From the NCBI RefSeq assembly GCF_963921235.1, contig NC_086107.1, positions 113,834,001-113,898,000 of the forward strand: a DNA stretch of 64,000 bases. Direction: 5' to 3'. Under the pieces are notes generated by a model. The model was given only the letters and a program-made list of their open reading frames with translations. It searched no databases and had not been told where the DNA came from. Below, piece after piece: positions 1 through 64,000 of this stretch (its first letter is position 1; each line of letters opens with the position of its first letter). Made by a program: the position numbers and the translations under genes. The DNA is from Mobula hypostoma (lineage: Eukaryota).

Positions 1-951
1 ACTATAGGGAGCAGCTTCCGGCACCATCAGAATCAGAATCAGGTTTAATATCACCGGCACGTGCTGTGGAATTTGTTACCAGCAGTGCAATGCAATGCAT
101 AATAATAGAGAAAAATGTTAGTTACAGGAAATATATAAATAATAGTTCAATTAAATAAATAATGCAAAAATAGAAATAAAAAAGTAGTGAGGTAGTGTTC
201 ATGGGTTCATGAGGTATTACTTCTTGAAGATTTCCTGGATACTACATCTCTTGCAGCCTGGAATATACAACGTGAGTAAGCGATGGAGGCTGGGACTCTC
301 ACAACATTTAAAAATGACCTAGATGAGCACTTGAATTGCCAAGGCAAAGAAAGTCAGCTTCCTTACTTTTCTCCCCTGGTCCAATGGCCTCTCCTATCAG
401 ATTCCTCCGTCTTCAACCCTTCACCTCCCAGCTTCTCAATATCATCCCCCTTCCCCCTCACCCAGTCTCACCTATCACCTGCCACCTTGTACTCCTTCCC
501 CTCCCCGCGCTGCTAACTCTTCCTTTCCAGTCCTGAAGGAGGGTCTCAGGCCCAGACATCGACTGGGTATTCATTTCCATAGATGCTGCCTGACCTGCTG
601 AGTTTCTCCAGCACTCTGTGTGACTTGCAATAGACCAGGCGCTTGTAGATGGGATCAGTGTGAAGGGTCAACACAGACATCTTGGGTCAAAGGGCCTGAG
701 AACTCCACCACAATACTTCCAAGTCGAGCCACACAGGAGCAGCTGGAACCCCAGCTAGAGGATGGTGACAACGGTGTGCCAATTCCTCAGTTATCATTAG
801 AGTCTCAGCTTCTCTCGAGGAGGATGGGAATGGTGACTTGAACAAAGGAGCTTCTGGCAGAGTAAAACTTGACACCAGCGTTTACTGTAAAAGGTGGTGT
901 TGGCAGCTTCTTCTCTCCACTGAATAGAATCTTTATGGCTTTCCTTTCTAG

Positions 952-1067
952 AGGTTCTTACTGAAGAGGAACTGAAGACCAAAACGCGGTTCTCCTTCCA
1001 AAGGATCCTGAATCAGGACAAATATGAAAGCATCACGCTGGAAGCCATCAGAGATGTCATAGCTAAG
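952..1067 (+). CDS. CARD10: CARMA-family (CARD10/CARD11-like) gene, third-from-last coding exon (GUK domain)
   Basis: Pyrimidine tract plus AG at 950-951, donor GTATGA at 1068. The 116 nt read (E)VLTEEELKTKTRFSFQRILNQDKYESITLEAIRDVIAK and end in phase 0, joining the next exon NKH... as in CARD11 '...IEAVAAK|NKHCLL'. Not in the ORF track. CARD10 vs CARD11 is tentative. Confidence 0.8.
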
Positions 1068-2261
1068 GTATGATTTGCCCAGAAGAGTTGAGTCACTGAT
1101 GCCAGGCTGATACCGGTGGCTCTGTGTCGATCTCTGCACCGTTTGGTCTTATGGCATGAATTTGTGGTTTTAAACATGAATTGTGAAGATTATCCAGGTA
1201 GGGGAGTCCAAAACTAAAGGGCCATAGTTTAAAGTGGGAGGTGAAAGCATGAGTATTGATTTCTCCAACTTTTGGTAAGTTCTCCCTCCTCCCCATCTTT
1301 TTCCTAATTCTTGCTTCCCTCTTACCCCTTACCTTCTCCCCTGCCCATCACATCCTCCGCTCACCCTCCTCCTTCCCTTTCTCCCACGGTCCATTCTTAT
1401 CAAATTCCTTCTTCTTCAGCCCTTTAACTTTTCCACCGATCACCTGCCAGTTTCTCAGTTCTCCCCCACTCGCCCACCCAACCACCTTCCCCCTCACCTG
1501 GCTTCACCTTTCAACTGCTAACTTGTCCCCCTTCCTGTGTCACCTCTTTCTCTGGCTTCTTCCCCTGTCCTTTTCAGTCCTGTTGAAGTGCCACAGCCCA
1601 AAATGTTGACTCTTTACTCTTCTCTATCAGCCTGACCAGTAGTGTTCCTCCAGCATTTTGTGTGTGCTGCCCTTGGGCTGTGAAACCTCACATCCTCCCC
1701 TCAGCCATTTGGATTACCTACTAAACATCAAAGTTCAAAATAATTGTATTATCAAAGTATGTGTGTGTTGCCATATACCACCCTGAGATTCATTTCTTTG
1801 CGGGCATTCACAGCAGAACAAAGAAATGCAATAGAATCGATGAAGGACTACACACAAAGACTGACAAACAGCCAATCTGCGAAAGAAGACAAACGGTGCA
1901 AACACACAAAAAAAAACAATAATCAATTAATCACACTGAGAACACAAGTTGTAGAGTATTTGAAAGTGAGTTTATAGGTTGTGGAATCAGTTCAGTGTTG
2001 AGGTGAGTGAAGTCATCCACTCCGGTTCAGGACCCTGATGGTTGAGGGGTAATCACTGTTCCTGATCCAGGTAGTGTGGGGCCCAAGACTCCTGTACCTC
2101 CTCCTTGATGGCAGCAGAGAGAAGAGAGCACGGCCTGGAAGGTGGATCTTTGATGAATGGGGCTGCTTTTTTGTGGCAGTGCTCCTTATAAACATGCTCG
2201 ATGGTGGGGGGGTGGGGGTGCTATTCCTCTAAATCTTAATCACCAACATTCTCCTTTTCAG

Positions 2262-2377
2262 AACAAACATGGCTTGCTTCCTTTGGGAGTGCACACTGTG
2301 AAGGACTTAATCGGCAAGGATATCTATACCATCATCATTCACATCAAAGTGACTTCAAAAAACATTAAGAAACTGAG
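2262..2377 (+). CDS. CARD10: CARMA-family (CARD10/CARD11-like) gene, penultimate coding exon
   Basis: ctccttttcAG acceptor, AG|GTAACC donor, 116 nt: NKHGLLPLGVHTVKDLIGKDIYTIIIHIKVTSKNIKKL(R). Resembles CARD11 NKHCLL...IYPIVLFIRVCEKNIKRFR and CARD10 ...IYPIVIHVEVTEKNVREVR. Ends in phase 2. Confidence 0.88.
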
Positions 2378-2753
2378 GTAACCGACTACGGCGTGATGAC
2401 ATTGGATAGCGGGACAGGCTTGAGCAGCTGAGTAGTGGACTGCTGAGGTTGTACCAACGGAGGGGAGTGGGAAGGGATGGGATACTGCAGGCTGTGTTGG
2501 GCGGGTGAGGTGCAATGCCCCTCCTGATCATTTAGTGGTTGAGTACACTTCGTGTTCGGGTCCTGGTCTCTTACAGCAGGGCAGGTGCCCAGAATGTACC
2601 CTGGTCTTATCAGGTGCCCATCCCTGAATTCCAACTGATAACATGACTTTATCATGCTGTTAATGGCTTTGAGACTTCAATATATTTCCATGTGAACAAT
2701 ACACAAAACATGGAGGAACTCAATTTGGGCGGTGCGATCGCATAGTGCCGAGA

Positions 2754-2988
2754 GTAACGCCATTACAGTGCTGGTGAATTGGGAGGGTCGCTGGTCGTGT
2801 GTAACGCAGTTACGGTGCTGGTGAATTGGGAGGATCGTTGGTCCTGTGTAACGCCGTTACAGTGCTGGTGAATTGGGAGGGTTGCTGGCCGTGCGTAACG
2901 CCGTTACGGCGCTGGTGAATTGGGAGGGTCGCTGGTCGTGCGTAACGCCGTTACGGCGCTGGTGAATTGGGAGGGTCGCTGGTCGTGT
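2754..2988. repeat. Tandem repeat, ~47 bp x 5
   Basis: Unit gtaacgccgttacggcgctggtgaattgggagggtcgctggtcgtgc. Confidence 0.9.
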
Positions 2989-3405
2989 GGCTCACTGAGC
3001 TAGAAAGGGGCTGTTACCGTGCTGTGTCTCTAAATAAAAATAATTAACCGACTAGCCAGGACGTCTTTGGACTGTGGGAGGAAAGCGGAGCACGCGGAGG
3101 AAACTCACGGGCTCACAGGGAGAACGTACAAACTCCTTACAGGCAGCAGCGGGAATTGAACTTGGGTCACTGTTGCTGCAGTAACGTTATGCTAATTGCT
3201 ACATCACAGTGCCGCCCGTGTTAATTGGTCACATGGGTGTAGATGGGCGGCACGGAGCCAGTAGGGGCCTGTTACCGTATTGTATTTCTTAATTAAAATA
3301 CACCTCAGTGGGTCAGGCAGCATCTATGGAAGGAAATGGAGTGACATTTCGGGTCAAGGACTGAAGAAGCTTAAATTCTGGCTGTTACAGTGGCGCCGCT
3401 GATAG

Positions 3406-4027
3406 AATCACAACCTTCACCTCTCCACAGACCCAGGTTCAATCACAACCTTCACCTCTCCACAGACCCAGGTTCAATCACAAACTCACCACTCCACAGA
3501 CCCAAGTTCAATCACAAACTCACCTCTCCACAGACCCAGGTTCAGTCACAAACTCACCTCTCCAGAGACCCAGGTTCAATCACAACCTTCACCTCTCCAC
3601 AGACCCGGGTTCAATCACAACCTCACCACTCCAGAGACCCAGGTTCAATCACAAACTCACCACTCCAGAGATCCAGGTTCAACCACAAACTCACCTCTCC
3701 AGAGACCCAGGTTCAGTCACAAACTCACCTCTCCAGAGACCCAGGTTCAATCACAACATTCATCTCTCCAGAGACCCAGGTTCAATCACAAACTCACCTC
3801 TCCAGAGACCCAGGTTCAGTCACAAAGTCACCTCTCCAGAGACCCAGGTTCAATCACAAACTCACCTCTCCAGAGACCCAGGTTCAGTCACAAACTCACC
3901 TCTCCAGAGACCCAGGTTCAATCACAAACTCACCTCTCCAGAGACCCGGGTTTAACCACAAACTCACCTCTCCAGAGACCCAGGTTCAATCACAAACTCA
4001 CCACTCCAGAGACCCAGGTTCAGTCAC
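3406..4027. repeat. Minisatellite, 34 bp x ~18
   Basis: Unit cacaaactcacctctccagagacccaggttcaat. Confidence 0.95.
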
Positions 4028-5566
4028 GGCTTTGGGCGATGGCTGTGTGGAGTTTGCACATTCTCCTTGTGACCATGTGTGTTTTTCCTGTTTCCTCCCA
4101 CATCCCAAAGATCAGCTGGTTAGTTCAGAGGCTGCTGTAAATAGACCCTTGGGGAAGAATCTCTGGGAGCTTGAAGGGAACGTGGGGTGAAAACAATGGG
4201 ATTCATTAAAATCTATCGTATGTTGAAAGGCCTCGATAGAGTAAACGTGGAGATGATATTTCCCATGGGGGAGTCTAACACCAAAGGGCACAGCCTCAGA
4301 ATATAGGGATGCTCATTTAGAATGGAGATATAAAGAGGAATTTCTTTAGCCAGAGAGTGGTGAATCTGTGGAATTTGGTGCCAAAGGTGGCTGTGCAGAG
4401 GTTGATAGATTCTTGATCAGTCAGGGCATGAAGGGATAAGAGGAGAAGGCAGGATATCAGAGCTGAGAGGGGTATGGATCATCCATGACAAAATGGCAGA
4501 GCAGACTCGATGGGCCAAATGGCCTAATTCTGCTCCTACATCTTATGGTTTTGTGGATTGTTATTGAATTTGTTGTTTGACAATTGACACATTAGATGAG
4601 CTGAAGGGTATGTTTCCCTGTGGTGTGGCTATACGACTCTAAGTATCCAGCTGTCACGATGGATTTTCTTTATTCTAATTTTATTTTATTTAGAGATGCA
4701 GTGCAGAATGAGCCTTTCCAACCCAATGAGCCAAACCACATAGCAACCTCCGACAACCCCTGATTTATCCCTAACCTAATCACAGGACCAATGATCAATT
4801 GACCTACTAACCAATGTGGCTTTAGACCGTGGGAAGAAACCAGAGCACCCCAGGAAAATCCACGCATTTCACGGGGAGGGCGTACAGAGACTCCTTACAG
4901 ACGCCGCCGGGATTGAACCCTGAACTCCGATGCCCCGAGCCGTAATAGCGTCATGCTAACCGCTACACTTCTGTGGTGCCCTCAAGATCCGGAGCAGAGC
5001 TTTACTTCTCAGGATAGTGGAATAGTGTGTTACCTACTTAAGTGGCTGACATGACTGGGTTTTGACAAGAAGCTGTAAACCCACCAGTCCAGCTACTCAT
5101 CCGCCCATCCCTGGAACTCAGGACAATGAGGTTGACACTTGACACTTGACATTGTCCCACCATCCTGAGCTGAGCTCAGCCTCACCTGGGTACTTCCATT
5201 TCACCCCTCTCCCTGCCTCCACCTCTTGTCAGTCAGCTTGGAAGGTAGCAGATGAGAATACTTTGGGAGGAATGGTGTTGGATGGACGTTAGAGAGGGAC
5301 AGAATTGGCAAAGAGTGGTGGAGTCTTGACAGAAGGGGTAGACCTTTGGGAAGGGAGTAGCTGGTTGGAGAGGATGTAAATGGTTTGGAAAGGGCTAAAT
5401 TGGTGGCAGATGTAGGTAGATTTTGTGGAGGAAGTAGACAGACTGTTGTTAGAAGGTGATGGAATGTTGGTGGAGAGGGGAGACTGTTGGCAGAAGGTTA
5501 GATGTTTGTTGAGAGAACTAGATGTTGCAGAGAGCATTTGAAACCTTCTTTCATCTCTCACTGCAG

Positions 5567-5768
5567 GAAACTGGTTCCCAAGTCCTGCAGCAGTGACGAG
5601 GAATTCCTGAAACTCTACCGGATTGAGCAGAAACACCTGGAGTCTGTGCCCTGCCTCTCAGCCACAGTGGAGCCCAACACCTGGGGCAACGTCAATGAGC
5701 TGGCCAAAGCCATGAAGGAGAGCATCTTGCAGGAGCAGACAAAACTCGTCTGGATCGAGCAGAACTGA
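5567..5768 (+). CDS. CARD10: CARMA-family (CARD10/CARD11-like) gene, terminal coding exon
   Basis: Acceptor ...tctcactgcAG; the phase-2 start completes the Arg codon. Reads KLVPKSCSSDEEFLKLYRIEQKHLESVPCLSATVEPNTWGNVNELAKAMKESILQEQTKLVWIEQN*, the CARMA C-terminal PCL...W...EL...EQ...W motif. ELAK..ILQEQ..LVW.E is CARD10-like. Confidence 0.9.
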
Positions 5769-7028
5769 AGCTCATCAGCCAGCTGAGCTTCGGTCCGTAA
5801 TATGGAATGGAAGGACTATGGTCCTGGTGGGAACTGATGTGGGAATCCAGCCCAGCAAGGTATCTCCTGTCAGATGTCCAATGACATTGAAGCCGCAGTC
5901 ACTCTCCTCTAGGCACAGGTCCAAACAGAAAGCAGAAAACTACAAGTTACCAACTGGTAGATACATGCTGGTGGCTACAACAAGATTGCATCTGATACAT
6001 TGATCTCAATCCTTCTCCAGTGATACTACCCATGATGCCAGAGAAGCAGGACTGGGCGGCTGGATGGAGGAACGTGGAGATGTAGAGGGCGAGTCAGTCA
6101 CACCAGAAGGGAGCTGGATAGGTATCTGTAAAGAATGATTTGCAGGGCTATAAGAGGATGGGCGAGACAAACCAACTGGATTATTCTTCAGCTGAGTCAG
6201 CATAGACTGAACAGGCTGAATGGCCTAACTTTTCTCTAACACTATGACCTTTTGTTTCTCCAGCTCCCATTCCCAGCCCCTTTTCCTTTGAATTGCCGTC
6301 CCTAATTATCCTCTTCTATTTAAGAAACATATAGAGAATAGAAAAATGGAGGGCTATGTAGGAGGGAAGGATTAGATTTATCTTAGGGTAGGTTAAAAAG
6401 TTGGCACAACATCATGGGTCGAAGAGCCTGTACTAAGCTGTTCTATGTTCTATATTCCTAACTAACACACCTCCGCTTTCATTTGCTCCTCCCCCTCTCT
6501 TTACTGCACCTGAAAAGTTATTTTCCCTCTTAATGTTTACCCAATTCCATTTAAATGTCTTTGACCTTAAATATTCAGTTTCAAAGTCAAAGTCAAGTTT
6601 ATTGTCGTCCGCACAGGTACGCGTGTGCCCCGTGAGAAACGCATTTGCCACAGCATCGCAGGCACAGATCATCAGCTGGGCAGCATTCAGAAGAAAAACA
6701 TATATTAAAAATAATTTATACACAACTTTTACAGAAACAACACAATTAGAGCAAAACGATTGTCCATTTTAATGCAAAGTAGTCACAGTGTACAGTTGTC
6801 TAACTGTAGTGACTAGTTAGTTCCAGAGCTGAATGGTTAAAACATAGAACACAGTACAGTACAACACAGGCCTTTCAGCCCGCTATGTCGTGCCACGCTT
6901 TTAACCTACTCCAAGATCTATTTAAAAACGCAAACACGAGGAAATCTGCAGATGCTGGAATTTCAAGCAACACACATCAAAGTTGCTGGTGAACGCAGCA
7001 GGCCAGGCAGCACCTCTAGGAAGAGGTA

Positions 7029-7066
7029 CAGTCGACGTTTCAGGCCGAGACCCTTCGTCAGGACGA
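7029..7066 (-). ncRNA. Minimal type I hammerhead ribozyme motif (Penelope pLTR), minus-strand copy
   Basis: Reverse complement reads tcgtc-CTGACGA-a-ggg(tctcgg)cct-GAAA-c-GTC-gactg, with palindromic ACGT in place of stem III. Confidence 0.7.
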
Positions 7067-7096
7067 ACTGAAAGGAGATAGTAAGAGATTTTCAGT

Positions 7097-7134
7097 TAGT
7101 CCTGACGAAGGGTCTCGGCCCGAAACGTTGACTG
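7097..7134 (+). ncRNA. Minimal type I hammerhead ribozyme motif (Penelope pLTR)
   Basis: tagtc-CTGACGA-a-ggg(tctcgg)ccc-GAAA-c-GTT-gactg: core boxes, stem II, NUH triplet and stem I complementarity. Activity untested. Confidence 0.7.
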
Positions 7135-9424
7135 TACCTCTTCTTAGAGATGCTGCCTGGCCTGCTGCGTTCACCAGCAACTTTGATGTGTGTTGTCCAA
7201 GATCCATTTGACCCTTCTCTCCTATGTAGTCCTCCATTTTTATTTTATCTATGTGCCTATCTAAGAGATATTAAGAGACTTAGATATATTATCTTCCTCT
7301 ACCACCACTCCTGGCAGCATACACCATACTGTGTAAAAAAAACTACCTTTAATATCACCCCCCCCCCGACACTTTCCTCAAACACCTTAAAGTTATGACC
7401 CTTTGTATTAGCCATTTCCACCAGGGAAAATGTCTCTGTTTGTCCACTGGATCTATGCCTCTTATCATCTTACACATCTCTCATCCTCCTTTATTCCAAA
7501 GAGAAAAGCCCTTGTTCACTCACCCTTTCCTCATCGAGAAAGGGGAAGTAGCTCCTTTTCTCACCCTCCACTAACCCTTTCCATTGAATGTGGCATGTCA
7601 TACACGGGTGCGTTCTCCCAACCTGCCGAGTGTTTTGAGTGTTTTCTCTTTCTAGTTCCGATTTCCAATATCTACGACGTTTTGCTTTGTGTTAAAATTT
7701 TAACAGTTTATTTCTCTTTGTTAAATAATATTTCAAAGTTACTGATAACTTTAGTTCAAAAGGAGTTCAGGATACTGATAAGCAGGAGAGAAGCAGATAA
7801 TAAACACGAGACAGTCTGCAGATGCGGGAAATGCCCACGAAATGCTGGAGAAACTCAGCGGGACAGGCAGCATCTATGGAGAAGAGTAAATAGTCGATGT
7901 TTCAGGCTGAGGCCCTTCATCGGGACTGGAAACGAAGGGGAAAGAGAATAAAAAGGTGTGGGGAGGGGAAGGAGGCTAGATTGAAGGTGATAGGTGAAAC
8001 TGGGTGGGTGGTAGGGAGATGTAAGGGCTGGAGAAGAAGGGATAAGCAGAGGGGAGTAGATCATAGGAGAAAGGGAAGGAGGAGGGGGCCGAGGGGAAAG
8101 TAATAGGCAAGTAAAAGGTCAGAGTCAGGAATCGAGGAAGGGAGGGTACATTCCAGTACCTCTCTAAATATCTCTTAAACGCCTCCATCTTATTTGCCTA
8201 CACTACCCCTGGCACATTCCATGTACCCACCACTCTCCGTATAAGTAACTTGAGCCACACATCTCCTTTGAACCTACTCCTCTCACCTTTAGTGCACATT
8301 CTTCAATGTTAGACATTTCAACCCTGGGTAAAAAGTACCAGCTGTCTCTTCTAACTCTGCCTCTCAAAATCTTCTAAACTTCTATCAGGTCTCCCCTCAG
8401 CCTCCAACACCCCGGAGAAAACAACACAGCCTCTCGTTACAGCACATGCCCTGAAATCCAGGCAGCGTCCTGGTAAACCTCTTCCTCCCCTTCTCCAAAG
8501 TCTCCACATCTTTCCTATAATGGGGCAACTAAAACTGAATTCAACGCTCCGGACGTGCCCATGGCAATTTCAATGATGAGTATGGATTTTTGGTGGAAAA
8601 TGTCTACGTGGGTCTGTGAGAGAAAGACATGGACTGGAAGAAAGTTTTAAAGACAGATTTTGTTAAATATATTGTAAATACATCTTATTTTTGATTCTGT
8701 TCAACTATTTATCAAATTTAATTATATTATCAGTGTTATTATTTGATTGGTGGTTGTTCGTTATGTCCTGCGATGACAGGAAACCTGTGCGGGAGATTTT
8801 TAAAGTGGAAAGGCCGTTGCCCTGAGGCAGTTCCACCCTCTTGACATCAGAAGCCCAGGTCCAGTGGTGCGAGTGGTGTCACAACCGGGGTCTTTCTTGG
8901 TTCCAGTGGGTGACCATGACTTCTTCCACTGCCCTTCGCTCTCCACGGAGCATTGCAGAACCGCCTTCCTGGCCGTTTGACCTCTCCGTTGATCTCATCC
9001 GCCCAGTCCGTCAGAGCTGACTTCGCGTGCCAGGACAGGCGTGTCCCCGTCTCACCCGAGTACGAGGCCCCACCGGCTACCCTCACCTGGTTTAACCCAC
9101 CATTTGAAGCCTTGTGCTGGGCTGCGGCCGCTGTTGCAAGCAAACAGTCGCAGGCAAGCGAAGAGTGTCCGCTGGGGTCTGCTGAGTGAGCCCCTTCACC
9201 AGAGGTGTGACCCTCTCTGGACACCCCACACACCTCATTAGTTCATTACCCTCAGGGGTAAATGGGTTTCGACAAACTGTAGTCGTAGACAGACACAAGA
9301 GTAGGTACTGCAAACTGGAACAATGAACAAACTGTTGGAGATATACAAGGGGTCGAGCAGCATCTGTGTGAGGAAAGGAATTACTGAGGTACCAGACCAA
9401 AACCCTGCAAAACGTCTGTAAAAC

Positions 9425-10150
9425 CATAAGACATGGGAGCAGAATTAGGCCATTTGGCCCATCGAGTCTGCTCCATCATTCAATCATGGCTGATTTATTA
9501 TCTCTCCAACTCCCTTCTCCTGCCTTCTCCCTGTAACCTTTTTCACCCTGATTAATCAGGAACCTATCAACCCTTGCTTTAAATATACCCCAATGACTTG
9601 GCCTCCACAGCCACCTGTGGCAATGAATTCCACAGATCAACTATCCTCTGGCTAAAGAAATTCCTCCTCGTGTCTGTTCCAAAGGGCCGTCCCTCTATTC
9701 TAAGATTGTGCATACTGGTCCTAGACTCCCCCACTACAGGAAGCATCCTCTCCATGTCCAGTCTGTCTAGGCCTTTCAATATTTGATAGGTTTCAATGAG
9801 ATCCCCCCTCATTCTTCTAAACTCCAGCCAGTACAGGCCCAGAGCCATCAAGCGCTCCACATACGTTAGCCAGACTCATTTGTGTGAACCTCCTCTGGAC
9901 CTTCTCCAATGCCAGCACATCCTTTCTTACATAAGGGGCCCAAATCTTCTCACAATACTCCAAATGTAGTCTGACCAATGCCTTATAAAGCCTCAACATT
10001 ACATCCTTGCTGTCATGTTTCAGTCCTCTCGGAGTGGATGCTAACATTGCATTTGCCTTTCTCACCACCAACTCAACCTGCAAATTAGCCTTTAGGGAAC
10101 CCTGCACGAGGATTCCCAAGTCTCTTTGCACTTCTGATTTTTGAATTTTC
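9425..10150 (-). mobile_element. CR1 LINE 3' fragment
   Basis: Minus-strand ORFs with LYKALVRLHLEYC and RRMRGDLIETYQILKG. Confidence 0.88.
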
Positions 10151-10563
10151 TCCCCTCCGTGCTAACAGGAGGCACATCAAAGGTTAATTTTTTTCATACA
10201 GATGCTGCTCGACGCGCTGAGTTCCTCCAGCGAGATTGACTGATAGCCGCAGACTTCATGGGGAGGTTTAGTTTTCCCTGTGAAGTTTTCCTTGGAGTTC
10301 AGGATGTTCAGTAACCACACAGCAGAGACAAGGTGGATTGGCTGCAATACGTCTCCCAAACTTCCTACAATCCCAAAGGTACTCTGCAGAGAGCTGATCA
10401 CGGAAGTTCCCTGCACTGAAATCAAGTGGTGGGGGGGCATTCACAAATGAGTTCTGGCAGAGAACGTGAGTGGGTTCTTTAGCTGTGGTGCCGACATGTC
10501 GGTGTCTGTTATCTCGTGACGGGAGCATGAGGCATGAGGGCTGGTGAGTTAGAGAGCCTGGAG

Positions 10564-11127
10564 CTCGGGGTCCCATACTCAGCCAGTCCCATACTCGGGG
10601 TCCCATACTCAGCCAGTTCCATACTCGGGGTCCCATACTCAGCCAATCCCATACTCGGGGTCCCATACTCGGGGTCCCATACTCTGCCAGTCCCATACTT
10701 GGGGTCCCATACTCTGCCAGTCCCATACTCGGGGTCCCATACTCGGAGTCCCATGCTGGGAGTCCCACACTCGGGGTCCCACACTCGGGGTCCCATACGC
10801 GGGGTCCCATACTCAGCCAGTCCCACACTCGGGGTCCCATACTTGGGGTCCCACACTCGGGGTCCCATACTCGGGGTCCCACACTCGGGGTCCCATACTC
10901 AGCCAGTCCCACACTCGGGGTCCCATACTCAGCCAGTCCCATACTCGGGGTCCCACACTCGGGGTCCCATACTCGGGGTCCCACACTCGGGGTCCCATAC
11001 TCGGCCAGTCCCATACTCGGGGTCCCACACTCGGGGTCCCATACTCAGCCAGTCCCACACTCGGGGTCCCATACTCGGGGTCCCACACTCGGGGTCCCAT
11101 ACTCGGGGTCCCATACTTGGCCAGTCC
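10564..11127. repeat. Minisatellite of interspersed 14-bp and 16-bp variants
   Basis: Units ctcggggtccca(t/c)a and ctcagccagtcccata. Confidence 0.95.
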
Positions 11128-11228
11128 AGGGATCAATACCGAAGGTCAAAGCATGAAGGTCACCTGGAAGTCCGGAAGTCAGAGCCCAATGGCCGAAGCT
11201 TGGAGACTGGTGTCCCAGAGGCACACGC

Positions 11229-11245
11229 GTGTGTGTGTGTGTGTG

Positions 11246-11289
<44 letters not shown>

Positions 11290-11302
11290 TGTCTGTGCGT
11301 CA

Positions 11303-11351
<49 letters not shown>

Positions 11352-11380
11352 TCTGTCTGTGCGTCAGTGTCTGTGTGTGT

Positions 11381-11424
<44 letters not shown>

Positions 11425-11477
11425 CTGTGTGTGTGTGTGACTGTGTGTGTGTGTCTGTGCGTCAGTGTCTGTGTGTG
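11229..11477. repeat. Interrupted (TG)n microsatellite
   Basis: TG runs with the interruption gtctgtgcgtcagtgtct recurring three times. Confidence 0.95.
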
Positions 11478-12189
11478 GGGGGGGGAAGGGGTCTGTTTTG
11501 TGGTTGTTTTGTTGCTTGTTGTGTTCTGTGTTGTCTTCCTGAGCACAGTGGGAATGGGATGTTGGCGCTGAAATCTGTGGTGACGTTTGCAGCCTCGGCT
11601 CCAGCACATCCGTAGGCTGTGTTGGTCGTTAACACAAACGGCGCATTTCACTGTTTCCGGATGTACATGTCCTAAATCCGAGCACAAATGCCATCCGTAT
11701 GAGGGGGTTCCAGGACGGCGATGGGTGCTAACTGCTGATGCTGAGGCAAACTTTTCACCCCGTCAGATCCCCAAATCACCTCTGACCATTGTGCTTGGGA
11801 CTAAAAATCACAGTGAGCATGGCCCCCTCAGAGCCAGCACACAGCACGTCAACGGACTAACCTGATTGTGATCCGACTGGAAGGGCATTCCATGTAAGCC
11901 GCACTCCCCTGTCACTGGTCCACAGGTCTCTCCCTCCCCATCACTGATCCACAGATTCCCTCAGTCACAGGACTATAAGCCCCTCCCCTGTAGTTGGAAC
12001 ACAGAGTTCTCCATCCCGTCCTGCAGCTCCTCTGTTGTAGGACCACAGAGCCCCTCCGCCACTAGACTACAGGACCCCTCCTCTGTTAGTGGCCATCTTG
12101 TCTCTGTGTCTGGCCTTCTGAACTCTCTCACAGGCTCAGGAAGCTCCACTACGGGCCCGCAAATGAGCGGCTGTAGCGGCCATCAGATT

Positions 12190-13325
12190 TAGGGCACATG
12201 GTATTGGGGGCAGAGTACTGACGTGGATTGAAAATTGGCTGGCTGACAGAAAACAAAGAGTAGTGATTAACGGTCCCTTTCGGAATGGCAGGCGGTGACC
12301 AGTGGGGTACCGTAGGGTTCAGTGCTGGGACCGCAGCTGTTTACAATATATATTAATGATTTAGATGAGGGAATTAAAAGTAACATTAGCAAATTTGCTG
12401 ATGACACAAAGCTGGGTGGCAGTGTGAAATGTGAGGAGGATGTTATGAGAATGCAGGGTGACTTGGACAGGCTGGGTGAGTGGGCAGATGCATGGCAGAC
12501 GCAGTTTAATGTGGATAAATGTGAGGTTATCCACTTTGGTGGTAAGAATAGGAAGGCAGATTATTATCTAAATGGAGTCAAGTTAGGAAAAGGGGAAGCA
12601 CAACGAGATCTAAGTGTTCTTGTACATCAGTCACTGAAAGCAAGCATGCAAGTACAGCAGGCAGTGAAGAAAGCTAATGGCCTGCTGGCCTTCATAACAA
12701 GGGGAATTGAGTATAAGAGCAAAGAGGTCCTTCTGCAGCTGTACAGGGCCCTGCTGGGACCACACCTGGAGTACTGTGTGCAGTTTTGGTCTCCAAATTT
12801 GAGGAAGGACATTCTTGCTATTGAGGGAGTGCAGCATAGGTTCACAAGGTTAATTCCCGGGATGGCGGGACTGTCATATATTGAAAGATTGGAGCGACTG
12901 GGCTTGTGTACTCTGGAATTTAGAAGGCTGAGAGGGGGTCTTATTGAAACATACAAGATTATTAAGGGATTGGATGTGCTGGAGGCAGGAAGCATGTTCC
13001 CACTGATGGGTAAGTCCAGAACCAGAGGCCACAGTTTAAGAATTAGGGGTAGGCCATTTAGAACGGAGTTGAGAAAAAACTTTTTCACCCAGTGAGTGGT
13101 GGATATATGGAATGCTCTGCCCCAGAAGGCTGTGGAGGCCAAGTCTCTGGATGCTTTCAAGAAAGAGATGGATAGAATTCTTAAAGATAGCGGAATCAAA
13201 GGTTATGGGGATAAGGCAGGAACTGGATACTGATTGTGGATGATCAGCCATGATCACAGTGAATGGCGGTGCTGGCTCGAAGGGCTGAATGGCCTACTCC
13301 TGCACCTATTGTCTATTGTCTATTT
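12190..13325 (+). mobile_element. CR1 LINE, 5'-truncated, relatively young
   Basis: RT end: GPQLFTIYINDL..SKFADDTKL..HLEYCVQFW; few stops; (CTATTGT)n 3' tail. Confidence 0.92.
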
Positions 13326-14557
13326 CCGCTCGCTCGGGTACTCAGTCATTTTTGTGACTGGCCCACAAGAAATCTTCCCTGACAAGCCCACAGAACCTGT
13401 CAGAGTCACAGGTCTCTGCAGCCACCGAGCTTGACAGATCTGTTTCCTCACCAGCCACGGAGCAACTCCAACACCGAAATATATCGGCTGTCCAGTTCAA
13501 GTGTATTGTCATTCAGCTGTATGGCTGAATACAGCTAAACGAAAGCATGGGACCAAGGTGCAAAACCGAGTACATATATCACACACGCCACGGTGTCATA
13601 ACGGTTAGCATGACAGCGGTTAAGCTTGGGGCATTCCAGAGATCGGAATTCAATCCCAGCAGTTTCCACATTCTCCCAGTGAACCATGTGGGTTTCTTCC
13701 CAGTGCTCCAGTTTCCTCCGACAATCCAAAGACCGAGGTGTTCATCGGTTAATTGGTGATTGTAAATTGTTCTGTGATTAGGCTAGGGTTAACTAAGTGG
13801 GCAGGATGGCTCGTTAGGCCGGAAGAGGCCTGTTCTGCTCTGTATCTCTAAATAAAATTTTAAAAATAAAATAATACTAACAGACAAAAAGGTATTCTAT
13901 AGATTACAAGTTGACATAAAGTGCATATAGGACATGCAGTGAAATATTCAACAGTACAATGCCTCTGCGACCGTCATAAGTAACGTGAACTGGCTGGTAG
14001 CAGGGTGTTCAGGAGTCTCACAGTCTGGGGAAAGAAACTGTAACCCAGTCTGACAGTCCTTGTTCTTATACTGTGGTACCTTCTGCCAGATGGTCGGAGC
14101 TGAAAGAGATGTGGAAGGGATAGGAGGGGCCCCTGTCTGTGCTGAGGGCTCAGCTTTCCTGCCAAGCGAAGGGCTAATCGGTGAAGGCCCTTGTATCTCA
14201 AGGCAGACGTTGGAGCTACAGGAGGAACTTATGCTTATCATCTCTCCACGTTCCACCCCTTGAACCATCAGCAAGAGGAACATATGGGTGAACAAGATAT
14301 GACTTCCTCCAAAACACACAGGCAGAGGGAAGGCACAGGCCGACACTTTATAAGGCATTGGTCAGACCGCACTTGGAGTATTGTAAACAGTTTTGGGCCC
14401 CTTATCTAAGAAGGGATGCGTTGGCATTGGAGAGAGTCCAGAGGAGGTTCATGAGAGTGATCTCAGAATGATTGGGTTGACCATTGGGGAATGTTTGATG
14501 GCTCCAAATCTGTACTTGCTGGAGTTTAGAAGAATGAGGGAGGGATCTCATTGAAAC

Positions 14558-15190
14558 ATAGTCATAGTCATAGTCATACTTTATTGATCTCAGGGGGAAA
14601 TTGGTTTTCATTACAGTTGCACCATAAATAATAAATAATAATAGAACCATAAATAGTTAAATAGCAATATGTAAATTATGCCAGTAAATTATGAAATAAA
14701 TCCAGGACCAGGCTCAGGGTGTCTGACCCTCCAAGGGGGGAGTTGTAAAGTTTGATGGCCACAGGCAGGAATGACTTCCTATGACGCTCTGTGCTGCATC
14801 TCGGTGGAATGAGTCTCTGGCTGAATGTACTCCTGTGCCCAACCAGTACATTATGTAGTGGATGGGAGACATTGTCCAAGATGGCATCCAACTTGGACAG
14901 CATCCTCTTTTCAGACACCACCGTCAGAGAGTCCAGTTCCATCCCCACAACATCACTGGCCTTACGAATGAGTTTGTTGATTCTGTTGGTGTCTGCTACC
15001 CTCAGCCTGCTGCCCCAGCACACAACAGCAAACATGATTGTACCAGCCACCACAGACTCGTAGAACATCCTCAGCGTCGTCCGACAGATGTTAAAGGACC
15101 TCAGTCTCCTCAGGAAATAGAGACGGCTCTGACCCTTCTTGTAGACAGCCTCAGTGTTCTTAGACCAGTCCAGTTTAATGTCAATTTGTA
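14558..15190 (-). mobile_element. Copy of the same young Rex1/Babar-type LINE, nested in a CR1 fragment
   Basis: Near-identical to 28790-29410 with the same (tagtca)3 tail; CR1 sequence on both sides. Confidence 0.88.
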
Positions 15191-15834
15191 TTGAATATTG
15201 AATATTGAAAACCTATTGAGTATTGAAACACCAAGATAAAGTGGATGTGGAGAGCCTGTTTTCTACACTGGGGGAGCCTAGGACCAACGAGAACAGCCTC
15301 AGAACACAAGGACGTCCCTTTAGGACGGAGATGAGGAGGAATTTCTTTAACCAGAGGGTGGTGAATCGGTGAAATTCATTGCAACAGATAACTGCGGAGG
15401 TCGTCACTGGGCATATTTAGAGCGGAGTTTGATAGGTTCTTTGTTAGTCAGAGTGTCAAGGGTTGTGGGGAGAAAGTCAGAGAATGGGTTTGAAAGGAAT
15501 ATTAAATTAGCTATGATGGAAAGGCAGAGCAGTTTGATGGGTCGAATGGCCAGATTCTGATCCAATGTCTTGTGATGTTATGGTCTAAGAGGTGAATTTA
15601 GAGCACTGAGCTCAGTGCTAAAGAAGGAATTTCAAGAAGTTTCGAGTGAAGTACACATGGGAAGCAACTGGTTTATGTGAATTTGTAATCTCAGAAATCG
15701 ATGTGTCAGTGTGGGCTGGAGCATACGTGCTGACTTCCCACTTTGTCAGGAATCTATTTACCTCATGAGTTCATTTCTTAAACTTCCACATTCCAGAACA
15801 TTTAACATCACACGTGCTGTCTCGTCTCATAACT

Positions 15835-16880
15835 TCAAAGTTCAAAGTAAATTTATTATCAAAGTATATATATATATGTCACCATATACAACCTTGAGAT
15901 TCATTTTTTGCAGGCATTCACAGTAGAAACAAGAAAGAATAGAATCAATGAAAGACTGCACCCAACAGGACCGACAGACAACTGATGTACAGAAGACAAC
16001 AAACTGTGCAAATATAAAAAGAAAGTGAAAAAAAGAAATAATAATTAATAAATAAATAGCAATAAATATTGAGAATGAGATGAAGAGTCCTTAAAAGTGA
16101 GCCCATAGTTTGTGAGAACAGTTCAGTGAAGGGACGAGTGAAGCTGAGTGAAGTTATCCCCTTTTGTTCAAGAGCCTGATTGTTGATTGTACTAACTTTG
16201 CTGAACCTGGTCGTGTGGGTCCTGAGGCTCCTGTACCTCTTTCTTGAGAGTGTATTGACTGGCTGCATCACGGCCTGGTATGGAAACACCAATACCTGCA
16301 ACGAGTAGTGGACTCGGCCCAGTACATCACGGGTAAAGCCCACCCAACCACTGAGCACATCTTGAAATGCTGTCGTAGGAAAGTAGCATCCATCATCAGA
16401 GATCCCCACACCCAGGCCATGCTCTCTTCTTGCTGCTGCCATCAGGTAGAAGGTACAGGAGCCTCAGGATTCACACCACCAGGTTCAAGAACAGTTACTA
16501 CCCCTCAACCATCAGGCTCTTAAGCAAAAGGGGATAACTATACTCACTTGCCCATCATTGAGATGTTCCCACAACCAATGATCTCACTTTAAGGACTCTT
16601 TATCTCATTATCTCGCGTTCTCGTTATTTATTGCTATTTATTTATATTTGCATTTGCACAGTTTGTTGTCTTCTGCACTCTGGTTGATCTTTCATGGATC
16701 CTGTTATAGTTACTATTCTATAGATTTGCTGAGTATGCCCACAGGAAAATGAATCTCAGGGTTGTATGTGGTGACATATATGCACTCTGATAATGAAATT
16801 TACTTTGATCTTTGATCTTTGACTATGATGGCAGCAGCAAGAAGAGAGTATGGCTGGGATGGTGGGTAGCCCTTGGACAG
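15835..16880. mobile_element. Older Rex1/Babar-type LINE tails; a + copy (~16245-16823) inserted in a - copy
   Basis: PGHALFSLLPSGRRYRSL-type coding remnant and the 'gaaaatgaatctcagggttgta..tttactttga' 3'UTR in both orientations. This tail recurs many times in the window. Confidence 0.75.
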
Positions 16881-17958
16881 TAAAGGAGACATCCTGATTG
16901 ACGTTCGATCCGTGGTCGGTGTCTCCTTCCCAAGCTGTACTGTCTCGGTGCTCTCCAGCCAAGGCTGAAGATCATTGCTTCTATCCTTGTTACCAGCCCG
17001 AAGGCCAGCATTCTGTCAGCCATTGTCATTTAGAGAAAAGCACAGTAACAGTTTCTTCCTGCCCAGAGAGCCAGTGATGTCCACTTACACCCTTGTGACC
17101 CAGTGAGCAGTAGGTCTTTGGACCCATTCGGTCACCGGAGAACGTACAAACTCCGTCCAGACAGCAGCGGGATTGTAGCCGGGTTGCTAGCGCTGTGGTA
17201 GTGTTATGCTAAGTGCTATTCTACTGGGGCTGCGGTTGGTTGTCCATCATACCCAACAATGGCAGGAGACCTGGACAGATGAGACTTTGAAGTGGAGAAA
17301 GATGTTGTACTGGGACAGTTCCATCCTCTCGACCTCGGAGGTCCAGCTTCAGCGGTACAAGCAGTCATTACAAACTGCGATCTTCCCTAGGTGACCGCGA
17401 CTATTTCTGTGCCTTGCCATGCCCTTCTGTCTCCAAGGAGCATCACTGAACCTCTTTCCTGGCTATCAGACCTCATCTGCCCAGTCTGCCAGAGCTAACT
17501 TCACAAGATAGGACATGTGCCTCGACAAAGATTTAAAGCACATTTATTATCAAAGTGTGAATGCAGTATAAAACCCTGAGATTCGCCTTCCCACAGTCAG
17601 TAATGAAACAAAGAAAACTATAAGACTGATTCAAAGAAAAACATCAAACCCCTACCAATGACCAAAAACACAAATCGCACAAACAACAGCAAAAATATGA
17701 GCAACAATCACAGAAGATAAAACACAAAATGGAAGGGGTCTGGGCACATCCAGTTTCAGCTCAATGCTCATTATCTGCAGAGTGCCCCAATTCAAAATCG
17801 CCCAATAGCAACAAAAAAAGGAGTGACCAGAAACCAGACGCACATCTTAACATGATCTACAGACCGTGTCGATTACACCTTGCTCAAGACCCAAATCTTC
17901 CAACAGCATCGCGGGAGAAAGAGACCGTCAGACACAGGCACCTTCCTCTGGCAGTAGA

Positions 17959-18003
<45 letters not shown>

Positions 18004-18697
18004 TCACACACAAACTTCCTTCAGTAGCGGCGAGAGGCTGGTAGACGGCGCTGAACTCTCGTTTGCCTTCCACACTCGCCTCACTGATTTCAATCTTCCT
18101 TGGCTCTTTAATTTAATAATAATGCACACTTTAGGAACAGCTTCTTCCCTTTTGCCGTCAGATTTCTAAACGGTCCATGAACCCATGTACACTATCTCAC
18201 TATTCCCCTTTACATTGTACGTCTTCCCAGTTGCCAAATAATACAATACTACTGAGCCAACACAAAGCTAAGTACCCTTATTCCTGTTTCCCAACCACCT
18301 TCCTACTTTAACCAATATACAGTACTGTCTTAGGCACCCTAACTATACATGTGCCTAAGATTTTTGCACGGTACTGTAATCATTTTTTTATTGTAACTTA
18401 CAGTAATTTTTGGCCCTTGTATCTCAAGGCAGCTGCCTTTCCAGGGCAGACGTTTTAGCAGCAGGGAGCCTACAACAGGAACTTGTGCTTATCAATTCCC
18501 TTCACTCTCCACATTCCATCTACTGAACTACCAGCGAGTGGAACATATGGGTGCATAAGATACGACTTCCTCCAAGACTCACGTACACATTGTGCAAACA
18601 ATAAAAATGAGCAAACAGCGTTCAGAATGAAAGAGAGTCCATAGACATGAAGCCTGGAGCAGGCCACAGCCTCAGCCTCAGTTCATCACACGGCGGA

Positions 18698-19143
18698 GCA
18701 GAACGTCATGGAGCTCACAGACACAAGACCCAGGGCAGAACGTCGCGGAGCTCGCAGACACAAGGCCCAGGGCAGAACGTCACGGAGCTCGCAGACACAA
18801 GACCCAGAGCAGAACGTCACGGAGCTCGCAGACACAAGGCCCAGGGCAGAACGTCACGGAGCTCGCAGACACAAGGCCCAGGGCAGAACGTCACGGAGCT
18901 CGCAGACACAAGGCCCAGAGCAGAACGTCATAGAGCTCGCAGACACAAGGCCCAGGGCAGAACGTCGCGGAGCTTGCAGACACAAGGCCCAGGGCAGAAC
19001 GTCACGGAGCTCGCAGACACAAGGCCCAGAGCAGAACGTCATAGAGCTCGCAGACACAAGGCCCAGGGCAGAACGTCGCGGAGCTTGCAGACACAAGGCC
19101 CAGGGCAGAACGTCGCGGAGCTCGCAGACACAAGGCCCAGAGC
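18698..19143. repeat. Minisatellite, 37 bp x ~12
   Basis: Unit gcagaacgtcacggagctcgcagacacaaggcccagg. Confidence 0.95.
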
Positions 19144-19670
19144 GGGCCCGCAGCTTTGGCCTCAGTGTAGCGAAGAGCGGAGCAAACATCGCAGAGCTGC
19201 AGGCAGATCTGGGCCAGCCGTCGCCTCCAGTCCTGACACCCTGCCTTTTCAATCCATCCAGCCCTGCGTTTAAATTGTCCAAACCTCAGGTTGTTCCTCA
19301 TTCAAAGACCCGGTCCCTGTCCCATTGATACACTGTCAAAACAAAACAAACAGAATAAATATAAAAGCAATCCTATGAAGCACAAACTGTGATGTACATA
19401 GACAACACCTCCACCCACTAACCCACCTCACCGCCACTGATCCCCCCTCTGTGGCGCTGCGCGGCCACGCGGTAACTGAAATGCTCCCATGCACATAGCC
19501 TTTGTTGCCACGCAGTTGGAATTTTCTTTTACTAATGTTTTATTAAAGTGCCACACAGTTTTCAGGCTGTGAAAAAATTTCCTGGTCAGAGCAATGGTTG
19601 GTCCACGCAGCTGTTAAAAAAATAGAGGAATGTTGCCCCCCACACCCCCAACCACCTTTTCTTTACCACT

Positions 19671-20530
19671 TGTTACGAGAATACACATAAAATTAAGATG
19701 TTTGCTGGCCTGGGCTAGCATCAGTGGCATCAGCAGTTGGTCTGCCACCTGCCCTCAGGGGAAGGAGAGATAAGGAACAATGGAGCAGCGTCTGGAGATG
19801 TGTAATGAAGGGATGTGGGAGGAAGAGCTGTCTGGAGCGGCTCCCCCCTTTGAACCCTGAACTGTTTGAAGTGATGGACAGGCGATACCCCAGCAGGGGG
19901 ATAAAAAGGGACAGGTTCGCTAAGACAGACACACACGCCACCCGAGGTAACGAGACCCTGGAAGCGGTGCGCCTCTCACGAGTGGTGAGAAGTACCGGAC
20001 AACGCCCAGGGTGGAAAGGTACGATCAGCGGGAACCCGGTGTGTGTCCGCCCTTGCCTGGGTGCCGGGTTCACTGCAGAGGATCGACCGCATCTGGAGGA
20101 GGGGTCACAGTCGGTGACCTCAGGTGACATCACCAAGGACCCGCCCAAATGCTGTTTGTGAGCCATCTCGCTGGTCTGTGAGTGAAGCAGTGTTCTGAAT
20201 GATCAGTTGTTCCTATTCTATGTCTCTCTTCCCCCACGTTGTCCACCGCCATGGCAACGATTACTGCGAACTGAACTACAAACTGGACTGAACTTTGAGT
20301 CATTTTGAAATTGGTCATTTACCCCTAGACAACGATAGAGCTTGATTGATGCTGTTATCTTAATTCTGTGCACATGTGTGGTTATCATTGTTGAATTGTT
20401 GCATTTATTATCCTTTCGATTACTGTGTTGCTTGTTTCTGTAATAAAACTTTCTTAGTTCTAGTACTCCAGACTCCAACTGAGTGATCCATTTCTGCTGG
20501 TTTGGCAACCCAGTTACGGGGTACGTAACA
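19671..20530 (+). mobile_element. Solo LTR (860 bp; Ty3/Gypsy- or ERV-type)
   Basis: Termini TGTTACG...CGTAACA (perfect 7-bp inverted repeat), 4-bp TSD CACT (19667-19670 and 20531-20534), TATA-like gataaaa near 19900, AATAAA at 20442. Confidence 0.88.
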
Positions 20531-20535
20531 CACTA

Positions 20536-20767
20536 ATGAGAGAAAATCTGCAGATGCTGGAAATCCAAGCAACACACACAAAATGCTGGAGGAACTCAGC
20601 AGGCCAGGCAGTGTCCATGGAAAAAAGTATAGTCGATGTTTCAGGCCGAGAACCTCCAGCAGAATTCACTGTCCTGCTGAAGGGTCTTGCTGTAAAATGT
20701 CGACTGTACTCTTTTCCATAGATGCTGTCTGGCCTGCCGAGTTCCTCCAGCATTTTGTGTGTGTTGT
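20536..20767. mobile_element. Second, older fold-back Penelope pLTR insertion
   Basis: ~90-bp imperfect inverted arms (caacacacacaaaatgctggaggaactc... / ...gagttcctccagcattttgtgtgtgttg) around a short spacer. Confidence 0.75.
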
Positions 20768-21043
20768 TCACTTTATCATTTTCTGTCAGTCACCTTATGT
20801 CCAGACACTCCTGTGCCCAGCATCACTTTATGGACGTACAATCAATCTGTGTGTATCTTATGTATTTATGTTTAATGTGTTTTTATTATGATGTTCTTTA
20901 TCTTAATGTGTTTTTTGTGATTCATTAGGTCTCCTTTACATTTGTGTACAGGAAATTACATTAAATAATATTGAACTTTGTTGTATGTTTCCCTGCCGAT
21001 GTGTGAAGGTCTAATCTCTACTCTGGCACTCTAACCATACCTA

Positions 21044-21355
21044 AAGTAAAAGGCATCCGTTAGTCTTGCGAGGCCATGGATCTGCGCCTGGAAAGTCTTC
21101 ACTCTCCAGGGTGCAGGCCTGGGCAAGGTTGTATGGAAGACCAGCAGTTGCCCATGCTGCAAGTCTCCCCTCTCCATGACACCAATGTTGTCCAAGGGAA
21201 GGGCATTAGGACCCATACAGTTTGGCACCAGTGTCGTCGCAGAGCACTGTGTGATTAAGTGCCTTGCTCAAGGACACACATGTTGCCTCGGCTGGGGCTC
21301 GAACTCATGACCTTCAGGTCGCTAGTCCAATGCCTTAACCACTTGGCCACGTGCC
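21044..21355 (-). mobile_element. Full-length tRNA-derived SINE (CORE-like centre)
   Basis: Minus strand: A box TGGCCAAGTGG, B box GAGTTCGAGCC, then gtgtccttgagcaaggcacttaa; 17-bp TSD cactctaaccat(a/t)ccta. Confidence 0.85.
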
Positions 21356-21689
21356 CACTCTAACCATTCCTACTGCCTCATCTATCATCGGCACTGATGA
21401 CCCACAGCACCATTCCACATGCACAAAGACCAGAGGATGATAGAAAATGTGCAACACAGGGGGCTGCCCAGCTGGGGTCAGGACAGCTGTAGGGAGACCC
21501 CCCCCCCCCCGCCACTGCACTCTGTCTGTGCTCCTGCAGGGAACACTCTGTTTAACTGTGATGAGGGGTTTCTGTCCCTCCCTCCCACACTTTCACACAG
21601 TGATGTCCAGACTAAACCCCACCCCACAACCTCTCCCATTTCTCCTCCATTGATTCCTCTTACTCACTCCACCATGTAAGGGTACTCTG

Positions 21690-22504
21690 TTCTCTCTCTC
21701 TCTGTTTCTCTCTCTCACTCTCACTCTCCCTCTCTCACTCCCTCTTTCTCTTCCTTTCTTTCTCTGTCTGTCTCTCCTTTCCGTCTCCCCCCTCTCTCCC
21801 TTTTCCTCTCCCTCGCCCTCTACTCCCCCTCCCTTCCACCCTTTCTCTCCCCCTTCCTCCCCTCCCTCTCCCCTATCTCTCCCACTCGTTCTCCCCTCTC
21901 TTTCTCTCTCTCCTCTTTCTCATCTCCCTCCCTTCCTTCCCTCTGCCCCTCCCTCCTTCCCTCCCTCCCTCTCTCCTCGAGCAGCTCCTGACAGACTCCC
22001 AGTAGCTGTAGGTTTACGCTGACTTTCCGAACTTCCCGCCCGCCCATATCCCGGAGGCTGAGATGATGAAGGAAGTGTCCTGTTTGACAGGGTGTGAAAA
22101 CCGCTTTTTCCAGAAAGATGCGGTGGGAGAACTGCTGAAGCGGGTCAGCGCTGGAGGAAGTTAGAGGCTCGGGTTGCGGCGGGGGCGGTGGAGAGAGAGA
22201 GAGGAGAGACGGACAGAGAGAGGGAGAGAGGCAGTCAGACAGACAGCGAGCAGCTGCTTCAACTCCGGCCCTCTCAATGTCATATCCTCACCATCTCTTA
22301 CTCGGGACGCTACATCCAGGAGAAGGCGACAAATCTGAGTCGTAATATCCAGGTTAGACTGACAAGATGATGCGAGCTGATTAATTTCCAATCTCATTGT
22401 CAGTGCCGCCGCAGCGAAGCGTCAGGAAGTTGAGGCAAAAAAGTTGTAGCAACTTTTCCAAAAGTTTTTTCTTCTCCCTCTTGCCTGCCCCCGCCCCGGG
22501 CGCG
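21690..22504 (+). promoter_or_regulatory. Putative promoter/5'UTR of the GNA12-like gene: ~290-bp CT tract followed by CpG-rich unique sequence
   Basis: Polypyrimidine tract 21690-21978, ETS-like (ggaagt) and GC-box-like (gggggcggtg near 22181) motifs, CpG-rich sequence running into exon 1. TSS unknown. Confidence 0.55.
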
Positions 22505-22990
22505 ATGGCCGGGCCGGAGGGTGCTTGGAAACACGGCTGCCTGCCGAGTTGCTTCGCCTCCGGGGACGAGCTGGAGATGCGACGAAGGAGCAAAGGGATC
22601 GACCAGATGCTGGCGAGGGAGCGACCGCACATGAGGAGGATGGTGAAGATTCTCCTGCTGGGAGCGGGCGAGAGTGGGAAGAGCACCTTCCTGAAGCAGA
22701 TGCGGATCATCCACGGGAAGGAATTCGACAGAAACACCCTAGAAGAATTCCGGGATATAATTTACGGGAATATCGTCAGCGGGATGCGGGTCCTGGTGGA
22801 CGCGAGGGAGAAGCTGGGGCTTCCTTGGGAGAACAGCGGGAATGAGAAACACGGGCTCTTCCTGGCAGCTTTCGAGAGCAGTAGCATTGGAGTGGAGGGA
22901 CGTTTCCAAAGCGTTCTCCCGGCCGTCAGAGCCCTCTGGAATGATGGAAGTATCAAAGAGGCCTATAGGAGGAGATCGGAGTTCCAGCTG
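22505..22990 (+). CDS. GNA12: G-protein alpha subunit, G12/13 family (GNA12-like), coding exon 1 (aa 1-162)
   Basis: Good Kozak context gcgATGg. KILLLGAGESGKSTFLKQMRIIHG P-loop; helical domain ending RRSEFQL, then donor GTAGGT at 22991 (phase 0). The symbol means GNA12-like; strict orthology is uncertain. Confidence 0.95.
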
Positions 22991-24200
22991 GTAGGTAATT
23001 CAATGCAAAGCGAAGGAGCAGTTGGTCAAAGGGAGATGTCACCCTCAACTCCCGTTTGTGTGAAGACACGGGAGCAGAATCGGGCCATTCGGCCCGTCCA
23101 GTCTGCTCCGCCTTCCATTTTGGCTGATTTATTATCCCTCTCAAATCCGTTCTTCTGCCCTCACCCCATAACCTTAATCGCCCTGGCCAATCAAGAACCT
23201 ATCAATCTCTGCTTTAAATGTACTCAGTAAATTGGCCTCTGCAGCCATCTGTGGCGATGAACTCCACAGATTCACTACCCACTAGCTAAAGAAATTCCAT
23301 CCTCACCTGATCTGAAGGAACGTCTTTCTAGTCTGAAGCCATGCCTTCTACCCCTAGACTCCTCCTTTATAGGAGATATCCCCTCCACATCCACTCTATC
23401 CAGGTCTTTCAATGTTTGGTATGTTCCTATGAGACCTCCCTCCCCCACCCAGCTCCAGCAAGTGAAGAGTGGAGATGTCCCGGTCAAGGGCGGGAAAGGC
23501 TGGGTTCGCCAAGGTGAAGCTGAAGTGCTGGAGACCTTGGAATCGAGGGTCAAGGTCGCAGCACAAAGGTGAGGGGCACTTTGGACTGAGTTAAGGGAAG
23601 TTCCTTCAGTCCGAGGGTCGTGGAACTTTGGAATTCCTTCCCCAGGGAGATTGTGCACTCACTGGGAAGCCCTGAGGCTGAGGGTCCTGGGATGAGGCAG
23701 GGAATGGGGCTGAGGTGGAAGATCACATCCAAACTCATCAAAATGGTGCAAAAAGGTTTGAAAGGCTGAGTTCAATTTAAATGTATTGCCAAACTTCATA
23801 TATGTCACCATATTACTATCCTGAGATTCATTTTCTTGCAGGCATTCATAGTAGATCGATGACTCAATGAGATACCAGACACAACGCAAGCAGGCTTTTT
23901 CCACGGAGGTTCGGTGGGACTACAATGAGAGGTCATGGGTTAAGGGTGAAAGGTGAAAAGTTTAAAGGGAACATGAGGGGAAACCTCTTCACTCAGAGGG
24001 TCAAGAGAATGCAGAGCAATCTGCCAGTGCAGGGCAAACTCAATTTCAACGTTTAAGAGAAGTTTGGGTAGGTACATGGATGGGAGGGGTATGCAGGGCT
24101 ATGGTCCCGGTGCAGGTCGATGGGAGTAAGCACTTTAAATGTTTCAGCACACACTAGATGGGCCAAAGGGCCTGTTCTGTGCCGTACTTTTCAATGATTC

Positions 24201-24555
24201 TAGTCATAGTCATAGTCATACTTTATTGATCCCGGGGGAAATTGGTTTTTGTTACAGTTGCACCATAAATAATTAAATAGTAATAAAACCATAAATAGTT
24301 AAATAGTAATATGTAAATTATGCCAGGAAATAAGTCCAGGACCAGCCTATTGGCTCAGGGTGTCTGACCCTCCAAGGGAGGAGTTGTAAAGTTTGATGGC
24401 CACAGGCAGGAATGACTTCCTATGACGCTCTGTGTTGCATCTCGGTGGAATGAGTCTCTGGCTGAATGTACTCCTGTGCCCAACCAGTACATTATGTAGT
24501 GGATGGGAGACATTGTCCAAGATGGCATGCAACTTGGACAGCATCCTCTTTTCAG
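24201..24555 (-). mobile_element. Third copy of the young Rex1/Babar-type LINE (short)
   Basis: Near-identical to 28790-29143. Confidence 0.88.
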
Positions 24556-26234
24556 TTTCTATGACAGCAAAGATGGACAAACAACCAATGTTGAAACATA
24601 GACAAACTATGCAAATACAAATCAAAAAGATTCCAGGAATGGAAGGGTTAACATACAAGGAGTATTGATACTGCGCAGCCTACTGCTGCTGTTACTTTCC
24701 GGTCTTCACTAACGCTCCCCTCCCCGAACCGGGGGTACCAGCACACGAAGCGGGTGATGGGTGTCTCTGTGCTGAACACTCTCTCATAGTTCTTCATACA
24801 AGAGGGAAGGGAGTATTTCCACGAGAGAGATGAATGCAAAGGGGAGCTTAAACACAAACTGCTGGAGAAGATCAGCTGGTCATGCAACTTCCTCGGAGTG
24901 GAACGGACATTCTGTGTTTCAGGTTGAGACCCTTCATCTGAATGAATTGTCAGCAGTGGCAGCTGGAACAGTGTCGGGAAGTGTATGGTCATGCACTATG
25001 CTAGAAGGGATAAAGGCATAAAGACTATTTCCTAAGCAGGAAGCAAATTCAGAAATCAGACCTGGGAGTCCTCATGTAGGATTTTCTAAAGGTTAATTTG
25101 CAAGTTGAGAAGTTGTAAGGAAGGCAAATGCGATGTTAGCATTCGTTTCAAGAGGACTGGAATGTGAATGCGAGAATGTAATGCTGAAGCTTTATAAGGC
25201 AGTGGTCAGACAGCATTCGGAGTATCGTCAGCAGTTTTGGGCCCCTTATCTACGAGAAATGTGCTGACATTGGAGAGGGTCCAGATGAGGTTCACGAGAA
25301 TGATTCTGGGAATGAAAGGGTTAACATTTGTGGAGTTTTTGTTGGCTTGTGGCTTGTACTCTCTGGGAGGGGGGATCTACTGAATATTGAAAAGCCTCCA
25401 CCAGTCCATCATGGCCGATTTATTATCCCTGTCAAGCCCATTCTCCTGCCTCCTCCCTGTGACCTCTGATGTCCTTATTAATAAGGAACCTATCAGCCTC
25501 TGCTTTAAATACACTCAATGACTCGACATCTGCGGTAACGAGTTCCACAGATTCACCACCCTCTGGCTTAAGAAATTCCTCCTCAACTCCATTCTAACTA
25601 GACATCCTCTATTCTGAGGCCGTGCCCTCTGGTCCCAGACTCCTCCACGTTTGGAGACATCCTCTCTATCTAACCTTTCAATATTCAGCAGGTTCAAAGA
25701 GATCCCTTCCCCATTCTTCTAAACTCCAGTGAGTGCAGGCCCAGGGTTATTAAACATCCTCATACGTTAACTCATTCATTCCCGGAATCATTTTTGCACA
25801 GTAGGGGAGTAAGGGTTATGGTGAAAAGACAGATAGGTGGAGATGAGTCCACGGTCAGAGCAGCCATGATCTTATTGGCGGAGCAGGCTGGATGGGCCAG
25901 ATGGCCGATTCCTGCTCCTACTTCTTATGTTATCTTATCTTATTCTCACGAACTTCTTCTGGACCTTCTCCCATCCCAGCACATCCCTTCTTACATCTGA
26001 AGCCCAAAACGGGTTAGTTGTGGGTTGTGGGCGTGCTATGTTGTGCCAGAACCAAGGCAACACTCTGACTACATTGGTCAGACACTCTGTCCAACACTCT
26101 GACTACGTTGGTCGTTGGCACAATGTTTGATGTTTCCATGCAGATGTGACAGATAAAGCTAATACACTGCCTGAGAGAACACTGATGGATGGAGGTGTAG
26201 CATCTGGACAGGAAAGGAGAGTTTATGACAGGTG

Positions 26235-26606
26235 GCTAAGGGCTGGGAGATGCCAGGACACGTGCAGAAGGGTTGCAAGGGGTGAGTGAAGGCTGGGAGA
26301 TGCCAGGACAGGTAGGGAGAGTTTGGGATGGATCAGTAAGGGTTGGGAGATACCAGGACACTTAGGGAGATGTTGGAATGGGTCAGTGAGGGTTGGGAGA
26401 TGCCAGGACACATAGGGAGAGGTTGGGACAGCGGAGTAAGTCCAGGAGATGCAAGAACACACAAGGAGGTGTTGGGATGGCTGAGTGAGTCTGGGGGATG
26501 CCAAACCACGCGGGGAGGAGTTGGGATGGTGCATAAGGTCTGGGAGATGCCAGTATGCATGGGTAGGGTTGCGATGGGTGGGCAATCACTGGGAGATGCC
26601 AGGACA
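26235..26606. repeat. Degenerate ~50-bp tandem repeat
   Basis: Recurring core ctgggagatgccaggaca. Confidence 0.7.
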
Positions 26607-28789
26607 ATTATACAATTAATAACATGGCTGATACAATCAGTGCACAAGGATTAAACCATTACTATCAGTGATGGGGACTACTGGTAAGAAATTAAGATGT
26701 TCTCTCAGTCCTGGTGAAAGCAGATTCAATGGGAACATGGCTGCACGACAGTTTCTCACAGCTGCAGTGACCCAAATTCGACCCGGACCTTGGGCGCTGT
26801 CTGTGTGGAGTTTGCATGTTCAATCTGCGGTGCTCCTCCGGATGCTCTAGTTTTCTCCCATCGCAAAGACGAGTGGTTTAACGGATCAGCTCGCTGCTAC
26901 GCACCACCGCCGGTGTGTGGGGTAAGTGACAGAATCCCAGAGTCGATGGGACAAGGGCAAAATAAAATGCAATTTAGTGTAGACGGTCGACATGGAGAGG
27001 GAGCTGAAAAGAAAAATGTGATTTGCTTCATTTGTCACACGTATGTCAAATCAAATAAACAGGAATTGTGCTGGGGGCTAGAGCTGCCATGCTTCCATGC
27101 CCACAACTCACAAGCCTCTTTGGAACATGTGAGGAAACGGTCATGGGGAGAATGTGCATCCTCCTACAGGCACCAGTGGGAACTGAACCATTGACTACTG
27201 GCACTCCAAAGCATTATGCCAGCCGTTAGGCTGCCGTGCCACCCCTAGGGCCAGTCTCTGACTTTATGCCTCTGTAACTCTATAAAGCTTGAAGGGACCT
27301 TGGACAGGTAGATGAAAAGAAACTGGTTGGACAGATGACTTGAAGTTCCAGTATCGGCATGATGGGCTGAAAGGTCACTTGTGTGTTGAATGATCCCAGG
27401 ACCTCACTGTGGGAATGACAACATGAACAGTGATTTTTTTTAAATACTGGAAATCTTTACCTCCCCCTCCCCCTTCCCTCTTCTCCCATTTCCCATTCTG
27501 GTTCCCCTCTCACCCCTTCTCTCTTCCTCCCCTGCCCATCATCTTCCCCTCCTTCTCTTTATTCCACGGTCTACTCTCTTCTCCTATCAGATTCCTTCTT
27601 CTTCAGCCCTTTACCTCTTCCTCCTATCACCCCCCCCCCATTTCATCTCCCCTCCCACACCCATCCACCTTCCCGCTCACCTGGTCTCACCTGTCACCTG
27701 TTAGGTCGTACTTCTCCTCTCTGACACCCATCCACCTTCCTGCTCACCTGGTCTCACCTGTCACCTGTTAGGTCGTACTTCTCCCCTCTCCTCACCTTAT
27801 TCTGGCTTCTTCCTCCCTTCCCATACCATCTTGATGAAGGGTCTCGGTCTGAAATGTCAACTGATTGTTCTCCCCCTCCGCAGATGCTGCCTGACCTGCT
27901 GAGTTCCTCCAAGCATTTTGTGTGTGGTCCCTTGCGTACCTCTTGCATTTTTCTAGCATTTTTGATGTATTAATTGTCCCTGGGCGAGTTGGGGGATGCA
28001 ATCGTACAGAGTCCAGCAGCCAGCAAAGCGTGAGCAAATCTGGGGCAGGTAAGCTGAAGCCTGGTTGGGGTGGGAAGTTGGAAAGAGAAAGATTATGGAG
28101 GGGTGAGGGAATGAAGAGCTCAGGGCCAAGGAATGACCAGCAAATCGAACACAGGCGATGCAAGTCAGGTCTATCTACACTAATTCTTTTTACCTATATT
28201 TTGCTGATATCTTTTTAAATCTTTTCTTATCCATGTGGTCTAACAACAGTATTTTAGATATTGTAGTTTGTGCCTGCCTCTGCCAGCACCTCTGGCAGTG
28301 TATTCCATAAACCCACCGCCCAGTTTGGGAAATACTTGTCCCTCAGACCCTTTTTAAATGCAAGAGATTCTGCAGACGCTGGATACCTTGAGCAACGCAC
28401 ATAAAATGCTGGGAGAACTCAACGAGTCAGGCAGCATCTATGGAGGGGAATAAACCTGGAGTCGGCACTTTGGGCTGAGACCCTTTATCAGGACAGGACA
28501 GAAAGGGAGAAGAATTCTCTCTACCATCCAGACATGCTCTCTTTTTGCTGCTGTGGAGGTGTAAGATCCTCAGGAACCATTGTTACCCTAGAACCATCAG
28601 TGTCCTGAACCAGCGTGGATAACTTCACTCTGCGCAGCAATGAACTGATCCCACAACCTATGGACTCCCTTTCAAGGACTCTACAACTCATGTTGTCAAT
28701 ACGCATTTTTTTAAATATTTGCCCAGTTTGACTTCTTTTGTATTTTGGTGGTTTGTCAGTTTTTGTGTGTAGTTTTTCACTGATTCCAT

Positions 28790-29685
28790 TAGTCATAGTC
28801 ATAGTCATACTTTATTGATCCCGGGGGAAATTGGTTTTCGTTACAGTTGCACCATAAATAATAAATAGTAATAAAATCGTAAATAGTTAAATAGTAATAT
28901 GTAAATTATGCCAGGAAATAAGTCCAGGACCAGCCTATTTGCTCAGGGTGTCTGACCCTCCAAGGGAGGAGTTGTAAAGTTTGATGGCCACAGGCAGGAA
29001 TGACTTCCTATGACGCTCTGTGCTGCATCTCGGTGGAATGAGTCTCTGGCTGAATGTACTCCTGTGCCCATCCAGTACATTATGTAGTGGATGGGAAACA
29101 TTGTCCAAGATGGCATGCAACTTGGACAGCATCCTCTTTTCAGACACCACCGTGAGAGAGTCCAGTTCCATTCCCACAACATCACTGGCCTTACGAATGA
29201 GTTTGTTGATTCTGCTGGTGTCTGCTACCCTCAGCCTGCTGCCCCAGCACACAACAGCAAACATGATAGCACTGGCCACCACAGACTCGTAGAACATCCT
29301 CAGCATCATCTGGCAGATGTTAAAGGACCTCAGTCTCCTCAGGAAATAGAGACGGTTCTGACCCTTCTTGTAGACAGCCTCAGTGTCCTTTGACCTGTCC
29401 AGTTTATTGTCAATTCGTATCCCCAGGTATTTGTAATCCTCCACCATGTCCACATTGACCCCCTGGATGGAAAGAGGGGTCACCGGTACCTTAGCTCTCC
29501 TCAGGTCTACCACCAGCTCCTTAGTCTTTTTCACATTAAGCTGCAGATAATTCTGCTCACACCATGTGACAAAGTTTCCTACCGTAGACCTGTACTCAGC
29601 CTCATCTCCCTTGCTGATGCAGAGTCATCAGAAAACTTCTGAAGATGACAAGACTCTGTGTAGTAGTTGAAGTCCGAGGTGTAAA
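28790..29685 (-). mobile_element. Young Rex1/Babar-type LINE 3' fragment
   Basis: Open 199-aa ORF KTKELVVDLRR..YKYLGIRIDNKL..RLYFLRRLRSF..SFLPVAIKLYN; tail reads (tagtca)3 on the + strand. Confidence 0.9.
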
Positions 29686-30654
29686 TGTATTTCTTTGTTC
29701 TACTGTGAATGCCTGCAAGAAAATGAATCTCAGGGCGACATATACGTACCCTGATACTAAAACTACTTTGAACTTTGAACTTACCTTAAAAGTATGTCCT
29801 CTTGTTTTAGATCCCCTCACCCTGGGAAACAGACTATGACTATTGGCACTGGTGATTTTATAAATGTCTCAACCTTCGCTTCCTTCACTGCAGAGAAAGC
29901 TGTTGCAGTCTATCCAGCCTCTCCTTGTAACTCAGACTTGCCTGTCCAGGCACCTTTGACTATTTTCTGCACCCTCTCTAGCTCAATCACATCTTTCAAT
30001 TTACCCGCACGTGTACAGAAGAAATATGGAAAGCTCGCGATCAGAGAACCACCAACAGATAGAGCCAGCTGTACTTACACATCAGGCCTGAGCAGCAAGT
30101 TTCCAAAATACTTCATGACAAGGGAAAGGAAAGCACACCAAGGATGAGCTAGGGATCACTAAGAAAAATGTCTGTGCCCCCGAACCCTGTGAACTTATGA
30201 ATGCATTATTTATTTAGAGACACAATGCGGAAAAGCCCCCTCCGGCCCTGTGAACCCCACTGTCCAGCAACCCCCTATTTAACCCCAGCCTAATCACAGG
30301 TCAATTTACAATGACCAATTAACCTACTAAGCAGTACGTCTTTAGACTGTGGGAGGAAACCAGAGCACCCGGAGGAAACCCACACGTTCCACAGGGAGGA
30401 CGTACAGGCGGGACACCGGGATTGAACCCTGAACTCTGACAGCCTGAGCTGTAACAGCGTCACTGCTATGCTGCCATAGCGCCCTTGGTGAGTTACTGGG
30501 CTGGAGGAGGTTACAGGGCTCTGAAGGGTTTGGGGGTTCAAAGGTCGAAGGTGAGGCTGAGGAGAGAATGAAACACTTGGAAGGGAGTTTTATTCTGTAG
30601 TTTTGACAGCTGGAGAGGCAGACATTAAAAGGAATAACTTCACAAAGAGGCAGA

Positions 30655-31272
30655 TCTTCTCCCTCCTGGCATGTATCCCTGCAAGCGACAGAAGTGCTAC
30701 GTCTGCCCGTTCACCTCCAATCAGGCCTCCTAACAGTCCTTCCAGGTGAGGCAACACTTCACCTACAAATCTGTTAGGGGTCATCTACTGTACCGATGCT
30801 CCCGATGAGGTCTCCTGTACATTGCTGAGACCCGACATAAATTGGGGAACTGCTTCATCAAGCATCTGCACTGCAACTACAAAAAGCTGAATTTCTCGGT
30901 AGCCAGCCATTTCAATTCCTATTCCCCACTCCAGCCTCTTAACCTCTTCTCCTCACCTGCCTATCACATCCTGCTGGTGCCCCTCCTCCTCCCCATTTCT
31001 CCCATGGCCCACTCTTCTCTCTTATCACATTCCTTCTTCTCCAGCCCTTTACCTTTCCCACCCACTTGGCTTTACCTATCACCCTTCAGTTATCCTCCTT
31101 CCCCTCCCCACACCATGTTACTCTGGCATCTTCCCTTCCTTTCTCAGTCCTGATGAAGGGTCTCGGCAACTGTTTATTCATTTCCGTAGATGCTGCCTGG
31201 CCTGCTGAGTTCCTCCAGCATTTTGTGTGGGTTGTTCTGTATTTCCAGCGTCTGCAGAATCTCCTGTGTTTA
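30655..31272 (+). mobile_element. Degraded Penelope-like fragment (GIY-YIG remnant plus pLTR)
   Basis: Collinear with 61790-62640 (cagtccttccaggtgaggcaacacttcacc...), frameshifted. Confidence 0.75.
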
Positions 31273-32689
31273 AGGTCTCCGAAATAGCATTTTGAAGATC
31301 GTTTCAGAGAAACGCTTCTGACAACGACTTCCCCATCACCCTAAGACCGCAACTCTGGACCCTGACTGCTGCAGGCTGGTTATACAGGCAGCTCTTTGAG
31401 GTGGTGTTCCAGTCAATATTCACACTCTCTTTCAATCACAGCTGCTTTGCCTGGTCTCAAGGCATTGGTGGGTTGGGGGCGTGGGAGGGGGCGGGAAGTC
31501 ATGCGTAGGCCTTAATTAATTTCTTTCACTTAATTACACTTCATGTGAATTTTTCAACCGCTCAAGGATGAATGGTTTAAGAATTCAAACTCGCTCTCAG
31601 TGCCAATTTCTCTGTGTCTGAGGAAGTTGTTAGTGGTTGGGGCCCAGATGAAATTTTGCTTTCAGATAATAACTACAGGCTGACTCAAACAATCAGGGGA
31701 ATAGTTTTGGTGTAAAGATTCAAGATTCAAAGATTCAGAATACATTTATTATCAAAGTATGCATGCAGTATGTATGGGAAGAGATTTGTCTTCCTGTAGA
31801 CAGCCCTGAAACAAAGAAAAACAGGGAACCCATTCAAAGAAAAAAAATCTAGCCACCAATGCACATTAAAAATCACACAAAAAGCAAAAAAAAGAGCAAA
31901 CACGCAGAATATAAAATATCAAATCAGGCACTCAATGAAACAGTCCAGGAATGTTCAGTTTCTGTTCAATCTCGCACTGTGTTGTTCGTTCACTGGAGGC
32001 TGCAGCCACTCCACACCGATCAAAATCGCACAAAATGGCAACTAAAAAGAGGGGACCTTTATTCTACAGCCGTTCCAGCACCATCCTCCACCAGCGACCA
32101 ACGAGAGGGAAAGAGAGAATGATCAGTCGAACGAAAGCACCTTCCTCTGGAAGCAGCGAGCAAGAGGGTGAGAGAGACAGTGAGAGAGAGAGAGAGAGAG
32201 AGGTGGGGGGCAGAGAGAGAGGGAAAGAGGAGGGAGAGAGAGAGCAATCAAACATAGGCACCCTCCTCCAGGAGCAGCAATTGAGAGTGAGTGAGAGACC
32301 GGTCACTCGCACCGCAGACGGCGCTGAACGCCCACTCGCCTTCCGCTCTCGTTCTTGTTGATTTCAATCTTCCTCACTGCTTTAATCGCTGGTAAACGGA
32401 GTCGATCGCGGGCTCACGCTCCGTCTCCAGGCTTCTTGGCCTCCAGGCCTCCCGCTTCACTCAAAACCTCACCGAACCCTTCAGAGACAGGAAAGCGCCA
32501 GCTCGCCCAAAACCACAGCATCAAACTGTAGTCCCTGGAGGGTGAGTAATTCAGCCGTGGAGACTGTGAGAGAGGAATAAGGTGTCATTATCCTGGAGGT
32601 GGTTACAGTACTGGGCTTGATGTCTGTTTTCAAAGGGCTGTGGAGGACGAGAGTGACGGAGAGGCTTGTGGTTGTTGCAGCTGCTTTCT

Positions 32690-33245
32690 ACCCTCAGTGG
32701 CCACTTTATTAGATACCCCTGTACACCTGCTCATTAATGCAACTATCTAATCAGCCAATCCTGTGGCAGCAACACAATGCATAAAAGCATGCAGAGATGT
32801 TCAAGAGGTTCACTTGTTGTTCAGATCAAACATTAGAATGGGGAAGAAATGTGATCTAAGTGACTTTGACGGTGGAATGATAGTTGGTGCCATACGGGGT
32901 GGTTTGAGTACCTCAGAAACTGCTGATCTCCTGGCATTTTCAGACACAACGGTCTCTAGAGTTTACAGAGAATGGTGTGAAAAACAAAACAGAACAATAA
33001 ATATCCAGTGAGCAGCAGTTCTGTGGATCAAAACATGTTAATGAGAGAGGTCAGAGGTGAAAAGTCAGACTGGTTCAAGCTGACAGGAAGGCGACACTAA
33101 CTCAAATAACCACACGTTACAACAGTGGTGTGCAGAAGAGCATCTCTGGATGCACAACATATTGAACCTGTAAGTGGACGGGCTACAGCAACAGAAGACC
33201 ATGAACGTACACTCAGTGGCCACTTTATTAGGTACAGGAGGTACA
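32690..33245 (+). mobile_element. Non-autonomous Tc1/mariner derivative
   Basis: TIR-like cagtggccactttattag; HTH remnant MGKKCDLSDFDGGMIVGA..ETADLL..TTVSRVYREW. Confidence 0.85.
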
Positions 33246-34019
33246 TTGGCCCATGATTGGGCTAGGGTTATATCAGGGATGGCCGGCAGTGCATCTCGAG
33301 GGCCAGAAGGGCCGATTCCATGCTGTACCTCTAAATAAATAAATAAATACAATTCCCTTCCTCTCCCAGTCACACTCTGGGAAGTTGCAGAGCCATACGG
33401 CACAAAAACGGGTATTTCAACCCATCTGGTCCATGCTGATCAAGATGGCCAATCTGGTACCATTTGCCTGCATTGGTCACAGTTCCTTCCAGACCTTTCC
33501 TGCCCATGTATCTGTCAAAGTTCAAAGCACACTTTTATCAAGGTATGTATACATTATACAACCTTGATTCGTCTTCTTACAGGCAGCCACAAAAGAAAGA
33601 AACCCATTTTTTAAAAAGCCAGTCAAACACCCAGTGCGCAGAGAGAAAATAAAATTGTGCAAGCAATAAAGGTAAGCAAATAGCATTCGGAACTGAAGTT
33701 TTACGAAGGACATGGAGCCGTGCTTCACTGCAGCCGCAGCAGACCGCAGCTTCAGTTCAGCGTGGAGCTGAGTGACCATTGTAGAGCAGTGAGCAGAACC
33801 TGGCAGGATCGGCCCTCGCCTCACCTCTGGACACCTAAATCATCCAAACATCGGCTAGCTCCTCACTCTCGGACCCCTCTGTGGCCTGGACCCAGCCGCC
33901 ATGATTCGGCCCCCTACCTGACCTTTCCAATTCGGTCCGGCACTTAAATCGATCAGGCATTCCGACATTCCTTGCTCCCACCACCGCTTGCCTTTGCCAA
34001 GCCTTGATTTCACACGGGG

Positions 34020-34290
34020 ATGCACGGTAGCGTTGTGCATAGCAGAACACTTTACAGTGCCAGCGACCCGGGTTCAATTCCCGCTACTGCCTGTCAGGAG
34101 TTTGTACGTTCTCCCCATGACTACGTGGGTTTCCTCCGGGTGCTCTGGTTTCCTCCCACAGTCCAAAAACGTACCGGGTGGTCAGTTCATTGGTCAGTGT
34201 AAATTGTTCCGTAATTAGGCTGGGTTAAATCAGGGGATTGGTGGGTGGCGTGGGTCAAAGGACCGGAACAGACTACTCCGCACTGTGCAC
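34020..34290 (+). mobile_element. tRNA-derived SINE (V-SINE-like); related copies at ~4680-4980, 13585-13860, 30210-30480, 48385-48645
   Basis: B box ggttcaattcc followed by ggagtttgtacgttctcccc..gggtttcctccgggtgctctggtttcctcccacagtccaaa. Confidence 0.75.
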
Positions 34291-34518
34291 TTTGCCCTAT
34301 TTGATGGGAAATGGGAGTGGAAAAGGGAGCGTGGACAATGTGGGCCGAATGGCATGTTGTATCTCTAGGATAGAGAATTCAAGCCAGGAGGAATGATTAT
34401 ATGAGCTGGGGTAGGTTACTTTGGAATGGACACAGCAGAAGGGGAGATTTAATGAGCGAAATCCTACGGGGAGAGGAGAACTGAGATCCATGTTTCTGAG
34501 CAGAGAGGATGATCACTA

Positions 34519-34710
34519 TCTCTGTCTGTGTCTCTCTCTTTCACTGTGTCAGTCTCTCTCTCTGTCTCTCACTGCCTCTCCCTCTCACTATTGCCTCCCT
34601 CTGTCTCTCTTTTTTCTCTCTCTCTTGCTTTTTCCTTCTCTCTCTCTCTCCCTCTCTCTCCCTCTCTCTCTCCCTCTCTCTCTCTCTCCCTCCCTCTCCT
34701 TCCCTCTCTG
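34519..34710. repeat. CT-rich low-complexity tract
   Basis: (CT)n-like pyrimidine run. Confidence 0.9.
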
Positions 34711-36107
34711 ATTTTTAATCCTTTACCTCACTCCTGGTGCTTTATCGATATTCTGGCAGACACTGCGACTGATTTGTTGTGTCTTGCCCCGTTTGCATCC
34801 TGTTTCCCTTCCTTTTCCTGTTTGTCTGCAATCACAAGCCCACACTCTCACCCCCCTCTTATCCAGTTGCCTGTTTTTAAACCACCCCTCCTTGTCTGCA
34901 GTCACCCCTCACCCAGTCTGAACCCCTCCTGCCCCGATCCCGCTATAATTTTGGAAGTGTCACGGCCTACTCTTGGCCTTGAGGTAACGTAATGAGGAGA
35001 AACACTGTGAGTTTTAACACGGACATAGAGACCCCATAAACTCCAGTGTGGCATGGTTACCATGGTTACTGTGACCTTGTACATAGAGAATAGGCCTGCT
35101 TCCAAAGGCCAAGAGGCCTGCAGTGCACAGCTGAAGGACGTGACGGTTCCATTCGTGCAAGACTGAAATATGGGGAGAAGAAACCCAACCAAACCTTGTT
35201 GGACATGAAAATGGAGATGTGTTACTCCAGCGGCCTGGGCAGCTGTAACAACCCCTGACAGGAAAGGTCTGTGTTTGGGGAAGGGGGTGGTCCTGTGTTT
35301 CCAACAGACTTCTCCCCACAGTATGAGGGTCTTGGTATTGGTATATTATTGCCTCGATACATTGAAAAGCTTGCTTGTACAGTTTAAATCATAAACCTGA
35401 TTCTGATTTGGGCATTGAGCTAGAATAAGGTAAAACAATAGAAATACAGAATAAAGTGTGAAAGCTACTAAGCTGCCTTAGATACTAGTGGTACATGATA
35501 CCAGGCACTTGTATCTTGCGCCCGATGGGAGCGGGGAGAAGAGAGAATGTCTAGGGGGGGTGGGGGGGGGGGAATCTTTGACTATGCTGGCTGCTTAACT
35601 GAGCCAGTGGGAAGTGTAGAGAGAGTCCACAATACCCAGGGAGTACGCCATGCGGGTACGGGGAGTTAAGGAGGGGTGTAGTAACATAACTTGAAGGACC
35701 AAACGGCCTCCATGTTGAGAAATGTCCCAAGAAAATAGGAACAGGCCACTCAGCACCTCAAACCTGTCCCACAATTCAATATGACTACAGCTGATCTGCC
35801 ACTGGATTCACCTCCTCATCAGCCCAGTTCCCCGTCGCCCAAAACTCCCCGATCTTTTCAAATGCTTATCCGCCTCCTCGTTAAATATCCCCAAATCAGA
35901 ATCAGGTTTATTATCACTGAGGTATGGCCTGAAATTTCAAAGTTAATTTATTATCAGAGTATGTATACGTTGTACAACCTTCAGATTTGTCTCCTTACGT
36001 GCAGCTGCAAAAGAAAGAAACCCAAAGGAACTGATTAAAAACACAGTCAAACGTCCAATGTGAAGACAGAGAAAAAAAAACACAAATTGTGCAACTAATA
36101 AAAGTAA

Positions 36108-36895
36108 GCATAGAAACATAGAAAACCTACAGCACAATACAGGCCCTTCGGCCCACAAAGTTGTGCTGAACATGTCCCTACCTTAGAAATTACTAGACTT
36201 ACCTATAGCCCTCTATTTTACTAAGCTCCATGTACCTATCCAAAAGTCTCTTAAAAGACCCTATTGTATCCGCCTCCACCACCATTGCCGGCAGCCCATT
36301 CCACGCACTCACCACTCTCTGTGTAAAAAACTTACCCCTGACATCTCCTCTGTACCTACTCCCCAGCACCTTAAACCTGTGTCCTCTTGTGGCAGCCATT
36401 TCAGCTCTGGGAAAAAGCCTCTGACTATCCACACGATCAATGCCTCTCATCATCTTATACACCTCTATCAGGTCACCTCTCATCCTCCGTCACTCCAAGG
36501 AGAAAAAGCCGAGTTCACTCAACCTGTTTCAATAAGGCATGCTCCCCAATCCAGGCAACATCCTTCTAAATCTCCTCTGCACGCTTTCTATAGTTTCCAC
36601 ATCCTTCCTGTAGTGAGGCAACCAGAACTGAGCACAGTACTCCAAGTGGGGCCTGACTAGGGTCCGATATAGCTGCAACATTACCTCTCGGCTCCGAAAT
36701 TCAATTCCACGGTTGATGAGGCCAATACACCATACGCCTTCTTAACCACAGTCAACCTGCGCAGCCACTTTGAGCGTCCTATGAACTCATAGCCCAAGAT
36801 CCCTCTAATCCTCCACACTGCCAAGAGTCTTACCATTAATACTATATTCTGCCATCATATTTGACCTACCAAAATGAACCACATCACACATATCT
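36108..36895 (-). mobile_element. CR1 LINE 3' fragment
   Basis: MRGDLIEVYKMMRGIDRV..FFTQRVVSAWNGLP; catagaaa-repeat tail. Confidence 0.9.
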
Positions 36896-37345
36896 GGGTA
36901 AGCAAATAGCATTTGAGACAAAAGTGAGTCGCCAGACATGAACTGCGGAGCAGGCCACAACCTCAGCCTCAGTTCAGTGCAGAGCCGAGTAAACGTCATG
37001 GAGGAGCGAGCAGAATTTGTTGTTTTTGAGGAATGCAGTACAGTGCAAGACATTAAAAAAATACTGTAAGTTACAATTTTAAAAAAATAGTCTGAAAGAA
37101 GAACATGTGATCCAGACTCCACAGCTGTCCCGGGCCAAGAATTCCAGAGGTTCATCACCTTCTGTGGGAAGAAGTTCCCACAAATGGCTTGAAAATGGTG
37201 GAAGATGTTCTAGGGTAAGACCTATCTAATTAGATCGAGAAGCTTCTATGCAACTCAGATGAAAATGACTACCCCTCCTGTCTGTCCTCACTGCAGCATA
37301 TATATACACACACACACACACAAGTGTGCACATATTATTTATACA

Positions 37346-37540
37346 TAGTGTCTATAAAAAGTATTCACCCCCATTTGGAAGTTTTCATGTTTTATTGCTG
37401 TACAACATTGAATCACAGTCGCTTTAATTTGGCTTTTTTGGGTATTGAACAATAGTAAAAGACCCTTTCATATCGAAGTGAAAACGGATCGCTACAAAGT
37501 GATCTAAGTCAATTACAAATATAAAACACAAAATAATTGT
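37346..37540. mobile_element. Tc1-like terminal fragment
   Basis: tagtgtctataaaaagtattcacccc resembles Tc1 TIR starts and follows a TA-rich site. Confidence 0.55.
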
Positions 37541-38267
37541 ATCAACAGCGTTGTGCTAACCGTGCCGCCCCGGGACGTGGGAGGAGACCCAAGCATGCAG
37601 GGGAAGTGTCGCCGTAAGAGCATGCAAACTCCACACAGAGAGCGCCGGAAGTCAGGACTGAACGTGGGTCACCAGAACTGAGAGTTTCACCCCACTGGGT
37701 GACCTAGAGTCGTAACGGTTGTCACAGATGTGACGTGACTGGTTTTCGCGCATGGTAACACTCCCACAAACCGCGCAGGTCAAGTCACTTCTGTGTGCTG
37801 GTGCCACATAAGTGTTCCTCAGGAAACTTTGCTGTGGGACAGGCATCATCTGGGAGAGGAGGGGCTCGGTGTCATGTGTAGCAGTGCTATCACTCGAGTT
37901 GAGTATGATTTCCTCATAAGGGGTTGTCTATCGGTGGTTGCTGAATGAAGATGCCCATGATGCTGTCAAGGGCCTGAAAAATGGCAAAGCCACCAGTCCT
38001 GATGGGATCCCAGCAGAGATCCGTAAGGAAGGTGGACCAGTGTTCCTACACTGCATAAACATCCTTCTCCTGAGGTCTTTAAAAGGAAAAACTACCCTCA
38101 GAGCTCAAGGATTGGCTCACTTGACAGTTGGCTCTAACCGTATACCAGCCCAGCAGTGTCTTATCAGTGTACATTGTTCCATCAAGTCTTTGACTCTGGG
38201 ATGAAGGTACCCTGAGGACAATAAATAGATAAAACCTTCAGAAGTAGGGCTGGCAGTTCCAGCAACT

Positions 38268-38812
38268 TAGAAACATAGAAACATAGAAAATAGGTGCAGG
38301 AGTAGGCCATTCGGCCCTTTGAGCCTGCACCACCATTCAGTATGATCATGGCTGATCATCCAACTCAGAACCCTGTACCAGCCTTCCCTCCATATCCCCT
38401 GACCCCTGTAGCCACAAGGGCCATATCTAACTCCCTCTTAAACATAGCCAATGAACTGGCCTCAACTGTTTCCTGTGGCAGAGAATTCCACAGATTCACC
38501 ACTCTCTGTGTGAAGAAGTTTTTCCTCATCTCAGTCCTAAAAGGCTTCCCCTCTATCCTCAAACTGTGACCCCTCGTTCTGGACTTCCCCAACATCAGGA
38601 ACAATCGTCCTGCATCTGGCCTGTCCAATCCCTTTAGGATTTTATACGTTTCAATCAGATCCCCCCTCAATCTTCTAAATTCCAGAGAGTATAAGCCTAG
38701 TCGATCCAGTCTTTCATCATATGAAAGTCCTGCCATCCCAGGAATCAATCTGGTGAACCTTCTTTGTACTCCCTCTACGGCAAGAATGTCTTTCCTCAGA
38801 TTAGGGGACCAA
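38268..38812 (-). mobile_element. CR1 LINE 3' fragment
   Basis: GLYSLEFRRLRGDLIETYKILKG ORF; (agaaacat)n tail. Confidence 0.9.
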
Positions 38813-41800
38813 AGACGTTCTATCTCCCTGGAGTCTGATCAGCCTGACAAGGTTTCTCAGCGAGGGCAGCGACCATCTGTTTAGATAAACAGGAATGCTC
38901 TATCCCCTGGATAATCACAGACTCATTTCCCCTGTTTGTACAAGAACTTGGACAGCCACCAATCCACTCCCAGAAGTAGGTGCAACAAGCTTCTTAGTTC
39001 TCTTTATTCACACTCTTGTGTGGACTGCCACGACAAGGCCACTCTCAGGTTGGAGGAGCAACTTCGCGTGCTCCATCTGGATAGCCTACAACCTGAATGC
39101 TTGAACATTGCTTTCTCCTTCCAGTAATTTTGCCCCTCCCCTTCCCTCTTCTACTCCCCACTCCGGCCTCTCCCCCTTCTCCTCATCTGCCTATCACCCT
39201 CCTCCCCCGGTGCCCCTCCACCTTCCCTTTTTCCCATGGTCCACTCTCCCCTCCTATCAGATTCCTTCTTCTCCAGATCTTTGCCTTTTACACTTGTCAC
39301 CTCCCAGATTCTTACTTCATCCGCCCTCCCCCACCAGCTTGCCTTCACCCATCACCTTCGAGCCTGTCCTCCTGCCCCCTTCACATTCTGACTTCTCCCT
39401 CCATTCCTTTCCAGTCCTAATGAAGGGACTAAGCCTGAAACATTGGTTATTTATTAATTTCTATAGATGCTGCCTGACCTGTGTTTTGTGTGTGTATCAT
39501 TGTCACGTGAAGAGCATTTTATGGCTCTGGGCCTGTACTCACCGGAATTCAGAAGAGTGAGGGGTGGCCTCTGAAACCTATCAATTATTGAAAGGCATCA
39601 ATAGAGTGGATCTGGAGAGGATATATCCTAATTTGAGAGAGTCTAAGACCAGAGGACGCAGTCTCAGAATAGAGTGCATCCATTTAGAATGGAGATGAGG
39701 AGGAATTGGTTTAGCCAGAGAGTGGTGAATCTGTGGAATTCATTGGCACAGTTACCTGTGGAGGCCAGGTCTTTGGGTATATTTAAGGCAAAGGTTGATA
39801 GAATCTTGATTAGTCAGAGCATGAAGGGATACGGGGAGAAGGAAGGAGATTGAAGCTGAGAAGGAAATGGAGCAGACTCGATGGGCCAAATGACCTAATT
39901 CTGCTCCTATATCTTAAGATCTTACTGTCAGTAGTTATTCCAAAAAATTAACACAGCTTTTAAAGGTGATGTATTTATCAATGGAGTTGGGATATGGAGC
40001 CCTTGCCCTTAGAAAATTGAACAATAATTATACCCTCAAGGAAAATATGCAGAGACAAAGTCAACATTTTCTCTGCTATTAATTGTCCACAAAATGAATT
40101 GAGCTCATCCTATTTGTGTGAATCTGGAGTTGTATACAGACCAGACAGGATGTAAACTCTCGAAAACTGTGGTAAATTTTATATGGCACAAGATTACACT
40201 CGGCAACAATTTTCTTCAAAAATGTTGCTTCACCAGAATGTTTTTTTGTTTATAATAGACCACTTGAAGCTGAACACAAATATAATTTCAGACTAGTATC
40301 ATGTCGGAATTTGGAGAAACAAGAAATTAACTTTTATTGAATATAATGTGTTTAATTGCATAACGGCGCTGATGCTTTGCAATAGTTCCGCAAAGCTAAA
40401 GATGTTTTGTTGATGGTTTTCATTTGTACTCATTATCCAAGGCTTCTCACTTAAGTGTCCAACAATAATCAGCCAGTACTGACGGATTCTAGTTGCCCTG
40501 ATACCGTTTCTTCATGACCGCAATGTCCTGGTGGAACCTTTCACCATGATCGTCACTGGCAGTGCCAAGAATAAACCACCTCTGGAATAAAGTGAACACT
40601 AATAAGGGGCTGGTGACAAGGAATGTGAATTCATGTTGGAGGTTCTCTGATCTTCTATCGTTCATAGAGTTATACAGTACGGAAACAAGCCCCTTGGCCC
40701 ATCTGGTTCTGGTCCACGTTGACCAGGATTCCCACCTAAGTTCGTCTCATTTCCCTGCTCTCAGCCTATATCCATCAAGCCAGCCCATGTCATCACATAG
40801 CTATCCTTCTTCTCTCAGTCACATTGCTCCCTCACATGCCTTTGAAGATCTTCCTCTTTGAGACCCAGTAGAGTTGCCAACTCCACATGGGCACATGCCT
40901 GGATGTTTCATCGCATCACTTCCTGTTCTGATTGCTCCACCCCCCCCCATGTTCATGCATTGGTTACTAGACATGTCCATCTTCACAGAGACTCACCTTC
41001 AAAAGCCAATGAAATGTGAGTGGTTCTTTATAAGACCATTAGGGTTGGGTACCTCAAGAGCCTGTCTGCAAGACAATGGATGGTCTTCTACCTCCTACCC
41101 AATCCCTGCATCCTGGAACACTCCTAATGTCCAGGAACCTCTCAGTCTCAGTATGAATGTAATCAAAGACTGATCCTTTAAAAAAAGATAAAGGTTGGCT
41201 GTATTTGTCACATACACATTGAAACATGCAGTGAAATGCGTCATTTGCAACAACTCAAATCAGTGCCGATTGTGCTGGGACAGAGCATGCCCACAGTTTA
41301 CTAACCTTAACCTGTATTTCTTTGGAATGTGAGAGGAAATGTTGAAATGTGTTTTGTGGCAGCAGTGCAATGCAAGGCATCAGAAGTACTATATAAACCA
41401 GTGATGTTTCAGGCAGAGACCCTTCACCAGGACTGGACTGGAAGGGGGCAGTAGCCAGAATAAGAAGGTGATAGGTGAGACCTGGTGAGGGGGAAGGTGG
41501 GTGGGTGAGTGGGGGAGGGGGGGATGAAGAAAGGAGTTGATAGTTGATGGATGGAAGAGGAAAGGGGGTGAAAAAGGTGTTATCGTGTCGGAGGATCTGT
41601 CCTTTGGTGTTATTTTATCAGAGGACCTGTCTTGGGACAGCATGTAAATGCCATTACAAAGAAGGCACGACAGCACCTCTCTTTCCTTAGAAAGTTTGCA
41701 CAGATTCAGCGCGTCTTTGAAAAGTTTGACTAACTTCTATAGATGCATTACATAGAAACATAGAAAATAGGTGCAGGAGTAGGCCATTCGTCCCTTCGAG

Positions 41801-41919
41801 CCTGCACCGCCATTTATTATGATCATGGCTGATCATCCAATTCTGGATGATCAATTGTGGAGAGTATACAGGCTGGTGGCATCATGGCCTGGTATGGAAA
41901 CACCAATGCCCAAGAATAT

Positions 41920-44830
41920 ACTGGACCTGGTGTTGGGTAACAAAACTGGCCAGATGACTTTCAGTGGGTGAGCAGTCAGGAAACAGTGACCACAACTCCT
42001 TAACATTTAGGATAGCTATAGAAAAGGATAGGTATGGTCCTTTCTGCAGAGTTTTAAATTGGAGTAGGGTAAATGATGAGCATATTAGACAGAAACTAAA
42101 AGGAGTTAATTGGGAACGCATTTTTTTTCTGACAATTCCACATCAGACGTGTGGAGGGCATTAAAAGATCAATTGCACAGAGTACAGGAAGGGTATGTTC
42201 ATGTTAGAAGGAAGGACAAGGATGGAAAGATAAGAGAACCTTGGTTGTCCAGACAGGGGATGAATTTAGTCAAGAAGAAAAAGGAAAAGTATGCAAAGCT
42301 TCGAAAGTCGGGATCAAACAAAGCACCTGAGGATTATAAAGAAGCCAGAAAAGAACTAAAGAAGGGAATTAGGAAAGCCGGGAGGAGTCATGAAAAATCC
42401 TTGGCCAGGAGGATTAAGGTGAATCCCAAGGCATTCTATGCATGCATCAAGAGCAGAAGGATAACTAGGGAGAGGGTAGGACCACTCAAAGATAAAGGCA
42501 AGAACATTTGGTTGGATGCAGACAATGTGAGTGAGATACTTAATGAGTTCTTTGCTTCAGTATTTCACAAAGAAAAGGACATGGAGGACTAGGAGATCAG
42601 TACGGAGTGTATAAGTATTAGGGTGTATAAGACCCCAGGGCCTGATGGGATTTACTCCAGGTTATCGAAGGAGGCAAGAGACAAGATTACTGGGGCATTG
42701 ACCAGTATCTTCATGTCCTCTCTAGGCACAGGTGAGGTCCTGGAGGACTGGCAAGTGGCTAATGTTGTACCTCTATTTAAGAAGGGAACGAAATCCTGGG
42801 AACTATAGACTGGTGAGTCTCCCGTCAGTTGTAGGGAAATTGCTGGATAAAATTCATAGGGACAGGATATATGAGCATTTGAAAACCCATGCTCTAATTA
42901 GGGAGAGGCAGCATGATTTTGTGTAAGGCAGGACATGTCTTACCAACTTGATTGAGTTTTTCAACAAGGTATCTAGAGAGACTGATGAGGGTAGGGCAGT
43001 GGATGTTGTCCACACGGATTTTAGTAAGGTGTTTGACAAAGTTCCTCATGGAGGCTAAACCAGAAGATTAAGATGCTCGGGATCCACGGTGAATTGGCTG
43101 TTTGGATTCAGAACTAGCTTGCGAATAGATAGATAGCTAGATAGATTGATACTTGATTGATCCCAAAGGAAATTACAGTGTCACGGTAGCATTACAAGTG
43201 CACAGATATACAAATATACAAATATCAGAAGAGAAGTAAGAAAGAATAAAAAATGACTTACCTCAAACAGCCCAACAGAAGGAGGTCATCACTTCCCCAG
43301 CTATAGGTTGACTTATTATTGAGCCTAATGGCCGAGGGTAAGAATGACCTCACATCGCACTCTTTGGAGCAGCACAGTTGTCTTAGTGTATTACTAAAAG
43401 TGTTCCTCTGTTCAGTCAAGGTGGCATGCAGAGGGTGAGAAATATTGTCCAGCATTGCCGGGGTTTTCCATAGTGTCCTTTGTTCTACCACAGCCTCCAG
43501 TGTGTCCAGTTTGACTCCTATAACAGAGCCAGCCTTTCTAATCGGTTTATTGAGCCTGTTGGCATCACCCTTGGTGATGCCATTGCGCCAGCATACCACC
43601 GCATAGAAGATTGTACCAGTGACAACAGACTGAAGGGACATGTGAAGGAGAGGCCTGCGTACTCCAAAGGCCTTCAGTCTCCTCAGGAAGTAGAGGCAAC
43701 TCTGGCCCTTCTTGTACCCAGCCTCTGGGTTGGTGTTCCACTCAAGTCTGTCATCCACATGCACCCCCAGGTACTTGTAGGTCCTCACAACGTCCACGTC
43801 CTCACCATCAATAGTAACAGGGAGCTGTACAGGCTGAGTCTTCCTGTAGTCCATCACCATCTCCTTCTGTATAGAAGACAGAAGGTGGTGGTTGAAGGGA
43901 CTTTGTATATAAATGACCTGAATGGAACTGTAGATGGGAGGGTTAGTAAGTTTGCGTATGATACCAAGATTGGTGGAGTTGTGGATAGTGTAGAAGACTG
44001 GTAAAGTGTGATATATAATCAGTTGCAGATATGGGCAGAGAAATGGCAAATGGAGTTTAACCTGGACAAGTGTGAGGTGTTGCACCTTGGTAGGGCAAAT
44101 GCAAGGAGACAGTGGAGCAGAGAGATCTTGGGATCCAAGTTCATGGCTCCTGGAAAGTGGCTACACAGGTTGATATGGTGGTTAAGAAGGCTTATGGAAT
44201 GCTTGCTTTATTAGTCGAGGCGTTGAGTTCAAAAGTCAAGAGGTTATGTTGCAACTTTATAAAACTCTGGTTAGGCCACATCTGGAGTGTTGTGTACAGT
44301 TCTGGTAACCCCACTGTAGGAAGGACATTGAGGCTTTGGAGAGGGTGCAGAAGAGGTTTACCAGGATGCTGTCTGGTTCAGAGGGCATGTGCTATCACGA
44401 GAGGCTGGATAAACTTGGGTTGTTTTCTCTGGAGTGTCGGAGGCTGAGATGAGATCTGATAGAAGTTTATAACATTATGAGAGGCATAGATAGAGTGGAC
44501 AGACTGTCTGTTTCCTAGGGTTGAAATGCCTAATACCAGAGGCCATGCATTGAAGAAGAGAAGGGGTAGGTTCAAAGGGGGATGTGAGGGGTAAGTTATT
44601 TTACTCAGAGTGGTGGATGCCTGGAATGTGCTGCCTGGTATGGTGGTAGAGACAAATGCATTGGAGACTTTTAAGAGACGTTTAGATAGGCACATGGATG
44701 TGAGGAAGATGGAGGGATATGGACATGGTGTAGGTAGGAGGGATTAGAGTTGGCTGTTTTTGATTTGCTTTTTAGCTGGGTCTGTACAACACTCTGGACC
44801 GAATGGCCTGTTCCTGTGCTGTACTCTTCT
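41920..44830 (+). mobile_element. Long degraded CR1 LINE (EN end, tether, RT) interrupted by another LINE
   Basis: SDHN, KxPGPDG, ANVVPLFKKG, NYRLVSL and KWQMEFNLDKCEVLH motifs across frameshifts; insertion at 43129-43870. Confidence 0.9.
43129..43870 (-). mobile_element. Rex1/Babar-type LINE 3' fragment nested in the CR1
   Basis: YKYLGVHVDDRL..LYFLRRLK..SFLPSAIRL; (atag)n tail on the + strand. Confidence 0.85.
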
Positions 44831-46772
44831 ATGGAAAACCTGCAAGAAGTAGTGAATACAGCCCAGTCCACCAGAGGGAAAACCCTCCCCTCCATTAAGC
44901 ACATCTTCAAATGTACAAGGAGCACTGCCATAGGAAAGCATTCTCCATCATCAAGGACCCCTTCCATCCAGGCCATGCTCCCTTCTCACTGCTGCCATCG
45001 GGAAGGAGGCACAGAAGCCTTAGGTTCCACACCACCAGGTTCAAGAGTTATTACCTCTCAACCATCCTGAACCAGCGCGGATAATTTCACTCGCCTCAAC
45101 ACCGAACTGATTCCTCAACCTATGGACTCGCTCTCAAAGGCTTTACAACTGATGTTCTCAGCATTATATATTTACTTACTTATTACAGCTTATTGTGATA
45201 CCTTCTTGCCTTTTGCACACTACTGTATTTGTCAATGTGGAGCGGAGAGCGAGTTTGCAAATCTGGCAGGAGCAAAGGATGTCGGGAATGGCGAGGGTGG
45301 GGTGCTGCGGGAGGGGTGTGGCACAGGTGGCAGAGAAGGAGTGCCGGGGTGGGGGGGGAGTGAAGTGGGTGCAGACACACCAGGCAAGGTCAATTGATTC
45401 CAAACAATCGGTTTATTGATCATCATAGAATGTCTCTCTGGTGCTTCCCGCTACCTCTCCCCTCCCTTCCCTTTTTTCCAATCATGATTCCCCTCTCCCT
45501 GTCCCATTCCCACTCTCTGTCCACAATAGAGACCCATATCAGGTTTATCATCACTCACATGTTATGAAATTGTCTTTTTGCCACAGCAGTACAATGCAAT
45601 ACATAAAATTACTACAGTACTGTGCAAAAGTCTTAGATACCCTTGCTGTATGTATGTACCTAAGACTTTTACACTGTACTGTATTTACATTGCTTGCCTT
45701 TGGTTGTTTGTCAATCTTTGTGTGTAGTTTTTCATCAATTCTGTTGTATTTCTCGGTTCTGCTTTCAATGCCTGCAAGAAAATGAATCTGAGGGTTGTAT
45801 ATGGTGAGATACTGAATGTTGACTTTGATAATAAATTCACTTTTGAACTTTGATGAAGGACTCTGCTAGGAGATGACAGTGGACCACAGGAGAAAGGGAA
45901 GGAGGAGGGGCACCAGAGAGAGGTGATAGGAAGATGAGGAGAAGAGAAAGGGTGAAATGGGAACCAGAAGGGGGAATATTAAAAAAGAGAAGGAGAGAAA
46001 TAACCGGAAGTTAGAAAAATCAATGTTGACATCAGTTTGGAGGTTATCCAGATGGAATGTGAGGTGTTGCTCCACCCAGGAGAATATGTGGCAAAGTTTC
46101 TCTGGTTAACAGCTGCCACTGTGATTCATTGTACTTGCAGTACTTGGAGCGATGCCTAAGCCTCTGGTTCTCAGTATCTGGGGCGAATCTATCTTCTCCA
46201 AAGTTTGAATTTCAAATAAAGGTTACACCTTTCCCAGGACACTGCCCGGATTCGAGAGCATGTGCCAAAGGAGAGGCTGAACAAACTTGTGTTGCTGTCT
46301 CTGGAGCAGCAGAGGCTGAGAGGAGACCTGATAGAGGTTTCCAAGGTCATGAAGAGCAGTGATAGATGGCCAGTGTCTTTACTCCAAGGTCAAACTAGGT
46401 GAGAGGGAGTAGGTTCAAAGGAGGTGTGTGAGGCAAGTTTTTTACGCAGAGGGCAGCGGATGCCTGGAATGTGCCGGGAGGGGTGGTAACGGAGAAAAAT
46501 ATGACAGAGGCATTTAACTCACACAAAATGCTGCTGGCAGCATCTATGGAGAGGAATAAATAGTCGACGTTTTGGCCTGAGACCATTCATCAGGATTTTC
46601 AGTATCTGCAGAAGCTCTCATCTTTATAGAGGCATTGAAGAGGCTCTGTACAGAGAATGGAGGGACATGAACGCTGTGTAGAGAGAAGGGTTTAGTTTAT
46701 TACTAGCTTAATTAGTTTAGCACAGCATTGTGGGCTGAATGGCCTGTTCCTGAGCTGTACTGTTCGATGTTC

Positions 46773-47425
46773 CACACTCAGCGGTTACTTTATAAGTACC
46801 TCCTGTACCTAACTGAGTGTATGTCCGTGACTTTCTGCTGCTGTGACCCGTCCACTTCAAGATTTGACGTGTTGTGCGTTCAGAGATGCTCGTCTGCACA
46901 CCACTGTCGTAACGTGTGATTATCTGAGTTACTGTCACCTTCCTGTCAGCTTGAACCAGTCTGGTCATTCTCCTCTGACCTCTCTCATGAACAAGGCGTT
47001 TTCACCCACAGAACTGCCCCTCACTGGGTGATTTGTTTTTGTTTCTCACACCATTCTCTGTAAACTCTAGAGCAGGAGTTGCCAACTCGGAGTCCACGGA
47101 CTCATCAGTTAACAGTAAGGCTCTATGGTAGAAAAAAGATTGGGAACCCCTCCTCTGGAGCTTGTTATGCGTGAAAATCCCAGGAGATCGGCAGTTTCTG
47201 AGATACTCAAACCACCCCATCTGGCACCAACAATAGCTCCACAGTGAAAGTCACTCAGATCACATTTCTTCCTCAGTTTAATGTTTGGTCCGAACAACAA
47301 CTGAACCTCTTGACCACATCTGCATGGTTTTATACATTGAGTTCCTGCCACGTGATTGGCTGATTAGATATTTGCATTAATGAGCAGGAATACGGGTGTA
47401 CCTAGTAAAGTGGCCACTGAGTGTA
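46773..47425 (-). mobile_element. Tc1 derivative (same family) containing an 80-bp hAT MITE
   Basis: Reverse complement of 32690-33245, with TIR-like ends cactcag... and ...ctgagtgta. Confidence 0.85.
47073..47152. mobile_element. 80-bp hAT (Charlie-like) MITE
   Basis: Imperfect TIRs caggagttgccaac / attgggaacccctc; 8-bp TSD ctctagag / ctctggag. Confidence 0.75.
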
Positions 47426-49295
47426 TATTTTGCCTTAAAAGTAATACATGCAGAAATCTGTTCTGCCAATTCAGTGCTTTGGTGGGTGGGATTAAAAAAT
47501 CCGACCCTATGGGCCGGTGAGTAACTAACCATTCCCAGCAGTGAGTATGAGAGGGCCTTCTCGCTCATGAGGGGAAAACAGGAAGGAGCCCATCTAATTG
47601 GCTCATGATAAAATCAGCTGCTGACTCCATGTTTGCCAAACCAGTGATTTTTTTTTCTAAGGAATGCTGCAAAAAATGCCTTGTTATTCCAGTCAGACAC
47701 TCAATTTATTTCTCGTCCAAACAAAAGCAAAATAAAATTAGTCAGACATTTCTGCTGCAATGGAGGCAGCCGTTACTGGCAGTGAATCCTATATGGTCAG
47801 ACTACAACTCCCAGGGTGCCTAGCAAGGTGGGTGACCATAACACCATAAGACATAGGAGCAGAATTAGGCCATTTGGCCCATCGAGTCTGCTCTGCCATT
47901 CCATCATGGCTGATTTATTATCCCTCTCAACCCCATTCTCCTGCCTTCTCCCTGTAACCTTTCAGGCCTTTTCTAAACAAGAGCCTTTTAACTTCCTCTT
48001 TAATTGTACCCACTGACTTAAATATACCCGGTGGCTTCATCTCCCCTAGAAAATGATCTAGGAAATGACTCCACCACCAGGCCATATTCTGCTCCCCTCC
48101 ACACCCCCCCCTTCAAAGGGATCTTTCCCTCGAGAATCTTTGATCCGCCCTTCCACACCAGCCCGCCACTGACCCCTTGCAGCCTCAGGAGATGTGACTC
48201 CAAAGCAGGGGACCTACGCTCAGTGCTCACAGGGCGGCACCACGACCCTTGATCAACCAAACGCCCACTGGGTAGTCGCTTTGAATCAGGATCATGTTTA
48301 TTGCCGCTGACATATGCCATGAAATTTGCAGCAGTACACCTGCAAGGCATAAAAAAATTACTTTAATTTACAAAAGAATTCGTGGGGCACCGCGGTAGCG
48401 TCACAGTTAGTGCACCGCTATTACAGCTCGGGGCGTCGGAGTTCAGAGCTCCATTTCATCAGCCTCTGTAAGCAAGTTTGTACGTTCCTTCCGATGAGTT
48501 TGTGTGGTGCCTCTGAGTGCTCCGGTTTCCTCCCGGTCAGTAGCTGGACTGGTCATTGTCAATTGTCCCGTGGTTAGGCTGGGGTCAGATCAGGGCTGCC
48601 TGGCTTGGCGGGAGGGCCCATTCCACGCTGTAACGCTAAATAAATAGTGCAAAAGTGAGTTAGTGTGACACACGCAAAACGCCAGAGGAACTCAGCAGGT
48701 CAGGCAGCGCCCAGGCAAAGGAATAAACAGTCAACAATTTGGGCTGAGACCCCTCATGGTTTCATGGACCATTCAGAAATCTGATGGTGGAGGAGAAGAA
48801 GCTGTTCTTGAAACATTGAGTGTGGATCTTCAGGCTCCTGTACCTCCTCCCCATAGAAATGAGAAGAGAGCACGTCCCGGGTGGTGAGGGTCCTCAGTGA
48901 CGGAATCTGCCTTCTTCAGGCTCCACCTCTTGAAGATATCCTGGATGGAAATGGACAGTTGACGTTTCACTTAGACATTACATCTTCTGACCTGAAACAA
49001 GTCTGTGGGGAGGCTTGTGTCCATGATGGCACCAACGGAATCCACAACCCTCGACAACCTCTTTCAGTCCCATGCACTGGAGCCCCCAGACCAGACGGCG
49101 ATGCAGCCAGTCAGAATCCTCTCTGTGGTACATCAGTGACATACCAAAACTCCTCAAACTCCCAGTGAAGCATTGCTTCTTCTTCATTGGAACACCTTTG
49201 ATTTGTGGAACACCTACCCAAGGTATCTTAATTCCCAGTTCCCCTCCCTCTCTGGCCTCCAGCGCTGTTACAAGGAAGTCTTGTGTAACCTCAAG

Positions 49296-49672
49296 GTGGA
49301 ATATCTAACTAGATGGAATATCTAACTCGGTGGAATATCTAACTAGATGGAATATCTAACCAGATGGAATATCTAACTAGGTGGAATATCTAACTAGATG
49401 GAACATCTAGCTGGGTGAAATATTTAACTAGGTGGGATATTTAACTAGGTGGAATATTTAACAAGGTGGAATATCTAACTAGATGGAATATCTAACTAGG
49501 TGGAATATCTAACTAGATGGAACATCTAACTAGGTGGAATATCTAACTAGATGGAACATCTAACTAGGTGGGATATCTAACTAGATGGAACATCTAGCTG
49601 GGTGGGATATTTAACTAGGTGGGATATCTAACTAGGTGGGATATTTAACTAGGTGGGATATCTAACTAGGTG
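49296..49672. repeat. Minisatellite, 17 bp x ~22
   Basis: Unit tggaatatctaactag(a/g). Confidence 0.95.
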
Positions 49673-51732
49673 TGGTGCAGATGCATGTCTCCGTACTGAA
49701 GTTTCCAGTCTTAGATAACTTGCTCCTTCTTTATACTTAAGCAGAACGTGATTGCTGCCTTGTCCCATGTCCTTTTGGGATGGACTGCGCTTGGTAAACA
49801 CATTCGTTACACACACACACAAGCTGCTGCCGTTGTACTGAGTAGACACACTTCAATGCCTTCCCCGGCGTATTCTTATAAGGGGTTAGCTTTATGGTGC
49901 CTTTCCCGCCATACACAGGGAATATTCTATTTCTTTAGTAATGGGGATGTGTAAATGTGTATATGTTGTTTGTATTTAATGTAGATCCTTCTGTTTATTT
50001 TGTAACATGATTGTAATTACTTTGTGGGATGCATCATGTGTAGCCTTGAGTTAACTTTGTGGGTAATTAAAGACAGTACGTCCTGGTGCCTGATAAATGG
50101 GGTTCATCGCTCTCAGTGGGAAAGACAGATCAAGGGTACACACAAGATAAGAATAAGCTATTATTGTGTTTTCTGCCATATATCTTTTCATAAATATTGG
50201 CAGTTTTCTTTTCACTATTTTTTAAGTTTGATTTTTGACGCAGCTAATAAACGCCCTTGCACTAAAGTGCTAAGCGACTCCAGCCATTTTTCCTTTGGTC
50301 ATAACCCACATATCTAACATATTTCACCTGTCCATCCTTTTAACCTTCACCATGATCAACCTAACACTTCCCTCCCACACAAAATGTTTCTTTCATCCAT
50401 GTGCCTATCTAAATGTCTAAATGCCCCTAATATATCAGCCAAAGCCAACACCCCAGGTGTACACTCCAGAAACGTACTATAGAAACAATCTACCACGGAC
50501 ATCTTCTCCATTCACCATAAAAACATGTCCTCATTGGCACCCTGGGAAAAGCCCCTGGCTCTCCACTCGATTTGTGTCTCGTATAAATCGTACACACCTC
50601 TATATTTTCATTCTCCTTCGCTCCAAGGTGAAAGCCCCCAGCTCGCTCAGCCCTTCTTCAGAAGCCATGCTCCCTAACCCGGGTAACATGCAGACCAGGA
50701 ACACAAGAGATGTCCTGTTGAAGGGCCTCAGCCCAAATCACTGAGGCCTAGTCTCCTCCTGCCTGACCTGTTGAGTTCATCCAGCAGTTTCTGTGTTATG
50801 TGTGTTTCACTGAATGTGTAGACCAGAGGTGGTCGGTCCCCTGTGAAATACTAGTGAACCAGCTATGGAAAATGGATCAGGCATGATGAAACTGTGGAGC
50901 AGACGCAATGGGCCAAATGTCCTAATTCTGCTCCTACATCTTATGGACTTATAAAATCCATTTTCCCTCTCAGCCCCAATCTCCTGCCGTCTCCTCGTAT
51001 CGCTTAACAAGAATCTATCAACCACTGCTGTAAATACACCCAGTGACTTGGCCTCCACAGCAGCCAGTTCCACAGACTCACCGCTCTCTTCTCCTCACCT
51101 CCCTTCTAAAAGGACGCCCCTCTATACTGAGGCTGCGTCCTCTGGTCCTAGACTCTCACACCATAGGAAACATCCTCTCCACATCCATTCCATCGAGGCC
51201 TTTCAATGCTCAGTAGGTTTCAATGAGATCCTCCCTCCCCCTTTCTTCTGAATTCCAGCGAATACAGGCCCAGAGCCATCAAGCGTTCCTCATATGACAA
51301 GCCTTTCAATCCTGGAATCATTTTCGTGAACCTCCTTTGAACCCTGTCCAATGTCAGCACATCCGTTCTCAGATAAGGGGCCCAAACTGCTCACAGTACT
51401 CCGAGTGAGGCCTCACCAGTGCTTTATAAAGCCTCAACATTACATCCTTGCTCTTATATTCTAGTCCAGTTGAAATGAATGCTAACATCCCTTCCCCCTT
51501 CCTTCTCAGTCCTTAAGCAGGGTCTCGGCCTGAAACATCGACTGTTTATGCATTTCCATAGATTTTGCCTGACCTGTTGAGTTCCCCCAGCATTTTGAGT
51601 GTGCAAGACAGACTTTCCTCTGTATCTTGGTACCTTTGACATTGATAAGCCGATACAAAACCAAGCATCATCCCCACCCCCTCCTTCCCAGACCCCCCTC
51701 CTTCATTGCGTCTCCCTTTTTTTCCCTCACAG

Positions 51733-51783
51733 GCGGAATCGGTACAGTATTTCCTGGATAACTTGGATCGAATCGGCCAGCCG
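51733..51783 (+). CDS. GNA12: GNA12-like coding exon 2 (51 nt, AESVQYFLDNLDRIGQP)
   Basis: Long pyrimidine tract plus cAG, donor GTGAGT. 17 codons matching the GNA12 51-nt exon GESVKYFLDNLDRIGQL; phase 0/0. Intron 1 is 28,742 bp. Confidence 0.95.
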
Positions 51784-53541
51784 GTGAGTGTTGCTGCTTT
51801 TTTTCAAGTTTCCGCACTGGCGGTGCGTAAACGTGGTGTCGGTCGGACTAACCCACAGCTCAGCCGGGCAACATGTGGGGGTTGTTGTTCATCCTGGGTG
51901 ACCCAGAGAGTCAGGGCTGCAACAGTTGCCCTCAGCGGGCAAACAGGGCAACTCCCAGTGTGTCCCCGTGAAGGCAGAGACATAGAACATGGTACGTACA
52001 GAGAATGAGGCCTTTCAGACCATTGTGTCCATGCTGAGCATGACACCACATTAAACTAGTTCCCTTCTGCCTGTACGCGATCCGTATTCCTTCATTCGCC
52101 GCAGATTCATGTGTCTTTCTCAAAGCCTTTTAAACACCATGATTGTATCTCCTTCCACCCGTCTCACCAGAAGCCCGTTCCAGGCATCTCTGTTTAAAAA
52201 AAAAATTGCCCTGCACATCTCCTCTAAACTTTCTTCCTCTCACTTTAGAACATAAAATACGACAACCGAGTGCAGGCCCTTTGGCCTGCAATGTTGTTCT
52301 GACTATTTAAGATCAATCTGACTGTTCCTCTCCACACAGTCCTCCACCTTTAACTGCCCGACCTCTAACATCAGACATTTATATCTCTGGAAAAAAGTCT
52401 GGCTATCTCATTTACAGGGGTGATGGGCCTTTTTCAGAGTGTGCTCCCAAATTAACGATAATCTTCCAAAACAAGTCATGGTAATTTTGAACCAAGATTG
52501 TCATTGATTAATGAATTAGTAATAATAATTACAGATATTCTTCACAGAAAAAGGATGAATCCTGTTGCTTACTTACGTGTATTCATTATTTTTTCTTAAC
52601 AAAAGTATAGCCAATTGAAATAAAGGAAGCATCTTAATACCATTGATTTTTAAAAAGACAATTTAAAAATAGCATCATTTCTAAATAGTATGGTTATTAC
52701 AAACATTTACTATCCAAATACTACCGTATAGACCGGTCTGCGAGGATTTCAAAACGTATCATTTGCAGACAAATGGAAGATAGGTGGAGGGGCCGGTAGT
52801 TTTGAGGAAGGAGAGAGGCCACAGAAGGACTTAGACAGATTAGGAGAATGGACAAAGAAGTGGCAGATAGAATATCGTGTCAGGAATTATATGGTCAATC
52901 ACTTTGGTAGAAGAAATAAAAGCTCAGGCTATTTGCTCAGTACTTCTCTATGCATCACTTCAACCCCGCCTCCCTGATGTAAAGGGGGAATTCTGCTGCG
53001 TAAAGAGGCCTCAGATGCTGGAGAAACTCAGCTGGTTGGTCAGTATCTACAGAAAGAATAAACATTCAACATTATGAAGGTCTCGGCCAGAAATGTCACC
53101 TGTTTATTCCCCTTCATAGATGCTGCCCCACTCTCTGAGTTCCTCCGCCATTTTCTGTGCATTGCTTAAGATTTCCAGCATCTGCAGAATCTCGTGTGTC
53201 TCCTATCAGATTCTTTCTTCTTCAGTCCTTTACCTTTCCCACCTATCACCTCCCAGCTTCTACTTCACCACGCCCCTTAGCTCACACGTACACCTTCCCC
53301 CCTCACCTTTCACCTGCCAGTTTGTACTCCAGCTTCTCACCCCAAGCTTCTTATTCTAGGGTCTGTCCCTGCCCTTTCCAGTCCTGATAACGTGTCTCAG
53401 CCCAAAACGTCCGCTGTTTACTCCCCTCCATAGAAGCTGCCTGACCTGTTGAGTTCCTCCAGTGCGTGTTACTCCCTGTTTCGGGAAGGCCACCGTGTCC
53501 AGAGCTGATGCTAACCAAAAGCATGTCTCATTGTCTTGTAG

Positions 53542-54111
53542 AACTACCTCCCCAGCAAGCAGGACGTCCTGTTCGCCCGCAGGGCCACTAAAGGCATCGT
53601 GGAATACGACTTCCTCATCAAGGGGATCACCTTCCGGATGATGGATGTGGGTGGCCAGCGTTCCCAGAGGCAGAAGTGGTTCCTCTGTTTCGAGGGCATC
53701 ACCTCCATCCTCTTCATGGTGTCCTCCAGTGAGTTTGACCAGGTATTGCTGGAGGACGGGTGCACCAACCGCCTGGTTGAGTCCATGAACATCTTCGAGA
53801 CCATCGTCAACAACAAGCTCTTCACCCGCGTCTCCGTCATCCTCTTCCTGAACAAGACCGACCTGCTGGAGGCCAAGGTGAAGACGGTGAACATCGGCGA
53901 CTACTTCCCAGACTTTCGGGGACGGCCCCACCACCTCGGGGACGTCCAGCGCTACCTCCTCAATTGCTTCAGCGGCAAGCGGAGGGACTGTAGCCGGCCG
54001 CTCTTCCACCATTTCACCACCGCAGTCGACACCGAGAACATTCGCTTCGTCTTCCAGGCGGTCAGGGACACGGTGCTGCAGGAGAACCTCAATGACATCA
54101 TGCTGCAGTGA
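53542..54111 (+). CDS. GNA12: GNA12-like coding exon 3 (terminal, 189 aa plus TGA)
   Basis: ttgtcttgtAG acceptor. [14 protein letters not shown] (switch I), DVGGQR (G3), FLNKTD (G4), TTAVD (G5), C-terminus [10 protein letters not shown]. Intron 2 is 1,758 bp. Confidence 0.96.
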
Positions 54112-55123
54112 GGCTGCGCGTCCCTGCGGACATTCCACGCAGGGCCCGCAAGGCTTTCTCGCCCCAGTGAGGCCCGTGTGTAATAACCAAAGAAGCCCTG
54201 TGTGTGTACACGTGAACGTTGATGGGTACCTGCACCCCTAATCTCATGCCTGCTGGTAACCTCTTTTGTACGCACGTCCGTGTGCACCCAATATGGATTG
54301 TATGTCTAATCCTGTGTGTGTGACCCTGAGTATTGCACCTTCCATATCCAGCAGTTGTCCCATATGTAGCACCTGTCTACCCCTGTGTGTACCCGTGTCC
54401 ATATTCCAAGTGAACCTGTGTCCTGCACATATTCCCCATATCCCATATGCTCTCGGTATATATTCCGATGTCAACCTGTTGCGTCTGCACATATTCCCCA
54501 TCCCCATGCACGCATGGTATAAATCCCATTTTACCCCATGTTTGTCCCAGGTGCATCAAAGTCAAAGGCAATACAGCCCGTATATACTTGCAGGAACTTG
54601 TGATTATGGAAGGCAGAGAGTGATTTAATATTTCAGAGATTCCCTCAGCCCTGTTAGATAATCACTGAGGGTTTGTTCAGACCTCACTGATCCGAAGAGA
54701 TTACTTTGACCTCACCATGATGACGTTGACTCTTCCCGGGACACAGGTGTATGAACCTGGACGAGGAGCGTCAGCGGCCCTTTGAACGAGGGGGAGGGCG
54801 GAACAGGTGGACACCCCAAACAAATCTCTGTCCTTCCTAACTTGACAAGCTTGGACCCCTTGGAGAGAAGGGAGGGTTATAAGACAGCAGTGGGAATTGA
54901 TCCCTTGACCAGTTGCCCGTGGTGTGCAGCCGCAGAGTTGGCAGAGCCCTCCCCTGTCATTGCCAGTTAACTGGACTCTGGAATCTCGCACTCATTCCTC
55001 AAACATACTTTATTTTACTTGTGCACAAGGAAAACAGCATGGCCCCTGTCACCCACCATTGTTCTGAAGGCTGAGCAGAGAAATTCCTTTTTTATACAGA
55101 GCAGTTATGGATATTGGCCATTT

Positions 55124-55129
55124 AATAAA
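55124..55129 (+). terminator. Candidate polyadenylation signal of the GNA12-like gene
   Basis: AATAAA about 1 kb after the stop, followed by GT-rich tgtgtatgttt, shortly before repeats resume. Confidence 0.55.
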
Positions 55130-57061
55130 CTGTGTATGTTTGAATTCCGGACTTGCAAGATCAATCGCCATTCACAATAGGGGTGTTACACGTCAGTAAA
55201 AACTACGAGGTGACAACCAATAATACTTTGAAGTTAGTAAAGCAATTGTCCCTTAGTTGGTGTGTTTCACATCATTCTGTTATTCTTATCACACCTCTGA
55301 AAGTGAAATGGTTCCAAGAATCGCGATGCAAAAGGAAGCTATTTCTCATCTGGGCTGTCTGCACTCTGTCTGCAAATAACCCTTGCCTGGACATTTTGTT
55401 CAAAGTTCAAAGCCAAGTCAAATCAAGTTAAGTCAAGTTTATTGTCATTTAACTGTATACATGTATACTGTCAAACGAGACAATGTTTCTCCGGACCAGG
55501 GAGTAAAGCACATAACACACAATAACTTAAGAAAGTAAGAATTAAATCTACAAATTAATCATGCATAGATAAACAAAGAAAAGTGCATTAAATTAAATAT
55601 TGTAAGGTACAGAACAAATTAGCCAGTTACACTTTGAATGCGATGCGGCAGGGAGTTCAGAAGCCTAATGGCCCGAGGGAAGAAGTTGTTTCCCATCCTG
55701 GCCGTTCTTGTCTTGCCTTCTGCCTGATGGTAGAAAGTCAAAGAGGATGCTGGACGGATGGGTGGGATCCTTGATAATACTAAGGGCCCTGTGTTCACAG
55801 TGCTCCTGATAAAAGTCTCCAGTCGATGGTAGGGAGACCCCTTTGATCCTCTCAGCCGTTCTCACAGGGACTTCCAGTCCGATGCTCGGCTGCTCCCATA
55901 CCAGATGGAGAGGCAGCTTGTCAGGACACTCTCAATGGTGCTCCTGTAAAATTCAGTTAAGATGGGAAGGAGGAGCATCGCTTACCTCAATCTGCTCAGC
56001 GAGTGTAGGCGACACTGTACCTTTTTGCTCAGAGAGGTGATATTGAGGGATCAGGTGAGGTCACCCATGATGTGAGCTCCCTGAAAGTGGTGCAGTTAAC
56101 TCTCTGAGGAGGAGCCATGTATGTGCAGAGGAGATGGTTCATCTGCACCTTCCTAAAGCCCACAACCATTTCCTTGGTCTCCACAGTCAGACTCATCATT
56201 CACTATTACCATACACAACCTTGAGATTCATGTTCTTGCAGGCAGCCACAAAACGAGGTAACATGATAGAATCCATTAAAAGCCCCACACCACAAAGAGT
56301 CATCCATCCAGTGTGTGAAAAACCAAGAACAAATCGTACAATTGATAGAAAAAAGCAAATAAATATCAACAGAACATGAACCTCAGAGTCCCTGAAAGCA
56401 AAGCCACAGCCATGGAACCAGTTCAGCACCGTAGGCAGTCCAGGAGCCCGATGGCTGCAGGCCGCAGGCCACAGCCACACAGCCAGTTCAGCACTGAGGT
56501 GAGTGAGACCTCACAGAGCAGTTTGTCCCCCTCACCCTTGACACCTTAATCTTTTTAATCTTGCCCGGCTCATAAATCGGCCAAACATCTGTTCATTGTC
56601 CGCTCTCGGGCGCAGGCCCTGCCGCTTCAGAATAGCTCGAAATTTCAGCTCAGCCTCAAGTCCACTCCAGCAATGGCCGCTGCGGCTATAGCTGCTTTCT
56701 CGGACCTTTGCTTTATTGCAAGTTCCACATCCTGGCTGCGGTGTGGAGTCACTGACGCTGGGTTCAAGCCTGCGAGCAGCTTTGAATGTTTTTAATCGAG
56801 AGATTTGTCCCTGATGTTGGCAGCAGCTGAGGCTGACACTGTCATTCACCGCTTAAAGAAAAATGTTTCCAGGAACAGAGGGTATTGAGGGTGAGAAATC
56901 CTCAGGCTTACCTCCTTTGTTAGATAACTCACTCTCAGGTCATTGATAATCGGTTCAGCATTGTCACATGGATCGAGATGCAGTGAAAAGCTTTTATTTG
57001 CCATCTAGACACACCTTTTCCATCTACGTGTACGTGGAGGTGATACAATAAACATACAACA

Positions 57062-57600
57062 TACACACTCAGTCACCACATGATTAAACCTGCTTGTTAA
57101 TGCAAATATCTAATTAGCCAATCATGTGGCTGCAACTCAATACATAAAAACATGCAGACATGGTCAAGAGGGTCAGTTGTCGTTCAGGCCAAACATCAGA
57201 ATGGGGAAGAAATGAGATCAAAGTGACTTTGACTGTGGAATGATTGTTGGTGTCAGATGGGGTGGTTTGAGTATCTCAGAAACTGCTGATCTCCCGGGAT
57301 TTTCATGTACACCAGACTCTAGTCTACAGAGAATGGTGTGAAAAACAGAAAACATCCAGTGAGAGGCAGTTCTGTGGGTGAGAACGCCTCGTTAATGAGG
57401 GAGGTCGGAGGAGAATGGCCAGACTGGTTCAAGCTGACGGGAAGGCGACAGTAACTCAAATAACCACACGTTACAACAGTGGTGTGCAGAAGAGCATCTC
57501 TGAACACACAACATGTCGAACCTTGAAGTGGATGGGCTACAGAAGCAGAAGACCACGGACATACACCCGGTTTATTATGTACAGGAGGTCTAGTGGCTGA
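57062..57600 (+). mobile_element. Tc1 derivative (same family), third copy
   Basis: Collinear with 32690-33245; MARLVQADGKATVTQITTRYN remnant. Confidence 0.85.
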
Positions 57601-57874
57601 CATCTCTGTCTCTGAGCTCTCTTTCCCCACCCCTTGTCATCCAATTTTAACCCAAAAGGTCTATTAACCTCACACCTGAAAGTCAGAACTGGGAGTGAGA
57701 TTTGCAAGGTTCCTATGAACAGATTCCTCTCCCCTTTGCCCTGAGGTGTTGAGACGTTCCAGCCCGAAGAGGCACATTGTCGTCATCCTTTCTAGCTCCC
57801 TGTCCGGATGAAGTGAGCAGCTCCAGTCCTTGGGCAGCACTGCCACCATGTGGCTCAATCAGAACAATCAGCAG

Positions 57875-59222
57875 CCTCCCCTCCCACTCCCTCCTCTTTC
57901 CTCCTCCCTCTCCCTCCCTCTTCTCCCATCCCCCTCTCCACCCCTCCATTGTTCCTCCTCTCCCACCCCCTCTCCACCTCTCCATCGTTCCCCCCTCCCT
58001 CCCCTCCCACTCCCTCCTCTTTCCTCCTCCCTCTCCCTCCCTCTTCTCCCATCCCCCTCTCCACCCCTCCATTGTTCCTCCTCTCCCACCCCCTCTCCAC
58101 CTCTCCATCGTTCCCCCCTCCCTCCCCTCCCACTCCCTCCTCTTTCCTCCTCCCTCTCCCTCCCTCTTCTCCCATCCCCCTCTCCACCCCTCCATTGTTC
58201 CTCCTCTCCCACCCCCTCTCCACCTCTCCATCGTTCCCCCCTCCCTCCCCTCCCACTCCCTCCTCTTTCCTCCTCCCTCTCCCTCCCCCTTCTCCCATCC
58301 CCCCTCCACTGTTCCTCCTCTCCCATCCCCCCTCCACCTCTCCATCGTTCCCCCCTCCCTCCCCTCCCACTCCCTCCTCTTTCCTCCTCCCTCTCCCTCC
58401 CTCTTCTCCCATCCCCCTCCACTGTTCCTCCTCTCCCACCCCCTCTCCACCTCTCCATCGTTCCCCCCTCCCTCCCCTCCCACTCCCTCCTCTTTCCTCC
58501 TCCCTCTCCCTCCCCCTTCTCCCATCCCCCTCCACTGTTCCTCCTCTCCCATCCCCCTCTCCACCTCTCTATCGTTCCCCCCTCCCTCCCCTCCCACTCC
58601 CTCCTCTTTCCTCCTCCCTCTCCCTCCCCCTTCTCCCATCCCCCTCTCCACCGTTCCTCCTCTCCCACCCCCTCTCCACCTCTCCATCGTTCCCCCTCTC
58701 CCTCCCCTCTCCTTCCTCTTCTCCTCCCTCCCCCTCCCCTCCCCTTTCCATCTCACTCCCCTTCTCCTTCCCCCTCCCCTCACTCCCTCCTCTCCCTCAC
58801 TCCCTCCCCCTGCCCTTTCTCCCTCTCCCTCTCCTTCTCTTTACCCCTTCCCTCTACCTCTTCTCCTCTCCCAATTCTCTCTCCCCTTCCCTTCTTCCTC
58901 TTTGCCTTTCTCACTCCTCTCCCCTCCTCCCTTCTCCTACTCCCTACTCCTTCCCCTCTCCCTCCCTTCCCCTTCCCCCTCCCTCCCTGCCCTATCCCCC
59001 TCCTCTCTTCCCCTCTCCCTCCACTCCCTTCCCTTCTCACGAACCCTTTCCTCCCCTCTCCCTCCTCCTTCGTCCCCTCTCCCTCTCTTCTCCCTCTCCA
59101 TCCCCCCTCTCCCTTTTCCCTCCTCTTTCCTGTCCTCCTTCCCCATCTATCTCTTCTCCTTACCCTCCCACTAACCCCTCCCCACATCATCTCTCTCTCT
59201 CTCTCTGACGCCTTCTCTCTCT
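57875..59222. repeat. ~1.35-kb polypyrimidine tract; first part is a 123-bp tandem repeat
   Basis: attgttc recurs at 57948, 58071 and 58194 (period 123); later units are shorter and decay into C/T low complexity. Confidence 0.95.
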
Positions 59223-61039
59223 CAGAGCGGTTAGACAGACATTGAGCTGGAAGGCTGTCAGCACTCTCGGTGAGGAGATTCACTCTTCCTGTCGGATGGC
59301 CTCTGGGAATTCTCTTGTCCAGGGAATACATCAGTGACTGAGGGGGTCAGCGAGACTGTGGGGTGACGCTCTATAACAGGTGATCTGTGAGAGGGAACTG
59401 CATGCTGAATGGCTTTTGTGTGCCTGGGGTTGAGGGTTTTCCCTCGTCTATACTTCAGGGGAATTCTCCTGCACCTTTCTCATCCCCGGGACCTGGGGAA
59501 CATCACAGGCAAATGCCCAGCAGAGGTCAGTGAAGAGTACGGACTCTGTAACCCACACAAAATGCTGGAGGGATGATTAAAGTTCAAAGTAAATTTATTA
59601 TCAAAGTACATATATGTCACCATGTACAACCCTGAGATTTATTTTCTTGCAGAAATTCACAGCAAATATAAAAAAGCAAAATCAATGAAAGACCCCAACC
59701 ATCAGGACAGACAAACAACCGATTTTCCAATAAAAAGTCCAACAAACTGTGCAAATACAAAAAGAAAGAGAATAAAAGAAATAATAATAAATAAATAAGC
59801 AATAAATATCGAGAACATGAGATGAAGGGTCTTTGAAAGTGAGTCCATAGGTTGTTAGGGCAAGTGAGGCTGTGTGAAGTTGTCCTGTCTGGTTCAGGAG
59901 CCTGACGGCCGAGAGGTGATATCCGTTCCTGAACCTGATCGTGTGGGTCTGGATGACAGCAGCAAGGAGAGGACATGGTCTCACCTCAGCAGGTCAGGCA
60001 GCATCTATGGAGGGACATGGGCAGGCAAAGCTTTGGGCCGAGATCCATAACTATGTGTGTGTTACTCTGGATTTCCAACATCTTTCCAGAGTCTCGACAA
60101 GCTGCTGCCTCACTCTCCAGAGACCCACCTGGTTCGGTCCTGACTTTGGTGCTGTCTGCGTGGAGTTTGCATGCTCTTCCTGTGACCCCGTGGGGGCCTC
60201 CGGGGTGTCCCAGTTTCCTCCCACATCCGAAAGGATTGTGGGGGGGCGGGTAAGTCAATGCCTGTGAGGGTGGCAAAGGAAGCTAGGAGATGAGGGAACG
60301 TGTGAGAAGGAATACACAGTCGGGGTAGTGGAGAGTAACGGGAGAGAGGAAAGGGATGTTAGGATTACTTTGCAGGGAGCTGGCACAGAGATTATGGGCT
60401 GAATGTGCACCTCCTGTGAAACATATCCATAAAGTATAGGAGCAAAATTAGGCCATTCAGCCCATCAAGACTGCTATACCATTCCATCATGGCTGATTTA
60501 TTATCTCTCTCAACCCCATTCTCCTGCCTTCTCCTCAAAACCTTTGACAACCTCACTAATCAAGAGCTTATCAACCTCCGCTTTAAATATACTCAATGAC
60601 TTGGCCTCCACAGCAGCCTGTGCCAATGAATTCCACAGATTCACCTCCCACTGGCTAAAGAAATTCCTCCTCATCTCTGTTCTAAAGGGACGTCCTTCTA
60701 TTCTGTACCCTCGCACTCCCCCACCATAAGAAACATCCTCCCTACATCCACTCTATCTAGGCCTCTCAATATGCAATAGATTTCAATGAGATCCCCCCTC
60801 GTTCTTCTAAACTCAGCAAGTACAGGCCCAGAGACATCAAATGCTCTTCATACATTTTTTAAATTTATTCATTTTTCATTCTCCTCCCCCTCCCCCACGT
60901 CATTGGCGCTCTAAAAGCGTTACGTTAACTGCTGTCCCATCCTTTGGAAACCAGAGGAAACCCACACACCCAGGAATGGATTTATTAAATGGGTTTATAA
61001 TGCCGAACGTAGAGAGTGCTAGGTAGGAGTGAGAAGTAC

Positions 61040-61690
61040 GCTGCCTGACTTTATGGAATGAGGGTGGTAAGTATTGGCCCCCCGGTCTCAGAAAGCCTTC
61101 TTTAAACCAGTAGACACCAGGTTCTCCACCACCCTGACCTGTCTGGGTGAGTACTGCCCGCTGGTGCTCACATCCACCATCGAGTGCTCTGGGAGCGTGC
61201 TCATGGCGACAATCAGCTCCTGCCTCGGGCATGGCCAGAACTGCTTCAGTTTACCTCTGGCCACAGCAGATGTGATATCATTGGCTCCCCACTTTGCTCT
61301 GGGCCGTCTGGACAACAAACAAATCTGCCAGACTGCTGTTCATCAACCTCAGCTCAGCGTTCAACACGACCAACCTCTCCAGACTCGTCACCGAGCTCCA
61401 AGGACCTGTCTCTCTGCGAATGGATCCCACCGGCAGTCCCCAGACAGGGGCGATTGGGAACAACTTCTCCTCCTCACTGACCGTCAGCGCGAAACTCCGC
61501 TCTCGGCACAACCACGCGTGTGTGACTGAGCATAGCTCCAAAGCAATCGGCCAGCCCAGCTCACCGACGACGCCCCTGCAGTTGGCGTAGTGATGGGTGG
61601 TGAGCCAGCAGACGGGAGCGAGGTAGGACAACCAGCTGAGCGGTGCCGCAACACCAAACCCACGCTGAACCTCAACAAAGCTACCACTGA
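61040..61690 (+). mobile_element. Old Rex1/Babar-like RT remnant
   Basis: ARLLFINLSSAFNT (RT motif) and TLNLNKAT remnants, heavily frameshifted. Confidence 0.6.
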
Positions 61691-62646
61691 ACACATCTTT
61701 CCCTGCCCCCGCCCTGCTTTCCGCAGGGATCGCTCCCTACGCGACTCCCTTGTCCATTCGTGTCCCCCCGCCATCCCTCCCCACTGATCTCCCTCCTGGC
61801 ACTTATCCGTGTAAGCGGAACAAGTGCTACACATGCCCTTACACTTCCTCCCTTACCACCATTCAGGGCCCCAAACAGTCCTTCCAGGTGAGGCGACACT
61901 TCACCTGTGAGTCGACTGGGGTGATATACTGCGTCCGGTGCTCCCGATGTGGCCTTTTATATATTGGTGAGACCCGACGCAGACTGGGAGACCGTTTTGC
62001 TGAACACCTACGCTCTGTCCGCCAGAGAAAGCAGGATCTCCCAGTGGCCACCCATTTTAATTCCACATCCCATTCCCATTCTGACATGTCTATCCACGGC
62101 CTCCTCTACTGTAAAGATGAAGCCACACTCAGGTTGGAGGAACAACACCTTATATTCCATCTGGGTAGCCTCCAACCAGATGGCATGAACATTGACTTCT
62201 CTAACTTCCGCTAATGCCCCACCTCCCCCTCGTACCCCATCCGTTATTTATTTATATACACAAATTCTTTTTCTCTCTCTCCTTTTTCTCCCTCTGTCCC
62301 TCTGACTATACCCCTTGCCCATCCTCTGGGTTCCCCCCCCCTTCCCCTTTTCTTTCTCCCTGGGCCTCCTGTCCCATGATCCTCTCATATCCCTTTTGCC
62401 AATCACCTGTCCAGCTCTTGGCTCCATCCCTCCCCCTCCTGTCTTCTCCTATCATTTTGGATCTCCCCCTCCCCCTCCCACTTTCAAATCTCTTACTAGC
62501 TCTTCCTTCGGTTAGTCCTGACGAAAGGTCTCGGCCCGAAATGTCGACTGTACCTCTTCCTAGAGATGCTGCCTGGCCTGCTGCGTTCACCAGCAACTTT
62601 GATATGTGTTGCTTGAAATTCCAGCATCTGCAGATTTCCTCGTGTT
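61690..62646 (+). mobile_element. Penelope-like element 3' part: GIY-YIG endonuclease ORF end plus pseudo-LTR
   Basis: ORF 61750-62214 contains VIYCVRCSRCGLLYIGET.RRLGDRFAEH (GIY-YIG with Cys motif). It is followed by a pyrimidine-rich tract and the terminal repeat found throughout the window. Confidence 0.9.
62513..62550 (+). ncRNA. Hammerhead ribozyme motif downstream of the GIY-YIG ORF
   Basis: tagtc-CTGACGA-a-agg(tctcgg)ccc-GAAA-t-GTC-gactg; two substitutions relative to the best copies. Confidence 0.6.
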
Positions 62647-63184
62647 TGCAAGGAGCTGGTCGTTGGTTTCATAAAGGGGGAGGTGAGAGACCACGTGCCA
62701 GATCTCAGTGGTGGGTCAGAGGTGGGGAGAGTCTGCAGCTTCAGATTCCTGGGTGTTAACATAACAGATGGCCTGTCCTGGCTCTGCTCAGGGAAGGCAT
62801 GCCCACCTCTTTACTTTCAGAGAAATTCAAGCTTCAATTTGTCACTAATACCCAAAGTTGAGTTTACTGCACAAACGCACATAAATGTCTACCAGGTTGC
62901 AATGAAAAACTTACTTGCAAAAGCGTCACAGGCACGTAGCATCGTATAAGCAGCATTCATAAGGAAAACATAACCTAAACATTAATTATACATATTTTTA
63001 TCATACGGTGCTTCTGCTGGTGTAAGTGGAGGGGGTGAGGGGAGAGGAGGGTCAATTCTTCTGCTATTGCTTGTGCAATGGGAGGGGGAGAGGGGGCTTC
63101 AGGGTTATGATGTTTCTATCATTCATTCTATATATTTTGTGGATGTCTGTGAAGAGTAAGAATTTCAGGTTGTATGCTGTATAC

Positions 63185-64000
63185 CAGGGGTCCCCAACCT
63201 TTTTTGCATTGTGGACCGGTTTAATATTGACAATATTCTTGCAGACTGGCCGACCCGGGGGGCAGGGGGGGTAGGGTTGCCAATAGACAAGAGTAGCAGT
63301 CAAATACGTTGGGTTTAACCCGAGAAAGACTACAATGACCATGAAGCCTTGCACGGGCTTGTGCATGCATGTACGTGCCGATTTTTTTCTACAAATTGTT
63401 TTTAGCAATTCTGTTTGGCGGGGGGGGGTGTTAATCAAGACCGGAATATAGGTGATAAACGGCTAATGCACTCAATTTTGTTTCTAAAAGGGATTATCTA
63501 ACGAATTTAATACTAAACACACAGCGCATATTTTCCTCGCATGAATATAGTGATAAGTCAATTATCAGGGAAGGACAGGGGAGCTTGAAGTAAGTGTTGA
63601 ACGAACTTCCAGTAGAAGTAGTAGAGGCAGGTTCGATATTATCATTTAAAGAAAAATTGGATAGGTATATGGACAGGAAAGGAATGGAGGGTTATGGGCT
63701 GAGTGCAGGTCGGTGGGACTAGGTGAGAGTAGCGTTCAGCACGGACAGAAGGGCAGAGATAGCCTGTTTCCGTGCTGTAATTGTTATATAGTTATATAAG
63801 TCAATAGCATCATAACATTTTAAGTAACGTTTGGATATTAAACACACAGCACATATTTTCCCCATATGCACATATTATGAACATATAAAATCATTGCAAC
63901 ACACCAATATCGCTGAATCAGTGGGAACCCTGGGCTTGTTTTCCTGCAACAACATGGTCCTATCAAGGGGTGATGGGAGACGGCGATATCCGAAGGGGGT
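63185..64000. mobile_element. hAT (Charlie-like) element left end, running off the window, with an internal CR1 tail (~63575-63790)
   Basis: Starts CAGGGGTCCCCAACC, a Charlie-type TIR; the right end is not visible. Confidence 0.6.

Follow-up and report, generated by a model that had tools for sequence, protein, structure and literature searches.

Does the G-alpha gene that lies downstream of a CARMA gene in Mobula hypostoma represent an ordinary GNA12 or GNA13, or an additional member of the G12 class, which is described in a review as having two members (PMC8732267)? We analysed a 64,000-nucleotide stretch of this genome (the window; window coordinates equal those of contig C45 minus 113834000) and refer to its G-alpha gene as G12L. 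Judged by its sequence, the gene is very probably a working third G12-class G-alpha, retained as an ohnologue and the sister paralogue of GNA12. An origin in the early vertebrate genome duplications, already proposed in the original prediction, is supported by the neighbouring CARD10 gene, by three parallel gene pairs in the same genome, and by the placement of G12L outside GNA12 in ML trees.

Gene structure and G12-class features

G12L was predicted as an intact three-exon gene of 368 aa, and its splice sites, which are canonical, its reading frame (22505-54111, forward strand), and its identity to a database model bear this out. Joined by coordinates, the exons (Table 1) yield 1107 nt encoding 368 aa with one stop, which is terminal. 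The translation matches the database model P0457, named "alpha-12-like", in 100% of its letters, and the exon 2 junctions give exactly the P0457 sequence. The distance of ~16.7 kb from a same-strand CARMA gene likewise holds, with 16,736 bp between the end of the CARMA stop codon (5768) and the ATG of G12L. This spacer contains tandem arrays (10564-11117, 11229-11477, and 18698-19140) and a reverse-transcriptase fragment (RVT_1 in 12316-13095), and two minus-strand ORFs in intron 1 (28935-29624 and 43258-44160) have ALKBH8_N-type matches.

Table 1. Coordinates of the G12L gene, the intergenic spacer, and the CARMA exons in the window.
Feature	Position	Strand	Details
CARD10 orthologue, third-last coding exon	948..1067	+	match limits, inexact splice sites; P0240 residues 893-932 vs. 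C45:113834948-113835067, 98% identity
CARD10 orthologue, second-last coding exon	2259..2381	+	match limits; P0240 residues 932-972 vs. C45:113836259-113836381, 95% identity
CARD10 orthologue, last coding exon and stop	5567..5768	+	acceptor AG 5565-5566; stop TGA 5766-5768
Spacer between CARD10 and G-alpha gene	5769..22504		intergenic, 16,736 bp
G12-like G-alpha, coding exon 1	22505..22990	+	162 aa; starts at first ATG of open frame; GT after exon; Pfam G-alpha E 3.5e-33
Intron 1	22991..51732	+	28,742 bp; GT at 22991, AG before 51733; many retroelement fragments
Coding exon 2	51733..51783	+	17 aa, AESVQYFLDNLDRIGQP; ACAG/GCG...CCG/GTGAGT; flanks AG/GT
Intron 2	51784..53541	+	1,758 bp
Coding exon 3	53542..54111	+	189 aa and stop; AG before exon; Pfam G-alpha E 3.6e-69

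G-alpha proteins are characterized by a P-loop, the switch I Arg/Thr, the switch II Gln, and the NKxD and TxAxDT motifs. All G boxes are intact in G12L: exon 1 encodes N-terminal cysteines (Cys12 and Cys16), the P-loop (GAGESGKST, residue 53), and the helical domain, while exon 3 encodes switch I (RRATKGI, 192), switch II (DVGGQR, 214), NKTD (283), TTAVDT (338), and the C-terminal DIMLQ. The orthologue P0001 belongs to the G-protein alpha subunit family (Pfam PF00503, E 1.2e-117, profile positions 2-333 of 333), and its nearest solved structure is that of G-alpha-i/12 (1zca, 546 bits), followed by G-alpha-13 (484) and the best Gq (322). G12L is closer to the G12 class than to the Gq, Gi, or Gs classes by these scores and by three phylogenetic trees, in which it falls inside the group of GNA12 and GNA13.

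At 44 columns diagnostic for GNA12 vs. GNA13, G12L has the GNA12 state in 28, the GNA13 state in seven, and neither in nine. The mixture behind the earlier description of the gene as a "GNA12/GNA13 mosaic" is therefore real, but it is lopsided. Its GNA13-type states are scattered rather than arranged in blocks (14 runs vs. a shuffled mean of 12.2), and an origin of the mosaic by recombination or gene conversion was dropped on these grounds. The N-terminal Cys-x3-Cys, previously counted as a GNA13-type feature, does not qualify as one because GNA12 of the same genome has it too.

Divergence and distribution among elasmobranchs

The impression that G12L is unusually diverged for its family was correct. 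Measured as summed branch lengths from two G-alpha trees, the window protein and its catshark orthologue are separated by ~0.29-0.30 changes per site, vs. ~0.05 for GNA12 and ~0.04 for GNA13 between comparable species. G12L has thus evolved ~6x faster than either paralogue, yet its GTPase motifs are all intact. Ten G12L-specific replacements affect sites that are otherwise fixed in the two paralogues (e.g. ENLKD to ENLND, a change in FKMVDVGG, and the G12L state CFEG). These replacements are conservative and common to all six G12L rows compared, and they include changes adjacent to switch II and within the C-terminal helix.

Cluster look-ups identified full-length orthologues of 364-369 aa, in addition to longer isoform models, in 17 elasmobranch species (5 batoids and 12 sharks), with 83-95% identity to the window protein. 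An atlas look-up of P0001 gave only generic G-alpha clusters and was uninformative. Fast evolution, together with the fact that bony vertebrates manage without G12L, might be taken as signs of a functionless relic, in decay or already silent, that was either recently inactivated or has kept its frame by chance. We regard this as highly improbable given the full-length frames in all 17 species of sharks and batoids, the intact G boxes and C-terminal tail, the canonical splice sites, and the shared conservative replacements, which fit selection better than drift.

From the best 120 of 4715 matches, 111 rows were retained for comparison, and none of those from bony vertebrates fell into the G12L clade. 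The expectation that the gene was kept here and lost in mammals was too narrow, as no bony vertebrate of any kind joins the clade in this set. On the basis of the best 120 of 4715 matches, G12L may be absent from bony vertebrates and chimaeras. Zebrafish has a second GNA12 copy (Lokits et al. 2018, PMC5896119). We rejected such copies as G12L orthologues, since the four cyprinid GNA12 rows compared (three named "12-like" and one named alpha-12) lie outside the G12L clade and are farther from the window protein (distances 0.80-0.82) than other GNA12 rows (0.68-0.76). Automatic annotations of G12L exist, and we found no description of it in the literature searched on GNA12/GNA13 evolution, CARD/GNA12 synteny, GNA12-like genes, and cartilaginous fish.

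The neighbouring CARMA gene

The window contains the final three exons of the neighbouring CARMA gene, and the 66 aa of its last exon are 100% identical to two proteins named "CARD11-like" (P0240 and P0241). P0240 maps to C45:113770734-113839765 in 19 exon pieces, including a CARD domain exon at C45:113770791 (Pfam CARD in P0240, E 9e-17). The part encoded in the window is homologous to the C-terminal part of other CARMA proteins, and the Pfam search of P0240 returned no match for the PDZ, SH3, and GUK parts.

In a CARMA tree of 31 rows and 1013 columns, which includes one row each from lamprey, hagfish, and amphioxus, the window CARMA and seven elasmobranch rows are sister to six named bony-vertebrate CARD10 rows (100/100). 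The other CARMA genes of the same genome group with CARD11 (contig C36, 100/99), CARD14 (C68, 100/100), and CARD9 (C67, 100/100). CARD10 and CARD11 form a clade (97/98) with CARD14 outside, and deep nodes of this tree are weak (85/71 and 89/83). A union of the window CARMA clade with CARD11 is rejected by the AU test (delta lnL 43.5, p = 0.000285). By sequence, the gene is an orthologue of CARD10 despite its database name, in agreement with the original prediction, and the elasmobranch "CARD11-like" genes should be renamed accordingly. The CARD10 clade also takes in one coelacanth record that carries the name CARD11.

Three CARMA-G12 pairs in one genome

A search of the same genome with the last exon of G12L found, besides the gene itself (C45, 100% identity), one copy on C36 (79%) and one on C68 (68%), which read as GNA12 and GNA13, respectively, and group with the named GNA12 and GNA13 sequences in the trees. 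That the window gene might be the ordinary orthologue of GNA12 or GNA13, or a copy of either created by the assembly, as its name "alpha-12-like" might imply, is ruled out for practical purposes by these separate and clearly different genes, by the trees, and by the same three-way split in the annotations of other species.

Each of the three genes follows a CARMA gene of the same orientation, giving the pairs CARD10-G12L on C45, CARD11-GNA12 on C36, and CARD14-GNA13 on C68. In these pairs, the last CARMA exon ends at C45:113839765, C36:115749515, and C68:40102696, and matches to the first coding exon of the G12 gene begin at C45:113856505, C36:115817877, and C68:40150002, all on the forward strand. 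A separate GNA12 beside CARD11 and a separate GNA13, for which the original prediction had suggested searching, are therefore both present, the latter beside CARD14. The paralogues are on different contigs, have paralogous neighbours, and share gene order and orientation, as expected of ohnologues.

The wider surroundings show the same pattern, with paralogues of further families spread over the three contigs. There is one Fringe gene on each of C36, C68, and C45, all four genome matches to GAT are on these contigs, BORG matches are found on C68 and C45 as well as on other contigs, and Tweety matches on C36 and C68 as well as on C80. The C45 Fringe exon matches mouse Manic Fringe best (68.7 bits vs. 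59.6 and 49.2). The Fringe, BORG, and GAT markers on C45 are 13-33 Mb from the CARD10-G12L pair and were identified at the Pfam level only. The only archaemetzincin match in the whole genome is on C68, 41 kb downstream of GNA13; C45 and C36 have none, and the marker is uninformative for C45.

The arrangement suggests that an ancestral pair, with a CARMA gene followed by a G12 gene on the same strand, would have been duplicated en bloc by the genome duplications of early vertebrates, giving rise to CARD11-GNA12, CARD14-GNA13, and CARD10-G12L. Elasmobranchs would have retained all three pairs, whereas bony vertebrates would have retained CARD10 and lost the adjoining G-alpha gene.

Phylogenetic position and intron structure of G12L

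Three ML trees of G-alpha sequences were calculated, with 34 rows (coral outgroup), 35 rows, and 43 rows including Callorhinchus; none contains a lamprey, hagfish, or amphioxus G12 sequence. G12L forms an elasmobranch-only clade of 10 rows (100/100), with jawed-vertebrate GNA12 as a whole as its sister group; the grouping of the two is supported by 98/92 in the 34-row tree and 100/100 in the two others. Rather than nesting within GNA12, it is placed outside a GNA12 clade with support of 93/84 (34 rows), 93/80 (35 rows), and 96/85 (43 rows, comprising 6 cartilaginous-fish and 12 bony-vertebrate GNA12 rows), as the original prediction anticipated. GNA13 is a separate clade without G12L (100/98 to 100/100 in the three trees, with 100/100 in the 35- and 43-row trees). 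The resulting shape, ((G12L,GNA12),GNA13), mirrors that of the CARMA tree, in which CARD10 and CARD11 group without CARD14.

The same data could be read as a cartilaginous-fish-specific duplication of GNA12, alone or together with CARD11, with the fast-evolving copy drawn to a basal position by long-branch attraction. The G12L stem is long (0.31-0.33 vs. 0.05) and could pull the clade outwards, the GNA12 state predominates over the GNA13 state at the diagnostic columns, and the neighbouring gene bears the name "CARD11-like". In AU tests on the G-alpha alignment alone, a clade of G12L and chondrichthyan GNA12 was not rejected (4.24 lnL worse, p = 0.093; 3.34 lnL worse, p = 0.112). As the G-alpha tree alone does not reject this topology, the case rests mainly on the neighbouring gene and synteny, and here the GNA12-duplicate scenario encounters several difficulties. 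The neighbouring gene has bony-vertebrate CARD10 as its sister group, with CARD11 rejected, and if it were a copy of CARD11 the genome would be left without CARD10, because only three CARMA last exons were found in it at E <= 0.001. A lone GNA12 copy, on the other hand, would have had to insert downstream of CARD10 in the same orientation as the other two pairs. In addition, G12L lacks the GNA12 intron, and the ML trees separate it from GNA12 with 93-96% bootstrap. We therefore consider a GNA12 duplicate improbable and favour the retained ohnologue. For the neighbouring gene, the evidence for a duplication before cartilaginous and bony vertebrates diverged is decisive, while for the G-alpha gene this age is favoured but not decisively so.

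The intron in question, at NVIK/GMKV, is present in GNA12 of the same genome and absent from its GNA13 and from G12L, whose open frame reads through the site. All three genes share the exon borders that follow EFQL and precede NYLP. Lokits et al. (2018, PMC5896119) describe three coding exons as the ancestral state of G12 genes and an additional intron as characteristic of GNA12 in jawed vertebrates, and the legend of their Fig. 6 reports that the same border positions arise in GNA13 of lobe-finned fish. The intron character is labile in the G12 family.

Overall, G12L most resembles its sister clade GNA12, with a full-length identity of ~70-71%, the same C-terminal DIMLQ and G boxes, 1zca as the best solved relative, and a position downstream of a same-strand CARMA gene. 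It differs from GNA12 in lying beside CARD10 instead of CARD11, in its missing intron, its ten clade-specific replacements, and its ~6x faster evolution, and in being found only in elasmobranchs (111 rows from the best 120 of 4715 matches, and cluster look-ups). With GNA13 it shares the class, NKTD in the G4 box, seven of the 44 diagnostic residues, and, in the Mobula hypostoma genome, three coding exons whose borders follow EFQL and precede (N)YLP/YIP, but identity is only 60-62%, and GNA13 forms its own clade and adjoins CARD14 and an archaemetzincin-type gene. G12L is not alone among G-alpha genes in its uneven retention across vertebrate lineages: GNAI4, a 2R copy, was kept only in lampreys, and GNAV was lost in tetrapods (Lokits et al. 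2018, PMC5896119).

Predicted function and significance

G12L probably works like G-alpha-12 and G-alpha-13: its N-terminal cysteines would be palmitoylated, and it would associate with G-beta-gamma and with GPCRs, replace GDP by GTP, and stimulate RH-domain RhoGEFs as well as RhoA. All of these are properties of the two established proteins, and the last five residues of G12L (DIMLQ) are those of G-alpha-12. A partly shifted specificity is suggested by the replacements adjacent to switch II and within the C-terminal helix and by the ~6x higher rate.

CARMA3 acts downstream of GPCRs, and CARMA-BCL10-MALT1 signals to NF-kB. A more far-reaching and rather unlikely interpretation would be that the CARMA-G12 pair predates the vertebrate genome duplications and has been kept possibly through shared regulation or a shared pathway into CARMA-BCL10-MALT1/NF-kB, with G12L as a third subtype that has its own receptor or effector specificity, for which the fixed replacements near switch II and in the C-terminal helix would be the mark, and acts with CARD10 in elasmobranchs. 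If this were true, G12L would not be a redundant copy of GNA12.

With a third member conserved among sharks and rays, the two-member count of the G12 class would be corrected and the ancestral jawed-vertebrate G-alpha set would grow by one gene. G12L may also serve as a natural sister protein for probing the residues that set G-alpha-12 vs. G-alpha-13 specificity, and the CARMA/G12 adjacency in three paralogous regions would be a clean marker for the reconstruction of the ancestral vertebrate karyotype.

Gene structure and surroundings

The window corresponds to C45:113834001-113898000 (plus strand) in an assembly of 3.48 Gb and 200 contigs, and the protein search gave ray and shark proteins as its best matches. 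It encodes a G-alpha referred to here as G12L, the proposed third G12-class member. Long G-alpha pieces lie in stop-to-stop frames at 22385-23230 and 53542-54111, with a short one near 51.7 kb, and splicing the three coding exons by coordinates yields 1107 nt encoding 368 aa with a single terminal stop. This protein is identical to the stored database model P0457 ("guanine nucleotide-binding protein subunit alpha-12-like"). Each of the two large exons has a Pfam G-alpha match, none of the motifs (P-loop, switch I, switch II, NKxD, and TxAxDT) is disrupted, and DIMLQ forms the C-terminus. The stop codon of the upstream CARMA gene (CARD10/CARD11/CARD14 family) precedes the G12L ATG by 16,736 bp on the same strand. 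The exon borders, the single frame, and the same-strand CARMA gene thus confirm the original prediction of an intact three-exon G-alpha located ~16.7 kb behind such a gene.

The last codon of exon 2 (residue 179, 51781-51783) is CCG (Pro). The manta orthologue P0458 shares this residue, five other G12L orthologues compared have Leu, and shark GNA13 has Pro at the aligned position. The rest of the window contains tandem arrays and retroelement debris. A C/T-rich array accounts for both the GC skew seen at 58-60 kb (-0.61) and spurious Pro/Ser/Leu-rich ORFs of 460-477 aa on three frames. ALKBH8_N matches are typical of LINE tails, and the GIY-YIG ORF possibly stems from a Penelope-like element.

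Features of the window (numbered from 1) and related loci on contigs C36, C45, C68, and C80 of the same assembly; slashes in motifs mark exon borders
Feature	Location	Strand	Remarks
CARMA (CARD10), last three exons	~948-1067, 2259-2381, 5567-5768	+	
Tandem arrays, 47-bp and 34/171-bp	2754-2989, 3406-4027		last CARD10 intron
Tandem arrays, 14/30-bp, (GT)n-type, 37-bp	10564-11117, 11229-11477, 18698-19140		CARD10-G12L spacer
RVT_1 fragment	12316-13095	+	retroelement debris, CARD10-G12L spacer
G12L coding exon 1	22505-22990	+	first ATG of frame; donor CAGCTG/GTAGGT
ALKBH8_N-matching ORFs	28935-29624, 43258-44160	-	retroelement debris, G12L intron 1
Tandem array, 17-bp	49294-49672		G12L intron 1
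G12L coding exon 2	51733-51783	+	borders ACAG/GCG...CCG/GTGAGT
G12L coding exon 3	53542-54111	+	acceptor TTGTAG/AAC; stop included
C/T-rich tandem array	57875-59114		periods 114-227 bp, matches up to 93%
GIY-YIG nuclease-type ORF	61669-62214	+	retroelement debris, downstream of G12L
G12L last exon, full-length matches	C45; C36:115918949; C68:40227060		100%; 79%; 68% identity
CARMA last-exon copy	C36:115749300	as GNA12	68 kb upstream of GNA12
CARMA last-exon copy	C68:40102502	as GNA13	47 kb upstream of GNA13
Archaemetzincin-type exon	C68:40268737-40268883	+	41 kb downstream of GNA13
Fringe, one gene each	C36 107.2 Mb; C68 34.5 Mb; C45 84.2 Mb		Pfam level
GAT domain, all 4 matches	C36, C45 (two), C68		Pfam level
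BORG/CEP	matches include C68 and C45		Pfam level
Tweety	C36, C68, C80		Pfam level

Three CARMA-G12 gene pairs in one genome

A search of the entire assembly with the last G12L exon as query returned 31 matches, three of them full-length; the remaining 28 are partial (33-62% identity) and lie on other contigs. The last exon on C36 reads as GNA12 and that on C68 as GNA13. The C68 exon shares 89-98% identity with 114 of the 120 matches listed, the other six (54-75%) comprising one row of 334 aa and five models of excessive length (416-733 aa). With G12L exon 1 as query, the match on C68 is a single open frame and that on C36 is in two pieces with 38 kb between them, the latter split by an intron at NVIK/GMKV that is absent from window G12L and C68 GNA13. 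The last exon of the window CARMA gene has exactly two more copies in the assembly at E <= 0.001. The original prediction had proposed a third paralogue, and a separate GNA12 and GNA13 are indeed found in the same genome (on C36 and C68), each behind its own CARMA gene. The pairs are CARD10-G12L, CARD11-GNA12, and CARD14-GNA13, the latter two with the same CARMA-then-G12 order and strand as the first. The searches with the last exon and exon 1 of G12L gave no G12-type match on C67, which carries a fourth CARD-coiled-coil gene.

Another G-alpha gene is present on contig C2 (157843754-158089104, minus strand; loci L004, L005, and L015), with pieces 245 kb apart and a first exon whose open frame is unusually long (290 aa). 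Identity is 32% with exon 1 of G12L and 39-52% with stretches of the last exon, and by its structure the gene could be GNAZ-like.

Identity of the CARMA neighbour and wider synteny

All 14 named matches to the window CARMA exon searched are elasmobranch "CARD11-like" proteins, a 15th being unnamed, and one of them, P0240, aligns over C45:113770734-113839765 as 19 exon pieces. P0240 was searched against a 50%-identity representative library (best 150 of 575 matches at E <= 0.001); a first tree was built from library representatives, with names obtained for 20, and a careful tree comprised 31 rows and 1013 columns (LG+C20+F+G4, amphioxus root). In the 31-row tree, the window CARMA groups with seven elasmobranch rows and is joined, with branch supports of 100/100, by a sister group of six bony-vertebrate proteins, namely lungfish, pigeon, and axolotl CARD10, a reedfish "CARD10-like" protein, one unnamed protein, and coelacanth "CARD11". 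The clade of CARD10 and CARD11 is supported by 97/98, and the CARMA genes on C36, C68, and C67 fall into CARD11 (100/99), CARD14 (100/100), and CARD9 (100/100), respectively. A tree in which the window CARMA clade is grouped with CARD11 is 43.5 lnL worse, and the AU test rejects it (p-AU 0.000285). On the basis of this tree and the AU rejection, the gene neighbouring G12L is therefore identified as CARD10 and not CARD11; the original prediction had made its inference conditional on a CARD10 neighbour. In agreement with our CARMA tree, a 2016 preprint on CARD-coiled-coil proteins places the origin of three CARMA paralogues in the ancestor of jawed vertebrates. By their position in the tree, the elasmobranch proteins P0240-P0253, which carry the database name "CARD11-like", are orthologues of CARD10, and the coelacanth record P0259, named CARD11, is placed within the CARD10 clade.

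Fringe, GAT, BORG/CEP, and Tweety paralogues are shared among the contigs. The layout of these markers on C36, C68, and C45 presumably fits human 7p22, 17q, and 22q13, which carry LFNG, TTYH3, GNA12, and CARD11 (7p22), RFNG, TTYH2, CDC42EP4, GGA3, CARD14, GNA13, and AMZ2 (17q), and MFNG, CARD10, CDC42EP1, and GGA1 (22q13). Since the markers on C45 are 13-33 Mb away from the CARD10-G12L pair, this comparison, which the original prediction had suggested, supports paralogy at the chromosome scale only. A weak test of this naming compared the same 58-aa Fringe exon of each contig with mouse Manic Fringe (2j0a), giving 68.7 bits for C45, 59.6 bits for C36, and 49.2 bits for C68. On C80 (19097737-19183592), less than 90 kb separates a Tweety gene from a BORG/CEP match; no CARMA or G12 match was found in this region, which may be the fourth paralogous region, similar to human 19q13.4. 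The python G-alpha-13 record P0178 carries the database name "archaemetzincin-2", probably a slip from the adjacency of GNA13 and archaemetzincin.

Phylogenetic placement of G12L

The full-length window protein is 95% identical to its Hemitrygon orthologue and 83-87% to four other elasmobranch orthologues. Identity is 69-71% to GNA12, the same for shark (71.0%) as for bony-vertebrate sequences (69.2-70.9%), and 60-62% to GNA13. Three careful trees were calculated, with 34 rows and a coral outgroup, with 35 rows including the genome's own GNA12 and GNA13, and with 43 rows including ten G12L and six chondrichthyan GNA12 sequences (Callorhinchus among them). In all three, G12L is a clade (100/100) sister to GNA12, with GNA13 outside, and the cartilaginous-fish GNA12 rows fall within the GNA12 clade and not with G12L; GNA12 is set apart from G12L with 93/84, 93/80, and 96/85, respectively.

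The G-alpha alignment by itself is not decisive for this placement. If G12L were a cartilaginous-fish-specific copy of GNA12, it should group with chondrichthyan GNA12, and trees forced into this union are just 4.24 and 3.34 lnL worse, which the AU tests do not reject (p-AU 0.093 and 0.112). However, such a copy would need to have landed behind CARD10 with the strand shared, as in the other two pairs, and the GNA12 intron is absent from G12L. The missing intron is a soft character, as exon borders in the G12 family change in parallel (PMC5896119, legend of Fig. 6). It is thus mainly the CARD10 neighbour that argues for an old origin of G12L, with the missing intron pointing the same way. Together with the position outside GNA12 in the trees, this neighbour supports the interpretation in the original prediction, and G12L is very probably a retained ohnologue beside CARD10.

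Divergence, distribution, and proposed function

GNA12 and GNA13 can be told apart at 44 diagnostic columns, in which either protein has a conserved residue of its own. There, the window protein agrees with GNA12 in 28 columns, with GNA13 in seven, and with neither in nine. There is no sign that this mosaic originated by recombination, as the GNA13 states are scattered (14 runs vs. a shuffled mean of 12.2). From the alignment, they are best read as ancestral states later changed by GNA12. All six G12L rows compared deviate at ten sites that are fixed in GNA12 as well as in GNA13, including K211R and V213M right before DVGGQ, D230E past switch II, and, within the C-terminal helix, K363N. Summed branch lengths between the window ray and catshark are 0.29-0.30 for G12L vs. 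0.05 for GNA12 and 0.04 for GNA13, and the stem lengths are 0.31-0.33 for G12L vs. 0.05-0.07 for GNA12. The unusual divergence noticed earlier is therefore real, and these lengths indicate that G12L diverged asymmetrically and is still changing ~six times faster than GNA12 and GNA13.

The full G12L frame is kept in 17 species, of which 12 are sharks and 5 are batoids. The distribution tree contained 111 rows from the best 120 of 4715 last-exon matches, after dropping eight fused or over-long rows (P0004, P0007, P0009, P0037, P0048, P0049, P0057, and P0058) and a coral row (P0008), nine in total; only five rows, all elasmobranch, join the window protein (FastTree SH-like 100). In the protein clusters, the chimaera Callorhinchus is present under GNA12 and in none of the G12L clusters; with the best 120 of 4715 matches covered, this is not proof that G12L is absent there. 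G12L is already present in databases as an automatic annotation; a literature search found no published description of a third G12-class member, and its recognition as such a paralogue was not found in print.

Affinity to the G12 class is seen in the best solved relatives of G12L, G-alpha-i/12 (546 bits) and G-alpha-13 (484 bits). G12L combines two N-terminal cysteines and the fold-defining motifs with a C-terminal tail of the type it has in common with G-alpha-12. By analogy with G-alpha-12 and G-alpha-13, it would be a palmitoylated, receptor-coupled GTPase switch that would activate RH-domain RhoGEFs and RhoA, and the replacements fixed next to switch II and within helix alpha-5 may give it a different receptor or effector preference.
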